Positions 1 to 57,349 of a stretch of DNA of 57,349 bases are shown here, piece by piece; the stretch's first letter is position 1, and each line of letters starts with the position of its first letter. The notes under the pieces were generated by a model. That model searched no databases. It was given only the letters and a program-made list of their open reading frames with translations, and was not told the origin of the DNA. Source of the DNA: a virus (Duplodnaviria > Caudoviricetes); the IMG/VR virus record IMGVR_UViG_3300032213_002371, positions 1 to 57,349 of that record; one strand, 5' to 3'. The translations under genes were made by a program, and so were the position numbers.

Positions 1-138
1 CCGGTGCTCGTCGGCGCGCTCGGTGCGGCGATCCTGACGACCAGCGTCGCGATCGACATCGGACCTACTGGGCGCGTCACCGGAGCCGTAGTAGGCTTGG
101 CGGCCGTCGGCACAGGGATCGTTCTCGCGTTGCCGTAG
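1..138 (+). CDS. 3' end of a small hydrophobic (membrane) protein, truncated by the window edge
   Basis: Frame 1 reads PVLVGALGAAILTTSVAIDIGPTGRVTGAVVGLAAVGTGIVLALP* with two hydrophobic segments; stop overlaps the RBS (AGGAG) of the next gene. Confidence 0.6.
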   Translation, partial: PVLVGALGAAILTTSVAIDIGPTGRVTGAVVGLAAVGTGIVLALP

Positions 139-147
139 GAGAAAACC

Positions 148-321
148 ATGGCGAAGAAGAAGATGACGAAGTTGAAGGCAGGCAAGGCGTTCCGCAAGGC
201 GCTCAAGGCCGCCGACCGCGCGTGCAGCGGCAAGAAGGCTTCCTCGAAGAAGTGCAAGACGGCCATGGGCCGCGTGTACGCGACGAAGCGCCACCTGACG
301 AAGTACGTCGGGACGATGTAG
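148..321 (+). CDS. Small Lys-rich basic protein (57 aa, two Cys), putative virion DNA-binding protein
   Basis: Manual translation MAKKKMTKLKAGKAFRKALKAADRACSGKKASSKKCKTAMGRVYATKRHLTKYVGTM; AGGAG RBS upstream; absent from the ORF track. Confidence 0.7.
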   Translation: MAKKKMTKLKAGKAFRKALKAADRACSGKKASSKKCKTAMGRVYATKRHLTKYVGTM

Positions 322-323
322 TC

Positions 324-518
324 ATGTCCGACAAGCCGCGCACCGCCTGCGAGACCCAGTATTTCAATCAGGCCATGAGCGACATCAAGCGGCTCATGGA
401 AGCGGGTCCGTGGAAGGCGGCGATGGCGGCCTATCAGGGCCAGTATCCCGAGTGGATGCTGTACGCCGTCAAGCAGCACGCGCTGTACTACGCGCGAGAG
501 AAGTGCGCGGGGAGATAG
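324..518 (+). CDS. Hypothetical protein (64 aa)
   Basis: ATG directly after the previous stop, within ORF 222..518; tight packing. Confidence 0.6.
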   Translation: MSDKPRTACETQYFNQAMSDIKRLMEAGPWKAAMAAYQGQYPEWMLYAVKQHALYYAREKCAGR

Positions 519-521
519 TCC

Positions 522-989
522 ATGGCTTTCCCTTGGCAGGTTGAGAAGGCGCTCCGCGGGCTCGGCTCGCAGATGTACACGCATGGCGAGTTCTTCGGGG
601 CCGCGGGCGCGGGCATCCTGATCCGCGCCGACGACACCGGGCGCTTCCTCCTGATGCACCGAAGCAGGCACGTCAACGAGCCGAATACTTGGGGCATCCT
701 CGGCGGCGCCATCGAAGGCGGGGAAGACCCCCGGCTTGCCGCCGAGCGCGAAGCCTACGAGGAAGCCAAGGCCAAGGACGTGCGCGTCGAAGACGAGCCC
801 TTCTACACCTTCGCGAAGGGCAGCTTCCGGTTCTTCAACTATCTCGGCCACGTCCCTCGCGAGTTCACGCCCAAGATGGACTGGGAATCGCAGGGCTACA
901 AGTGGGTTCACCTTGACGACCTGCCGCGCCCGCTGCATCCCGGCGTGGTGGCGTTCCTGCCCGCGCTGAAGCAGCGCTACGAGCGGTAG
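522..989 (+). CDS. Nudix hydrolase with a short N-terminal leader
   Basis: Nudix box GGAIEGGEDPRLAAEREAYEE, upstream AGAGILI..LLMHRS..W, downstream E....WV..DDLP.PLHPG. Confidence 0.9.
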   Translation: MAFPWQVEKALRGLGSQMYTHGEFFGAAGAGILIRADDTGRFLLMHRSRHVNEPNTWGILGGAIEGGEDPRLAAEREAYEEAKAKDVRVEDEPFYTFAKGSFRFFNYLGHVPREFTPKMDWESQGYKWVHLDDLPRPLHPGVVAFLPALKQRYER

Positions 990-990
990 C

Positions 991-1761
991 ATGTGGCAAC
1001 CCGGTTGGCGCCGCCCGACGGCCCTCGGATCTCTCGGGCAGAACGAGATCCTCGCGCAGAAGATCTCGGGCCCGAAGGGCTCGAACCCCGGCGGCATTTA
1101 CCGCGGCGCCGACGGGGTCGAGCGCTACGTCAAGTTCTACACGTCGGCGATGCAGTCGGCCGGTGAAGTGCTGGCGAACCGCATCTACAACGACCTCGGC
1201 TTCATCGCACCCGACGCCGTCTTGCTCCAGATGGCAGACGGGAAGTTCCTCTACGCCTCGACGATGATCCCGAACCTCCGGCCGTACGACTACACCAAGC
1301 CGCAAGCCGTCGAGTTCCTGAAGGGCTTCCCGGTTGACGTCCTGACGATGAACTGGGACGTCTGCGGGATGGACAACGACAACTTCGCCTACCGTCCCGA
1401 CGGACGCGCGGTGCGCCTCGACAACGGCGCGTCGTTCCTGTCGCGCGCTCGTGGCTCGCGCAAGGACACGAAGTACCTGCTCGCCGTGAACGAGTACCAG
1501 TGGTTCATCCACCCGAAGCCCGGCTTCTACGATGCGATGGACCGCTACGGCGAGATCGCCGCACTCGCTGGAATCGATTCGGGTTCCGGCGTACCGGCGT
1601 ACTCGTCGACCGTCGCACGCATCGCCGCGCTGAAGGCGAAGCACGGCGGCTGGGAGCACTACGTCGCGCAGTACGCGCCGCTGTTCGAGCTTCGCGACGC
1701 CCAGATGGTCGTCGAGATGCTGAACGTGCGCCTCGCGTTCCTCCAGTCGAAGGTGCGTTAG
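991..1761 (+). CDS. HipA/PI3K-like atypical kinase-fold protein
   Basis: Gly-rich loop GSNPGGIY, YVK lysine, EVLANRIY helix, NWDVCG..NDN catalytic-loop-like and RLDNG metal-binding-like motifs. Confidence 0.65.
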   Translation: MWQPGWRRPTALGSLGQNEILAQKISGPKGSNPGGIYRGADGVERYVKFYTSAMQSAGEVLANRIYNDLGFIAPDAVLLQMADGKFLYASTMIPNLRPYDYTKPQAVEFLKGFPVDVLTMNWDVCGMDNDNFAYRPDGRAVRLDNGASFLSRARGSRKDTKYLLAVNEYQWFIHPKPGFYDAMDRYGEIAALAGIDSGSGVPAYSSTVARIAALKAKHGGWEHYVAQYAPLFELRDAQMVVEMLNVRLAFLQSKVR

Positions 1762-1795
1762 TCCGGCGTCACGGCCGAGGGTATAGTGCTCGGCC

Positions 1796-2971
1796 ATGGC
1801 CACGCCGATCGTACCCGACCATCTCGCGATCATCTTCGACCCCGAAAACTACGACTCGTGGCGTCATCTCGCGAACGGCTACTTGTACCTGCCGAGCGGG
1901 GCGAAGACGGGCACGGGGGTACAGGCGATCGGCCTCACCGGCAACCTCGGCCTGTCTGGACCCATCGGCAACTTCTGGTCGGGCCAGAACGCCATCCTCG
2001 TGATGCCCGGCAAGGACGTGAAGCGGCTCAACAAGCTCGCGGCCGTGCGCTACGCCAACGTCGATGCGCTGGTCGCCGACAACTTCAGGGCGTTCCGGCG
2101 TATCCGAGACGCGGCCCACGTTGACTACATCGCCGAGTACGTTGCCGAGGTGCTGGTAGCCTCGGCCTCGCCGGAACTCCGAGCCCGCATCTACGACCAG
2201 ACGCGCGCGGACGCGAACTCGCTCCGCGTGGGCGTCGAGGCGATCTGGCTGATCACCAGTCAGTCGGGTCGCCAAATCGTCGAAGTGAGCCGCGAGATCT
2301 ATGGCCGGTTCATCCAGCGGGCCGGGCGCTTCTTCACGTTCAACGAAATGTTGGTGAGCCTGAATCGATTCGTGCCCGAAGGCGCGCAGATGCTCGTGGA
2401 CATGCTCCCGCCGAAGAAGCCCACGGCGGCGGCGTTCTACTGGGCCTTCGCGCCGATGAAGACGAAGATCCCGCTCAACAAGATCGAGATGTCTCTCGAC
2501 AAGAAGGAAGGCTACTCGCCGGTCACGGTGGGCCAACTCCGTGCCGCCGCAGCATCGATGACCAGCCGCGTGCCCGCCTACTTCGGCAAGGCCCTTCGCG
2601 ACACGATCGAAGAAGAAGGCAGCGGCTTCTCGTTCGAGGTCGAGTGGCTCGCGAACCCGACCTACGATCCTGCGACTCGCGGCTACAGCGTCTTCATGCG
2701 CGTGCCACCGGGCTCGATCCTCTACACGATCGGCCGCGACCCCAAGCGTGACCTGTTGCAAGCCGTGCCTCTCTCCGTCCGCGGCATCTGGGTCATCAAC
2801 ATCCCCGATGAGATGGACAAGTTCGAGTTCCGCGATCAGCGCGTGCGGGACATCATCCACGACTACAACGAGGGCGACATCGAACTCGATGGGCTCTACG
2901 CTGCGATGCGTAAGCTCCGCGTTGACGTCCTCGCGCCCAACATCTACTGGACCACTCGGATCGAGAAGTAG
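1796..2971 (+). CDS. Hypothetical protein, paralogous to the N-terminal ~420 aa of the downstream 1527-aa protein; possible ADP-ribosyltransferase-like fold
   Basis: Colinear shared blocks with 2980..7563 (GV..IG...N, FW, FR..RI, SGFS.E.EW, VL.APN.[YF]WT); the ART call rests only on the ExE motif. Confidence 0.7.
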   Translation: MATPIVPDHLAIIFDPENYDSWRHLANGYLYLPSGAKTGTGVQAIGLTGNLGLSGPIGNFWSGQNAILVMPGKDVKRLNKLAAVRYANVDALVADNFRAFRRIRDAAHVDYIAEYVAEVLVASASPELRARIYDQTRADANSLRVGVEAIWLITSQSGRQIVEVSREIYGRFIQRAGRFFTFNEMLVSLNRFVPEGAQMLVDMLPPKKPTAAAFYWAFAPMKTKIPLNKIEMSLDKKEGYSPVTVGQLRAAAASMTSRVPAYFGKALRDTIEEEGSGFSFEVEWLANPTYDPATRGYSVFMRVPPGSILYTIGRDPKRDLLQAVPLSVRGIWVINIPDEMDKFEFRDQRVRDIIHDYNEGDIELDGLYAAMRKLRVDVLAPNIYWTTRIEK

Positions 2972-2979
2972 GAGACGCC

Positions 2980-5900
2980 ATGTCCTTCGGCATCGCCCCC
3001 AAGGCCCGCACTCCGTTCAAGGCCCCGGCCGTGGGCTACACGCGACGTGACCCGGACAACATCGGCATCGCGATCAAGTTCAGCCCGCCGCCCTCCGTCT
3101 TCTCGGGCGCCTACAAGTACGATCCCGAGTGGACGCTCAAGAACTTCGCCAAGCGCCGCATCTTCGCACCTCCCGGCGGTCACGGCGGCGCGAGTGGCGG
3201 CGTTCCCACGATCGGCTTCTCCGAGAACTTCGGATCGACGGGCTTCTGGGAAAACAACGGCTTCTACTTGACGATGGATGGCTCAGCGTTCTTCCACTAC
3301 GAGGATGGACGGCCGCGTAACCGAAACGTCATCGAAGCGACCTACACCGACTCTGCCTATGCCGACCGCTTCATCGCTTACGGCTTCCGCTACGCGAAGC
3401 GAATCGCGAATGACTCGTCGACGGGGAACTCCCTCATCCGGCAGGTGGCGCGCTCCCTCGCCTTCGCGGCCCTCATGGACCGCCGGGAACTGCTGACGGC
3501 CGAGTGGAACAACGTGCCGATGCTGCCCGACACCGTGTCGCGCATCATCAACGACTACGGGTTCATCCCGGCACTGGATGCGGCGTACACCTATCGCAGC
3601 GCGGCCGAACTGATCTCGGCGCTCCGCGTGTTCCTGTTCGACTACTTCAACTCGAACTACAAGAAGGACTACCCGGACTACGTCTACTCGGCCTACGACG
3701 TCACTCAGATCAACGACGCTTTGCCTGACGGGCGCAAGGTTCCGGCCGGTCCTTTGAAGCTCTCGTTCGCGCGCGAATCGATTCTCAAGGCCATGAGCCG
3801 ACTTCGCAGCGGCAAGTTCCTCGACGCGAAGGGCATCAGCGAACTCGTCGATCACACGCGCTCGGAGGCGCGTCAGCTCATCTCCGGGTTCTCGGGCGAG
3901 CGTGAGTGGGCCGCTTTCGAGCCCAAGCGCACCTTCGAGCGCCGAATCAAGGGTGAGCAACTGACGACTGCCGAGGGCGCTGAAGGCGGCGGCATCATCG
4001 TCGCGATTCCGCCTCTCAGCCTGCTCGTGTGGAACGACTCCGGCGACAGCCGGAAGCGCGAGTTGTTCGACAAGTACGTCTCGCAGTGGACCTTCGCGGG
4101 GCTGTTCGTCGCGCGCACCAAGACTGCGAGCAGGAGTGAACTCAAAGACCTGTGGCAAGCGCTCAGGGACAACAACTTCGCGCGGGCCGAGGTCAACTGC
4201 GATGTGCTCTACGCCCCGAACCCGTTCTGGACGGCCCAACTGTCCGGCATGAAGACCGTCGAAGTGCCGAATCTGCCGAACTTCGGCTACGGCGGCACCG
4301 CGGACGCGCTGGCCGCGCTTCTTCGCAAGCGCTACCGCGACTGGGACGATCTGCGGAGCAACGAGACGTTCCCCGGTGGTGACGCACTCGAACTTCAGAC
4401 GTGGGTGCGCGAGAACGTCGTCACGCCGGACCAGTACGCCGATCCGCAGTACACCGGACTTCAGGCCCTCATCGCAGAGTCGTGGAAGGCTACGCGCTCG
4501 CCGCTCATGGCTGGCGACCTCTACTACAGCGACTACGCCCGCCTCCTCATCGGCAAGCCTGCGAACGGTGGGTCGGTCACGGTGTCTATGCCGACGCAGC
4601 CGCCGGGTGTGCCGATCCTGCGTTCAAGCGACGCCGAGTTCGTGCGCTCGACGATGCCGTCCGACCTTCGTGCGCGAGCAGGCTCCGACGATCTGCCGAG
4701 CATCCTGAAAGCGCAGGAGTGGTTCAGCGTCCACTACGATCCGGCGAGTGACGTGGCACCCGTGTACCTCGACCCGACGAACCTCGTGCAGACGGCGCTC
4801 ATCAAGATCTCGTGGGTCGAGCAGTTCATGGCCCTGAAGATGACCGAGCCGAAGCTCAAGAACGCGCGGGTCTACGACAACGGCGCCTACGTCTGGAAGC
4901 TCATGTACGCCGGTCAGAGCATCTACGGCGGCGACGTCTACCTCGATCCGAACAACGTACCCGAAGACGTCGTCAAAGCGATCCATCCGGTCCCGCCGAC
5001 CATGGACGAAATCAAGCGCGGGCTTCTGGCCGTGGACACCATGGACGTCGCCTTCGGCGGCCGAGAGCCGTTCGAGGCCTACGTCTGGAATCGATTCGGC
5101 CGTCGCAAGTTTGGTCCGGCCAACGCCGACATCATCATCTACCTCTACGAGAACATCGAAGCCGTTTATCGGGTCGCCGAATACTCCGACATGACGCCGC
5201 GCATGGTCGAGTCCATCGCAGCACAGAAGGGCATCCCGCCGCTGCCGGAAGATCCGCAGGATCACCCAATCGGCGATCGGATGCGCGTCGTCGAGTACAT
5301 CCAAGCGCGGGCCATCACGAGCCTGAACTCGACCGGCATCCAGAACGTGCTCGATCGCGCGCGGGAGATGTCGGGCATCGACCTCGACGGCAACCTCACG
5401 CCACGAAGCATCGACGAGGCGATGAACACGCTGACCTACGGGACGCAGCCGGTCTTCGCGCTCGGAGAGAGGTTCGTCAACGCGCGGTCCCGCCCCTACA
5501 ACATCGTGGGCCAAGCCACGGCCGACGTGTTCGTGAAGAAGCTCATCCCGAACTTCTCGGACTACAAGTTGACGGGGCGATCGTTCGCGAACGAGGTCGC
5601 GGCCTACAACGACTCCTACAGTTACTCCGACGCGACGATCGAGCAGATGCTCGCCTTCGTGCGGAAGTTCCCGCCGGGCGTCGAGGTGCCGTACTTCCGC
5701 TCGCGCGGCGACTACGAGGAGTTCCTCACGCGTCAGGTCGGCGATCTTACGGTGCCGTCGGACCTGAGCGACGCCACGGAGAAGATCCGCAGCATCGACG
5801 TGTCAGAGGGCGGCTGGCGGTGGGCGACGAAGGAGTCGCTCGTCGCCATCGCGCGCAGCCTTGGCCTCTCGGTTCGCGACGACTGGGCCGACGGTGCGCC

Positions 5901-7563
5901 GCTCGCTCCGTTCTTCACGCGGGAGGAAGCCAAGGCGTTCGGCGAGAATCGATTCGGCAAGAAGCAGGGCTACAAGATCCTCATCAAGATCGCCGACAAG
6001 ATCGGCAAGGGCGGCGTCGCTGATCTCACGCGCGCCGAGGTCGAGGAGTACGGCCCCGAGTTCTACGAACAGCCGAAGCCGATGCACCCGCTCGTGCCGG
6101 TTTGGCCGGGCTATCACCAGTCTGACCCGACGGGCGCCCTGATGGTGTATCTCGGCTCCGACGGTGACAGCTCTGGCCTCGCCGACAAGTACGAACTTCC
6201 GTCTCCCACGATGCGCCTGATCGTGAAGACGGTCCTCAACAAGTCGCCGATGGACATCACCTTCGAGGACATCTCGGACTTCGTCTACGACTACCCGCCC
6301 GGCTCGCCGCAGTTCGAGTCGCTGAAGACCGACGAGGAGTACAAGAACCGCGAGCTTTTCGTTCATCTCGTCGACCGGTACGGCGGCAACGAGTCCGAGG
6401 CGTACGACTACCAGAGCACGGCCATGAAGCACTACGCGAAGCGCTTCCTCGGCGAAGGCGGCAGCGTAGAGGAGATGACGATCGGGCAGGTCCGCGACGC
6501 TGCGAAGGACTTCGTGAAGGGCGGCTTCGACATGGCCGACCTGCCGTTTATGAACCCGACGAAGACGAAGGAGTACGTCGAGTTGAGGACCGGCAGCGGG
6601 ACGTTCACGCAGGTCGCCGCCATCGTGACGAAGAAGACCGGCAAGGGCTACACGGGCGACTTCACGCCGAATGAGGTCGACGCTGCGATCGAGGTGTTCA
6701 GGGCGCAGCCGCAGGCGCAGGCCCAGACGATCGCTACGAAGTACGTCCCGGCCGTGCCGCAACCTGACACGCTGTTGGGCGGCGAGTTCGTGGTTCGCGG
6801 CCCCAAGTGGGGCTGGGGCGATCAGGACGGCGGTCCCGGCAACGTGGGGACGGTGCTGTACCAGACCGACATGGCGAACTGGTTTCGTGTGACGTGGCCC
6901 AACGGCTACACGGACAGCTATCGCTACAACCCGTGGGGCGGCATGTTCGACCTCACCGTGGTCGTGCCGCAAGGAACGGGGCAGAAGAAGTGGTCCCCGG
7001 TCACCGTCGAGGACGTGATCGCCATGGCTGAGGGCCTCGACAAGCCGATCGGAAGCATCGACGCCATCAACGAGTTCCTCAAGGCCGAGATCGCGAAGCG
7101 GGGCCTTGAGCCGCTCAAGGCGTCGTATCGGATCAAGGTCAGGGCAAAGGCCACTACGATGACCGGCAAGGAGATCGAGGCCCTGACGAAGAGTGACATC
7201 CTGCAAGCGCTGGATGCGCTGGGTTACACGGCTGGGACTGCCGAGCAGATTGACCTGTTCCAGAAGGCGCTCGGCCCCGCCGTCTCCGAGCTTGACCAGC
7301 CTTTCGGGACCGAGGCCAAGGCCGTGAAATACGTCAAGTCGGTGCTCGGGGACTACCAGATCGAGAAGACCTTGGACAACATCGAGATCCTGATCGTTCG
7401 GGCCTACCAGAACACGGGCAAGTCCGACAAGGAAGCGTTGAGCAAGAACGACGTCAACACGGCACTTGACCAGTTGCGGCAGGAGAAGATTTTCGAGAGC
7501 GTCGTGCCGGGCAGTGGCTTCAGCGGAATCGATTCGCGGCCCGTGTGGCCACGGTGGGCGTGA
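2980..7563 (+). CDS. Large multidomain protein (1527 aa): ART-like N-terminus, internal duplication, short helical repeats, MIB/HERC2 domain
   Basis: Long ORF with AGGAG RBS; MIB/HERC2 signature VVRGPKWGWGDQDGG...GTV...VTW.NG...YRY...FDL near aa 1270-1325. Confidence 0.85.
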   Translation: MSFGIAPKARTPFKAPAVGYTRRDPDNIGIAIKFSPPPSVFSGAYKYDPEWTLKNFAKRRIFAPPGGHGGASGGVPTIGFSENFGSTGFWENNGFYLTMDGSAFFHYEDGRPRNRNVIEATYTDSAYADRFIAYGFRYAKRIANDSSTGNSLIRQVARSLAFAALMDRRELLTAEWNNVPMLPDTVSRIINDYGFIPALDAAYTYRSAAELISALRVFLFDYFNSNYKKDYPDYVYSAYDVTQINDALPDGRKVPAGPLKLSFARESILKAMSRLRSGKFLDAKGISELVDHTRSEARQLISGFSGEREWAAFEPKRTFERRIKGEQLTTAEGAEGGGIIVAIPPLSLLVWNDSGDSRKRELFDKYVSQWTFAGLFVARTKTASRSELKDLWQALRDNNFARAEVNCDVLYAPNPFWTAQLSGMKTVEVPNLPNFGYGGTADALAALLRKRYRDWDDLRSNETFPGGDALELQTWVRENVVTPDQYADPQYTGLQALIAESWKATRSPLMAGDLYYSDYARLLIGKPANGGSVTVSMPTQPPGVPILRSSDAEFVRSTMPSDLRARAGSDDLPSILKAQEWFSVHYDPASDVAPVYLDPTNLVQTALIKISWVEQFMALKMTEPKLKNARVYDNGAYVWKLMYAGQSIYGGDVYLDPNNVPEDVVKAIHPVPPTMDEIKRGLLAVDTMDVAFGGREPFEAYVWNRFGRRKFGPANADIIIYLYENIEAVYRVAEYSDMTPRMVESIAAQKGIPPLPEDPQDHPIGDRMRVVEYIQARAITSLNSTGIQNVLDRAREMSGIDLDGNLTPRSIDEAMNTLTYGTQPVFALGERFVNARSRPYNIVGQATADVFVKKLIPNFSDYKLTGRSFANEVAAYNDSYSYSDATIEQMLAFVRKFPPGVEVPYFRSRGDYEEFLTRQVGDLTVPSDLSDATEKIRSIDVSEGGWRWATKESLVAIARSLGLSVRDDWADGAPLAPFFTREEAKAFGENRFGKKQGYKILIKIADKIGKGGVADLTRAEVEEYGPEFYEQPKPMHPLVPVWPGYHQSDPTGALMVYLGSDGDSSGLADKYELPSPTMRLIVKTVLNKSPMDITFEDISDFVYDYPPGSPQFESLKTDEEYKNRELFVHLVDRYGGNESEAYDYQSTAMKHYAKRFLGEGGSVEEMTIGQVRDAAKDFVKGGFDMADLPFMNPTKTKEYVELRTGSGTFTQVAAIVTKKTGKGYTGDFTPNEVDAAIEVFRAQPQAQAQTIATKYVPAVPQPDTLLGGEFVVRGPKWGWGDQDGGPGNVGTVLYQTDMANWFRVTWPNGYTDSYRYNPWGGMFDLTVVVPQGTGQKKWSPVTVEDVIAMAEGLDKPIGSIDAINEFLKAEIAKRGLEPLKASYRIKVRAKATTMTGKEIEALTKSDILQALDALGYTAGTAEQIDLFQKALGPAVSELDQPFGTEAKAVKYVKSVLGDYQIEKTLDNIEILIVRAYQNTGKSDKEALSKNDVNTALDQLRQEKIFESVVPGSGFSGIDSRPVWPRWA

Positions 7564-7597
7564 CGGGGTACACTCGGCCGCCTGTAGGAGACCGTTC

Positions 7598-7972
7598 ATG
7601 GCGAAGCGCAAGAAGCCAGTGAAGCGTCGCGGACTTGGGGCACTCCCCAAGGAAGTCGGCCGCGGAGCCCCGCGTGAGTCGGCCGTCTACCTGAAGGACA
7701 AGGCTGCGGCGTCGCGTGAGTTGAAGGCCATCGTCCCCGGTGATGCGCGGCAGTACGACGCGGCAAAGAAGGCGTTCTCGAAGGAGATCGCCGACAAGCA
7801 CTGTTCGCTCGCCCTCACGGCCCTCTCGAACGCGGCGTTCTCGGCCGGTGTCGCGCGGGCCTCGGCCGTCGCTCGCGGCGAGCCCGGTGGCGCCGAGGAC
7901 CTCTACAACGACTTCGTCGCCCAGCGAGACGAGTACCTCGCGATCTGCCACCCTGAGAAAAAGAGCAAGTAG
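7598..7972 (+). CDS. Small basic helical protein with two conserved Cys (paralog family with 7982..8377 and 53774..54121)
   Basis: AGGAG RBS then MAKRKKPVKRRGLGALP; motif C..A...L..AA.SAG...C. Confidence 0.75.
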   Translation: MAKRKKPVKRRGLGALPKEVGRGAPRESAVYLKDKAAASRELKAIVPGDARQYDAAKKAFSKEIADKHCSLALTALSNAAFSAGVARASAVARGEPGGAEDLYNDFVAQRDEYLAICHPEKKSK

Positions 7973-7981
7973 GAGACTGAC

Positions 7982-8377
7982 ATGGCCCTTGGATTCTCGC
8001 CCTCCCAGCACCGCAAGCGCTCGCGCAGCTACAACGCGAGCACCTCGACGATCCTGAAGTCGCTTCAGAAGGCCGTCGCCAAGGGCAACTGCCCCGGCGC
8101 GCGCTCGATGCTCGTCGAGGCTTCGATCACGGCGGGTGCCGCTTACGCCGAGGACTTCGACATCGGCCGCAAGAAGAAGAAGTCCATCTCGGCGCACCCG
8201 GCGATCAAGGCTGTCCGCGCTGCGAAGAAGCTGATGCAGGCGAAGTGCCCGACGAAGGCGAAGAAGTCTGGTGGCAGCTTCAAGAAGATGAGCAAGGCCG
8301 AGGCCAAGAAGTTCGACAAGGTGCTGAAGAAGGCCGCCAAGGGCAAGATCAAGGGCGCGAAGGTCGGAAAGTTCTAA
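7982..8377 (+). CDS. Small very basic protein, same Cys-containing family, Lys-rich tail
   Basis: AGGAG RBS; LG..P..HR, GNCPGARSMLVEASITAG and second Cys in QAKCP. Confidence 0.75.
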   Translation: MALGFSPSQHRKRSRSYNASTSTILKSLQKAVAKGNCPGARSMLVEASITAGAAYAEDFDIGRKKKKSISAHPAIKAVRAAKKLMQAKCPTKAKKSGGSFKKMSKAEAKKFDKVLKKAAKGKIKGAKVGKF

Positions 8378-8380
8378 GCC

Positions 8381-8602
8381 ATGGACGTCATCCACCCCGT
8401 CAGGCTGTACGCTGCGCCACCGGACCAGCCCGCCGCCCCGTCGGCGAAGGCGCTGATCCTGCCGCTCGCGATCTTCGCGGCCATCGGGCTCGTCCTCTAC
8501 AAGACGGCGTCGAGTGACTTCGCGGAAGAAGATCGACGCAGGAAGAACCCCGTGCGCGGCATCCAGACGCGGGAAGACTACGAACGCTTTTTGGCATCCT
8601 GA
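8381..8602 (+). CDS. Small single-pass membrane protein
   Basis: Hydrophobic segment ALILPLAIFAAIGLVLY. Confidence 0.65.
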   Translation: MDVIHPVRLYAAPPDQPAAPSAKALILPLAIFAAIGLVLYKTASSDFAEEDRRRKNPVRGIQTREDYERFLAS

Positions 8603-8620
8603 CCGACAGGCCGGTAGAAC

Positions 8621-8666
8621 GAAAAAAGGGGGCTGACGGCTGAAAACTCCGTCGGCCCCCAGTTTT
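8621..8666. terminator. Probable bidirectional intrinsic terminator between convergent genes
   Basis: AAAAAA-GGGGGCTGACGG...CCGTCGGCCCCC-AGTTTT stem flanked by A and T tracts. Confidence 0.75.
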
Positions 8667-8697
8667 GTTCGCGGGAACTTTCCGCGTTGCGGACTAT

Positions 8698-10062
8698 CTA
8701 CAGGTCGTCGTACCGGCTCCAGCCTTCCTCATCCTCGGGCGACACGTCATCGAGGATCGCGTGCGGCGGGATCAGGCCGACCTTGGGCTGCGGGGCTCGG
8801 AGAGCCAGAAGTTGCCCGCCGTTCGGGTCCTGCGAATCGATTGCGTCGAGGCCCTGCGCCATGTTCGCCAGCGCGGCCTGAAGGTGCGGCGTCTTCCGGT
8901 AGCAGATTTCCTTCCCGACTCGCTCCTCGACGATCGCGCGCTCCTCAAGCAGGGTGTCGATGATTTCGCGCACGCGCTTCTTGAGAAGATCGGCCTGACG
9001 GATGACGTAACCGATGGGCGTCGGCATGTCGGAGATGAACCGCAGCACGAGCGCGCGGTCACGCATGTCCCGCGAGCCGGTGATCCTTTCACCGAGTTCG
9101 ATGACGCTCTTGAGATGCAGGTCCGCGATCTTCAGCGCGCTCTCCAGCTCCGTCGTCCCGACGTGCCACGGCTGTCCCGAGCGGGCCTGTCCGACGTCCC
9201 ACGCGAGCAAAAGAGCGAGCTTCGCCGCGATCGACGTGGTGCGGGAGCACGCAGCGGCGGCTCGGCGGTTCGCGCCCGTTCGCAACGGCCGCATCGCCTC
9301 GTACCAGTCGTTCCACATCTTCTCCCCGGCCGGATCGAGCCACAGGCACGGGCCGGGAGGGCTCGCGGGCGTAGCGAGTTGCCGGAGCCACTGGGTAATC
9401 GCGAGGCGCTTCTGCGGGTCGTCGATCGGCGGGGTCGCGAACTCGCGCTCGGGCTCGGCGTGCAGCGTCAGGAAACGCGCGAGGAAGCCGCCGGTCCAGT
9501 CGGCCTGTTCGGTGTGGCGCTCCAGCAGGTCCGTGGCGACGCCGCAGAACAGAGACAGGCGCGGGTCGTTGATCGGCCCCTTGCGGCTGTTCGCGAGAGC
9601 ACGGCCGATCGGGATGCAGTCCCACAGATTCGTGAAGGCCGTCTTCAAGGCGAGCATGTAGCCCTCCTCGGCCTTCGCGAGGAACTCGCCCCACTCGCCG
9701 TAGAGCAGCACCATGCGCTGTTGGGCGCGAAGGCTCTCGTACAAGCCTTCCTGCGAGCCGGGGATCTCGCCGACGCATCCGGTGATGGCGTCGTGCATGA
9801 CACGCCGCGCGATGTTGATGCTCGCCGTCTTACGCGACTTCGATGAGTCGCCGACGATCATCGTGTAGAGATTGCCCCACAAGGGGCTCGTGTACGGGAC
9901 CGCGTAATCGATTGGTACGGCTTGCGTCAGGCAGGTGAGCGCGCCTGCCAGATGGTAGGCGACGTTCGCGTCGGTACAGTTCGCCGCGTACTCGACGTAG
10001 TTGCGGACGAAACCTGTCGGCGGCAGGGCGGCCCAGACTTCAGCTTCCGAGATCATCGACAC
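8698..10062 (-). CDS. DUF3987/YfjI-like P-loop ATPase (replicative helicase-like)
   Basis: NLYTMIVGDSSKSRKT Walker-A variant, GSQEGL, YGEWGEFL, GGFLARF motifs; possible winged-helix C-terminus. Confidence 0.7.
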   Translation of the reverse strand: MSMISEAEVWAALPPTGFVRNYVEYAANCTDANVAYHLAGALTCLTQAVPIDYAVPYTSPLWGNLYTMIVGDSSKSRKTASINIARRVMHDAITGCVGEIPGSQEGLYESLRAQQRMVLLYGEWGEFLAKAEEGYMLALKTAFTNLWDCIPIGRALANSRKGPINDPRLSLFCGVATDLLERHTEQADWTGGFLARFLTLHAEPEREFATPPIDDPQKRLAITQWLRQLATPASPPGPCLWLDPAGEKMWNDWYEAMRPLRTGANRRAAAACSRTTSIAAKLALLLAWDVGQARSGQPWHVGTTELESALKIADLHLKSVIELGERITGSRDMRDRALVLRFISDMPTPIGYVIRQADLLKKRVREIIDTLLEERAIVEERVGKEICYRKTPHLQAALANMAQGLDAIDSQDPNGGQLLALRAPQPKVGLIPPHAILDDVSPEDEEGWSRYDDL

Positions 10063-10083
10063 TCCATGTCGGGTTGGACCGGC

Positions 10084-10127
10084 ACCATAAAACAGGTCTT
10101 GACATCTGTCAATGGCTGCGCTACATC
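10084..10127. promoter_or_regulatory. Overlapping divergent sigma70-type promoters centred on the palindrome TTGACA-TC-TGTCAA
   Basis: Minus strand TTGACA-17 nt-TATGGT; plus strand TTGACA-17 nt-TACATC (weaker); lies between divergent genes. Confidence 0.65.
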
Positions 10128-10193
10128 ATGCCCCACGAAAGACAAAGCGACCACGGACGCACGCCAAACGAGCGGCAGTGCAAGGGTTTTTCG

Positions 10194-11858
10194 ATGGCAT
10201 GGTTCCAGTACACGTTGTCGCACACGACGCCTGACGCCCTGCGTGACGTCGGCTCCTTGCCCGGCATCATCGTCGGCCGGGACCGCTCGATCATGGCGCA
10301 GGACAACGGGGGTTGGCTCGTCGAACGGATGCTCGCGAAGCACGGCATCCAGTTCAAGGCCCGCCTGATGACGCCGGACTTCCAGCCCGTCACGGCGATC
10401 GACGATCTCTGCAAGGTCGGCCTTCGGGAGTGGGTGCCCTCGTTCATGGCGCCCTACCAGCGCGAGGCCGTGCTGGAGCTTGGCCACAAGTCAGGCCATA
10501 TCTGGCACGCCGCCGGTAGCGGTAAGACGCTCACGGCGATCGCTTGGGCGCTCGCGTGGCCCGGCAACACGGTCGTCACGACCCGCGCCGCCGTGCGCCG
10601 CAACTACGGCCGCGAGATCGAGCGGTTCACGACCCACCGGGCCTACGTCATCGAATCGATTCGCGACGCGGACCTCCAGAAGATCGAGGACTCGGAAGCC
10701 CTGTTCGTGGTGCTCGGGTGGGAGATGCTGCCCGCGTGCCTCGACGTGCTGCTCAAGTGGAAGCCCGCCTCGTGGATCGCCGACGAGGCCCACAAGATGA
10801 AGTCCCATCGCCGCTGGGGCGCCGTGCCGCAGACCGACGGCAAGCTCAAGTTCGAGCCCTTGGACAACATCGCCCACGCCGCCTACAAGCTCTCACGCTC
10901 TGTTCGCCATCGCCTCGGTGCAACCGCGACCCCGATCAAGGACCGCGTGCGGGACCTCTGGGCCCAACTCGACGTGATCCACCCGGACGCTTGGGGTCCG
11001 TTCTACAAGGAGGACCGCGCCTCGTTCACGACGAGGTACTGCGCGGCGCGGCGTGGAACATTTGGCGGCATCGAGACGACGGGATCGTCGAACCTCGATG
11101 AACTCTGGGACCGGGTTTCCACCATCGTTCATCAGGTTCCCCACAGCGTTACTCACAGGCATCTGCCGCCAAAAAGGCGCTTGGTTACCTACGTCACGCA
11201 GGGCGACCAGAACGCTGCCACCGGCTTCGCGTCCGTCTACAAGCAAGCCGCCAAGGGCGGGCGTGGAACACTTCTCGAAGCGAAGCTCATGGAAGCCGCT
11301 GCGAAGAAGCGCAAGTACCTGCTCGAAGTGCTGGAGGAGTGCGTCGAGAACGACCAGAAGGTCGTCGTGTTCACCGGCCGCCGGGAAGACTGCGACAAGC
11401 TCGCCGCCGAGGTCACGAAGAAGTTCGGCTCCGACGCCACCGTGTTCACGGGCCACGGCGGCACACCGGCCGTCGTTCGGGACGGCATCCAGCAAGCGTA
11501 CATGGCAGCAAAAGGCCCGGCGATCCTCGTCGGCACGGGTGACGCATGGGGCGAGGGTGTGAACCTTCAGGACAGCGATCTCCTGCTGATTGCGATGTTG
11601 CCGTACACGCCGGGGCAGATCGTGCAGTGGGAGGGCCGTGTGGCCCGCCATGGCCAGAAGCGGCCGGTCCTTGTTCAGTACCTCGTCGCCGAGGGCACCG
11701 TGGACGAGCACGTCGCGGGCATCCTTCTGGACAAGCTGCCCGCCGTCGAGAATGTCGCCGGGGACGACTCGGTCACAGGTTTTGCCGACCAACTCCGCGG
11801 GGCTGACGACGCCGAGGCGATCATCGACTCGATCATGGCCAAGCTGGGGGTGGCGTGA
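10194..11858 (+). CDS. SNF2-family (SF2) helicase/ATPase
   Basis: PYQ Q-motif, AGSGKT, DEAH, TATP, GEGVNLQ, QWEGRVARHGQ; start could be at 10128. Confidence 0.9.
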   Translation: MAWFQYTLSHTTPDALRDVGSLPGIIVGRDRSIMAQDNGGWLVERMLAKHGIQFKARLMTPDFQPVTAIDDLCKVGLREWVPSFMAPYQREAVLELGHKSGHIWHAAGSGKTLTAIAWALAWPGNTVVTTRAAVRRNYGREIERFTTHRAYVIESIRDADLQKIEDSEALFVVLGWEMLPACLDVLLKWKPASWIADEAHKMKSHRRWGAVPQTDGKLKFEPLDNIAHAAYKLSRSVRHRLGATATPIKDRVRDLWAQLDVIHPDAWGPFYKEDRASFTTRYCAARRGTFGGIETTGSSNLDELWDRVSTIVHQVPHSVTHRHLPPKRRLVTYVTQGDQNAATGFASVYKQAAKGGRGTLLEAKLMEAAAKKRKYLLEVLEECVENDQKVVVFTGRREDCDKLAAEVTKKFGSDATVFTGHGGTPAVVRDGIQQAYMAAKGPAILVGTGDAWGEGVNLQDSDLLLIAMLPYTPGQIVQWEGRVARHGQKRPVLVQYLVAEGTVDEHVAGILLDKLPAVENVAGDDSVTGFADQLRGADDAEAIIDSIMAKLGVA

Positions 11859-12913
11859 TGCTTTGCGGCAACTGCCACAGCGGCCTGATGGTCCGCCGAT
11901 TCGGCCGCTTCGGCGAGTTCATGGGCTGCACCAACTACCCGCGGTGCAAAGAGTGGCACCCGATCCAACGGGAATCGATTCGGCCTCATCCCGAGGTCGT
12001 TACCAAGAGCGCCGAGAGCGCCAAGACGCCGGAGATCCCGGCAAGGAGTACGGAGATGGCAGCGAAGATGGAGATGAAGCTGGAGACGATCAGCCCCGAG
12101 CGCGCCGCCGCGTTGCTCGCGAAGAACGTCTCGAACAACCGCGCGATCGTGCGGGCCCGCGTCGATCAGCTTGCCGACGCGATCAAGGAGGACCGCTTCC
12201 GCACGACGCCCGAAGGCATCATGCTCAACGAGGCGGGCAACCTCATCGACGGGCAGCATCGGCTCTCGGCCGTCGTGACCGCGGGCAAGCCGGTCAAGAT
12301 GTACGTCTGGTACAACGTGCCCACCGACATGATGGAGGCGATCAACGTCGGGCAGACGCGCACGCTCGCGGACGTCCTCACGATCACGGGCGAGCTGGGC
12401 ATCAAAGGTGCCCCCAAGATCGCCGTCGCTCGCGCCAGCGCGATCAACCTCATCTTTACGCCTGAGCAGAACACGAAGAAGCTGACGAAGCTCCAGTACG
12501 AGTGGGTCCGCGAGAACTACGCCGAGGACATCGAGTGGACGCTGAAGAACTACCCGCTCAGTGGTGGCAGCGCCAACGCAGGAGCCATCTCGCGGAAGTT
12601 TCGCAGCGTGATGGTTATGGGGGCGCTCGCCATCGCGCACAAAAAGTACCCCGAGCAGGTCGAGGTCTTCGCTCGCAAGGCTGACAAGGGTGTCGAGCTT
12701 CTTGAGACCGATCCCGCTTACGCGCTGCGCCGCTACCTCGACAACAGCACCCTGACGGGCGGTGGGGCCCCGCGCCTCACGGTCGCCTACGCCACGTTTC
12801 GCTGCGTCTCGGCCGCACTGCGCCATGAGAAGCTCGGCATCGTGAAACCCGCGTTCCTGACCGAGACGAACCCCGAGTTCAGCAAGGTCCTGCGGACGTT
12901 CGGGGTGATCTGA
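11858..12913 (+). CDS. Topoisomerase-type C4 zinc ribbon fused to a ParB-like/DGQHR domain protein
   Basis: CGNC..LMVRR.GRFGEFMGCTNYPRC at the N-terminus; NNR.I...V..LA..I and LIDGQHRL..V; possible internal start near 12056 with a strong RBS. Confidence 0.75.
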   Translation: MLCGNCHSGLMVRRFGRFGEFMGCTNYPRCKEWHPIQRESIRPHPEVVTKSAESAKTPEIPARSTEMAAKMEMKLETISPERAAALLAKNVSNNRAIVRARVDQLADAIKEDRFRTTPEGIMLNEAGNLIDGQHRLSAVVTAGKPVKMYVWYNVPTDMMEAINVGQTRTLADVLTITGELGIKGAPKIAVARASAINLIFTPEQNTKKLTKLQYEWVRENYAEDIEWTLKNYPLSGGSANAGAISRKFRSVMVMGALAIAHKKYPEQVEVFARKADKGVELLETDPAYALRRYLDNSTLTGGGAPRLTVAYATFRCVSAALRHEKLGIVKPAFLTETNPEFSKVLRTFGVI

Positions 12914-13128
12914 TGGGCCTCATGCACGATGCAGGGGGGATCGATCTCAACTGCGCGCACTGTGGCGAGCTTCGCCTCGACGCAGGAGGCATGACGTGTC
13001 ACTCCTGCGGGGACGTCGAAACGGTGTGCTTCCAGTGCATTGAGCGCGAGGACAGCCGCCGCTTCGGCGTCGGGGATCGGGACTACTTTTGCCGGTACTG
13101 CCGGGAGGCGATGGATGACGACGACTGA
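12913..13128 (+). CDS. Small Cys-rich zinc-finger protein
   Basis: Four CxxC pairs; start overlaps the previous stop. Confidence 0.6.
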   Translation: MGLMHDAGGIDLNCAHCGELRLDAGGMTCHSCGDVETVCFQCIEREDSRRFGVGDRDYFCRYCREAMDDDD

Positions 13129-13948
13129 GAAGAAGATCATCGACGCAGGATCATCGGGCGAGTGGGGCTGGCACGCGACGGAACTCGCGCTGCGGTGTCC
13201 GCGAATGTTCGCCTACACCTACCGCGTGCCGGAAGGCGGTCACGGGGAGGACGATCGTCCTGCGCTGCTCAAGGGATCGCTGGTCCATCAGGGCCTCGCG
13301 CACCACTACGCAAGGCTCGAATCGATTCAGCAGGGCCGTGACCCGGACGAGTGGGCCATCCCCGACGTGGCGATCGAGGCGTGCGCCGAGAAGTTGGGCA
13401 GGCACGCCCTCAAGTACGTCGAGATCGCGAAGCGAACGGTGCGCGAGTACACCCGGCACTGGGCGAACGAGCGTCTCGTCGTCATGCACGTCGAGGAGGT
13501 CTTCAAGAGCGACATCGCGGGCTATCGCTTCACGCAGCGCTTCGATCTCGTCGTGCGCGAAGTCGATGACAAGGTCTGGATCTACGATCACAAGACCACC
13601 GGACGCCTGTCTTCGGCCGTCGCGGAGCGCTACACGCTCTCGGGGCAGTTCCTCGGAATGGCGAGTTTCGGCTCGCGCATCTGGGGCAAGGAGTTCGGCG
13701 GCGTGAAGTTGAACCTCATCCAACTCTCCGACGGGCCGAAGGACGCCGAGTTCGCACGGCGCACGCCTGATCCTGCGCCCGGCGCGCTCAAGTCGTTCCC
13801 CATGACCGTGCTGCACGCACGCCAGCGGATCGAAGACCTCGACAAGTCGGGCCTCGATCCCGAGGAATGGCCGATGACGATGAGCGAGCAGACGTGCATC
13901 ACCGCCTACGGCCGGTGCGAGCACTTCGATCGGTGCCGGTTCGGATGA
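13115..13948 (+). CDS. PD-(D/E)xK exonuclease, Cas4/RecB-like
   Basis: CPR.F, G..VH, FDLVV...IYDHKT, Q...M, C-terminal C..YGRCEHFDRC (Fe-S ligand pattern). Confidence 0.85.
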   Translation: MTTTEKKIIDAGSSGEWGWHATELALRCPRMFAYTYRVPEGGHGEDDRPALLKGSLVHQGLAHHYARLESIQQGRDPDEWAIPDVAIEACAEKLGRHALKYVEIAKRTVREYTRHWANERLVVMHVEEVFKSDIAGYRFTQRFDLVVREVDDKVWIYDHKTTGRLSSAVAERYTLSGQFLGMASFGSRIWGKEFGGVKLNLIQLSDGPKDAEFARRTPDPAPGALKSFPMTVLHARQRIEDLDKSGLDPEEWPMTMSEQTCITAYGRCEHFDRCRFG

Positions 13949-14148
13949 CGGCCGTCCGGCTCTCGCGCGGGCTCTGCATGCTCGTCGCGTTCACCTCCCT
14001 GATCGGCGCACCGGCCTTCGCCAACATCGGAACCGACGAACTCGTGCCGTGGTTCTGCGCGACCATGCTCTCGTCCGCGATCGGTTTCATGCTGTTCGAC
14101 CACGAATACAAGCGACTTCGCCGCGAAGATCGCGATCTCAACGACTGA
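13945..14148 (+). CDS. Small two-TM membrane protein
   Basis: ATGA overlap; two hydrophobic segments. Confidence 0.55.
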   Translation: MTAVRLSRGLCMLVAFTSLIGAPAFANIGTDELVPWFCATMLSSAIGFMLFDHEYKRLRREDRDLND

Positions 14149-14175
14149 CGGCGCATCGCGCCAAGGAGTCCCACC

Positions 14176-14526
14176 ATGTCCCTCCCCCCGAAAGACCTGC
14201 TCGTCCCCGGCCCGTGGACCGTCAAGGGCAACACCGTCCTCGACGCGCACGGCCGCACCGTCTGCGTCGTGTTCGCCCGCAACGCGACCGCGCACGCCTA
14301 CTGGATCGCCGAGACGCCGAAGCTCATGGCGGGCACCGACGGCGAGATCCACATCGAGTCCGACGAGATCGACGAGCTTCGCAAGACCGTGACGCGGCTT
14401 CGCCGGGAACTCGACACCGCCCATGACGAGATCGCTGACGGCGCGCTTCTCCTGACCGACCACAAGCGCGACATCTCCGACCTCCGCGAGAAGCTGACTA
14501 CGCTTGAAAACAAGGCGAAAGCGTGA
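14176..14526 (+). CDS. Hypothetical protein with a C-terminal coiled coil
   Basis: AAGGAG RBS; PGPW...A..IA..P motif common in phage proteins; heptad pattern. Confidence 0.65.
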   Translation: MSLPPKDLLVPGPWTVKGNTVLDAHGRTVCVVFARNATAHAYWIAETPKLMAGTDGEIHIESDEIDELRKTVTRLRRELDTAHDEIADGALLLTDHKRDISDLREKLTTLENKAKA

Positions 14527-14542
14527 ATCGACACGATCGCTC

Positions 14543-14570
14543 TTGACAGGTGTCACAGCGTTCCTATAGT
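14543..14570 (+). promoter_or_regulatory. sigma70-type promoter overlapping a TGACA-GG-TGTCA operator-like palindrome
   Basis: TTGACA-16 nt-TATAGT upstream of the Sak4/SSB/Pol genes. Confidence 0.7.
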
Positions 14571-14599
14571 CTCCCCAACACCGATCACGGAGTTCCCAA

Positions 14600-15481
14600 G
14601 TGACCACCGTCCCCTACAACGGCGACAAGGCAGTCGTCGCTCTCTACGGACCCAGCGGCGTCGGCAAGACCACCGACCTGCTTTACTCGTTCCCCACCGG
14701 CTTGTTCGTCGCCCCTCCGGGTGCGCTGAAGCCCGCCGACCACGTCGTCGGCTTCGTGCCCGAATCGATTGAGGCCGCGACGATCATGGACGCGACCAAG
14801 ATCGTGAAGGACCACGGCAAGAGCACGAAGTACGACGCGATCATCGTCGACGACTTCTCGCTCCTCTCCGAGGCCACCGTCAACGTGCTCGAAAAGAAGC
14901 ACACGGGCTTCAAGCTCTGGGGCGCGCTGCGCGACGCAGTGCTCGACTTCAGAGACACCGCGCGCCACGCCGGTCTCCACGTCGTCCTGACGGCTCACGA
15001 GTCTACGCCCCGCACGGTCTCGGGCACCTTCGTTCGCGGAGGCCCGCGTCTGCCGGGACGGCTCCCGGAGGACCTGCCGACCGCGTGTGACCTCGTCCTC
15101 CGCGCCGCCTACGACGGCACTCGTCGCGGCTGGCACGCCGTCTACCGCTGCACGATCGACGATACGCAGTGGATCACGAAGGACCGTCACGGCGTCACGC
15201 CGGACAAGGCCCCGATGAACACGGCCGAGATCCTTCGTGCCGCGGGCTACCAAATCCGCCGCGCCCCCGGTCTTGAGTGGCAGGAGGAACTCGTCGAGGT
15301 CCTCGCCACGGCGCTCTACATGCCGGGCTCCGACGAGAAGGCGCTCATGCAGGAAGCTGTCGAACTCTGCCGTGAGAAGACGCAGAACGATTTGCACGTT
15401 CGCTGGGTGATGCGCGACGCACTCGATCGCGCCGCGATCCGTCGCGCTCACCGAGACGTGCTCCAGATGTATCTGGCCTAA
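14600..15481 (+). CDS. Sak4-like (AAA_24) ssDNA-annealing ATPase
   Basis: LYGPSGVGKTT, IIVDDFS, VVLTAHE, KDR motifs; lies between the nuclease and SSB genes. Confidence 0.8.
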   Translation: MTTVPYNGDKAVVALYGPSGVGKTTDLLYSFPTGLFVAPPGALKPADHVVGFVPESIEAATIMDATKIVKDHGKSTKYDAIIVDDFSLLSEATVNVLEKKHTGFKLWGALRDAVLDFRDTARHAGLHVVLTAHESTPRTVSGTFVRGGPRLPGRLPEDLPTACDLVLRAAYDGTRRGWHAVYRCTIDDTQWITKDRHGVTPDKAPMNTAEILRAAGYQIRRAPGLEWQEELVEVLATALYMPGSDEKALMQEAVELCREKTQNDLHVRWVMRDALDRAAIRRAHRDVLQMYLA

Positions 15482-15635
15482 CGGCCGAATCGATTCGCCC
15501 ATTCCGGGCGATCTCACCTGCGGCACCAACCTAGTCCCAGCCGCAGGGACCCCTCCTCTCCGCACGGAGGCAAAACAGGCGGCAGGCCCCACGGAACCCA
15601 AGGGACGGGCAACACCGGGGATCAGGAGAAGGCAG

Positions 15636-16175
15636 ATGAGCAACTGGACTTTGAAGGCGAACTTCGCGGGCGTGGCCGAGCGCAACGTGGGCGGCGGATA
15701 CAAGGAGCCCGAGACCGGCGCGTACAAGGTGAAGATCACCGGCACTGAGCAGAACGAGAAGGAAGGCCGTTCCAGCGTGAAGTTCCAGACCGTGATCGCC
15801 GAGGGTGACTATCAGGGCAGCGAGACCCGCCTGTTCCTCGGCACCGACCTCTCGAAGCAGGGCAACCTCCGCTCGTGGAAGACGGCGATGTTGTCCGTCG
15901 GCTTCACGTCCGCGCAGATCGAGGCGGGCGAGGTCGAGTTCGACAGCGGCACCTTCGACGGCAAGATCGCCTACATCTACTACAAGGCGAAGGACCCGAA
16001 CGACGCGACGAGCCAGTCCGACCGGCAGTTCATCACGCCGGAGCAGTACCAGCGCCTCGTCGGCCAGTCGTCGGGCTCGATCGCGCCCGCGAAGGTGAAC
16101 GGCGCTCCGCAGATGACGGCCTCGGCTCCCGCCCCCAAGTCGGGCAACGCCCTGCGGAACATGCTCGGCCGGTAA
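15636..16175 (+). CDS. Single-stranded DNA-binding protein (DUF669-like OB fold)
   Basis: P.TGAYKVKI...E N-terminal pattern, beta-rich core, flexible tail; follows the Sak4-like gene. Confidence 0.65.
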   Translation: MSNWTLKANFAGVAERNVGGGYKEPETGAYKVKITGTEQNEKEGRSSVKFQTVIAEGDYQGSETRLFLGTDLSKQGNLRSWKTAMLSVGFTSAQIEAGEVEFDSGTFDGKIAYIYYKAKDPNDATSQSDRQFITPEQYQRLVGQSSGSIAPAKVNGAPQMTASAPAPKSGNALRNMLGR

Positions 16176-16240
16176 TCCCCCCTACCGGAAGGGCATAGGC
16201 GGCGCGACGCCGCAGGGGACTGAGTGAAAGGCTCGGTCAC

Positions 16241-16279
16241 GGCCGGGGGCGAGGTGGGGCCCCCGGCCACTTCTTTTTT
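16241..16279 (+). terminator. Intrinsic terminator after the SSB gene
   Basis: GGCCGGGGGC-loop-GCCCCCGGCC followed by ACTTCTTTTTT. Confidence 0.75.
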
Positions 16280-16290
16280 GGAGGTTCACG

Positions 16291-18933
16291 ATGGGCGCAG
16301 GGCAAGTGCTGATTCACCAGATGCGACAGGCCGGGACCTACGATCCCGAGAAGCTCGGCGCGCGATGCGACAAGTGCGTCCTGCGTGAGATGCGCGTCGG
16401 TGGGCCGGTGCCGCCCGAGATCGACTTCGGCAACTCGATTGCCATCATCGCCGAGTCGCCCGGCGAGAAAGAAGTCGAGCGCATGCGGCCGTTGGTTGGT
16501 GCGTCGGGGCTGGAGTTCAACAACTCGCTCTCGGCGATCGGCATGAGCCGCAAGGACCTGAACCTCCACAACGCTCTCGCGTGCCGCCCGCCCGAGAACG
16601 ACCTCGACAAGGTCCTGCTCAAGTGGCAGCGCGGCAACAAGAAACTGGAGGAGCCGCTCCCGAGCCCGATCGAGTGCTGCCGCCCGCGGTTGCTCAACGA
16701 GATCGACGGCGTGTCGAACATCGTGACGCTCGGCAAGGTCGCCTACCAGAGCGTGACCCAGCGCGCCAAGAGCGTGATGGAGATTCGCGGCGGCCCCATC
16801 GAGGGCTGGTTCGACGAGATGTCGAACTTCTGCACTGGCGACTCAATCGATTCGCAGCACCATCGAGTGAAGATCCTTCCGACGCTGCACCCGGCCTTCG
16901 TGATCCGCACGCGGCGCTGGGCCCGCGCGTTCAAGAGCGATCTCTCGCGCGCGTTCCGCTGGTTCACCGTCGGCCTCAACTGGCGGGAGCCCGACATCAC
17001 GATCAATCCGAGCCCCGCCGTGCTGGCCGCGTTTCTGGCGAACAGCGAGACGACCTACGCGGTCGACTTGGAGACCTCGTTCGATGACCCGACGTGCAAC
17101 GACCTCCGCACCGTCGGCATCGGCCACGAGAGCGCAGCCGTCGTCTGCGTGCTGAAGTCCATCGAGACCGGCGACTCGGCCTACCCGTCGCACATCGACC
17201 ACGACATTCGACGCATCCTGAAGGACTTCTTCATGGACAAGTCGAAGATCAAGGTGGGCCACAACGCCGGGTACTTCGACCAGATGGTCATCCGAAACCA
17301 CTTCGGGATCGACATGGACCCGCTGTGGGACACGATCCTCATGCACCGTGTCGTCGAGCCGGAACTTCCGCACAAGCTCGCCTACGTCGGCAGCATTTAC
17401 ACCGACGTGACCTCGTGGAAGGAGAACCACACGGCGAGCGAGGCGCGCAGCGATCAAGAGCTTGCGGCCTACAACGGCATCGACTGCGTCGTCACCGCGC
17501 GCGTCGCACCGCAACTCGCGCAAGCGGCTCGTCTGCGTGGACAGATGGACGTGATGAAGTTCGATCATCGCGTGCAGAAGGTCTGCGTCGGCCTCCACGA
17601 GAACGGACTCCTCGTCGATCGCGCGGCCCGTGACGTCATCGCGAAGAAGCTCCTGATCGACATGGCCGAGTACAAGCGGCAGGGCAGCGAGATCGTCGGC
17701 AAGCCGATCAACATGAACAGCGTGTACCAGCTTCGCGATCTCATCTTCGGCGAGTGGAAGATCCAGCCCGCCGAGTACACGAAGCTCGGCGACCCCTCGA
17801 CCAACGACGAATCGATTCGCACGATGCGCTCGTCGAACAAGGACAACAAGCAAGCCGTCGCCTTCTTCGACACGCTGCGCCGCTACCGCACCGTCGCGAA
17901 GGAGTACGGCACCTACGTCAGGCGCCTCATCCCCTACGGGATGCCGCTCGATCTCACCGTCGGCTTTCAGAACGAAGACGAGCAAGAGGACGCCGAGCGC
18001 GGACTGATCCTCCGAGACGGCCGCGTGCGGCCTGACTACAACGCGCACGGCACCACGTCGGGCCGACTGAGCAGCTCGAACCCCAACGCGCAGAACTGGC
18101 CGAAGCACCTTCGCAAGATGATCGTGCCGCAGAAGGGCTGCGTGATCGTCGGCGCAGACGCCGATCAGTTGGAACTCCGAATCATCACGGCCATCGCGCA
18201 GATCAAGGTGTACCTCGACGCCTTCGCGGCCAAGATGGACCCGCACGCGATGACGGCGAGCCTCATGTTCGGAAAAAACTTCACGTCGCTCACGCCGAAG
18301 ACCGAGCAGTGGGACAAGCTGCGTAACCTCTCGAAGGGCATCAAGTACGCGAGCTTCTACGGCTCAGGTGATGAGACGGTCCACGGCATCATCACGAGCG
18401 CAGAAGACAAGCAGGGCAACCTGATGTACCCGGACCTCACCGTCCGCGAGGTCGCCACGATCCGGCGCAACTGGCTCAAGGGCATCCCAGAACTGCCGAA
18501 GTTCTGGGAGGACAAGATGGATGAGTACCGGAGCAACGGCTTCGTGCTCGACCCGATCCTCGGCCGTCGCCGTGACTTCGAGGATGGCGAGGCGTTCAAC
18601 GAAATCGTGAACCACCCGATCCAGAGCGCGGGCGCGCACATCATCCACATGAGCACCTTCGATCTGCTTGAAGAAATCCCCTTCGGCAAGTGGGGACCGG
18701 GAACCGGGCTCATCTCGCAGGTCCACGACGCCGTGTACGTCGAGGTGCCGTGCGATCACGGCAAGCACGATGGGAAGGATGCCGAGTTCGGATGGTGCCC
18801 GCCGGGATGCCGGTGCGAGGCCAACTGGGCCGCGCGCACGATCGAGAAGCATATGAACCGTTCGCTGCCGCAACTGCCGGGTGTTCCGTTCAGCGCGAAG
18901 GCGAAAATCGGAATGACGTGGGGAGACGTGTAA
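16291..18933 (+). CDS. polA: Family A DNA polymerase with an N-terminal uracil-DNA glycosylase (family 4-like) domain and 3'-5' exonuclease
   Basis: UDG motifs AESPGEKE, ACRPP, TLG, LHPA; Exo DLET, HNAGYFD, YNGID; Pol TTSGRLSSSNPNAQN, DADQLELRI, R...K...Y...YG, VHD. Confidence 0.92.
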   Translation: MGAGQVLIHQMRQAGTYDPEKLGARCDKCVLREMRVGGPVPPEIDFGNSIAIIAESPGEKEVERMRPLVGASGLEFNNSLSAIGMSRKDLNLHNALACRPPENDLDKVLLKWQRGNKKLEEPLPSPIECCRPRLLNEIDGVSNIVTLGKVAYQSVTQRAKSVMEIRGGPIEGWFDEMSNFCTGDSIDSQHHRVKILPTLHPAFVIRTRRWARAFKSDLSRAFRWFTVGLNWREPDITINPSPAVLAAFLANSETTYAVDLETSFDDPTCNDLRTVGIGHESAAVVCVLKSIETGDSAYPSHIDHDIRRILKDFFMDKSKIKVGHNAGYFDQMVIRNHFGIDMDPLWDTILMHRVVEPELPHKLAYVGSIYTDVTSWKENHTASEARSDQELAAYNGIDCVVTARVAPQLAQAARLRGQMDVMKFDHRVQKVCVGLHENGLLVDRAARDVIAKKLLIDMAEYKRQGSEIVGKPINMNSVYQLRDLIFGEWKIQPAEYTKLGDPSTNDESIRTMRSSNKDNKQAVAFFDTLRRYRTVAKEYGTYVRRLIPYGMPLDLTVGFQNEDEQEDAERGLILRDGRVRPDYNAHGTTSGRLSSSNPNAQNWPKHLRKMIVPQKGCVIVGADADQLELRIITAIAQIKVYLDAFAAKMDPHAMTASLMFGKNFTSLTPKTEQWDKLRNLSKGIKYASFYGSGDETVHGIITSAEDKQGNLMYPDLTVREVATIRRNWLKGIPELPKFWEDKMDEYRSNGFVLDPILGRRRDFEDGEAFNEIVNHPIQSAGAHIIHMSTFDLLEEIPFGKWGPGTGLISQVHDAVYVEVPCDHGKHDGKDAEFGWCPPGCRCEANWAARTIEKHMNRSLPQLPGVPFSAKAKIGMTWGDV

Positions 18934-19127
18934 TGGGGACCATGCTGTTCTTCTTCTGCCTGTTCTGCACTGGTGCGGCCGTCATCGCTGCGGCCTTCTG
19001 GGACTCGCGCAAGGGTGCCGAGAAGAGGCGAGCACAAAAGGCTTGGCGTGAGACGACTTCGACGACGATGCAAGCCGGTAAGACGCGCCACGTCGTCATC
19101 ACCTACACCGTCGGGGACGACGAATGA
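18933..19127 (+). CDS. Small membrane protein
   Basis: TAATG overlap; N-terminal hydrophobic helix. Confidence 0.55.
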   Translation: MGTMLFFFCLFCTGAAVIAAAFWDSRKGAEKRRAQKAWRETTSTTMQAGKTRHVVITYTVGDDE

Positions 19128-19408
19128 GCGACGCGCGCGACTTCGTGAATCGATTCGCTGATGACAACGACATCGAGTTGCTCGTGATGGATGGTCACGA
19201 CGACGCGATCCTCGGAGTCGGCCAGCGCTTCACGGACTACTTCGTCGTCTACGACTGGCGGCGAGTGATCGAGAAGCTCATGGCCGAGGGCATGACGTAC
19301 GAGGAGGCCGTCGAGTATCACGAGTTCAATCAGGTGGGCGCGTGGGTCGGGCCGCGCACACCCGTGTTCCTTTACAAGCCCGAGGACACGGAGGTCTCCG
19401 ATGGCTGA
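19124..19408 (+). CDS. Conserved-looking phage hypothetical protein
   Basis: DG.DDAILG...VYD...MTYEEA.EY..FN..GAW.G..TPVF pattern; ATGA overlap. Confidence 0.7.
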   Translation: MSDARDFVNRFADDNDIELLVMDGHDDAILGVGQRFTDYFVVYDWRRVIEKLMAEGMTYEEAVEYHEFNQVGAWVGPRTPVFLYKPEDTEVSDG

Positions 19409-19700
19409 TTTGCCCGACATGACGCATTTGCCGATCGACGAGAAGATGGACTACTTCGCGAAGATCCTGAGCGGGATGTTCGACATGCTCGGATTTCAGA
19501 GCTGCACGATCATCATTCGCGTGAAGGACGACCAGTTCGTCGCGGCGCGGTTCCCAGCGTGCGACGACAAGTGCGCTTCGCCGAACCTCTGCACCATCAA
19601 GGCGTTCGAGCACGCGGCCGAAGACCTGAAGGGTCAGGCCGAGGCCATTCGCCGCCGTGTCGGTGGCACCACCAAGACGGGAGGAGGGTACATCCAATGA
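19401..19700 (+). CDS. Hypothetical protein
   Basis: GGAGG RBS, overlapping gene packing. Confidence 0.6.
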   Translation: MADLPDMTHLPIDEKMDYFAKILSGMFDMLGFQSCTIIIRVKDDQFVAARFPACDDKCASPNLCTIKAFEHAAEDLKGQAEAIRRRVGGTTKTGGGYIQ

Positions 19701-20110
19701 AGATCTTCTTCGCGCATCCGAAGGGCATGGAAGACAGCGAGATCGACGAGTGGTCGAGCAACCTGACGCGCCTGTTCAGCGAGGCCGATTACGCCGACGT
19801 GAGCGTCGTTCCCGGCCGTGACGACTTCAAGCAGTACGCCCCGTCGGCGGGCGGATTCGCGGGCTGGACGCGCGACGTCGCGACGCGCAAAAACGCGATG
19901 ACGCAGAAGCCCTACTACGATTGCTTCGTCTCGCCGTACCGCGAGATCGGCAAGGCCACGGCCGACATTCTGACGCTCGCGCTGCACTACAACATGCCCG
20001 TCGTGCTCGCAGAAAAACTGGAGTGCGGCACCGTCGAAATGCACCGCGTCAATCAAGTGGTAGTAGAGGACGCCGACAACTACACCCACGGGTGGTGGCT
20101 TGACACTTGA
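19697..20110 (+). CDS. Hypothetical alpha/beta protein
   Basis: GGAGG RBS; MKIFFAHP start resembles TIR/nucleoside deoxyribosyltransferase-like folds (weak). Confidence 0.6.
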   Translation: MKIFFAHPKGMEDSEIDEWSSNLTRLFSEADYADVSVVPGRDDFKQYAPSAGGFAGWTRDVATRKNAMTQKPYYDCFVSPYREIGKATADILTLALHYNMPVVLAEKLECGTVEMHRVNQVVVEDADNYTHGWWLDT

Positions 20111-20135
20111 CAGGACAGGTGTCATCTTGTAGCAA
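20100..20135 (+). promoter_or_regulatory. Putative promoter with tandem TTGACA and a GGACA-GG-TGTCA operator-like site upstream of the HTH gene
   Basis: TTGACA at 20100 and 20107; near-palindrome at 20113-20124. Confidence 0.5.
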
Positions 20136-20175
20136 CACACGCGATGCCGATTCCCGGCAGATCAAGGAGAGTCCG

Positions 20176-20397
20176 ATGCGACTCAAGCGCGTGGCTTTAC
20201 AGGAGAGATCGAGCGAGGTCTCGACGCTCATCCGAGGCCTGATCGACTCAGGCACTTCCATCGACCAGATCGCCGCGGGGGCACACGTTTCGCCGAGAAC
20301 CGTGTACCGCTGGCTCAATGAAGGTCGGGCCCCGCACCCGGCCTTCCTCGAAGCACTGAGGAAGCTGACCAATGCACATCAGCAAGGTGAAGGGTAA
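20176..20397 (+). CDS. Cro/XRE-like helix-turn-helix regulator
   Basis: SIDQIAAGAHVSPRTVYRWLNEGRAP HTH; AAGGAG RBS. Confidence 0.8.
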   Translation: MRLKRVALQERSSEVSTLIRGLIDSGTSIDQIAAGAHVSPRTVYRWLNEGRAPHPAFLEALRKLTNAHQQGEG

Positions 20398-22018
20398 CGT
20401 CAAGAAGGGCTGCGAGGTCGAGATCGGGCCGAAGACGCTCGTCGTCGGCCCCAACGGCGCAGGCAAGAGCACCATCGTCAACACGGTGGAGCTTGCATTG
20501 ACGTCGCGAGTGGGCGACGTCGCGGGCCGCGTGGACATCGCTCGCGAAGCCGACGTCATGTCGCTCGCGACGAACGGCGCCACGGTGTTGTCGGCCACGG
20601 TGGAGTTCGACAATGGCGACACAGCGACCTACGTCACCGAAGGCAGCACCGCGAAAGCCAAGAAGGCCGTCGCCAGCCGTCCCGTTGCCACCGCGCATGA
20701 CGAGGTCCTTCCGATCCGCACGCTTCGCGAAGCCGTGCTCGGGAGCGCCCAGACCGCCCGCAAGTACCTGATGAGCAAGGTCTCGACGGCCACGAAGGCT
20801 GACGTCGAGAACCTGATCCCGACGGCGCTCTCGAATCGATTCGCCGAGTGCTTCCCGGCGAACGTGCCGGTTGCCGACGCGCTCGTAGCATCCGTCGAGT
20901 ACGCGGCCAAGCGGCAGCGCGAGTGCAACAGCGAGGCGAAGACGGCCCGCGAGGCGGGCAAGCTCGTCTCCGGCGGCCGTGGTTCGCCGCCCAGCGAAGC
21001 CGACGTGAAGGCGGCTTCCGCGGCGCTGAAGGCCGCCCGCACGAAGCTCAACGAGGCGGAAGCGGCCGAGGACCTGCTCGCCGATCTGGAAGAAGCGGAG
21101 ACCGACTACCAGCTCGCCGAAGACGCCGCGAACGAGGTCGCGATCAAGCTGACCAACGCGCGCACGGCGCTCAATGCGGCGAAGAAGCCGCGCGAGTTGA
21201 ACCCGCTGCTCTCGCACGTCTGCATGGTGATGGACGAGAGCATCCTCGCGGGCGAGTGCCTTGCGTGCGGCGGCACGGCCCCGACGAAGGCGATGGCCGA
21301 CGAGGTGAGCGCCGCCATCGGCGACACCGTCGCCGCCAACAAGGCTTACGACAAGCTCGTCGTCGATGTCACGGTGCTGGAGGCACAGGCTAAGGCCACG
21401 CTGGAGATCCTCGACAAGGCCGACAAGGCCGTCGCAGGGCTGAAGGCGAAGGTCGGCAGCGCAGGGACCGTCGATCGCGCGGCGCTCGAAGCCGAAGTGG
21501 ACTCGGCCGAGAAGTCGCTGCTCGATCTGAAGGCCGCGCGAGACGCGTGGGCGAGCGTGCAGAAGGCCGAGAGCGCCGCTCTTGACGCCGAGCGTCAGGC
21601 CGTCGAGTGGAAGGCCCTCAAGGAAGCGCTGGAGAACGCGATGGCCGCGACGATCGACCAGTCGCTCGACAAGTTCATCGCGAAGGTTCAGTCGCATCTC
21701 CCGAAGTCCGACACGTTCGGCATGAAGCTGCGTGACGGCGAGCGCGAGGTGGTCTCGTTCGGCCTCGTCCGCGACGGACACCTGCACACGGCGATGTCGG
21801 GTGCCGAGTGGGCGCGAGTGATGGCGGCGATGTCGGCGGCGTGCGTGCCCGAGGGCAAGTACGCGTGCGTGATCCCCGAGGAGCGCGCGTTCGATCCTGT
21901 GACGCTGAAGGACGTGATGTCGGCGCTCACCGACTGCCCGCATCAGGTCATCCTGACGAGTCCTGTGAAGCCGAAGTCCGTCCCGAAGGGCTGGACGGTG
22001 GTCGAGCGCGGCGAGTAG
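20372..22018 (+). CDS. SbcC/Rad50-like ABC ATPase with coiled coils and zinc hook
   Basis: GPNGAGKS Walker A, central CLAC between coiled coils, MSGAE signature, degenerate Walker B IPEERAFD. Confidence 0.8.
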   Translation: MHISKVKGNVKKGCEVEIGPKTLVVGPNGAGKSTIVNTVELALTSRVGDVAGRVDIAREADVMSLATNGATVLSATVEFDNGDTATYVTEGSTAKAKKAVASRPVATAHDEVLPIRTLREAVLGSAQTARKYLMSKVSTATKADVENLIPTALSNRFAECFPANVPVADALVASVEYAAKRQRECNSEAKTAREAGKLVSGGRGSPPSEADVKAASAALKAARTKLNEAEAAEDLLADLEEAETDYQLAEDAANEVAIKLTNARTALNAAKKPRELNPLLSHVCMVMDESILAGECLACGGTAPTKAMADEVSAAIGDTVAANKAYDKLVVDVTVLEAQAKATLEILDKADKAVAGLKAKVGSAGTVDRAALEAEVDSAEKSLLDLKAARDAWASVQKAESAALDAERQAVEWKALKEALENAMAATIDQSLDKFIAKVQSHLPKSDTFGMKLRDGEREVVSFGLVRDGHLHTAMSGAEWARVMAAMSAACVPEGKYACVIPEERAFDPVTLKDVMSALTDCPHQVILTSPVKPKSVPKGWTVVERGE

Positions 22019-22033
22019 CCGTAAGGTGGGGCC

Positions 22034-23050
22034 ATGGCTACGCGCATGACCGTTCATCAGGCAGCGGACCTCTGGCGAGTGAACCGGCGCACGATCCTCA
22101 AGTGGATCATGGGCAAGGACGCCAGCGGTCGAGGCAAGCGTCTCGTCGAGGGCGAGGACTACGAGGTCGTGGACGCCGACATCGACGGCAGGAAGATGTA
22201 CGTCCTGCTGCGATCGGACTACCCGCCGCCCCGGAATCTCAACCCGATCCCGCGCAAGCCGCGCGGGCGTCAGGGCCCCCGCGAAGCAGCGGTTGAAGCC
22301 GCTCGCGGCCGCACCCACTTTGAACAGGTGGCCAGTCAGGTTTCACCCGTCGAAGTCGTTGAAACCGTTGTCGAGGCGGCTGTGCCGGTCGGTGGTGATC
22401 GGTACAGCCAAATCGATTCGCAGCGCTTCACTCCTGTGGCCCCGCCGCCTCCCACGACCGCGGAAGAGGCGGCCGAGCAGTTCGCCGTGACGCAGGAAGC
22501 CGCGACGCCAGAAGTCGTGACGCCGAAGCCAAAGCGTCGCCGGTCACGCCGAGAAGACGTGATCCCGACGATCGACACCTACCTCCCGGCGCAGCCGGAT
22601 CGGCCCGAGGACGAGGAGGAGTTCCAACTCCCCGAGAAGCCGATCCGATCGGCCGTCTCGCCCGAGTACGAAGGCGAATCGATTCGCACCCAGATCGAGA
22701 AGTGGGTGCGCGCCTCGTCGAACGAAGACGCCGATCAGGAAGACCCGGTCGCGGCGTTGCCGCGCTTCCTGCTCAGTACGTCGATGGAGGCCGTGGACAT
22801 CGGAAGCCCGTTCGAGTTCGTGAAGCTCGGACAGCCGGGGATCGAAGCCGCCATGACGCGCGTGCTCAAGGCCTCGCCCATGACCGACGAGGCGCGGTTC
22901 TTCGCGGGTGGGGTCCTGCTGGAGTATCTGGCCAACCACCCGATCCTCAAGCTGCGAAACCTGTCCCCTTCGCCGTACTGGCCCCGCAAGGGTCAGCTTT
23001 CAGGCCTCGGCGCAATCTACGCGCTGCCGCTCTACGACTGGATGCTGTAG
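22034..23050 (+). CDS. Protein with an N-terminal excisionase/MerR-like HTH and a long Pro/Glu-rich linker
   Basis: MTVHQAADLWRVNRRTILKWI..GK. Confidence 0.65.
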   Translation: MATRMTVHQAADLWRVNRRTILKWIMGKDASGRGKRLVEGEDYEVVDADIDGRKMYVLLRSDYPPPRNLNPIPRKPRGRQGPREAAVEAARGRTHFEQVASQVSPVEVVETVVEAAVPVGGDRYSQIDSQRFTPVAPPPPTTAEEAAEQFAVTQEAATPEVVTPKPKRRRSRREDVIPTIDTYLPAQPDRPEDEEEFQLPEKPIRSAVSPEYEGESIRTQIEKWVRASSNEDADQEDPVAALPRFLLSTSMEAVDIGSPFEFVKLGQPGIEAAMTRVLKASPMTDEARFFAGGVLLEYLANHPILKLRNLSPSPYWPRKGQLSGLGAIYALPLYDWML

Positions 23051-23150
23051 CGAGCACTCCCCAGCCCGCGCGCGACGCGCCGCCGTGAGCCGAGAGGCCG
23101 CGGCGGCGTCGTCGTTCCTGCGCCCGTCGAATCGATTCCCGCCCCCAACC

Positions 23151-23334
23151 TTGAGCCCCCGGATGCAGAAATACCCCCCTACCCTTGGCCCCCTCATGTA
23201 GAAACATACCCCCCCTTGGCCCCCGGATGTAGATTGACTCCCCCCAGGACTGGCCCTCGGATGTAGATACCTAAACCCGCGAAATCATTAGGTTCTTCCG
23301 GGGGCTTGACTTGGCCCCCGGATGCGGGTACTAT
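23151..23334 (+). repeat. Five imperfect direct repeats (consensus TTGGCCCCCGGATGYAGA), iteron-like
   Basis: Copies start at 23151, 23185, 23216, 23250 and 23311; the first four are spaced 31-34 bp. Confidence 0.8.
23306..23334 (+). promoter_or_regulatory. sigma70-type promoter whose spacer is the fifth repeat copy
   Basis: TTGACT-17 nt-TACTAT. Confidence 0.6.
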
Positions 23335-24410
23335 TGTTTCACCTCGACGGGATGCACGACGGGCCCGCCGGGGGGCAAGGCAAGGCAAGCGGTGCGCGTG
23401 GCTTGTACTTTGGCCCGCGCGTCCCTCTCGCGACGCATGGCGGCGGTGCCGCTAGGCTATCGGGGGAGTGCTCTTTGACAAGCAAGGGGACCGCGCGAGT
23501 CTACCATGACGCGCGATCGTCACAAGCCCCCCCGATGGGAATAAAGCGCGCGAGCGTGATGTATCGGGGACAGGCCGCTAGGCGGCAAGTAGGGCACCAT
23601 GTTACCGGCCGGAAGGCCGGGGCGATCGCGGGAAAGGAAAGGCGCGTGCCGCGATAGTAAGCGGCCGAAAAGGTCCCTGATACATAGGTTCGCATCGTCT
23701 CCAAAACGATGCACCCTTCCCGATATATGCCCAAGCCTGCTAGTATGGCGGCGGATCATGTTGCGGGAGTGAAGGGCGAGCCGTCATATGCACGGCGCGC
23801 GTACGCTAGACGTTGATCCCGCTACAGTTGCGGCTTGACGCGCGGCGTTCGTGTAAGGCCTAAGAAAGCGGGTAACTATGATTCCCGCCACTCCTGAGGA
23901 TGAATGAGCCTCTCGCGAATCGGCTAGACGCACCTAATAGTGAATCGTTTCTCTACGATGCCGCCCGCGGCATTGTATGGATAGATCGCCAAAAACGGGG
24001 CGCCGATGCAATCGCAAGCTCATGCACGCCGGTAAGTATGCACGCAAGTCGCGACTATGCTTAGAGCGTTGAACGGGGGAGCCGATAGTGCCGGTGCATT
24101 TCGCCGGTTGCGACTATCGGGCGGGCCGGAAGGCCCGTGCGCTGCCCGATGCAGCATCCCAGTCCGAAACGACGGCAATCGTGCCGTGGGGCAATAGTGC
24201 CTAGGACGCGACGCACGACGGGATCGAGCCGGGAAAGCCAGCGCAATAAACAACGGGGCGACGGGTGCAACGGCCGCAAGGCTATTGCGCCCGTCGCTCC
24301 GAATCGAAGGGCCCGCAACGCAATCGATTCGCGGACCTTTCGATTCGGAGCGACACTCCGAAACACGAGACAATCAACGCGGCCGAATAGGCCGCAAGCG
24401 AGGGGAAACG

Positions 24411-24572
24411 ATGGAAAAGATCTTTAGGCGCACGCTGCACGCCCTGCCGCTGTCCGCACGGTTCGCGGCTTTCTCGTTCGTGAAAGAGCGCATCGTTCGC
24501 AACTACCGGCTACCCGACACCGTCCGCGGTGTCGGTAGTCTCTTTCTTCGCAACCTTTTGGGAGGGGTCTAG
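24411..24572 (+). CDS. Small hypothetical protein, probable first early gene
   Basis: GAGGGG RBS after a conserved hairpin; MEKIFRRTL... Confidence 0.45.
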   Translation: MEKIFRRTLHALPLSARFAAFSFVKERIVRNYRLPDTVRGVGSLFLRNLLGGV

Positions 24573-24573
24573 C

Positions 24574-24906
24574 ATGCGCGTCAATACCCGTAACGTCATC
24601 GCCGCTTGGCAGTCCGGCAAGGAATACAGGCGGGAGGATTCTATCTGGACCGATGGCACGTCGATCTTTTCGTACCGGACGTGCCTCGCAACGCCGCTCG
24701 CGGACGGCCTCATGGTTCTGAATCGGACGAAGTACAGTGCGACCACGTCGAACAAGCAATCGGACGTTTCTTTCGCGCTCCGCGGCATGATCGCGTGCGA
24801 GGTGTCCGGGCTCCATATGGGCGCCGAGCCGCGGCACCTGCTCGACGTGGCGAGCGCGCTGCCCGCCGCGGCCGAGCGCGCGGCCCGCGTCATGGGCGCG
24901 GTCTAG
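24574..24906 (+). CDS. Hypothetical early protein
   Basis: GGAGG RBS; IFSY.T.LA...N.TKYSATTS.KQ pattern typical of phage early proteins. Confidence 0.7.
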   Translation: MRVNTRNVIAAWQSGKEYRREDSIWTDGTSIFSYRTCLATPLADGLMVLNRTKYSATTSNKQSDVSFALRGMIACEVSGLHMGAEPRHLLDVASALPAAAERAARVMGAV

Positions 24907-24991
24907 CCCCCGCGGGGACTCCGCGCAACCCACCAACCAACGCGCCGCAACGGCGCATGACGCGCGAATCGATTCGCGCAAGAGGCAACCC

Positions 24992-26182
24992 ATGACGAAG
25001 CTCACGAGCAAGGCAACCATCAACGCGGCCGGGAAGGCCGCACCGGAGGGCAACGTGGCGAACGTGAACGAGACCTTGGAGACCGTGGCGGGCGCGGTGT
25101 CGGAATACGGCGCGGGCGAGGTCTACAACGTCCCTGTCGCGATCATCTGGTACGAGACCGACAAGGCGGCCGTGGACTACGATCCGCGCGTCGAGCGCAC
25201 CCTCCCCGACACGTTCGTCGAGACGATCGAGCGAGAGGGCGTGTTGGAGTCCATCACGCTCCGCGAGTCCGTCAACCCGGCGAACCCGAAGCAGACGCTC
25301 AAGGTCGTCAACGGTAAAACCCGCTTCCGCGCGGCGCTCAAGGCCGGTCTCGCGCTCATCAAGGGTGGCATCGTCACGGCCGACGCGAAAAAGGCGCTGG
25401 AACTTCAGGTGCTTTTGAACGCGCACCGTTTCGCGGACGAGAGCGATCTTCAGTGCGACAACGCGGCCCGTCTCGCGGCCCTTGGCTACAGCGTGGCCGA
25501 GATCGCGCGCGTCTTCAACGTGCCCGAGTCAACGGCCCGCAACACGCTCAAAATCGTGAAAACGGTCCCCGAAGTTGCCGCGAGCCCGCACCTGTCGTTC
25601 GCGGCGAAAGAGGAACTGTCCCGCCGCGACCCGGAGACCGTCGCCGCGGCCCTCCCGATTCTCGAAGACGTGGCTAAGGCCGCGGAGCTTTCCAAGGACG
25701 GGAAGGCCGACGCGGGCCTCGCCAAGGGCAAGGACGGGAAGGCGTCCCGCAAGGCCGATGCGACGGTCAAAGAGACCAAGGACGGGCGCAAGGTGGGACA
25801 GGCGTCGCACTCCGCGACCAAGGGGCTCTGCGACGTGATCGAGGGCAAGGACAAGGAGCCCGCGAAGCCCGCGAAGCCCGCCGCGCCCGCTAAGGCCCCG
25901 GCCGTGGCCGCGAAGGACACGCGGCCCGACGCGGGATCGCTCCGCGCGAAGGCGGCGCTCTGCCGCGCGGTGTCCGGTCTCGCGAAGGGCACGGGGGCGG
26001 CGGCCGAGTCGCACCGCGCCTTCGTGGCGGGCGTGCAAGCGGCCCTGTTCTTCGCGGCCGGGGACAAGCTCGACACGCTCCCCGGTGGCCCGATCACGCC
26101 CGAGGTCAAGGCGGCCGTCGCCGACGCCCTCGCCCGCCTGTTCAAGGACGCGACGCTGGCCGAGGACAAGGCGGCGGCGTAG
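24992..26182 (+). CDS. ParB/Srx-like protein with HTH and Ala/Lys-rich linker
   Basis: GVLESITL...VVNGKTRFRAA (ParB GxxR-like) followed by GYSVAEIARVFNVPESTA HTH. Confidence 0.7.
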   Translation: MTKLTSKATINAAGKAAPEGNVANVNETLETVAGAVSEYGAGEVYNVPVAIIWYETDKAAVDYDPRVERTLPDTFVETIEREGVLESITLRESVNPANPKQTLKVVNGKTRFRAALKAGLALIKGGIVTADAKKALELQVLLNAHRFADESDLQCDNAARLAALGYSVAEIARVFNVPESTARNTLKIVKTVPEVAASPHLSFAAKEELSRRDPETVAAALPILEDVAKAAELSKDGKADAGLAKGKDGKASRKADATVKETKDGRKVGQASHSATKGLCDVIEGKDKEPAKPAKPAAPAKAPAVAAKDTRPDAGSLRAKAALCRAVSGLAKGTGAAAESHRAFVAGVQAALFFAAGDKLDTLPGGPITPEVKAAVADALARLFKDATLAEDKAAA

Positions 26183-26313
26183 CGTGCACTCCCCGGACGG
26201 CTCGCCGGAAACGGCGGGCCGTTCAATCGAGCGCCCAGCGAATCGATTCGCCGGACGTTCGCATGAACGGCTCACGAGACATTCAACGCGCCGAAAGGCG
26301 CAAGGGGGCACGA

Positions 26314-26550
26314 GTGCACACCAACGAAATGCTTGAGCGCTTGACGCGGCACGATCGCAACCAACTCACGAACGCGCTCTCGCACGTCGAGGCGCTCATG
26401 CGATTCGCGGGCAGCGCCGCGTGGACAAGCGACCCCGACACGCTGCGAAGCGAACTCGCGCGACTGGAAGCCGAAAGCGACGCGCACACGGCCGAGTTTT
26501 TCCGCGCCGCGCGCGTGATGCTCCAGCGCCAGTGGCTCGACGGGGCGTAG
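26314..26550 (+). CDS. Hypothetical protein
   Basis: GTG start after hairpin and AAGGGGG RBS. Confidence 0.55.
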   Translation: MHTNEMLERLTRHDRNQLTNALSHVEALMRFAGSAAWTSDPDTLRSELARLEAESDAHTAEFFRAARVMLQRQWLDGA

Positions 26551-26784
26551 CCTTGTGTCACGCATGCGGCCGTAAACTTGACCGACATACCGGCGCCTTG
26601 TGCGTCGGTTGCCTACTTCACGCGGGCGATTGCGAGTGCGCGCCACGCGAATCGATTCGACCCACTAAAACGCTCGACGTAAAAAGCACGGCCCTCCCGC
26701 CGCGTAAGAAGGTGGTGAGGGGCACGAAAACAACGGGCCGTACGGCCCATGACGCGCGGGATTCCCGCGCAAGGTGATGGAAAC

Positions 26785-27966
26785 ATGGCGGCTTATTCGC
26801 AGTGGGTGTACGACGGTCTCGCGCTGCTCGACGCGGACGTGCCGGTGTCGGTCTCCGGCCCTCCCGGTGTCGGCAAGTCGTGGCAAGCGCACACGCTCCA
26901 CAAGCTCTACTGGGGCTCGCGCGCGGACACGATGCCTTTCAAGACCGTGATGGCAGCGCTCTCCGATCCGACCGACTTCACGGGCATCCTCACCGTGAAC
27001 GAGACGACCGGCGAGACCGTCCGCATCCCGCCCTCGTGGGCGGTGGAGATCGTCAAGGCGGGCGGCGGCACGGTGTTCCTCGATGAGGCCACCCTCGCGA
27101 CGCCCGCGACGTGGACGGCGCTGCTCCGCGTCATCCTCGACAAAAACGTGGGCGATCTTCAACTCCCGGCGGCGACGCGCTTCATCCTCGCGAGCAATCC
27201 CGTCGAGATGACGAACGCGGGCAACCATTTCCCCCCGGCCGGTGCGAACCGCGTCGGTCACCTGACGACCGAGGCGCCCGAGCCTCGCGACTGGGGCGAC
27301 TGGATGCAGGGCTACGCGGCCGAGACGGGCGACGCGCACGACGCGAAGGCGGCGATGCAGGTCGCGGCGTTCGTGACGCGCCGTGGCCCCGGCTTCCTGC
27401 TCAACGTGCCGAAGACCGAGGAAGGTCGCGCGGGCGCGTGGGCCTCTCCCCGCTCGTGTCACGCGGCGCAACGCGTGCTCGCGAGCGCGCACCGTCGCGG
27501 CTTCCTCGCGACTGACGACGGGCAAGAGCGCACGATCCGCTCGATCGCGGCCGTCGTCGGCGGGCCGTGGGCGGCCGAGTTCTCGACGTGGCTTGTCGAG
27601 AATGATCTCCCCGATGCCCGCGAGCTTCTGACGGGCAAGGCGTCGTTCACGTTCGACGCGACGCGTCCCGACAAGGCCCGCCCCGTGTGCCTCGCGGTCG
27701 CGAACGAGTCGGTCAAGGGGGCGGCGCGCGACAAGCCCGAGCGCGCGGCGCTCGTCGAGTCCGCGTGGGGCATCCTGCTCGACGCCGCGAAGTCCGGCCT
27801 CGCGGACAACGTCGAGAGCGCCGCGACGATCTTGAACGAGTGGCGATCGAGCCCCGCGGGCGGCGGCGGCGCGGCGAGCGCGACCCCGGCGAAGTGCCCG
27901 AACGAGTTCAAGGCCCTGACCGAGGTCTTCAAGCAGGTCCGCATGACCGCGATCAAAAAGAAGTAG
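26785..27966 (+). CDS. MoxR-like AAA+ ATPase
   Basis: GPPGVGKS, VFLDE, LASNP, NR finger, SPRS sensor 2. Confidence 0.88.
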   Translation: MAAYSQWVYDGLALLDADVPVSVSGPPGVGKSWQAHTLHKLYWGSRADTMPFKTVMAALSDPTDFTGILTVNETTGETVRIPPSWAVEIVKAGGGTVFLDEATLATPATWTALLRVILDKNVGDLQLPAATRFILASNPVEMTNAGNHFPPAGANRVGHLTTEAPEPRDWGDWMQGYAAETGDAHDAKAAMQVAAFVTRRGPGFLLNVPKTEEGRAGAWASPRSCHAAQRVLASAHRRGFLATDDGQERTIRSIAAVVGGPWAAEFSTWLVENDLPDARELLTGKASFTFDATRPDKARPVCLAVANESVKGAARDKPERAALVESAWGILLDAAKSGLADNVESAATILNEWRSSPAGGGGAASATPAKCPNEFKALTEVFKQVRMTAIKKK

Positions 27967-28109
27967 CGCGCACTCCGCGCGGGGCGGGTGGCTTTGGAAA
28001 AAGCCATCCGTTCCCGCCGCAATCCCTCACGGGGGGTTCCGGCGGGAACGGGTGTCGAGCAAGTCAACAACGGACGGCGATCGAATCGATTCGCCAAGAG
28101 GCAAGAGAG

Positions 28110-29609
28110 ATGATTGCAGCACAGACTAGGCAGAAGGCGCTGGAGGTGGTGGCGGGAGCGCGCGGCATCATCAAGGCGGTGGCCCCGTACTTAGACGCCG
28201 AGTCGGACTCGTTCTCGTGGGTCTTCTGCGAGGGGATCGGCGAGACCTTCGCGTGCGACGAAGCGCGTCGCATCTACTGCGACCCCGAGTACCTAATCAA
28301 GGTGGGTCCCGGCACGGTGGCGGCCGATTTCCTGCACGAGATCGTCGTGCACACGATGGGCGACCACTTCAAGCGTGCCCGCAAGGCGGGCGTGTCTGAC
28401 ATGCTCCAGAAGGCGTGGAACATGGCGGGCGACGCGGCCGGTAACCATATCGTCCGCGAGATCGCGGCCATCTCGCAGGGTCGCATCACGCCGGGGAACG
28501 TGCGGATCGAGCCCGCGACGCAAGCGGCCGACTTCGACAAGTCGGGGTGGGTCACTGCGAAGTCGCTGGGCTGCAACGATGGCGACACCGTCGAGGTGAT
28601 CTTTCAGAAGATCCTCGATCAGCAGAAGGACGGCGATGGCAACGGCCCCGGCCCGAAGCCGCCCCCGCCCCGCGACCCGACCGGCCCCGAGGGCAACGAG
28701 AAGGGCCCCGGAACGAAGCCGCCCCCCGGCACCGAGCCGCGGGACCCGCAGGACGGCGAGCCGCAGGACGGCGAGGGCGACGGCGAGGGCGACGGCGAGC
28801 CGACGCCGATCAAGGTCCCGCCCAACTATCAGCCGCCGAAGCCGCCCCCCGGCAAAAAGCCGAAGGAGTGCGGCGGGTGCGCGGGCGACAAGCAGAAGAC
28901 CGACAAGCTCCGCGAGGCCGCCGAGGCGCAGGGCGAATCGATTCCCAAAGAGCGCAGCGCGCTCGAACTGGAGGGGATCAAGCAAGCCACCGCGCAGAAG
29001 ATCAAGGAAGCGGCGGGCCGCGGCAACGTCCCCGGCGGCATCAAGCGCTGGGCCGAGGAAGCGACTGAGCCGCCCAAGGTGGACTGGCGGCGCGAGCTTC
29101 CGAACCTCGTGAAGCGCGGGCTGGAACTCGCGAAGGGCAAGGTGGACTTTACCTTCGCGAAGACGAAGAAGCGCGCGGGCGTCATCCTCCCGACGATGGC
29201 GTCGTTCAAGCCCCGCGTGGCTATGGTGTTCGACACGTCGGGCTCGATGGGCGACAAGGACGTGGCCGCGAGCGTGGTCGAGGGCGTCGGGCTCGTGAAG
29301 AAGGCGGGCGTGACCGACGCGTGGATCATCGCGTGCGACACGGTGCCCACGGCCCCGACGAAGATGAAGGGCATGAACGCGCAGTCCATCAAGGACGTGC
29401 TCGCGGGCGGCGGCGGGACGGATATGGGCGCAGGCATCCGTGCGGCGGCAAAGACGAAGCCGCACGTCACCGTCGTCTTCACCGACCTCGACACGGGTTG
29501 GCCCGACGTGAAGCCCGACAACGCTGGCGAGGTCATCATCGTCGGCGTCCGCAAGAGCAACTGCCCGACGCCCGAGTGGGCGCGCAAGGTGCTCGACGCA
29601 AGCAAGTAG
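28110..29609 (+). CDS. Metallopeptidase-like + vWA domain protein (DUF2201-like)
   Basis: HEIVVH....H, WNMAGD...N, low-complexity linker, VDWRREL, MIDAS DTSGSM, GGGTD, FTD. Confidence 0.88.
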   Translation: MIAAQTRQKALEVVAGARGIIKAVAPYLDAESDSFSWVFCEGIGETFACDEARRIYCDPEYLIKVGPGTVAADFLHEIVVHTMGDHFKRARKAGVSDMLQKAWNMAGDAAGNHIVREIAAISQGRITPGNVRIEPATQAADFDKSGWVTAKSLGCNDGDTVEVIFQKILDQQKDGDGNGPGPKPPPPRDPTGPEGNEKGPGTKPPPGTEPRDPQDGEPQDGEGDGEGDGEPTPIKVPPNYQPPKPPPGKKPKECGGCAGDKQKTDKLREAAEAQGESIPKERSALELEGIKQATAQKIKEAAGRGNVPGGIKRWAEEATEPPKVDWRRELPNLVKRGLELAKGKVDFTFAKTKKRAGVILPTMASFKPRVAMVFDTSGSMGDKDVAASVVEGVGLVKKAGVTDAWIIACDTVPTAPTKMKGMNAQSIKDVLAGGGGTDMGAGIRAAAKTKPHVTVVFTDLDTGWPDVKPDNAGEVIIVGVRKSNCPTPEWARKVLDASK

Positions 29610-29711
29610 ATCGAATCGATTCGCTCCCGGCTCCGGTGGAATGGTCCATCGGAGCCGGTGGCGGGTCGCGCAAGGCAACGTGAAGCGCCGAGTAGGCGCG
29701 AGGTGAAACCC

Positions 29712-30608
29712 ATGGCGAACGAAAACAACACCCTCACCGTTCCGGTCGTCGCGAACGAAGACGCGTGCGCGATCCCGGCGCTCGGCATCCTCGTGACGTG
29801 GAAGGCGGGCGGCGAGGCGCAGCAGCAGGAGTGCGAGAACGTGTTCGCGAGCGTCGGGTTCGGCAACGACGCGCCGAAGCCCCGCACGATCCGCGACTCG
29901 CTTCACGCCGGTCTCGTGAGCGAGTTCAGCCGAAAGAACCGGCCGGTGCGCCCGACGCCCCGCGGCTACGAGGTCGTGCAAGAGACGCCGACCGAGGACG
30001 GTAAGAACCTCACGCGCGAGCACGTCGTCGCCGCGTGGATCGAGCGGGACCGCGCCGCGGGCTCCGAGGTCGTGCGCGTGGACAACGCGGCGCACTTCGA
30101 CGCGGTCAAGGCCGCGACCGACGCCGCGCAGAAGCGCGTGGACGGGACCTCGATCGGCAAGGCGCTCTCGACGGTGGCGGGCTCGCGGCTCGGCGGGTTT
30201 TCGATCCGCGACGGCGGCGGCGTGTACTGGGTCCCGCCCGCGGCGGCCGAGACGTGGGCGAAGCTCGCGCAGGGTCTCACGAAGACGGGCGTCGTGCGGT
30301 TCCGGCAGTTCACCGTGACGGGCGACGCCGAGACCGTGGACTCGCTCGTGGACTCCGTCGAAGCGAAGATCGAGGCGGTGCTCTCCGAGATCGTCGCGGA
30401 CCTCGACGGTGGCAAGGTCAAGACCGCCCGCGGCCTGACGGCTCGCAGCGAGGAAGCGGCGGCGCTGGTCGAGCAACTCGGCCAGTGGGAGACGGTGCTC
30501 GGCCGCGCGCTCGATTCCTTCCGCACGAAGGTCGAGGAAGTGCAAGTCCGCGCCGCACAGGCCGCGCTCGCGGCCCTCTCGGCCGACTCCGAAAGCGAGG
30601 CCGCGTAA
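29712..30608 (+). CDS. Hypothetical protein, DUF6744/DUF3150-like partner of MoxR-vWA modules
   Basis: G.LVTW near the N-terminus, R.GGGVYWVP motif, helical C-terminus; gene position. Confidence 0.65.
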   Translation: MANENNTLTVPVVANEDACAIPALGILVTWKAGGEAQQQECENVFASVGFGNDAPKPRTIRDSLHAGLVSEFSRKNRPVRPTPRGYEVVQETPTEDGKNLTREHVVAAWIERDRAAGSEVVRVDNAAHFDAVKAATDAAQKRVDGTSIGKALSTVAGSRLGGFSIRDGGGVYWVPPAAAETWAKLAQGLTKTGVVRFRQFTVTGDAETVDSLVDSVEAKIEAVLSEIVADLDGGKVKTARGLTARSEEAAALVEQLGQWETVLGRALDSFRTKVEEVQVRAAQAALAALSADSESEAA

Positions 30609-30737
30609 TGATCCCCGACAACGCCGTGTGGATCGATGACGTGCTTGTGCTCGTGTCCGAGGCCGAGACGGTCCCCGCCATTTCGGCGGGGGCCGGTTCG
30701 GCCGGTTGCGCGGACTCCGCGCGCGAGGAGGTGTGTG

Positions 30738-30950
30738 ATGTCGGTTAGCACGATGCCGCAGTGGGTGCTCGACGCGATTAAGACGGGCGACGTTCTGACC
30801 GTGACGCCCGCGGCCGACCGGGACATCCCGGTGTGTTCGTCGACGCAGGGCGCGAGCGCGATCTCCGCGAGCGACCTCATCAAGGCGTACAACGAGAAGC
30901 ACGGGACCGACTGGAAGTACGACGTGAGCGGCGAAGACGAAGTGTTCTAG
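30738..30950 (+). CDS. Hypothetical protein
   Basis: GAGGAGG RBS. Confidence 0.55.
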   Translation: MSVSTMPQWVLDAIKTGDVLTVTPAADRDIPVCSSTQGASAISASDLIKAYNEKHGTDWKYDVSGEDEVF

Positions 30951-31002
30951 GCGAATCGATTCGCAACAACGAACGGGCCGCAAAGGCCCATGGAGGTGAG
31001 AC

Positions 31003-31911
31003 GTGAAGTTCAAGGTTCAGATGACACCGCTGCGTTACCAATCACCTGCGACGTGGCTCACACCGATCGAGCCGGTGAGCACGCTGCATGCGGCTCTCCC
31101 GGCTTACCTCGCGGGGCTGGGGTTGGCGTCGTCGGCAACGTCTCCGGTGGCGCTCGACGCAGAAACGCGCGAGGCGCAAGAGGCGCGGTGGGCCGTGTTC
31201 GTCGAGCAGGGCGTTGCGCTCCGCGACCCCGAGGCCCTGCGCTGGTACGCCGATCAGGAGTTTGCGCGGCAGTTGAAAGCGAACCCGCGGTGGACGAGCA
31301 ACGCTGTCTCGATGACCGTCATCGCGGTGACCAAGGCCGCGGGCGGGGTTCTTCCTCCCGACCTCGCGCACCTCAACGAAGAGTTGCACAAGCGCTCCGA
31401 GCCGATCGAGAAGATCCGGGTCGAGCGGCGAAAGACCCGTCCGCTCATTTCGACGCCGCCGCCTACGCGGCCCGATCTTGCCGCCATCGCCCTCCGCAAC
31501 AAGTTCGACATGGCGCTCGCGACGACCGCACGCGAAGAGTTGAAGAAGGCGGGCTTCCTGCATCCGAAGGACCTTGGCGTTTCGCTGGCCGATCCGACCG
31601 TGCCGATCATCCCGACGACAAGCGGCACGTCGCCGTCCGCGATTTTCGAGAAGAAGGGCCGCGGGCGCCGGTCGTCCACCTCGATCGTCGCGCATCTTCG
31701 CCGCGACTGGCTCCGCAAGGTCCACAAGCCGGGGCTCACGTTCCTGTTCGGCCCGCGGACGTTCGTGCTTCACGCCGAGGTGTCCGACAGGGGCACGTTC
31801 ATCACGCTTGCGCGACAGCACGAGACGCGGCGCGGCACGATCAAGGTCGAGCACGGTTGGCTTTCATTCGATCGTAAAAATCAACGAGTCCTGAAGAAGG
31901 AGAAGAAGTAA
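31003..31911 (+). CDS. Hypothetical protein
   Basis: GGAGG RBS after conserved hairpin; 302-aa ORF. Confidence 0.65.
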   Translation: MKFKVQMTPLRYQSPATWLTPIEPVSTLHAALPAYLAGLGLASSATSPVALDAETREAQEARWAVFVEQGVALRDPEALRWYADQEFARQLKANPRWTSNAVSMTVIAVTKAAGGVLPPDLAHLNEELHKRSEPIEKIRVERRKTRPLISTPPPTRPDLAAIALRNKFDMALATTAREELKKAGFLHPKDLGVSLADPTVPIIPTTSGTSPSAIFEKKGRGRRSSTSIVAHLRRDWLRKVHKPGLTFLFGPRTFVLHAEVSDRGTFITLARQHETRRGTIKVEHGWLSFDRKNQRVLKKEKK

Positions 31912-31913
31912 CC

Positions 31914-33071
31914 ATGGCAACCGATACCGTCCTGCGTCCCCTTTCGGCCCGCAGCGATCCGACTGCGTTCGTGACCGGCTACGAGCACACCGCCGCCGAG
32001 ACGCTCGCGAGTCACCTCGCGTGGCCCAACCGGGACAACGACGCGACCACCTTCGCGTTCTCGATCACCGAGTACCAAGCGACGTTGCTGCTCAACATCA
32101 AGTCGGCGCACTGGGCCGTGCCGCTGTCAGGCCGGTACAATCGCTTCGTCCCGTTCAGCCCCTCGATCCTCGATCCGGTGGCCGACGCCGAGCGAATCGA
32201 TTCGCAGGTTCTTCGCGCGGCCCTCGTCGCCGCGGTGAACACGGCCGAGATCGGGACGACGTTCGGTTCTCGCTCCGTCTACCTCAATGGGATCGACGTG
32301 ATCGGGCTTAGTGCGAGCATGGCGATCACCGCGCCGCTCGATCTTCCGCCGCTCGCGGCGGCGACGAAGGGCGGCTACATCGCCCTGCGTTCCACCGTCG
32401 CTCGGTTCCTCGCCTCGATCATTCTCGCGGCCGAGTTCCGCCGAAACCACAATCTTCCCGGCGGCGAGGTGACCGTGACCGTGGCCATCGCACTCGATGG
32501 TTCGCTGGTGCTGCGCGTCGAGACCGACACGATCACGGCCGTGCTGGAACAGGCGGTGCTCGTGCGGCCGTTCTTTCACGAGGACGCGCTGCTCGCGGAC
32601 TTCATGCGCGAGCCGATCGCGACGGCGACCTTCGATGCCGAGAGCGCGCGGCGCGCGTTCCGCAGTTCAGTCCGCGCCGCGTTCGGCGACGAGACCATAG
32701 TGCCGACCGCGACGATCAAGCATGAGGGCGAATGGTGCCCGACAACCTTGTACGTCGGTGAGACCGGCGTATCGCTCGCGCGGATTCTGTGCCGCGCGCC
32801 GAAGGCCGATGGCGATGTCATGCCGAGCAACGTGCCGGTTACAGCGGACACGCAAGCGTGGCCGTTCTCCAACGTCTCTCGCAGCACGCCGCACACTGGG
32901 GCGCGCGCTTGGCAGATGATCGACGGCGCCGTGTTCGAGGTGCTCCCGTTCATCGCACCGACGTTCACCGTGGGCCTCACCGAGGCCCGCAGCGAGAAGG
33001 CAACCCCGGTCGTTCTCTGGACCGACAACGGTATCCGGCTCACGCTCGCCGCGATGTCGGCGGTGGAGTAA
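31914..33071 (+). CDS. Hypothetical protein, possibly a degenerate DNA sliding clamp (DnaN-like)
   Basis: 385 aa; SRSVYLNGI resembles the DnaN R.YLNG motif; C-terminal PVVL...LTLAAM. Confidence 0.4.
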   Translation: MATDTVLRPLSARSDPTAFVTGYEHTAAETLASHLAWPNRDNDATTFAFSITEYQATLLLNIKSAHWAVPLSGRYNRFVPFSPSILDPVADAERIDSQVLRAALVAAVNTAEIGTTFGSRSVYLNGIDVIGLSASMAITAPLDLPPLAAATKGGYIALRSTVARFLASIILAAEFRRNHNLPGGEVTVTVAIALDGSLVLRVETDTITAVLEQAVLVRPFFHEDALLADFMREPIATATFDAESARRAFRSSVRAAFGDETIVPTATIKHEGEWCPTTLYVGETGVSLARILCRAPKADGDVMPSNVPVTADTQAWPFSNVSRSTPHTGARAWQMIDGAVFEVLPFIAPTFTVGLTEARSEKATPVVLWTDNGIRLTLAAMSAVE

Positions 33072-33276
33072 GCCATGGGCCGCAGGAACAACGACAAGCC
33101 GATCATCATCGAGCACGTTGCACGATTGCCGAAGCGTGAGAAGCCCGCGCAGCGACGACGCCGAGAGCGTCGCGCCGCAGAGCGGGAGTCGCGCGGACTT
33201 CCCGCGTGGCCGAAGGGCTCGTGGGGCGCGATGTGGGACAAAAACGAACCGGCCGAAAAGGCCGATGGAGTGAGAG

Positions 33277-33729
33277 ATGATTCTGAAACTTCCGATCCAG
33301 AAGGACAGGCACTACCTCACGGCAAGCGAGATCCGAGAGCTTAACGAGTGGTGCGCGCGGCTCGCGCAGTTGCAGTTGCTCGGCGCGACGCTGGAGGACC
33401 ACACCGAGACGGTCACGACGAAGCACGGCGAGACGCGGAAGCAAACGCTCGACGAGGTGCCCGAGCCGTTCGTGGAGCCGCCCGTCGTCAAGTGCGAGAA
33501 GTGCGGCAACGACGAGATCAGGAAGTTCGGCCTCGTGTACTACGAGCGGCAGTACCGAGCGCTCCGGGGCTTCAATAAGAAGGGCGACGTCGGCGTCCGC
33601 GACGACCCCGACTACAACGACATCTCGCGCAACGACCCGATCGAGGCCGTGCGGCCGTTCGCGGGTGAGTGGCTCAAGTGCGACCACTGCCAGCACGAGC
33701 AGCGGCCCGACGTGTTTTTCGAGTGGTAG
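33277..33729 (+). CDS. Zinc-binding hypothetical protein
   Basis: CEKC ... CDHC pairs; hairpin + GGAG RBS. Confidence 0.65.
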   Translation: MILKLPIQKDRHYLTASEIRELNEWCARLAQLQLLGATLEDHTETVTTKHGETRKQTLDEVPEPFVEPPVVKCEKCGNDEIRKFGLVYYERQYRALRGFNKKGDVGVRDDPDYNDISRNDPIEAVRPFAGEWLKCDHCQHEQRPDVFFEW

Positions 33730-33778
33730 CGAATCGATTCGGGCAACGGACGCGCCGGAAGGCGCAAAGGAAAGACCC

Positions 33779-34030
33779 ATGGTGATGACTCCAGCCCGCG
33801 CGCGGGAACTGATCCTGCTGGTGTTCACGACCGACCGATCCGGCGTGACACCCGCGATGGTTCGCGAGATCCGCGCAGTGCAACCGGACTATCGGGAGCC
33901 TGAGAGCGAGGCGTTGTTCCGCGTCGCGGGCATCCCGTACCCCGGCGTCGCCGTCGTGAAGGACAACCCCGAATCGATTCGCCTGATGGTCGCGGCGGCC
34001 AACGCGGCCGAGATGATGGAGGACGCGTGA
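33779..34030 (+). CDS. Hypothetical protein
   Basis: Hairpin + AAGGA RBS. Confidence 0.55.
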   Translation: MVMTPARARELILLVFTTDRSGVTPAMVREIRAVQPDYREPESEALFRVAGIPYPGVAVVKDNPESIRLMVAAANAAEMMEDA

Positions 34031-34221
34031 TGACCCACGCCGAGTACGAGCAAAAGCGGATCGCCCTGCTGACGAACCACCTGTACGCCGCCGCGGTCGC
34101 CGACGTCGATGTGCCGCAAGCCGTAGACCTCGCGCGGCAACTCGCCGACGCGCTGGACCGGCTCGCGCTGGAGATCGATCCGTTCGAGAACATCAACCCC
34201 AACAAGAAGGAGGCCCGATGA
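34027..34221 (+). CDS. Hypothetical protein
   Basis: Overlapping start/stop, GGAGG RBS. Confidence 0.55.
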   Translation: MMTHAEYEQKRIALLTNHLYAAAVADVDVPQAVDLARQLADALDRLALEIDPFENINPNKKEAR

Positions 34222-34460
34222 TCTTCCACAAGAGCCAGTACGGCATGTTCGCGGGCGGCTTCGACGCGGACCTTCGCGGGTTCGTCGGCACGACCGCCGA
34301 GGACGTGCTCACGCTCGACTGGCCGGAGACCCCGACGCGCGAACAAGCGCTCGACATCGCGCTGGGCAACACGTTCGTCCAGACGGCCGCCATCGCCCGC
34401 ATTGAGGCGTGGCGCGAGCCGGGGTCTCCGAAGCCGGGGGGGACCGCCGAGATTCGATAA
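34218..34460 (+). CDS. Hypothetical protein
   Basis: ATGA overlap, AGGAGG RBS. Confidence 0.55.
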   Translation: MIFHKSQYGMFAGGFDADLRGFVGTTAEDVLTLDWPETPTREQALDIALGNTFVQTAAIARIEAWREPGSPKPGGTAEIR

Positions 34461-34561
34461 TGGCAGTTATCGCAAGTAAAGCCGGGGCGCGATGGGCGCG
34501 ACCCCCGGCTCCGATGACCCCCGGCCGACTCGATTCGGCTGGAAAACAAGGGGAAAACGAA

Positions 34562-34750
34562 ATGGCGAAGTCGAAGAAGCGCGGCCTGTTTGACCTGATG
34601 GACGACCTGACGATCGAGGCAACGGAGGGCGGCAAGTGGGCCGTGCTCCACGAAGACGAGGTGCTGGCCTTGTGCGCCAACGAGTCCATCGCCACGTTCG
34701 TCCAGATGGCGATCCTGACAGCAAACATGAACCCGATCGAGGTGAAGTGA
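34562..34750 (+). CDS. Hypothetical protein
   Basis: AAGGGG RBS; MAKSKKRGLFDL... Confidence 0.55.
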   Translation: MAKSKKRGLFDLMDDLTIEATEGGKWAVLHEDEVLALCANESIATFVQMAILTANMNPIEVK

Positions 34751-35019
34751 TGGACACGATCAACTGGCAGAAGGTCCGCGAGGCCGCGCGCATGATGCTC
34801 ACGCTCAACGCGGGAGAGACCGAGGCGCTGTTCAGCCTCGTCGCGTCGGTCAACGAGACCCGCGACACGCCGAAGCCGGAAGCGCCGACCCGTCCCGACC
34901 CGCGCGGGCGCTACAAGTGCTCGCTGTGCGACAAGGTGCTGCCCACCAAGCGCGGGCGGGGCATCCACGAGGCGCGCGTCCACAAGACCGGTGACTTGTT
35001 CCCGAAGGAGACCAAGTGA
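34750..35019 (+). CDS. Small protein with a classical C2H2 zinc finger
   Basis: YKCSLCDKVLPTKRGRGIHEARVH. Confidence 0.7.
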   Translation: MDTINWQKVREAARMMLTLNAGETEALFSLVASVNETRDTPKPEAPTRPDPRGRYKCSLCDKVLPTKRGRGIHEARVHKTGDLFPKETK

Positions 35020-35435
35020 CCGCGGACGAGGCCTACAAAAAGTTCGTCGGCAAGAAGGGCGCGCTGGCCTTCGCGGCCGAGAAGGTCCAATCGATTCTCG
35101 GGCTGGGCTTGGCTAGATCCGGCGACGCGGCGACGTTCTACCGACTCGATGACATCGTCGAACCCGACGAGTCGGTCGAGACCCGCGAGTCCCGCAGTCT
35201 CATGGTGCTCGTCAACCAGCACGAGAACGGCGGGACGTTCTACTGCGACGGCGCCGACAACATCCCCACCGACGAACACTGGCACAACGAGATGGCACCG
35301 TGGAAGGCGGCCGTGCTGGAAGAACTGCGCGTGATCCTGAAGCTCGACGAGGAGGAGAGGGGGTACTGGGACAACGCAGTCGCGATCTTCCGCGGCGAGA
35401 TCATGCACCCAGCCGTCCTGCCCTCGATTCGCTAA
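35016..35435 (+). CDS. Hypothetical protein, paralog of 35803..36231
   Basis: Shared APWKAA...EL...L.LD.E......A..+F.GEI.HPAV. Confidence 0.7.
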   Translation: MTADEAYKKFVGKKGALAFAAEKVQSILGLGLARSGDAATFYRLDDIVEPDESVETRESRSLMVLVNQHENGGTFYCDGADNIPTDEHWHNEMAPWKAAVLEELRVILKLDEEERGYWDNAVAIFRGEIMHPAVLPSIR

Positions 35436-35464
35436 CCCACGACGCGCCGCACAGGCGCAAGGAG

Positions 35465-35800
35465 ATGATGATGAGCCACCACTACGACCCGATGTTCGAC
35501 GAGGAAGTGCCCGAGGATTGCATCGAGTGCGCGAAGGCGCTCACCGAGGACAACGACACGGGCTTCTGCTGCGACGACCACCGGATCGCGTGGGAGCGTC
35601 GGCAGCGCGCGGCCGACGATGCCTACGCTCAGGCGCTCATCGATGAGGCGAAGTACGGCGCCGAGTGGAAGGCCGAGGCAGCGCGCGGACTCCCCGCGTG
35701 CGACGAGTTCGTAATCCCCGAGCGCCTGCGGCCATCGACGTTCCTCGGACTCGCCATGACCAAGGCGTTCATGCAGACGCCGGAAAGGGAGCGGGTGTAG
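35465..35800 (+). CDS. Hypothetical Cys-containing protein
   Basis: Hairpin + AAGGAG RBS; CIEC...FCCDDH. Confidence 0.6.
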   Translation: MMMSHHYDPMFDEEVPEDCIECAKALTEDNDTGFCCDDHRIAWERRQRAADDAYAQALIDEAKYGAEWKAEAARGLPACDEFVIPERLRPSTFLGLAMTKAFMQTPERERV

Positions 35801-35802
35801 CC

Positions 35803-36231
35803 ATGGCGAAGGCGAAGTGGACGGTGTACCGCGGCCGGGGCACGCGCCAAAAGATGTCAGACGCAACTCACGCCAAGCGCGTGAAGCGGCTGCTCGACGT
35901 CGCGCAGGGCTTTGCGAAAAGCGTCGGGCTCGTCGTGTACATCGATGATCGGAACGTCACGTTCTGCCGCGAGACAGACAAGTTCTTCGCGGACACGCTC
36001 AGTGTGCTCGTGAGCCCCACGGACGGCGTGCTCGTGCCCGATGGCTGGGAAGGCGACGACGGCGGCTACGGTGACGGCTACTGCGACGAGGCACCGTGGA
36101 AGGCGGCGGCGTGCGCGGAACTGCTGGCCGCGCTGCACCTCGACGCCGAGAGCAAGAAGCATATTGAGTACGCACGAAGCGTGTTCGCGGGCGAGATCGC
36201 GCATCCCGCCGTCGTCTACGCGATGCGATAG
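35803..36231 (+). CDS. Hypothetical protein, paralog of 35016..35435
   Basis: Shared C-terminal motif. Confidence 0.7.
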   Translation: MAKAKWTVYRGRGTRQKMSDATHAKRVKRLLDVAQGFAKSVGLVVYIDDRNVTFCRETDKFFADTLSVLVSPTDGVLVPDGWEGDDGGYGDGYCDEAPWKAAACAELLAALHLDAESKKHIEYARSVFAGEIAHPAVVYAMR

Positions 36232-36293
36232 GCCCGAATCGATTCGAGGCACGACCAACCTTTGACGGCCCGCTGGGCCAAGGAGCAATACCG

Positions 36294-36680
36294 ATGTGGC
36301 TTTACACGACCCGTGGCTTCTTCTCGATCGTCCGCAACTATGAGTCCCCGAGCGAGGTGCTGGTCCGCGCCCGACTGAAGGGCGACCTCGAAAACCTCCG
36401 CTCCGTGTGGCCGACGCTCACGCCGACGCGCGAGACGAACCGACGCGACTACCGCTTCCGCGCGACGATCGACGTGCGCGAGTTGCCGCTGCTCTTGTCG
36501 AAGCTCGCGAGCGAACTGACGTACACGAACTTCAAGGACGCCGTGGCGGCGAAGCAGGGCCACGAACGCAGCGATCTCTACCATGACGTGTGGCACGTCA
36601 TGGCCGAAGCGCAGGACCGTGAGTTCGCGGCCGACGCTCAGGAGTCGATCACCGCGATGACGAAGGGCGCGAAATACTAG
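36294..36680 (+). CDS. Conserved-looking phage hypothetical protein
   Basis: MWL.T..GFFSIV...VRAR...DY.FRA...Y.NFK pattern; AAGGAG RBS. Confidence 0.7.
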   Translation: MWLYTTRGFFSIVRNYESPSEVLVRARLKGDLENLRSVWPTLTPTRETNRRDYRFRATIDVRELPLLLSKLASELTYTNFKDAVAAKQGHERSDLYHDVWHVMAEAQDREFAADAQESITAMTKGAKY

Positions 36681-36701
36681 GATTCGTGATAACGTACCGG
36701 G

Positions 36702-37676
36702 ATGAGCACACTCACCCGAATCGATTCGCCGTCCGTGCCCGCCTCGCTGGCCGAGCCGGTCGCCAAGGCCCGCGATTTCATTGAAGCCAGCGTGCCCGAG
36801 AACACGCGGCGGGCCTACGCGAGCGACTGGGCCCTGTTCACCGAATGGTGCGAAGAGAAGGGCGTGTGCGCCCTGCCCGCGAGCGCCGCCGTCATCGCCG
36901 CCTTCGCGGCCGACGAGTCCAAGGGCTCGAAGCCCTCGACGCTTCGTCGGCGCATGGCCGCGATCCGCAAGGTCCACCAGACCGCGGGGCATCCGAACCC
37001 GTGTGACAACGAAGCCGTGCGCGCCACGCTCAAGGGCATCGAGCGCAGTTACGGCGTGGCACAAGTGGGCAAGGCGCCCGCCACGCGCGCGGCGATCGAG
37101 AAGATGGTCAACGCCTGTGCGCCCAACACGCTCGACGGCCTCCGGTCCCGCGCGATCCTGCTCGTCGGGTACGCGGGTGCGTTCCGACGCAGCGAGCTCG
37201 TCGCGCTCGATTGCGCCGATCTCCGGTGGAGCGACGAGGGCGTCGTCATCACGGTGCGACGGTCGAAGACCGATCAGACCGGCAAGGGGATGGTCAAGGC
37301 GATCCCGTACGTCCGCGACGGCGGGCTCTGCGCGGCGACGGCCCTTCGCGTGTGGCTCACGGCCGCGCGAATCGATTCGGGCCCCGTGTTCCGTTCGTTC
37401 AACCGCGTCGGCACGCCGAAGCCGACTCCGATGAGCGACCACGCAGTCTCGATCATCGTGAAGACCTGCGCGGGTCGCTGCGGCTTCGATGCGAGCGTGT
37501 TCAGCGGGCACTCGCTGCGCGCGGGCCACGTCACCGAGGCACGGAGCCGCGGCGTGGCCGATGCGAGCACGATGAGCACGACGGGGCACAAGCGCGTCGA
37601 GACCCTCGACGGGTACGATCGCCGCGAGAACGCTTTCAGTAAGACGAGCGCCGGGGATGTTCTCCGACCTCGATGA
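36702..37676 (+). CDS. Tyrosine recombinase (Cre-like/phage integrase family)
   Basis: NTRRAY..DW..F N-terminal domain; catalytic R (FRRSEL), K (SKTDQ), HSLR, GH, Y (LDGY). Confidence 0.92.
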   Translation: MSTLTRIDSPSVPASLAEPVAKARDFIEASVPENTRRAYASDWALFTEWCEEKGVCALPASAAVIAAFAADESKGSKPSTLRRRMAAIRKVHQTAGHPNPCDNEAVRATLKGIERSYGVAQVGKAPATRAAIEKMVNACAPNTLDGLRSRAILLVGYAGAFRRSELVALDCADLRWSDEGVVITVRRSKTDQTGKGMVKAIPYVRDGGLCAATALRVWLTAARIDSGPVFRSFNRVGTPKPTPMSDHAVSIIVKTCAGRCGFDASVFSGHSLRAGHVTEARSRGVADASTMSTTGHKRVETLDGYDRRENAFSKTSAGDVLRPR

Positions 37677-37704
37677 GACGGCCGACACGGCCAAGGTGAA
37701 GACG

Positions 37705-37959
37705 ATGGCTCAGGTGAAGGGCATGCACGGCGCAACGCAGGGCTTCGGCACGATCTGCATGCCGAAGGGAACGTCGATGGTGTTCGTGGAGTATCGCTAT
37801 GACCGGCGGGACGACGGCCACTTCTACGGCTCGGTCTCGACGTGGAACCACGAGCAAGATGGCGCCGGTCTCGTGGCCGTGATGTCGCGCGCACTCCCCA
37901 CGCGGGCGGCGATGCTCGACTGGATCTTCAAGAAGGCCGACAAGGTCTCGGAGGCGTAG
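37705..37959 (+). CDS. Hypothetical protein
   Basis: Hairpin + AAGGTG RBS. Confidence 0.55.
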   Translation: MAQVKGMHGATQGFGTICMPKGTSMVFVEYRYDRRDDGHFYGSVSTWNHEQDGAGLVAVMSRALPTRAAMLDWIFKKADKVSEA

Positions 37960-38244
37960 ATGGGACGACCGAACGTAGTGGACGCACCGATCATCGAGGC
38001 CCTGCGCGCGGCCGGTAGCGACGGCATCCTCGCCACCGACATCGTCGGGGCGATCGGCGTGCAGGTGAGCGTGCGCGGGGCTCAGTTCGCGCTGGAGCGC
38101 CTGATGGCGACGGGCACACTCGGCCGTCGCTTCGAGTGGGCGCTGTGGCCCGAGGGCACGCCGAAGGCGGGCTTGCCGCGGACGCGCGTGTACCGCTACT
38201 TCGTGCGCGAGTTTGCTCCCGAGGACGCCGAGGTGGTAGCGTAG
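37960..38244 (+). CDS. Possible winged-helix DNA-binding protein
   Basis: IIEALR...ATDI...VS.R.AQ.AL.RL...G...R...YRY pattern; GGAGG RBS. Confidence 0.55.
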   Translation: MGRPNVVDAPIIEALRAAGSDGILATDIVGAIGVQVSVRGAQFALERLMATGTLGRRFEWALWPEGTPKAGLPRTRVYRYFVREFAPEDAEVVA

Positions 38245-38264
38245 CGCGCGAGAGGCTCCGCTTC

Positions 38265-38311
38265 AAAAGGCGAAGGCCCGCCGGGTTGATCCCGACGGGC
38301 CTTCTGCTTTT
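38265..38311. terminator. Bidirectional terminator between the early (+) and virion (-) blocks
   Basis: AAAAG-GC-GAAGGCCCG...CGGGCCTTC-TGC-TTTT. Confidence 0.8.
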
Positions 38312-38332
38312 CGGCGTCGAGCCGAAACCTGA

Positions 38333-38446
38333 CTACTTCTTGTGCTTCGCCTTGATGCAGTTGCCGCGCTTGCCGAAGCGATAGCCCTTCTTGAGCTTGC
38401 CCTTCGCGGTGAGGCAGGACTTGTGGGACTTCTTGTGACGAGCCAT
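38333..38446 (-). CDS. Very small basic protein (37 aa, two Cys)
   Basis: Manual translation MARHKKSHKSCLTAKGKLKKGYRFGKRGNCIKAKHKK; GAGGAG RBS. Confidence 0.7.
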   Translation of the reverse strand: MARHKKSHKSCLTAKGKLKKGYRFGKRGNCIKAKHKK

Positions 38447-38519
38447 GGTACTTCTCCTCTCTGGACTTTGCGCCCGAACCATTCGGACGCGGTTATTGGG
38501 CGCGAAGCCCGAATCGATT

Positions 38520-39350
38520 CTACTTGCGGCCCTTCTTGGCCGACTTCTTCTTGGAAGCCTTCTTCTTTGCGCGGGTCGCGGCAGCCTTCGCTGCGGCGGC
38601 CGAACGCGCGGCCTTCTTGGCCTCGGCAGCGGCTTCCTTGGCCTTGCGCGCGTCGCCGAGACGCTTGAAGTCCTCGGCCATCGCCTTGAAGTCCGCTTCC
38701 TGCTGCTTGAAGCGCTTGAACTCCTCGGTGTCGCGGGTCACGTCGCGCTCGAACTGGACCTGCTGGCCGATTTCCTTGATCGCCTGAGCCACGTTCGCGT
38801 TGGCCTTGCGCCGGATCGCGGCGCTGACCTCGACGTTGTAGCACGCGCGGTCGGAGATGATGCGACCACGCTCGCCCTTGGGGTCGAGGAACGCGCGGCC
38901 GTCGCGGTCGTGCACGCGGATACCCGCGGACATGAGCGAGAGAAGCTCGTTCGCGGCGCGGCGCGAGACCTTGTCACCACCGAACTCGCCGGGGCACACC
39001 TTCATCGTCTTCGCGAAGGCTGACGGGCGCTCGGCCACAACGGAGCCGCGGATCACGAGCTTGTTGTCGCCCGTGGACTGGATGCCATCGGCCTCGTCGA
39101 AGTCGTTGATGACGAAGCTCGACACGACGCGCTTGATCGCCGAGACCGGAAGGCCCGCGGCCTTCGTCGCTTGGGGATACTTCGCGAGGAAGTCGTCGAC
39201 GGCCTTCGCGCGGGACTCCGACAGACTCTTCTGGAGCGCCCTGAGTTCCTTCTTCGCCTCGGGCGGGAGGTTCTTCGCCTTCTTGTTCTCGGCCGCGATG
39301 CCAGTCACGGCGGCGAGACCGGCGAGCGCGTGCTTGAGCGGGCTGTGCAT
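38520..39350 (-). CDS. Protein with a histone-H1-like Lys/Ala-rich tail, putative virion core protein
   Basis: C-terminal AKKAARSAAAAKAAATRAKKKASKKKSAKKGRK. Confidence 0.7.
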   Translation of the reverse strand: MHSPLKHALAGLAAVTGIAAENKKAKNLPPEAKKELRALQKSLSESRAKAVDDFLAKYPQATKAAGLPVSAIKRVVSSFVINDFDEADGIQSTGDNKLVIRGSVVAERPSAFAKTMKVCPGEFGGDKVSRRAANELLSLMSAGIRVHDRDGRAFLDPKGERGRIISDRACYNVEVSAAIRRKANANVAQAIKEIGQQVQFERDVTRDTEEFKRFKQQEADFKAMAEDFKRLGDARKAKEAAAEAKKAARSAAAAKAAATRAKKKASKKKSAKKGRK

Positions 39351-39416
39351 GGGTAGATCTCCTTCGCGGGCCCGAGTATCGCGCGGGTGCGCGAACTCGG
39401 CAACATGGGTGTGGGC

Positions 39417-39683
39417 TTAGGCGCCCAATCGATTCGCCGCCTTGGTGAGTACGAGGGCCCCGCCAACTCCGGCGGCTGTGGTGACGAGCCCTTCCGTGAA
39501 TCCGATCTCGTGGCCCATCGCCCAGACGACCACGGACGAAAAGCTGCCCCAGAAGCTCATGCAGAGGTCACAGGAGAGCGGCTTTTCCAGAAGCCACTCG
39601 GCCTTGCCGTGATCCTGCGCGACCGTGCGGGCGATGGCCGTGATGCCCGCGGCCGACATGGCGATGAGGATCGCGAGGCTCAT
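39417..39683 (-). CDS. Small membrane protein with CxxC (DUF1360-like)
   Basis: PLSCDLCMSFW between hydrophobic helices. Confidence 0.65.
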   Translation of the reverse strand: MSLAILIAMSAAGITAIARTVAQDHGKAEWLLEKPLSCDLCMSFWGSFSSVVVWAMGHEIGFTEGLVTTAAGVGGALVLTKAANRLGA

Positions 39684-40573
39684 CGTGGAACTCCAGCGAA
39701 TAGCATGCAGGACGCAACGTCCGCGTGCGTCGTCTGTGTCCCGCCGACAGCGTCCCAGATCGCATGGTGGACGAGGTGCTGGTAGAAGGGCGCGAGTTCC
39801 GCGGGGACGCTGACTCGCATGGCCCGCAGTCGCTTCTCAAGCCGTGAGCCGAACTCCCGCATGAGCCGCTCGCGCTGATCCTTCGTGTAGCGGGCGCGAT
39901 TCTTCCACCAGAACTGGATCTCCCGCGCGTCCGCCGTCGGGATGTCGCCTCGCCCCAACAGGCTGGCGATGAAGCCGGTCTTAGCCGCGCCCACGCCCCA
40001 GATATTTTCTTCCGCCCACGCGAACCACTCGTCCTTGGTCCCGTCGCGAAGCGCTCGAGCAAGCTCGTTCGCCTTGGCGGCGAGGGCTGGCGCGCGCACG
40101 GTGAGATCTGAATAGAGCGTCGGTGCTTGGCCGAACGTGGTGAGCTTCTCGGCCATGCGCCGCGCGGCCTCGACTCCAGCCGGGGACAACGCCCCGCGCT
40201 CGGCCTCGTCGAGATACAGCTTCCCGTCTGGCGTCCGCAGAAGATAGGCCATCGCATCCTCGGGTCGAATCGATCCCGTGAACGGGTGGTCTGGCCACGA
40301 CTTTTGAAGCGCTTCCGCGGTCCTATTCGACCGCTGGATGCTGGAGCGTGTCAGTGCGTAGGCCTTCACGACGTCCCGCGCCGTCAGCGCTCGCTGCTGC
40401 TGTTGCAGCATGAACTGGCCGAACTGTGCGACATGCGCGGGAAGCTCCCGAAGCCCAAGCTCGCGCTGTGCCCGCTCAACCGAGTTGAGCACCATGCAAC
40501 GCGGCGGCGTTGCCCTGACCTCTTTCGGGGTCGCCGCGTCAGGGCGCGGTACTCGCGTAGGAAGCTTGGCCAT
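39680..40573 (-). CDS. HhH-type DNA glycosylase-like protein
   Basis: NIWGVGAAKTGFIASLLGRGDIPTAD (helix-hairpin-helix followed by an Asp); start taken at MAKLP. Confidence 0.5.
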   Translation of the reverse strand: MAKLPTRVPRPDAATPKEVRATPPRCMVLNSVERAQRELGLRELPAHVAQFGQFMLQQQQRALTARDVVKAYALTRSSIQRSNRTAEALQKSWPDHPFTGSIRPEDAMAYLLRTPDGKLYLDEAERGALSPAGVEAARRMAEKLTTFGQAPTLYSDLTVRAPALAAKANELARALRDGTKDEWFAWAEENIWGVGAAKTGFIASLLGRGDIPTADAREIQFWWKNRARYTKDQRERLMREFGSRLEKRLRAMRVSVPAELAPFYQHLVHHAIWDAVGGTQTTHADVASCMLFAGVPR

Positions 40574-40575
40574 AG

Positions 40576-40848
40576 TCAGCGCAGCCCCATGAACTGCTTC
40601 GACTTGATGACGAACTTCTCGATCTCGGGCCTCTCCAACGCGCCGACCCACTGGGTCCGCTGGCGGCCGGGAACTTCGAGAACGTACGTCGGCGTCGCCT
40701 CGGGGCTCCACGGGTGCGTCCACTCGGTCGTGAGCAGATCCACGCGCACGATCTGGATCTCGGGGTGCGCCTTCTCGAACGCGGCGAGAGGCTTCTTGGC
40801 GCCATCGCACGCAGGGCAACCTGTCGCGTAGAGGAAGTAGAGGCGCAT
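40576..40848 (-). CDS. Thioredoxin/glutaredoxin-fold protein
   Basis: FLYATGCPAC active site and cis-Pro motif TPT. Confidence 0.85.
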   Translation of the reverse strand: MRLYFLYATGCPACDGAKKPLAAFEKAHPEIQIVRVDLLTTEWTHPWSPEATPTYVLEVPGRQRTQWVGALERPEIEKFVIKSKQFMGLR

Positions 40849-40851
40849 GGC

Positions 40852-41121
40852 CTATCGATCCTTCTTCGGTGTCACGTCGATGATCGTGTACTCGGCGTCG
40901 ATGACGCTGTCCGACGAATCGATTCGACCGGGCTTCTGCGGAAGACGGACCTCTGGCAACGGAAGCTGAACACCCATGCCGTCGGCCATCTGTCGCGCGA
41001 GCATCTCGCCAGCGAACTGGGCAGCGACGAGCCGCGGGTCCACGCCAGAAGCAAGCTGCTGCATCACCGTCCGCGTCTGCGGGTGGCCGAGCAGGTCAAC
41101 AAGCGTGGGCTTTCGCGCCAT
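40852..41121 (-). CDS. Hypothetical protein
   Basis: Tightly packed ORF. Confidence 0.6.
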   Translation of the reverse strand: MARKPTLVDLLGHPQTRTVMQQLASGVDPRLVAAQFAGEMLARQMADGMGVQLPLPEVRLPQKPGRIDSSDSVIDAEYTIIDVTPKKDR

Positions 41122-41124
41122 GGG

Positions 41125-41640
41125 CTACCGCTTCCCCTTCTTCGCTGCACGCTTCGCGGCCTTGCGGGCCTTACGCGCCGCCTCCCGCTTCGCGCGGAAG
41201 TAATCGTCGAGGCGGGAGATCGCTTGGTCTTCCTGCATGCGGAAGTTGTCTTCGCGCCCGTAGCCCGCCTTCGGTCGCGCCGTGCCGGGGTTCATCGCCT
41301 TGCGATCGTAGGCGCCGAGACCGTTGAGCCCGATGGCGCTCTTGATCTTCGGCCAGTGGTAGTAGCCCGCGCCGACCACGACGGCCACGACGGCCCAGTA
41401 GAGCGGGCGCTTGTAGAACGGCGTGTTGAGGTCCGCGAGCTTCGACGCGATGGCCGCCTGAACGACGAGCTTCTCCTCGTTCGTCAGCCCCATGTTGGGC
41501 ACGCCCGCGTTGATCGCGGCAAGCTCGTCGAGCTTCTTCGCACCCGACACGGCCGCCAGCGCCGCGCGAGCGGCGGGGGACGGGTTGTTCATGTACGGGC
41601 CGCTTGCGCCGAGCCCGCCGAGCATCGCGATCATTTCCAT
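41125..41640 (-). CDS. Single-pass membrane protein with basic tail, putative virion membrane protein
   Basis: PFYKRPLYWAVVAVVVGAGYY TM; LGGLGA and LNGLGA motifs. Confidence 0.7.
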   Translation of the reverse strand: MEMIAMLGGLGASGPYMNNPSPAARAALAAVSGAKKLDELAAINAGVPNMGLTNEEKLVVQAAIASKLADLNTPFYKRPLYWAVVAVVVGAGYYHWPKIKSAIGLNGLGAYDRKAMNPGTARPKAGYGREDNFRMQEDQAISRLDDYFRAKREAARKARKAAKRAAKKGKR

Positions 41641-41649
41641 CTCACACCT

Positions 41650-41847
41650 CTAACAGACGCAGTTTGCCAGCACCTCGACATTGTACGGGTCCTTGACCCG
41701 GAGGACCAACCCAGCGGCCGTCTTGTAGAGCGGCTTGCCGGTCTCCTCGTCGATCTTGCGGAACTGGGCGCCGAGCATCTTGAACCGCTGCTCGCGGTGC
41801 TGCTCGGTCGGGAACTGGAGGACGGTGGTGACGGTGGGCTTCGGCAT
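41650..41847 (-). CDS. Small hypothetical protein
   Basis: Packed ORF ending in NCVC. Confidence 0.5.
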   Translation of the reverse strand: MPKPTVTTVLQFPTEQHREQRFKMLGAQFRKIDEETGKPLYKTAAGLVLRVKDPYNVEVLANCVC

Positions 41848-41859
41848 GGCCGTTTTTTC

Positions 41860-42699
41860 TCACGCCGTCGCGCTCTCCGCAAGAGCCGCCTTGGCCGCGA
41901 GGAAGCGCTTGTCGCGATCTTCCTTGCCCTTGTAGCCGCCGTTGATCCGGTAGGTGATCTGATCGAAGTTGCCCTGATCGGCGAGCGCGTTCAGGTTTCG
42001 CGTCGTCCAGTACCACGCCGCCGCCTTGAAGCCCCACTTCGGCTGGGCGAGCAGGTCGGGGTTCGCCACGAAGTCCACGCCGTACTTCTTGCCGACGGCC
42101 TCGGTGAACGCCTTGTAGTTGTCCTTGCCCGTGAGTTGGATGGGCCCGCGGCCGCGGTACTTCCAGCCGTCACCCGTCGCCTCGGGCCCGTTGCCCATGC
42201 GCCCGCCGTACACCTTGCTCGCGATCTTCTGCGGCTGACGCGCGTACTGCGCGGCCGTCGTCGCGTTGAAATACTTCGGGAACACCTTCACGAGCGCGTC
42301 GGCCGAGTAGTTGAGGTTCTCCTCCATGAACTTGAAGTCCGCGCTCTCGTGCCCAAGCTGCGCGAGGAACGCCGAGATGCGAGCCGGGGTGTTGATCCCC
42401 GCTTCGTCCAGCGCCTCGACGAGCGGCGTGAGGTAGTCGGTCGCCGACGTGAGCGACACGTTCGGCATCGCCTTGCGGATCGCGTTGAGCGTCAGGAGCT
42501 TCTTGGCACCAGAGGACACGGCTTCACTCACTTTCGTCGCCACGCTCGCGGCGGCAGACGTCACCGTCTTCGAGCGGGAGAGCAGGTAGATGACAACGGC
42601 ACCGCCGAGCACCCACAGGAACACCGGACGCACGGCGGGAGTCTCGTTGAGGCCCCGAAGGTAGACGGGCGGGTTTCGGCGAATCGATTGGCGTCGCAT
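41860..42699 (-). CDS. Glycoside hydrolase family 19 peptidoglycan hydrolase with an N-terminal membrane anchor
   Basis: FLAQLGHES, ENLNYS, GDGWKYRGRGPIQLTGKDNY, INGG..G..DR; TM VFLWVLGGAVVIYLL. Confidence 0.92.
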   Translation of the reverse strand: MRRQSIRRNPPVYLRGLNETPAVRPVFLWVLGGAVVIYLLSRSKTVTSAAASVATKVSEAVSSGAKKLLTLNAIRKAMPNVSLTSATDYLTPLVEALDEAGINTPARISAFLAQLGHESADFKFMEENLNYSADALVKVFPKYFNATTAAQYARQPQKIASKVYGGRMGNGPEATGDGWKYRGRGPIQLTGKDNYKAFTEAVGKKYGVDFVANPDLLAQPKWGFKAAAWYWTTRNLNALADQGNFDQITYRINGGYKGKEDRDKRFLAAKAALAESATA

Positions 42700-42708
42700 G
42701 GCGTGATC

Positions 42709-45700
42709 CTACTTGGCGGCGACGAGGCCGACCACAAGGCCGATCGCTGCACCGACAGGGCCGCCGACGGCGAAGCCGCCAGCCGCGAGAACGAACGGCG
42801 CTGCGCCGCCCTTTTTCGCAACCGGCCGGACGAACACGTCGGGCGTGAGCGGCGTGCCCGGCGGCGCGATGATGACCGGAGGGGGCGTCTGCGGTGGCGG
42901 GGGAATGATGGCGACGACCTGCCCAGTCTTCGTGTCGGTGACGACGCCCGGACTCACGTTGACGACCTTGATCGAGCCCGCGTCCGTCTGCACGGTGGTG
43001 CCGACGGCGGGAATCTTCGGAGGCGGGGTCTGCGTGTTCACGGGGACGTAGCTCGTCGTGACCTTCGTCTCGCCGGAGATCGCGCCGGTCTTCGCGGGCT
43101 CGGGCGCGCGGTCGCGGTACACGATCTTCTCGACGGTGACGATCTTCTCGGTCTGCCGCTCACGAGGGAACTGGCACTCGGCGAGGTTCTTGAACTTCGG
43201 ATCGGCGCAGTAGGCGTCGAGCTGTTGTCTGAACTTGTCCAGTTCCCGTCTGATCGCCTTGACGGCTTCCTCCGGGTTCTTGAACTCCTTCATCGCGTCG
43301 GCCCAGATGTCCTGAGCCTGTTGGTACGCGCTCTTGGCGGTCTCGACGATCGTCTGCGCGGTGCTCGCGACTTCTGCGAGATCGGGATCGTGCTGTGCGA
43401 TGGCGACGAGCAGGTCAGGGATGATCGAGAGAAGCTGAAGGATGCCGTCCTTCGCCTCCATGATCTTCGCGACCTTGATGTTCTCCATGAAGCGGTTCCA
43501 CGCTCTCGGGAACTCCTTCGCGAACGAATCCACAAGCGCTTGGCGGGCCGCAGGATCACCGCTCGTCAGCTTGTTCCAGTAACGCTCCAACGCCGTCGCG
43601 AACTTCTTGAAGACGTCGGTGATGTTCATGGCTTGCATCACGACCATCGCGCCGATCTTCACGATGGCTTCGACGCCAGCGGTGATCTGTTCCATCGGCA
43701 CGTCTTTGAACTTCACCGTCTTCGTCTTCAGCACGGGTCCGACGATCTTCGAGATCGCGGGCGTGAGCACGAGGATGAGGCCGGAGATCGCGACGGGCGT
43801 CGGGCCGCCGAAGATGAGCGAGAGCACGCTCGACACGAGCATGATCGTGAACGTCGGCGGAAGCTCGCGGCCGAGAGTCTCCAGCGACTTGAGGCCCTGC
43901 GCCCGCTGATCCGCCGTCAGGGCAGCATCGACGATCGGAATACCGAGCACGGTGCTGAACGTCGAGCCGAGCGCGATCACGACGATCGCGTTCACCATCT
44001 CGACGAGCGCCATCACGGCGCCCTTCTTCTTGGTCGTCGGCCGTCCCGCTTCGATGTCCTTCATGTAGCCGTCTTCGGGGAGCAACTGCCCCGCAAACAG
44101 GTTGCTGAAGAACTCGCCGAGGCCAACGAAGATGACCTTGAGGATCGCCACGCCTCCGGCAATCGCGCTGACCGCGCCACCGAGCGTGAGCTTCACGATC
44201 GTGCAGAGCACGCCGCCGACCGGCGCGAGCGGCCCCGTGAACAACTTCTCGAAGCCCGAGCAGAGGAGGCCCGTCGCAGCGGACGCCATCTTACTGAGCT
44301 GAACGATGACGAGATCGAACGCCTTGCCGATATTGTTCGTGACCCACTCGGTCACGATGTCGAGACCGCTGCGCGGGTCGATGTCGGACTTCGCCGGGAC
44401 CGGACGCCCCGCGGCTTCCTTCTCGGGGATCAGCTTTCGGAAATCGTCGGCCGTGCACTTGTTGTATTGCGTGTAGTAGTTGATGTCGCAGGGCGTCGGG
44501 TCAAAGCCCGTCACCTCTTTGAAAATCGTCGCGACGTTCGCAGCCTTGCGCCCACGCGCCGCCGTGTCGCCCGCCGCGTCCCAGTTGATCTCGCAATCTT
44601 CCTTGATCCACGCCGCGTCGGTGCGAATGTACTGGTCGGCCTTGCACTCGCTGGGGCCACCCTCGAAGTAGACGCCGCGCTTGTCGTTCACGTTGTTCGC
44701 AACGTCGAAGACGAACTCGGCGATGGTTTTCGGGGCGCTCACGCGCACGCGATTGCCCGCCAGATCCCGCCGGTAACCTTCGGCCGCATCGAGCCAAAAG
44801 CGAGTGCGCGGGGCGTTCGGGTAGAAGCCGTGCTTCTCGTAGTAGAAGACCTTGACGAGCCCTTCGTTCCAGCCCGCAGCGGGCGGCGCGTTGACGACGT
44901 CACGGCTTCCGACGATGTAGCCGTTCGGGCCAAACTCGAAGTAGCCGGTCTTGTCGTTGGGGTCGTTCTTCACGGCGAGAACGAACGCCGCGCGCGACGT
45001 GTTCGGATTCGCCTGAAGCCACTTCTGCCACATCTCGCGACGGCGAGGCGTCGGGCCCGTCGTGCCCACGGAACCTGCGGCCCTTCGACCTTCCGCGAAA
45101 GCCTTGCCGATCTCGTTTGTGTCGGCCCACCACGCAGACGGCGTGACCGTTGCCGTCGGCCGCGGCGACGTCACGAGGGGCGTCGAGATCACGCCGAGCC
45201 CGTTGAGGCGCTGCGCGGTCGCCGCGATCGTCTGCCCACGAATCGATTCGATCATGCGATCGAACGAGGCCAGCGCCTTCTGGTAGCCGAGCACGAAAGC
45301 GTCGTTCTGCACGCCGATCTGCTCGCCTGTCGCGCCCTTCAGGAACGCGAAGGTGAGCGAGACCTGCACGGCGTAGGCCTCGTCGCCCTTGAGCCGTGAA
45401 GCAAGGCGCAGCACGTCGTCGGCCATCTGGAACGACGTGAGGCCGCGGAGCGTCTCGCGCCACTTCTCTTTCGGCTGGTCGGTGACGACGAAGCCGATGA
45501 GAGCCGCGAGAGTCGTCACGCGGCGAAGGATGACCGGAGTCTCCTTCTCCTTCTGCGCCGCCGCGAACTGCGGGATCGACGTAGCGACGCCAACGGCCGC
45601 GACGACCCCGGCGTACTTCTGCGTGGGGTCGGCCGCGCCCTCGGTGATCTTGTCGATCAGATGCGGTTGGCCGTTGAGCGGCGTCGAGCAAGAGCCGCAC

Positions 45701-45783
45701 GCTTGGAGCTTGCGCGTGATGCGCCGCATCCGAGCATCCACCTCACGGCGACGCTCGCGGTTCAACGACGGGAGAACCTGCAT
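42709..45783 (-). CDS. Large (1024 aa) multi-pass membrane protein, putative virion membrane/entry protein
   Basis: Central cluster of Gly/Ala-rich hydrophobic helices, Pro/Thr-rich linker, C-terminal TM. Confidence 0.75.
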   Translation of the reverse strand: MQVLPSLNRERRREVDARMRRITRKLQACGSCSTPLNGQPHLIDKITEGAADPTQKYAGVVAAVGVATSIPQFAAAQKEKETPVILRRVTTLAALIGFVVTDQPKEKWRETLRGLTSFQMADDVLRLASRLKGDEAYAVQVSLTFAFLKGATGEQIGVQNDAFVLGYQKALASFDRMIESIRGQTIAATAQRLNGLGVISTPLVTSPRPTATVTPSAWWADTNEIGKAFAEGRRAAGSVGTTGPTPRRREMWQKWLQANPNTSRAAFVLAVKNDPNDKTGYFEFGPNGYIVGSRDVVNAPPAAGWNEGLVKVFYYEKHGFYPNAPRTRFWLDAAEGYRRDLAGNRVRVSAPKTIAEFVFDVANNVNDKRGVYFEGGPSECKADQYIRTDAAWIKEDCEINWDAAGDTAARGRKAANVATIFKEVTGFDPTPCDINYYTQYNKCTADDFRKLIPEKEAAGRPVPAKSDIDPRSGLDIVTEWVTNNIGKAFDLVIVQLSKMASAATGLLCSGFEKLFTGPLAPVGGVLCTIVKLTLGGAVSAIAGGVAILKVIFVGLGEFFSNLFAGQLLPEDGYMKDIEAGRPTTKKKGAVMALVEMVNAIVVIALGSTFSTVLGIPIVDAALTADQRAQGLKSLETLGRELPPTFTIMLVSSVLSLIFGGPTPVAISGLILVLTPAISKIVGPVLKTKTVKFKDVPMEQITAGVEAIVKIGAMVVMQAMNITDVFKKFATALERYWNKLTSGDPAARQALVDSFAKEFPRAWNRFMENIKVAKIMEAKDGILQLLSIIPDLLVAIAQHDPDLAEVASTAQTIVETAKSAYQQAQDIWADAMKEFKNPEEAVKAIRRELDKFRQQLDAYCADPKFKNLAECQFPRERQTEKIVTVEKIVYRDRAPEPAKTGAISGETKVTTSYVPVNTQTPPPKIPAVGTTVQTDAGSIKVVNVSPGVVTDTKTGQVVAIIPPPPQTPPPVIIAPPGTPLTPDVFVRPVAKKGGAAPFVLAAGGFAVGGPVGAAIGLVVGLVAAK

Positions 45784-45807
45784 CTTCCACCTCGGAAGGC
45801 GGAAGTG

Positions 45808-47508
45808 CTACTTCCGCGTGGCGATGAAGGCGACAGCGGCGAGGACAGCCACGCCACCGACGATCAGCATGGTGTTCGAGCCACCGGCCGCCGGGGCCTT
45901 GGTGTCCGGCATCGGCATCATCGCCGGGGGCGGGGGCGGGGGCACGGCCGGAAGCGCGGGCGGCAGGACCACAGGCCCACGCGGCACCACCGGCTTCGGC
46001 AGCGACGTTTCACCGCTGGAGACGATGCTGTTGATGATGCCGGTCTTGAACTTGTTCTCCGGCACCGCGGGCGCCTGCGGGATCGCGGGCTTCGCCACCG
46101 CAGGGGGCATCGTCGTCATCACCGGGAACTGCGGCTGCATCGTCGTCATCGGCGGCTTCACGTCACCACCGGAGCCCTCGACCCGGCAGAAGGCGCGCTT
46201 GGCCGTGTTTTCCGGCGTGTCCGGAAACGTCTTCACGAGGAAGTCGATGCCCGACGTCGCGGCCATCGCATCCGAGAACATCTTCGAGCTGGAGGTCTCG
46301 TAGGCCCACGCGCGCCACTCGCCGAGTCGCTTCTCAGTCGCGAAGCACCCGTGGATGCGCTTGTAGCCATCGTTCATCCGAGCGATGAACAGGTCCACCT
46401 CGGCCTGCGTGCGATCAACCTTGCTCTTGTAGGACGGGTCGTAGCTGGGGTGCGCCACCACGGCCGCGAGGTTCTGCGCGGAGGTGAACGCGGCGCCCAT
46501 CGCACGCTTGAGATTCTCGACCGAGATCGGGGCCTTCCACGTCATATTGTAGGCCCACTTGATGTAGGCCTCCTTGATGAACGGGGGAAGGCTGAGTGAG
46601 AAGATGCCGTAGCCGATCTTCGGGGCGCCGATGTTGTTCGCGATGAGCGACCACGGAACGGGCGCGCTCGACAGCTTGCTCGCGATCCCCTTCGCTTCTT
46701 CACGAACAGCCATCGGGACGTAATCCGGCAGCGAGTCGATGAAGGTGCGAATGTTGATGCCCCAGTCGCCCTTGCCGTAGTCCTCGACGGTCTTGACGCC
46801 TTCGGCGACCCACGACACGTTCGGCGCGGCCGCGAGACCCTGAAGCGTCGAGAGAAGACGACGACGGTCCTCGCTGGGGCTGCTGCTGATCTGGCCCCGG
46901 ATGCCACCGCGCGTCACGAGCTTCGGCGCTGCGGCGGGCGAAGCCCCGCGCGTCGGCTGCGGATTGACAATCGGCGTGCCCGCGAGCGTCGCGCCCACGA
47001 CCATCTGCTGCGCGGGGTAGCTGTAGCTCGCCGCCATGAAGCCCTGCTTCGGCATGCGCTTCGGGCCGAAGGCGAAACCAGCCGCGTTGCGGATCGCGTC
47101 GGTGTAGTCGTTGGAGACCTGCACGCCGTCAGCGCGGAGAGCGCCGAGCATCTTGGCGCCACGGACCTGCGCCGAGACGCTGGTGTCCATGTTGACCGCC
47201 GCGAGGCTTCCCGGCCGGTTCATCGGGTCCACCATCACGGGAGCGCCATTGATGTTGGTCGCCTGAATCGGAGCGCCGTTCATGCCACCGCCCTGAAGGA
47301 TCGCCGTCACCGGCACCTTCTGGAACGTGCCGCGGTTCACGACGCGGGGCGGCATCCGGGGAGACGCGCGCACGGGCTGGCGGTTCGCAAGCTGCTGCGC
47401 CGACGCGCCGGGGGGCGGCAGATTCGCCTGCGACGGCGAGGGCGGCGAGGCGCGGACGTCCTGCGCGAGGTCGATCGGGGCGTCACCGAAAGGGCGGTAC
47501 TTGGCCAT
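45808..47508 (-). CDS. 566-aa protein with a Pro-rich stalk and C-terminal TM anchor
   Basis: PPPPP linker then MLIVGGVAVLAAVAFIATRK. Confidence 0.75.
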   Translation of the reverse strand: MAKYRPFGDAPIDLAQDVRASPPSPSQANLPPPGASAQQLANRQPVRASPRMPPRVVNRGTFQKVPVTAILQGGGMNGAPIQATNINGAPVMVDPMNRPGSLAAVNMDTSVSAQVRGAKMLGALRADGVQVSNDYTDAIRNAAGFAFGPKRMPKQGFMAASYSYPAQQMVVGATLAGTPIVNPQPTRGASPAAAPKLVTRGGIRGQISSSPSEDRRRLLSTLQGLAAAPNVSWVAEGVKTVEDYGKGDWGINIRTFIDSLPDYVPMAVREEAKGIASKLSSAPVPWSLIANNIGAPKIGYGIFSLSLPPFIKEAYIKWAYNMTWKAPISVENLKRAMGAAFTSAQNLAAVVAHPSYDPSYKSKVDRTQAEVDLFIARMNDGYKRIHGCFATEKRLGEWRAWAYETSSSKMFSDAMAATSGIDFLVKTFPDTPENTAKRAFCRVEGSGGDVKPPMTTMQPQFPVMTTMPPAVAKPAIPQAPAVPENKFKTGIINSIVSSGETSLPKPVVPRGPVVLPPALPAVPPPPPPAMMPMPDTKAPAAGGSNTMLIVGGVAVLAAVAFIATRK

Positions 47509-47511
47509 TTG

Positions 47512-49308
47512 CTACTCCAGATTCTCGATCAGAGTGGGGGCGCCACTGAGGTTCTGCTTCTTCGCGTCGAGAGCATACGCGATTGCGCCGACCGCGACCA
47601 ACCCGAGCAGGATCGAAGTCACAGGCATCCCACCGTCGGGGGAAGCGCCGAGGCCCTGAATCGATTCGGGCGGCTTGAAGCCGGGGCCCGTCTGCGGCAT
47701 CACGGCCGCCTTCGTCAGGGCCTTCTCCTCGGCCTTGACGACCTGCTTCTCGGCTTCGACGGCCGCGCGCTCGCTGCTCTGGGCACGGTCCTTCGCGCGC
47801 GATGCTTCCTTCTGCATCTCGGCGATGGCTCGCTCCAGCTTGGCCTTTTCCTCGTCAACCTCGGCGACGCGCGCCACGGCTTCGGCGGCCTTCTTGTCGG
47901 CGAGAGACTTGGCCTCGGCTGCGGTGCGAAGACGCGCCTCCGCGTCGGACTTGGCGTCCTCGCTGGCGGTCTGGCTCGTGAGCGTCTCGGCGGCCTTCGC
48001 CTTCGCCTCGGAGAGCACCTGCGCGGCCTTCTTCGCCGTCTCGCGGGCCATCGAGGCGCCGATCGACAGCGACTTCAGCACGGCAGTGATCTTCACGAGC
48101 GCGGCTTGCATCGCCTCGACCGTGACTTCCTTCGTGATCGCGCTCTGCTTTGCGAGGTCAGCTTGCGTGCCGATGATCTCGGCCTTCTTCGCGGCCTCGA
48201 AGCCTTCCTTCGTCACGGGCGGCGGGGGCGGCGACGCGAAGCGGCCCGGCTGCGGGATGCCAGAGCCCGTCGTCGCGTTGACGTCCTGCACGCCGCCCTT
48301 CTTGCGCTGCTGATCGCGCTGGTCGATCAGGTCGAGCCAGCGGAGCATGATCTTCTGGAGCTTCGCGCGGTAGTCGGGATCGGAGATGCCGACGAGCGGC
48401 ACGCCCGCGACGGCGCTCGCAACCACTCGACGAAGATCCGCGATTGCCGCGCCGCGGCGACGCATCGCGGCCCACGAGGCGATCCGCGACGGGATCGGCT
48501 TCGACGTCATCTTGTAGACGACGTTCGCCAGTTCGCGCTCGTCATCCTCGAACGTCGGGCCGATGATGTTGCCGCCACCGGGGATCGGCGGATTCGACGG
48601 AATCGAAGGCGCGGGGGGAGCGAACAGGATGAAGACCGTCTTCTGAAGAATCGAAGCGACCTGCGAGGCCGCGGCGCGATCGGGCACGAGCGCCGTGACC
48701 TTGGGAATCGATTCGGTGAGGACCTTCTGCGAGGCTTCTTCCTCAACGAGCTTCATCCACTCGATCAGCGCGGGCCACGGATCGAGCCCGGCCGTCCGCT
48801 TGATCTCCGCGAGGAGCCCCTCCTTCGTGAGCCCGCTTTTCTTGTTGGGCTTCGCGAGAGGTGGCACCGGAATCGCGATGCCTGCGTCGGCCGCGAGGAC
48901 CTTCTGGATCACCTGATCCTTGGTCGTCGGAACCTGACGCGCGAGAAGCGGCACGGCCGCGTTCTCGTTGGGCTGACGCGGCGGCTGCGTGACTTCAGGC
49001 GTCGACTTGGGCGGCGTGTAGCTCTGAACGAGCACCACGGGCGCCTTGCCGTAAACGTCGGCCTGACCCACCGGCTTCGCTTCTTGCGCGGCCTTCTGCG
49101 CGGCGGCCCGACGCATCGCCGCGACCTGCTCGGAGATCGAGAGCGCGGGGATCTTTGCGACGGAGCCCTTCTGCGACTGCGGCACGGCGACAGGCGTCGC
49201 GCCGGACTTCGCCTTGCTACTCGCCTGAATCGAGAACGCCTGAGTGGTCGAAGCACCGACGCTGATCGCGCCGAGCTGGCCACGCCGACGAGGAGGCAGA
49301 ATGTCCAT
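47512..49308 (-). CDS. 598-aa protein with a long Ala/Lys/Glu coiled coil and C-terminal TM anchor
   Basis: TolA-like AKAKAAE helix; ILLGLVAVGAIAYAL TM. Confidence 0.75.
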   Translation of the reverse strand: MDILPPRRRGQLGAISVGASTTQAFSIQASSKAKSGATPVAVPQSQKGSVAKIPALSISEQVAAMRRAAAQKAAQEAKPVGQADVYGKAPVVLVQSYTPPKSTPEVTQPPRQPNENAAVPLLARQVPTTKDQVIQKVLAADAGIAIPVPPLAKPNKKSGLTKEGLLAEIKRTAGLDPWPALIEWMKLVEEEASQKVLTESIPKVTALVPDRAAASQVASILQKTVFILFAPPAPSIPSNPPIPGGGNIIGPTFEDDERELANVVYKMTSKPIPSRIASWAAMRRRGAAIADLRRVVASAVAGVPLVGISDPDYRAKLQKIMLRWLDLIDQRDQQRKKGGVQDVNATTGSGIPQPGRFASPPPPPVTKEGFEAAKKAEIIGTQADLAKQSAITKEVTVEAMQAALVKITAVLKSLSIGASMARETAKKAAQVLSEAKAKAAETLTSQTASEDAKSDAEARLRTAAEAKSLADKKAAEAVARVAEVDEEKAKLERAIAEMQKEASRAKDRAQSSERAAVEAEKQVVKAEEKALTKAAVMPQTGPGFKPPESIQGLGASPDGGMPVTSILLGLVAVGAIAYALDAKKQNLSGAPTLIENLE

Positions 49309-49320
49309 CGAGACTCTCCG

Positions 49321-49953
49321 TTACCCCGCCCGCATGCGGACGAGGGCGCCGATGCAAGCGAGACCGTACTCGGTGGCGCCGGTAGACGCGGCGGCGTTCG
49401 TGAGCGTCACTCGCATCTGGAGCCGCTCGTTGCCCGGCACGATCAGGGGCATGATGTAGCCCTGATCGATGAGCTTGATGCTCGATCCACCGGCCAGCGG
49501 CATGATGCTCGCGAGGCAAAGATCGCTGAGAAGCGGCCCGCCGACGCTGCTGTTCTGGATGTTGTTCTCGACGAAGCGCAGGTCGTTGCGATCCGCGTTG
49601 AACAGCGAGACCTTCGCGTTCATCGCCTTCGCGATCATGCGCCCGCTGACGCTCGTGTCGGCCATGAAGCCGTTGAGGTCGCCGCCGGTCTCTTCGGTGC
49701 TCACGCCGTTGAGCGCGAGGTGCGCGCGGATCTCGCCGATGACGAAGTTGTAGTCACCGCCGACGCGATAGATGTCGCTCGCCGGGTTCGGCAGCACGGT
49801 GGCCGCCTTGTTCACGATTATCGTGCCCTGCAACGTCACGCGCAGATGCAGGATCGACGGGATGATGTCCGCGTAGCCGAGTTGCAGGGCCTCGGTGAGT
49901 TCGGAGCGGATCTTCTGCTGGAAGTTCGCAGGAGCGGGAGTGAGGATCGCCAT
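49321..49953 (-). CDS. Putative single jelly-roll capsid protein 3
   Basis: Beta-rich 210 aa; PLIVPGNERLQMRVTL..EYGLACIGALV; similar to 49965..50516 (LTP.P.NF...RS, L.VTL, EYGL..IGA). Confidence 0.55.
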   Translation of the reverse strand: MAILTPAPANFQQKIRSELTEALQLGYADIIPSILHLRVTLQGTIIVNKAATVLPNPASDIYRVGGDYNFVIGEIRAHLALNGVSTEETGGDLNGFMADTSVSGRMIAKAMNAKVSLFNADRNDLRFVENNIQNSSVGGPLLSDLCLASIMPLAGGSSIKLIDQGYIMPLIVPGNERLQMRVTLTNAAASTGATEYGLACIGALVRMRAG

Positions 49954-49964
49954 GGACTTGTCTC

Positions 49965-50516
49965 CTAGACCTGAACGTAAGCGCCGATGATGACGAGGCC
50001 GTACTCACACGAGACGGCCGCGGCAGCGCTGGTGTCAACGAGCGAAGCGTTGAGGTCGATGTTGGTGCCCTGCGGCAGGATGCCGGGCATGTCCATCAGC
50101 GACGGGTCGGTGCCGTCCGTCGAGAGCAGATCGCTCAGGGCGAAGGCGCTGTTCACGAACAGATCGAAGGTGCGGCTCGCCATGCCGAGGTTCACGCGGC
50201 AGTTGGTCGCGCGAGCGATGATCGTGTCGAGGTTGCGACCACCGTTGAGGAAGCCCGCGCCGAAAGCGCTGGGCGCGTTGAGCGCGGCGTTCAGGGCCGT
50301 CGGGACGATGTGCGGCGTGAGCCGCGTGACGATGAGGCGCTGGTTCGACGGAATCGTGAACGACGCAGTGCCCTGAGCGCGCGTGTTCGAGAGCGTCACC
50401 TGAAGCGGAATCGCGACAGGACGGAACTCGTAGGGCGTCAAAGTGCGGCCTTCGACGATGCGCGAGCGAAGCGACTCGATGAAGTTCTGCGGAGCGGGCG
50501 GGGTCAGCGAGGGCAT
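49965..50516 (-). CDS. Putative single jelly-roll capsid protein 2
   Basis: Beta-rich 183 aa; FTIPSNQRLIV, PGILPQGTNIDLNASL..EYGLVIIGAYV. Confidence 0.55.
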   Translation of the reverse strand: MPSLTPPAPQNFIESLRSRIVEGRTLTPYEFRPVAIPLQVTLSNTRAQGTASFTIPSNQRLIVTRLTPHIVPTALNAALNAPSAFGAGFLNGGRNLDTIIARATNCRVNLGMASRTFDLFVNSAFALSDLLSTDGTDPSLMDMPGILPQGTNIDLNASLVDTSAAAAVSCEYGLVIIGAYVQV

Positions 50517-50533
50517 GGTCTCTCCTGAAAGGC

Positions 50534-50571
50534 GAAGGGCGACCGCCGCATCTTAGCGACGATCGCCCTTC
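50534..50571 (-). terminator. Hairpin (probably a leaky terminator) after the putative major capsid gene
   Basis: Minus strand GAAGGGCGATCG...CGGTCGCCCTTC followed by GCCTTTC. Confidence 0.55.
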
Positions 50572-50614
50572 TTGACCAACACGAATCGATTCGGGTGCTA
50601 GACCCGAGGGTCGA

Positions 50615-51280
50615 TTACGCGGTGGCGGGCTTCTTGATGAGGCCGTCGAGGAACACGGTGCAGAACACCGAGGTCGCGAAGGTCGGCATCACGCCGCCCG
50701 AGGGGTTCGCGCCCGTGATCCAGTTGTTGTTGTAGAGCACGATGTACGAGTCGGTACCGATCGAGTCGTTGGGGCCGATGGGCTGCGCCACGAGGAGCTG
50801 GGGAGCAGCAGCGGCCGACGGCACGCCGATCGTCACGACGCCCGTGTTGTTGCGGGTCGTGGAGCCGGTGACGCCGAAACCTGACTGCGCGGTGTAGAGG
50901 GGCTGGTCGAAGATGATGCGCGTCTGGTTGACGGACACGCGCATGTAAGCCGCGTGCACGAACTTGATGATGTCGCTGTCCGAGATCACCGTGTTGCCGA
51001 ACGCCTGAAGGGCGTGCGCGCCAACGCGGTTGGTGATGAGCTCGTTGAGCGCCGGGAGGCGGCCAGCGTTGTTGTCGAGGTTGGTGAACTGGCGGTTCTT
51101 GCTCTGGAGGTTCTGGAACAAGAACTGCTGGGCGCCGGGGCTCTGGGCGACAGCGCCGTCCGAGGCAAACTGGACGGTGTCGTAAAAGCTGCCCGCTCGC
51201 CATTCGAGCAGACGGATCTTGGTGCCGAGGCCCTCGATCTCGTAAACGCCGGTCTCGTCGGTCGCGCGAAGAACTGCCAT
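50615..51280 (-). CDS. Putative single jelly-roll major capsid protein
   Basis: Beta-rich 221 aa; FYDTV..LFQN..K..TNL..GRLP..., QPIGPND, CTVFLDGL; strong RBS and downstream hairpin suggest high expression. Confidence 0.6.
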   Translation of the reverse strand: MAVLRATDETGVYEIEGLGTKIRLLEWRAGSFYDTVQFASDGAVAQSPGAQQFLFQNLQSKNRQFTNLDNNAGRLPALNELITNRVGAHALQAFGNTVISDSDIIKFVHAAYMRVSVNQTRIIFDQPLYTAQSGFGVTGSTTRNNTGVVTIGVPSAAAAPQLLVAQPIGPNDSIGTDSYIVLYNNNWITGANPSGGVMPTFATSVFCTVFLDGLIKKPATA

Positions 51281-51370
51281 GGTGCTTTCCTCTTTCTGGC
51301 CCGCTCTGGGCCTTGGTTGTCGCCCGAAGGCGGGTGTTGTTCTACTCCGAATCGATTCGGAGTGGTGAGA

Positions 51371-51889
51371 TTACATCAGGCTCGCGGAGAGGGGCGAGGA
51401 GCCGCCGACGATCGTGCTGCCGAGGCCCTGAAGCGTCTGGACCTGCACCGGCATGCCCATGAGGCTCTCGACCTGCACCTGCGTGGGCGAGCCGTTCATG
51501 TACGCATCGACGCCAGCGCCGTAGCTGTAGCCGAGGCCCATGATGGGCGAGTCATAGGTGTAGCCGAGGCCGTTGAAGGGCAGGTAGTCAGCCGCGCTGG
51601 GCACGCCCACGACCGGAGCCGGGAGAGCGGCCTTCACGAGGCCCGCGACGCCGAACGCCACCATGCCCGCGGCGATGCCGGGGGCGGCGACGGGGTAGCG
51701 GCCCTTGCCGTAGCTGTGCACGGCGATGCCGACGGCCACCGGGATCAGCGGCTTCAGCCACTTCGCGGCGGGCAGGCTCTCAAGCGCCTTGAGGCCAACG
51801 ACCTGCTTGGCCACGGCCGCGCCAACGAGCACGGAGGCGCCGAGGGTAGCGGCCTCCATCGAGTCTTCCTTCAGTCCGTAGAGATCCAT
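51371..51889 (-). CDS. Membrane protein (about three TM) whose C-terminal tail carries five tandem hydrophobic-x-G motifs
   Basis: FNGLG, IMGLG, MNGSP, LMGMP, LQGLG; AAGGAG RBS. Confidence 0.75.
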   Translation of the reverse strand: MDLYGLKEDSMEAATLGASVLVGAAVAKQVVGLKALESLPAAKWLKPLIPVAVGIAVHSYGKGRYPVAAPGIAAGMVAFGVAGLVKAALPAPVVGVPSAADYLPFNGLGYTYDSPIMGLGYSYGAGVDAYMNGSPTQVQVESLMGMPVQVQTLQGLGSTIVGGSSPLSASLM

Positions 51890-51969
51890 CTTACACTCCT
51901 TCTTTCTGGTTTGGACTTCCGAGGGTGCATCCCGCCATGGGTGCTTCGGAAAGTCAACGTGGACAGGGG

Positions 51970-52104
51970 TTACTTGTGCTTCTTGAACTCAGCCTTCATG
52001 CACTTGCCGACGGCCTTCGCTCGGGCCTTGCCACCGACCGAAATCTTCGCTTGGCAAGCCTTGGCGATCTTCTTGAACTTGGCGCGGTGCGATGCCTTCG
52101 ACAT
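51970..52104 (-). CDS. Small basic protein (44 aa, two Cys)
   Basis: Manual translation MSKASHRAKFKKIAKACQAKISVGGKARAKAVGKCMKAEFKKHK; GGAG RBS. Confidence 0.7.
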   Translation of the reverse strand: MSKASHRAKFKKIAKACQAKISVGGKARAKAVGKCMKAEFKKHK

Positions 52105-52130
52105 GATCGACTCCGAATCGATTCGTGGGA

Positions 52131-52520
52131 TTACTGCGTGATCGACTGGGAGATCGAGACGCGAAGCGAGCCGGTCGCAACCGCCGTGGTGGCAGTCGCG
52201 GACGGGCCACCGACGGCTTCGCGGACGAAGCGGAACAACGTGGCGCTCTGCCCCGAAGTCATGATGCCGAGCGCCGCGACCGTCGCGTCGACGTCACCCT
52301 GCGAAGCGAAGTTCGTGGTGAGGAACGCGTAGAGGCGCGAGGACGTGGACACGCCCTTGAGAAGCTCCGTGTTCGTGATGGTGTCGCCAGCGCCCGGAGC
52401 GCCGCCCGCGTAGGTGTACGCGGCGCTGTTGACGCCGTTCGAGCTCGCGCCGGAAGCGACGCCAGCGAGGCCCGCATAGGCGGCGGGCAGAGCGGCGGCG
52501 GTAAGGGTAAGAACGGCCAT
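52131..52520 (-). CDS. Small Ala/Thr-rich structural protein
   Basis: AAGGAG RBS; composition and position beside the capsid genes. Confidence 0.6.
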   Translation of the reverse strand: MAVLTLTAAALPAAYAGLAGVASGASSNGVNSAAYTYAGGAPGAGDTITNTELLKGVSTSSRLYAFLTTNFASQGDVDATVAALGIMTSGQSATLFRFVREAVGGPSATATTAVATGSLRVSISQSITQ

Positions 52521-52613
52521 GGTTGACTCCTTGCTACTCGGGGCTCATGCCCACAAGGTCACGCCTCGTGTGTGCGTGACGTTGTGCATCGTGCGCGAAG
52601 GCCCGGACCAAAG

Positions 52614-53093
52614 TCAACGTGGGCACTTCAGCTTGTTCAGCTTGGCGAACTTGCCGAAGTGCTTCTTCGCACCCTTGTTGTAGGCGCACGCCGCGTCGCC
52701 AGCCTTCACGAAGCTGCCGAGGAAGATCGTCTTGCCGTCCTTGTGCACGAAGGCGCGGTAACGATTTCCGCGCTTCGAGACGCCCTTGAAGCCGGTCCCA
52801 TTCGTAGACAACGGACCCGTGTTGATCGTGTTCTCGCCTTTACTGGCGAGACGCAGATTCGCACGGCGGTTGTCGAGGTGATCGCCGTTCTTGTGATCGA
52901 CGATCGTGCCCGACTTCGCGCTCATCACGAAGCGATGCAGGTACAACTTGTAGGAGTTCTTCCCGCTGCCGATGGTCGTCGCCGGATAGCCCTGATGCAG
53001 GTGCCACGAGCGACGCACGGCCTTCGCCAGCACGTCGGAGTCAACCTTGACGCACTTGCGCGCACCCTTGACGGGAAGGCACTTCTTCGCCAT
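52614..53093 (-). CDS. HNH endonuclease with an AP2 DNA-binding domain
   Basis: LHRFVM..VDHKNGDHLDNRRANLR; GFKGVS...YRA...FLGSF...AA.AYN. Confidence 0.88.
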   Translation of the reverse strand: MAKKCLPVKGARKCVKVDSDVLAKAVRRSWHLHQGYPATTIGSGKNSYKLYLHRFVMSAKSGTIVDHKNGDHLDNRRANLRLASKGENTINTGPLSTNGTGFKGVSKRGNRYRAFVHKDGKTIFLGSFVKAGDAACAYNKGAKKHFGKFAKLNKLKCPR

Positions 53094-53096
53094 CTG

Positions 53097-53312
53097 CTAC
53101 TTCCGGCGCTTGCGCGACTTGAGACCGTTGAACCGAAGCTCCTCGGTCACGTCGGACATGCAGCGGCGCTTGATGGCGCGCAGCTTCCGCACGATCGCAG
53201 CCTTGCTGCTCGTGGCCTTGCCCGAGATCTCGGCCTGCTCGTAGCGCATCATCGCGCGATCCAGCCGCGCCGAAATACCCTTGCACTCGTTCTTTGCCCG
53301 ACCCTTGGCCAT
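53097..53312 (-). CDS. Small basic protein (71 aa, two Cys)
   Basis: MAKGRAKNECK...KRRCM...FNGLKSRKRRK. Confidence 0.6.
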   Translation of the reverse strand: MAKGRAKNECKGISARLDRAMMRYEQAEISGKATSSKAAIVRKLRAIKRRCMSDVTEELRFNGLKSRKRRK

Positions 53313-53365
53313 CGCAGTCACCTTGTCGGCGTCAGCGCCGAATCGATTCGAGATCGTACACCGGG

Positions 53366-53770
53366 TCAGCGGGCTCGACGAGCCTTGCGCCCCGCGCGCT
53401 TGGCGGCGGGTGCGTTGGCGACGAACTGCGTCGTGGCTCGGCGCTTCACGCGCTGCGTCTCCTGACGCTCGGCCTTCGTGAGCGACTTCCAAGCAGCGGC
53501 CGGGAGATACCTGTCGCAGCGAACGCCCTCGGCCGTCTTGCGACACGCCTTCTTGCCCGACTCGGTGCGCCAGTCTTCCTTCGTCCACTTCGTCAAGCCG
53601 CGCTGCGCCGTGGTCTTCGTGCCGCAGTATCCGCCACCCGCATCACGGTACATCTTGCCCGCGAGCTGCATGGCGCGGGCGCTGAACCGTCCGCCCAGCT
53701 TCTTGATGGCCTTCTTCTTGGACTCTTCCCAGAGCTTCGGGTTCGTCCGACCCTTTACGCACGCAGCCAT
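53366..53770 (-). CDS. Basic protein, DUF5872-like
   Basis: FSARAMQLA...Y...GGGY, Q..L.KWTKE.W.T.SG, RYLP..AW..L. Confidence 0.7.
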   Translation of the reverse strand: MAACVKGRTNPKLWEESKKKAIKKLGGRFSARAMQLAGKMYRDAGGGYCGTKTTAQRGLTKWTKEDWRTESGKKACRKTAEGVRCDRYLPAAAWKSLTKAERQETQRVKRRATTQFVANAPAAKRAGRKARRAR

Positions 53771-53773
53771 CGG

Positions 53774-54121
53774 CTACCTCATGCAACGGACTGCGAAGGC
53801 GTCACGGCTTTTCATGCGTCTAGCGTTCAGCCTGTCGTAGCTCGCCTTGAACGAACCATCGACGTACTCCAAGTTCCGCTCGACCTTGCCCGCCGAGACC
53901 GCAGCCTTTCCCGCGCTTGCAAGGGCCTCCTTGCAGCGGCCCGCGCTAACGTGACCCTCCGTCTCCGACACCAGACTGGACATCACGCTCATGTCATCGC
54001 TCGCCTCTTGCCGATGCACGTCGGGCAGAGCCCCGAGACCCGCGAGAGCGCCGCCGTCGCGCCGGAGGACGATGTAAGCGCCGACACCGAGCAGGATGTA
54101 GCCGAAAACCTTGTTGCCCAT
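53774..54121 (-). CDS. Membrane-anchored member of the small two-Cys helical family
   Basis: N-terminal TM, LAGLGALP..HR, GRCKEALASAGKAAVSAG, C-terminal RC. Confidence 0.7.
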   Translation of the reverse strand: MGNKVFGYILLGVGAYIVLRRDGGALAGLGALPDVHRQEASDDMSVMSSLVSETEGHVSAGRCKEALASAGKAAVSAGKVERNLEYVDGSFKASYDRLNARRMKSRDAFAVRCMR

Positions 54122-54155
54122 GATGAACCTCCGAGGTGTGTGCAGCCTACCGGAG

Positions 54156-54200
54156 AAAAGAGCAGGGGCCCAATCGGTTGTGCCGACGGGCCCCTTCTCC
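54156..54200 (-). terminator. Intrinsic terminator after the spike gene
   Basis: Minus strand AGGGGCCC..CGG..CCG..GGGCCCCT then GCTCTTTT. Confidence 0.65.
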
Positions 54201-54218
54201 TGTCACGCCGGGACTGGA

Positions 54219-56186
54219 CTACGGCTTGATGCCGAACTCCTGCACCTCGATCGCGATCATGTCGGCGCCCGAGGGGCCGATGGCGCCGAGGTAGCGACCG
54301 ACCTTCGTCACGAAGTCGTTGGTGGCGAGATCGCCGTACCCGCAGAGCTTGCCGTCCGTGTACAGGTAGAGGTTGCTACCCGCCGTCGGCGCACCGAACA
54401 GGTTGGTGATCTTCACGACGCCAGCGGTCGCGACGTAGCACTCACTCGTGCCGAGATCCTGCGTCACGATGCCGACCACCGCGCCCGCCGACTTGGAGGC
54501 CTTCGCCACGGTCGAGCCGTTGAACGACACCGCGAGGCCGTCCGAGATCGCCGCGCCGCTGCGAGCGAACGCGCTCTCGACCTTGGCGTGAGCGTGCAGC
54601 AAGTCCGCGTTGGAGTGGATGCCCGCGACGAGGGTGTCGAGGTTGTCCGCGCTGACGGCCGCGCTGGTCGAGTCGCCGTTGATCTTGAACTGCGAGGGGA
54701 GGCTCTTGAGCGCGATCTGGTTCGAGCCGTTGATCTGGATGGTGGAGTCGTCCACCTTCGCCGCGATGCCAGCGCCGCTGACGTTGATCGCGCCGTTCGC
54801 AGCCGCCGAAGCGACGAGGGCGTTCGAGGAGTTCGCGAGGCCGTTGCCGATCGTGAGGCTGACCTGCGTGCCGGTCATCACGAGCGGGCTGGCCGCCGTG
54901 TAAGTCTGGCCCGCGGCGTAGAGCACGAACTGGATCGCCGTCGTGCCCACCGAGGCCGGAGCCGGGGTGTTGCAGACGTAAGCCTGATTGACGGCCACCG
55001 GGTTGGGATCGGACGGGGTCTTGAGGCAGTAGACCCACACGCCGGTCGCGCTGGTCCCGGCCGCCATGTCGGCGGCGCGGGTCAGGGTGTAGTTGGGGCT
55101 CGTGCCACCGAACACCCAGATGCCGACGTCGGCAGCGGCGGCGGCGCTGTTGTTGAGGAGGATGCGGTCGCCAGCGGTGAAGTCGTTGATGCCGTCATCG
55201 TTGATGCCCGCGAGGAAGCCGTCCTTGGTTGCAGGCTCAGAGAACGCGCTGCTGTTGTTCGCGAGATCCCAGTACCACTGGGCTTCCTGCTTGTAGTCGA
55301 GCCCGGCCTCTGCGGCGGCGACGGCGTCATCGACGTAGAGCTTGGTGGCCGCGTGGCCGTTCTGCGTCGGCTCGCCGACGGAGAGGGCGTTCGAGAACGA
55401 CGGCGTGGTACCCGTGAAGGTCTGGTCGTTGCGGTTGAGCAGCGCGACGTTGGACGAGAGCGCGCTGTCGGACACGAGGTTCGCGGCGCTGATCGTGAGC
55501 AGCTTGGCGTTCGAGATGCTGCCCGCGAGCATGTCGTTCGTGACGGCGCTGGGGGCGATCGTCAGATCGACGTTGTCGACGTTCGCATCACCCTTGATGC
55601 TGAACGAGCCGGTGACGTCGCCACCCGCGAACGAGACGCTGCGGCTGTTCGCCCACGCGGACGCGGTCGAGGCGTTACCGGACAGGGCGGCGGTGATGGT
55701 GCTCGCCGCGAAGTTGCCCGAGCCGTCGCGCTTGACGATCTTGCCCGCCTCGTTAGCGGAGGCCACGCCCGAGGCGAGGTAGGCGTCAGCGATGGCGGTG
55801 CCGTTCCACACGCCCGTCGTGATCGTGCCGACGCCCGTGATGCCGGTGTAGCTGCCACTGATGCGGCCCGAGGCCACGGTGCCGCTGGTGAGATCGTTAG
55901 CGTTCAGGTCGCCGCTGATCGAGTCGGCGGTGATCGTGCCGGTGGTGACGATGTTCTGGCTGCCGAAGTTCGGATCGATCTTCGAGCCCGCGATTGCCGC
56001 GCTGGCGTCCACGTTGTCGTTCGTCAGCTTGGCCGACGAGACGTTGCCCAAGGCGTCGGTCGAGAGCACGCCGTCAGCGGTGGTCTGGTTGAGGAGCTTG
56101 ATGTCGCCGACGTCGATGGTATCCGCGCTCCCAGCGGGGCGGTATACGCCGTTCGAGTCGAGGTAAATCGCCTTCACGTTCGCCAT
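54219..56186 (-). CDS. Spike/fibre-like receptor-binding structural protein
   Basis: Gly/Ser/Thr/Asn-rich fibre-type repeats (ITGVGTITTGVWNGT, IVKRDGSGNFAA, HAATKLYVD, LTRAAD). Confidence 0.75.
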   Translation of the reverse strand: MANVKAIYLDSNGVYRPAGSADTIDVGDIKLLNQTTADGVLSTDALGNVSSAKLTNDNVDASAAIAGSKIDPNFGSQNIVTTGTITADSISGDLNANDLTSGTVASGRISGSYTGITGVGTITTGVWNGTAIADAYLASGVASANEAGKIVKRDGSGNFAASTITAALSGNASTASAWANSRSVSFAGGDVTGSFSIKGDANVDNVDLTIAPSAVTNDMLAGSISNAKLLTISAANLVSDSALSSNVALLNRNDQTFTGTTPSFSNALSVGEPTQNGHAATKLYVDDAVAAAEAGLDYKQEAQWYWDLANNSSAFSEPATKDGFLAGINDDGINDFTAGDRILLNNSAAAAADVGIWVFGGTSPNYTLTRAADMAAGTSATGVWVYCLKTPSDPNPVAVNQAYVCNTPAPASVGTTAIQFVLYAAGQTYTAASPLVMTGTQVSLTIGNGLANSSNALVASAAANGAINVSGAGIAAKVDDSTIQINGSNQIALKSLPSQFKINGDSTSAAVSADNLDTLVAGIHSNADLLHAHAKVESAFARSGAAISDGLAVSFNGSTVAKASKSAGAVVGIVTQDLGTSECYVATAGVVKITNLFGAPTAGSNLYLYTDGKLCGYGDLATNDFVTKVGRYLGAIGPSGADMIAIEVQEFGIKP

Positions 56187-56189
56187 GGT

Positions 56190-56558
56190 TTACTTCTCCT
56201 GCTTCTCTAGCACCGTCACGGTGCCGGTTTCCGGGTCGATGGTGCAACCTGACCCGAGGTCGATGTTGAGCCGCTTACTGGCCGCTTCGAGGATCGCCGT
56301 GTACTGCGTCCGCGACTGACGCTCATGCTCTGCGGCGGAAGACCGACGGGCGTCGATCTGCGCGAGACGACCCTGCGGATCGATCTTCGCGAGAAGCGCC
56401 TGACGCTCCATTCCCGCCGTGAGTCCCTCCTGCGACGCCAGCTTCAGCTCTGCGCTGAAAAGCCGGAGTTTCAGGATTTCCTCCTGCGTGAGAGACGGCC
56501 GCTCGGGAACCTCAGAGACGACCGCCTTGCCCGACACCTTACGCTGCTTCTTTGCCAT
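56190..56558 (-). CDS. Hypothetical helical protein
   Basis: Packed between structural genes; GAGGTG RBS. Confidence 0.6.
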   Translation of the reverse strand: MAKKQRKVSGKAVVSEVPERPSLTQEEILKLRLFSAELKLASQEGLTAGMERQALLAKIDPQGRLAQIDARRSSAAEHERQSRTQYTAILEAASKRLNIDLGSGCTIDPETGTVTVLEKQEK

Positions 56559-56565
56559 CGCCCAA

Positions 56566-57336
56566 TCACCTCATGGAAAGTGCGGTGCACGGAGCCACCG
56601 CTAGGGTTGTTTCAGTTAATGCAAATCCAAATGCTTGCACAACATGGCCACTGATAATCGGGGGTGTCAAACTTAACGCACCCGACTGGCCGACATAATA
56701 GATCTTTCCCACTTGGAGTGCGTCAAAGCCCGCGTACCGGCCGCCGATCCTGACGGCAACGTGGGTCGCGTCGATGACGCTCTCGACGACACCGACGCAG
56801 GGCATGAAGTCGGCATATCGGCAGTCCGCGGGCTCGGCATCACCCGAGTCCGAATCGATTCGCACGAGCGTACCAACGTCAACGTCGAAGGCCGACACAG
56901 TCACGAGATTCGTGTCGTCGCCCGATGGTGTCGGGGGCGTCGGTGAGGAGCCACCACCCGAGGCGGGCATCACGCCGCCCGTCTGCGCGTACGGTGTCGT
57001 GAGGATCAGACTGCCGGGGCTCTCATCGATCGTCGCCGTGAGAGTCGCGACGCCGACAGAGACGCTCGCGGACAGCGTCACGACGGACTCGTCTGCGGCC
57101 GACACAGCGCACAGGCGCGACAGAAGACCGATGGCACCCGCGGCCCGCGCACTCGACGGCACCACGCGGAACAGGCTCAACGCGAACTGTTGAAGCAAGC
57201 CGCAGGTCTCGGCCGGAAGATATGGGCTCGTGACGGCGCCCGTCGTCAGGTTCAACGTGAGCGGCTGCACGCTCGTTTGAGCCTGAAGCCGTAGGCCGAC
57301 GTTTTGTCCGTCGAGTTGTGTCGCCGTGACGGCCAT
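56566..57336 (-). CDS. Structural protein with a C-terminal capsid-cement/beta-clip-like domain
   Basis: G..VRI...A..A...CVGVV...L.VGKIYYVG..GAL...PP...VQ..G.A pattern. Confidence 0.55.
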   Translation of the reverse strand: MAVTATQLDGQNVGLRLQAQTSVQPLTLNLTTGAVTSPYLPAETCGLLQQFALSLFRVVPSSARAAGAIGLLSRLCAVSAADESVVTLSASVSVGVATLTATIDESPGSLILTTPYAQTGGVMPASGGGSSPTPPTPSGDDTNLVTVSAFDVDVGTLVRIDSDSGDAEPADCRYADFMPCVGVVESVIDATHVAVRIGGRYAGFDALQVGKIYYVGQSGALSLTPPIISGHVVQAFGFALTETTLAVAPCTALSMR

Positions 57337-57349
57337 TCGAGCACCCTAC

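Follow-up and report, generated by a model that had tools for sequence, protein, structure and literature searches.

The window analysed here, a 57,349-nucleotide (57 kb) stretch of a freshwater phage genome estimated to be 76% complete, encodes a ParB/Spo0J/Noc-type protein, a protein with an N-terminal HTH domain, a protein with a basic tail and an HNH endonuclease (Table 1). A set of iteron-like repeats opens some 1.3 kb of non-coding DNA with lower G+C, and this layout recurs in the two complete relatives G001 and G021. Dispersed over the whole window are copies of the palindromic 10-mer GAATCGATTC, which, with their core-bearing near-matches, we refer to as the lattice.

Table 1 Palindromic sites and associated features of the window.
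Feature	Position	Strand	Remarks
Exact GAATCGATTC site	1571–1580	.	
Exact site	2362–2371	.	
Exact site	3775–3784	.	
Exact site	5088–5097	.	
Exact site	5946–5955	.	
Exact site	7526–7535	.	
Near-match GAATCGATTG	8834–8843	.	intact AATCGATT core
Near-match TAATCGATTG	9905–9914	.	intact core
Exact site	10653–10662	.	
Exact site	11972–11981	.	
Exact site	13319–13328	.	
Near-match	14762–14771	.	intact core
Exact site	15487–15496	.	5 bp past stop of 14600–15481
Near-match	16844–16853	.	intact core
Exact site	17809–17818	.	within PolA gene; position shared with L005
Exact site	19147–19156	.	
Exact site	20833–20842	.	
HTH protein (N-terminal HTH)	22034–23050	+	HTH domain kept in all three lattice genomes
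Near-match	22410–22419	.	intact core
Exact site	22676–22685	.	
Exact site	23129–23138	.	immediately precedes iteron array
Iteron-like direct repeats	23149–23324	.	4–5 × about 31–33 bp
Near-match	24321–24330	.	intact core; loop of 24-nt inverted repeat 24293–24354
Exact site	24966–24975	.	16 bp 5′ of ParB-like start codon
ParB/Spo0J/Noc-type protein	24992–26182	+	ParB N-terminal and HTH domains (Pfam ParB_N, HTH_23); leading candidate reader
Exact site	26240–26249	.	intergenic
Exact site	26649–26658	.	intergenic
Exact site	28083–28092	.	
Exact site	28935–28944	.	
Exact site	29613–29622	.	3 bp past stop codon
Exact site	30953–30962	.	2 bp past stop codon
Exact site	32194–32203	.	
Exact site	33731–33740	.	
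Exact site	33971–33980	.	
Near-match	35088–35097	.	intact core
Exact site	36236–36245	.	4 bp past stop codon
Exact site	36718–36727	.	integrase codon 6; position shared with G001
Exact site	37369–37378	.	integrase codon 223; position shared with G001
Exact site	38511–38520	.	adjoins stop of 38520–39350 (−)
Protein with Lys/Ala-rich basic tail	38520–39350	−	common to lattice genomes G000 (the window), G001, G021
Near-match	39426–39435	.	intact core
Exact site	40916–40925	.	
Near-match	42681–42690	.	intact core
Exact site	45240–45249	.	
Exact site	47658–47667	.	
Exact site	48705–48714	.	
Exact site	50583–50592	.	intergenic
Exact site	51349–51358	.	intergenic
Exact site	52115–52124	.	6 bp past stop codon
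HNH endonuclease	52614–53093	−	in G000, G001, G021; absent at matching place in G002
Exact site	53340–53349	.	intergenic
Exact site	56852–56861	.	

The enrichment of the palindrome is confirmed. Its 38 exact copies, which lie where the original prediction placed them, compare with 0.11 on average and never more than 1 in 100 dinucleotide-preserving shuffles; inside genes there are 25 copies, where synonymous shuffles that hold protein sequence and codon usage fixed gave 0.55 on average and at most 3. Graded conservation extends the palindrome to 12 bp, cGAATCGATTCg, with C at position −1 in 29 of the 38 exact copies and G at +1 in 33; the 8-bp core AATCGATT occurs 47 times in the window and CGAATCGATTCG 24 times. 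The palindrome is perfect and its conservation falls off symmetrically outward from the centre, which fits a putative dimeric reader. To this extent the proposed lattice of binding sites for a dimeric protein agrees with the data; the reader and the role (condensation, packaging, segregation or self-marking) are what we infer below.

The in-gene copies use all three reading frames (13, 7 and 5) and are read as ESI[RQPL], [RG]IDS or xNRFx. Outside called genes lie 13 of the 38 sites in the window and 24 of 59 in G001, against 12–13% non-coding DNA, so that spacers are enriched about threefold even with 25 and 35 sites, respectively, inside genes. This in-gene share of about 60–66% shows no bias in position along the gene. 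Between orthologues the sites change position without loss of density: in orthologous genes, three positions are common to the 13 sites of the window and the 10 of G001. The use of three frames, the spacer enrichment, the synonymous-shuffle control and this turnover together bear out the earlier claim, made from copies within and between genes, that selection acts on the DNA and not on the protein. That the sites have no function, arising as a side effect of biased repair or gene conversion (a very-short-patch-like drive) or of codon or peptide preference, is scarcely credible. Biased mismatch repair does raise the frequency of some short palindromes, but inner one-mismatch variants of the site are not depleted (3 are present), the synonymous shuffles remove codon bias, and under a drive or a codon preference the sites would be spaced at random.

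Six contigs show over-even spacing. Exact sites in the window have a mean spacing of 1494 bp with a CV of 0.58 (P = 3e-4 versus uniform-random) and a smallest gap of 240 bp where about 40 bp is expected; for core sites the CV is 0.49 (P < 5e-5). The corresponding CVs are 0.65 in G001, 0.29 in L012, 0.39 in L239, 0.28 in L238 and 0.79 in G021 (P ≤ 0.006 for each), and smallest gaps are 6–10 times larger than random. As a control, the abundant CTCGAG is spaced randomly in L240 (CV 0.95) and L011 (CV 1.35). Nine of the ten near-matches reported earlier as filling gaps keep the core intact and all nine fall in gaps of at least 1837 bp (P = 0.002); the one at 40267 is mismatched at an inner base. 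The notion of an evenly spaced lattice holds as spacing that is more even than uniform-random but not periodic.

Sites 0.7–1.5 kb apart, whose gaps are never very short and seldom very long, also match bacterial Okazaki-fragment sizes, and a palindrome would serve both strands whatever the fork direction. The sites could then be where the phage replisome (a DUF3987 helicase-like protein, the Zn-ribbon protein and PolA), a module that is conserved in the clade, prefers to prime the lagging strand or load a helicase. We consider this very improbable, since known primases read 3–4 bases of single-stranded template whereas symmetric conservation over 12 bp suggests a double-strand dimer, and lattice-free relatives have the same replication genes at similar identity.

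Comparison with relatives gave a new result: the lattice defines a phage clade, and the invariant part of the site is ATCGAT. It is present in 7 of the 22 rows of an AAA_24 tree, where it is clustered (0/500 shuffles as low), and absent from the 15 other relative contigs; the lattice contigs that hold PolA form one clade with support of 100/100. The flanks switch symmetrically between lineages, from GA..TC in the window and two relatives (the 12-bp site being identical in the window and G001) to A..T with degenerate outer bases in L222, R..Y in L012, L238 and L239, and C..G in G021, a complete 75-kb genome. Dispersed copies number 38 in the window and 59 in G001, and G021 has 114 copies of ATCGAT. 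The original prediction described the motif as two abutting GANTC sites of the CcrM/HinfI type around ATCGAT. We reject this reading: the GANTC pair is not kept in L222, L012, L238, L239 or G021, which retain ATCGAT only, and it is incidental. No methylase gene of PF01555 or PF02086 (Dam- or N4/N6-type) was found in six frames of G000, G001 and G002. As a separate observation, these phage genomes have clearly been shaped by restriction, with GCCGGC found 0 times against 80 expected and CTCGAG once against 49.

ATCGAT is a typical type II recognition sequence, that of ClaI, and the sites may instead be enzyme targets at which the HNH endonuclease, a candidate under this explanation only, nicks or cuts, or a DNA-modifying enzyme acts. 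Such an enzyme would leave regular interruptions in one strand, entry points for recombination or replication, or a self-mark. The distribution of the HNH gene, 51–63% identical among the three lattice genomes that carry it, points this way, as do the restriction imprint and the presence of a recombination module (PD-(D/E)XK nuclease, AAA_24, DUF669 and SbcC-like ATPase). We nevertheless hold the explanation to be improbable. A palindromic cut site enriched about 10-fold or more in its own genome would be self-destructive unless protected, and the two methylase families are missing from the genomes searched; flanks that are graded and vary by lineage resemble the profile of a binding site more than the fixed specificity of an enzyme. 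Free-standing HNH genes among structural genes are often mobile homing genes, and that alone could explain the patchy presence of this one.

To place the site in bacterial DNA, one genome for each of 185,579 species was scanned in a complete search for two 10-mer sites 440–470 bp apart. The scan matched 82 stretches, and no genome matched twice. Fifteen genomes picked for the site pair contain 2–72 ten-mers or 1–18 twelve-mers per 2.5–14.3 Mb; per Mb this amounts to no more than about 18 ten-mers, compared with 663 in the window. No PolA relatives were found in the same collection, and none of its genomes shows a comparable site density, for a scan that covers the 10-mer and a host that may lie outside the collection. 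The motif is dense in the phage clade and rare in the bacteria scanned, in keeping with the earlier view that it is not cyanobacterial HIP1. HIP1 (GCGATCGC) is likewise a short palindrome hugely over-represented inside and between genes, but it is a property of the cyanobacterial host chromosome, whereas the lattice follows the phage clade.

A host protein could still read the site, be it a LacI/Cra-type regulator, a nucleoid or partition factor or a methylase, in which case the flanks would reflect the hosts. LacI/Cra-type operators resemble this sequence, and the ten-mer is presumably part of the E. coli Cra operator. The window and G001 share the 12-bp site though every candidate phage reader has strongly diverged, and in the AAA_24 tree, at G022, L240 and L010, lattice-bearing and lattice-free close relatives are intermixed, a pattern to be expected where the host plays a part. 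The ten-mer also occurs in a paper on E. coli Cra binding sites. Over-even genome-wide spacing is, however, unneeded for titrating or recruiting a regulator, and a host factor would find few targets outside the phage, since none of the genomes scanned for the 10-mer, rather than for its ATCGAT core, is rich in sites. We therefore regard a host reader as unlikely.

Among phage-encoded candidates, the protein at 24992–26182 matches the PHROG ‘ParB-like partition protein’. Its PF02195 (ParB_N) score of 24.6 bits is just below the 26.3 cut-off, with 32.4 for the G001 protein and 23.0 for that of G021, and HTH_23 is matched with E 9.5e-5. A three-sequence profile matches solved ParB/Spo0J chains with E 2e-14 over the N-terminal and HTH domains, the alignment extending through the HTH region (residues 31–210 of 7bnr), and solved Noc chains with E 1e-6. 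At the place of the GERRxRA arginine patch the window has GKTRFRA, G001 GKQRMRA and G021 GRRRTLH; the canonical GERR thus reads GKTR or GKQR in the first two, which makes CTP-clamp behaviour uncertain. A site precedes the start codon by 16 bp in the window and by about 45 bp in G001, and G021 has no site directly before the gene.

Among genomes that extend over the region, a ParB_N homologue occurs in 3 of 3 with the lattice (G000, G001, G021) and in 0 of 2 without it (G002, G023). Across these five genomes, co-occurrence with the lattice is not unique to ParB, being shared by the HTH domain, the basic-tailed protein and the HNH endonuclease. The ParB-like proteins are only 23–34% identical, and their putative recognition helices differ even between the window and G001 despite the identical site. 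Since the window is 76% complete and the short lattice contigs end before the ParB region, the reader could also be encoded elsewhere. The basic-tailed protein, with its low-confidence predicted fold, may be considered a weaker candidate.

Two ParB-like proteins had been predicted, together with a role in segregation. The one at 24992–26182 is solid; the other, at 11855–12913, has a Zn ribbon and a faint ParB-like PHROG match (E 7e-4). A search of G000 and of the complete genomes G001 and G021 with one ParA model, PF13614, found nothing at E ≤ 0.1, and a sole clear ParB-like protein without a ParA partner makes classical segregation doubtful. Compared with ParABS, the phage has the N-terminal ParB domain and the HTH, and neither this partner nor clustered parS was found: 38–47 sites are dispersed over the entire 57 kb, unlike the few parS that cluster near par genes or the origin.

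The HTH protein at 22034–23050 is a candidate alternative reader, or may bind the iterons; its HTH domain, 35–53% identical among lattice genomes, is better conserved than the ParB-like protein. If it, the basic-tailed protein or a gene in the missing 24% reads the lattice, the sites may impose a genome-wide transcription block in which a repressor stops RNA polymerase and keeps a prophage silent, as stoperators do. According to the available part of PMC9283540, Cluster A mycobacteriophages have such sites, with more than 20 for the L5 repressor gp71 across the genome, a density near that of the lattice, and their proposed role is to halt elongation and so keep the prophage silent; they are, however, asymmetric 13-mers, monomer-bound, transcription-oriented and confined to short intergenic spaces, whereas lattice sites are palindromic and mostly intragenic. 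All relatives retain an integrase, G002 has been classified as a provirus, and the spacer enrichment agrees with such a block. In addition, 11 of 30 intergenic co-directional sites lie at most 5 bp past the upstream stop codon (3.0 expected, P = 2e-5), where a trailing ribosome could no longer push the polymerase, although this may just be the least constrained spot. With most sites in genes and unbiased along them, and no repressor found, we judge a transcription block read by another phage protein possible, if unlikely.

Reading by the ParB-like protein has parallels in KorB–OB and Noc–NBS, where a ParB-type HTH protein is likewise combined with many dispersed palindromic sites on one replicon. 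RK2 has about a dozen OB sites against 40–110 lattice sites, and Noc about 70 NBS in 4.2 Mb against one site per 0.7–1.5 kb in the phage. KorB acts together with KorA and with IncC, a ParA homologue for which the phage has no PF13614 counterpart, and the CTP-binding motif of the phage protein is partly degenerate; Noc serves a chromosomal cell-division function with a membrane-binding helix. As described in the accessible part of PMC11790492, KorB of plasmid RK2 is a ParB-family HTH protein that loads at palindromic sites scattered over about 60 kb and, as a CTP clamp, slides to silence distant promoters. Noc of Bacillus subtilis is a ParA-less ParB paralogue that nucleates on many dispersed palindromic NBS and spreads (PMC8429893, available part).

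A further precedent comes from Cluster O mycobacteriophages (Corndog and relatives), for which the available part of PMC4351075 describes more than 30 copies of an invariant 17-bp dyad-symmetric repeat in a genome of about 70 kb. These repeats lie between and inside genes, are predicted to be dimer-bound and have no known function, and the phages, like ours, also encode a ParB-like domain protein. The repeat, TGTTCGG-N3-CCGAACA, is longer and has a spacer, and its copies are about two-thirds intergenic or near gene starts and denser toward one genome end; lattice sites are mostly in genes, with a 6-bp palindromic core and lineage-specific flanks. Neither even spacing nor lineage flank switching is reported in that part of PMC4351075. 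Kinship with Cluster O phages is rejected: the sequence differs, the window has no nucleotide match among 50,697 phage records, and the best PolA matches are 21–27% identical.

We put at roughly 40% the probability that the sites are nucleation points for a phage-encoded dimeric DNA binder whose likeliest identity is the ParA-less ParB/Noc-type protein. The 10-mer would then be the version, particular to this lineage, of a palindromic docking site centred on ATCGAT and recognised by a symmetric binder, with selection maintaining about one site per 0.7–1.5 kb across the whole chromosome. Sites would be written into genes via tolerated codons and into spacers, often right past stop codons, and would disappear and arise anew elsewhere at constant density and evenness. 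From each site the protein may spread, slide or bridge over about 1 kb, so that the entire genome would become coated, much as by KorB on RK2 or Noc on the Bacillus chromosome. Bacterial DNA very rarely contains the site, so the lattice would also mark the phage chromosome as ‘self’. If this reading is true, the lattice could serve prophage silencing or maintenance, or the protection or compaction of phage DNA.

The palindrome GAATCGATTC occurs 38 times in the window against 0.11 copies expected from dinucleotide shuffles, which bears out the count of about 38, far above base composition, in the original prediction. The site (wild type in the window, cGAATCGATTCg) is a graded 12-bp palindrome, with C at −1 in 29 of the 38 copies and G at +1 in 33; the full form, CGAATCGATTCG, is present 24 times, and the 8-bp core, AATCGATT, 47 times. 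For the 12-bp site, enrichment over the shuffle expectation is ~350-fold. The excess survives codon-level control: 25 copies lie in genes, against 0.55 expected when proteins and codon usage are held fixed. As had been proposed, copies lie both between and within genes: all three reading frames are used, and 13 of 38 fall outside called genes, compared with a non-coding share of 13%.

The spacing had been described as even. Exact sites are indeed more evenly placed than random (CV 0.58, P = 3e-4), as are the cores (CV 0.49, P < 5e-5), but they are not periodic. The smallest gap between exact sites is 240 bp, against about 26–40 bp expected. Imperfect copies of the 10-mer were said to fill gaps, and the nine with an intact core all fall within gaps of at least 1837 bp (P = 0.002). 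Beside this spacing and the codon-level excess, a functionless by-product is hardly credible as an account of the enrichment.

The window and G001, a complete relative with the same 10-mer, have 13 and 10 sites, respectively, in their orthologous genes, of which only three coincide in position, two within the integrase and one within the DUF3987 gene. Positions thus turn over while density is kept, and the selected trait is density rather than position, in line with the earlier view that selection acts on the DNA. Of 30 intergenic sites between co-directional genes of these two genomes, 11 follow the upstream stop codon by no more than 5 bp (3.0 expected, P = 2e-5). Such a position might be the cheapest one for a site, or might hint at a link with transcription. 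The longest site-poor stretches hold structural and tail genes without homologues in the compared relatives, and could be modules exchanged too recently to have acquired sites.

Features of the window and, where stated, of the relative G001
Position	Feature	Observation
2980-7563	1527-aa protein	Sole family match is a MIB_HERC2 domain
15487, 29613, 30953, 36236, 38511, 52115	Sites 1-6 bp after stop codons	Equivalents in G001
16291-18933	DNA polymerase A	N-terminal uracil-DNA-glycosylase-like domain
22034-23050	Accessory module, part 1	N-terminal HTH domain conserved; 53% and 35% identity among lattice genomes
	Accessory module, part 2	~1.3 kb non-coding, lower G+C; opens with a site and iteron-like repeats
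23149-24528	Repeats and non-coding stretch	4-5 iteron-like direct repeats of 31-33 bp, then ~1.2 kb without convincing gene, 55-63% G+C
24293-24354	24-nt inverted repeat	92% complementary; near-match site in 14-nt loop; one half-site-like element per arm, CCGAATCGA / TCGATTCGG
24992-26182	Accessory module, part 3	ParB-type protein
30722-30952	Replaced segment	229 bp, most of gene 30636-30950, swapped for 12 other letters in contigs from another run; right edge adjoins site at 30953
38520-39350	Basic-tailed protein	Low-confidence fold prediction, pLDDT 63
40916-45240, 53340-56852; G001 7899-17855	Longest site-poor stretches	Structural/tail genes
52614-53093	HNH endonuclease	

The window (57,349 bp, 65% G+C, estimated completeness 76% in its IMG/VR virus record) carries 60 genes in the GC3-based calling made for this analysis. 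Its replication and recombination module encodes a DUF3987 helicase-like protein, an SNF2 helicase, a Zn-ribbon protein, a PD-(D/E)XK nuclease, AAA_24, DUF669, a UDG-PolA fusion and an SbcC-like ATPase. Also identifiable are a ParB_N+HTH protein, a DUF2201 protein, a tyrosine recombinase, a GH19 lysin and an HNH endonuclease, while many genes lack any family match; neither a tRNA nor an Rfam family was found in the window. Searched against 50,697 cultured-phage records, 25 kb of the window gave no nucleotide match, and the best matches to its PolA were 21–27% identical. Assemblies that contain near-identical sequence bear the label aquatic or freshwater metagenome. None of the 11 sequencing runs listed as containing window-like sequence is an RNA run; contigs from four of them are strain variants of the window, with 584 differences.

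Relatives were collected via PolA, AAA_24 and one conserved structural protein. Their comparison shows that ATCGAT is the constant part of the lattice, that is, of the ATCGAT-centred sites dispersed at roughly kilobase intervals, and that the trait belongs to a phage clade.

Sites in relatives that carry the lattice
Genome or contig	Size	Site	Count	Spacing
G001	complete, 85.8 kb	same 10-mer	59	CV 0.65, P < 5e-5
L005	5.7 kb	same 10-mer	3	too few for spacing
L222	10 kb	AATCGATT, outer bases degenerate	8	
L012, L238, L239	5-13 kb	R-ATCGAT-Y	11, 8, 18	CV 0.29, 0.28, 0.39
G021	complete, 75.4 kb	no AATCGATT; ATCGAT	114 (7.1 expected)	CV 0.79, P = 0.006

The flanks of ATCGAT in G021 carry C at −1 in 82 of 114 copies and G at +1 in 74 of 114. 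Density rises as the specified site shortens, reaching about one site per 0.65–0.75 kb in the three R-ATCGAT-Y contigs. The lattice-free relatives G002, G022 and G023 hold 3, 1 and 0 copies of ATCGAT against 4.5, 4.3 and 3.9 expected, and no ATCGAT excess is seen in 15 of the 22 rows of relatives in the AAA_24 tree. The trait is clustered on that tree, requiring at least two changes, a number as low as which was reached in 0 of 500 shuffles; on the PolA tree, from which G021 was left out, the five PolA-bearing lattice contigs form a 100/100 clade. An excess of CTCGAG in the relatives L240 and L011 was considered as a second lattice and ruled out by its random spacing (CV 0.95 and 1.35); abundant yet random, it serves as a spacing control. 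The 14-mer was found in at least 116 IMG/VR stretches, and among the matches listed only G001 was enriched. Elsewhere in IMG/VR, L051, an unrelated viral contig (55% G+C) with four exact ten-mers and 15 copies of ATCGAT over 11.3 kb, shows a weaker enrichment. L228, a 19-kb contig with a DUF2201 relative, is enriched in all GATC-containing palindromes (TGATCA 18, ATCGAT 15, CGATCG 32), a pattern that differs from the lattice.

To assess bacterial chromosomes, a set of 185,579 genomes, one per species, was scanned to completion for two sites 440–470 bp apart. The scan gave 82 stretches with no genome matched twice; judging from the one in 37 window gaps of this length, a genome at phage density should give tens of matches. 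As far as a 10-mer-based query of these genomes can tell, the lattice is not host-imposed. Fifteen matched genomes contain 2–72 ten-mers or 1–18 twelve-mers per 2.5–14.3 Mb (no more than 18 ten-mers per Mb, where the window has 663), and five Planctomycetota genomes among the matches hold 1–18 twelve-mers only. By title, 23 of the 80 bacterial two-site stretches listed (L138–L217) are from Planctomycetota. L219, a stretch of a bacterial genome with 8 copies in 8 kb, was rejected as a lattice, being an unrelated 155-bp tandem repeat, and no PolA relatives were found in species-representative genomes. Against these densities, a host protein as reader of the sites is a rather improbable alternative.

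The motif had also been read as two abutting GANTC sites. This pair is missing in L222, the L012 group and G021, and no methylase gene of PF01555 or PF02086 was found in the window, G001 or G002; the methylation reading therefore fails. Avoidance of hexamer palindromes is strong and lineage-specific in the window, G001, G021, G002 and other relatives, as expected of restriction pressure, and the avoided set varies. Under an order-3 Markov model, GCCGGC occurs 0 times against 80 expected and CTCGAG once against 49 in the window, CGATCG 0 against 64 and CCGCGG 0 against 105 in G021, and CGGCCG twice against 81 in G002.

Conservation that is symmetric and decays outward, together with symmetric flank changes, points to a dimer on double-stranded DNA; use as priming sites is, beside this symmetry, very doubtful. 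When gene content was compared between the lattice genomes (window, G001, G021) and lattice-free ones, what stood out was a three-part accessory module, situated downstream of the SbcC-like gene. ParB_N was detected in all three lattice genomes and not in G002 or G023, both of which include the matching region, and a three-sequence profile of the ParB-like protein aligns with solved chains of ParB, Spo0J and Noc (E 2e-14), the match covering the N-terminal and HTH domains. No ParA (PF13614) was found, the complete genomes G001 and G021 included, which makes the protein, like Noc, an orphan relative of ParB; it had no tblastn match among 50,697 phage records.

From these sequence comparisons we favour, at a probability of about 0.4, a reading in which a phage-encoded dimeric binder, most likely this ParB/Noc-type protein, would nucleate at each site and spread ~1 kb, so that the whole phage chromosome, and no other DNA, would be coated. 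Several observations run counter to this choice of reader. The ParB-like proteins are just 23–34% identical, their putative recognition helices differ, and the arginine patch is degenerate in the window and G001. The HTH domain, the basic-tailed protein and the HNH endonuclease share the same presence pattern, and co-occurrence rests on n = 5 genomes. That another protein reads the sites, in a stoperator-like block of transcription, is in our view unlikely; stoperators reach a density like that of the lattice, but are asymmetric and monomer-bound (PMC9283540). That the sites are targets for nicking, with the HNH endonuclease as candidate enzyme, or for base modification is a quite improbable further alternative. 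The neighbouring DUF2201 gene was rejected as lattice-linked, being absent from G021, while its relatives L229 and L230 have no lattice. An Atlas look-up gave no usable lead.

The repeat-bearing stretch within the module could represent an origin or encode a non-coding RNA; it had no Rfam match. In G001 and G021 the matching place is taken up by non-coding DNA of like length, which in G021 holds two promoter-like TTGAC-N17-TATACT elements and a AATCGAAG..CTTCGATT hairpin similar to the window's inverted repeat at 24293-24354.

A broader form of the ParB/Noc-type reading, which we hold as possible though doubtful, is that an aquatic phage clade writes a private ATCGAT address code, onto which a ParB/Noc-type protein lacking a ParA partner, or else its HTH neighbour, would load on phage DNA only, coating all of it as viral chromatin for silencing, maintenance or protection. 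Code and reader would co-evolve, the flanks being switched between A..T, G..C and C..G round an invariant core, with a less specific site giving a denser lattice.

The nearest described phenomenon is that of Cluster O mycobacteriophages, in which a 17-bp dyad repeat of unknown function is reported to occur more than 30 times and which also encode a ParB-like protein (PMC4351075). Mechanistic models are offered by KorB-OB (PMC11790492) and Noc-NBS (PMC8429893). What is new in the present lattice is its over-even spacing, a mainly intragenic placement, the existence of natural lattice-free relatives, and a very short invariant core with symmetric, lineage-specific flanks. Literature searches found no description of the lattice, and uses of the exact 10-mer were, among the matches listed, primers or unrelated.

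To our knowledge, dispersed phage dyad repeats such as those of Cluster O have been described and never explained, and we know of no role for most phage ParB-like proteins. A strongly enriched site, over-even spacing in several independent genomes, and natural variants with the same core and other flanks and densities, beside lattice-free close relatives, make the question testable with few proteins and oligonucleotides. The lattice also gives a comparative handle on the co-evolution of a DNA reader with thousands of bases of ‘address code’ within coding sequence. If the reader spreads from its sites, this would be a phage case of genome-wide self-marking via sequence instead of base modification.
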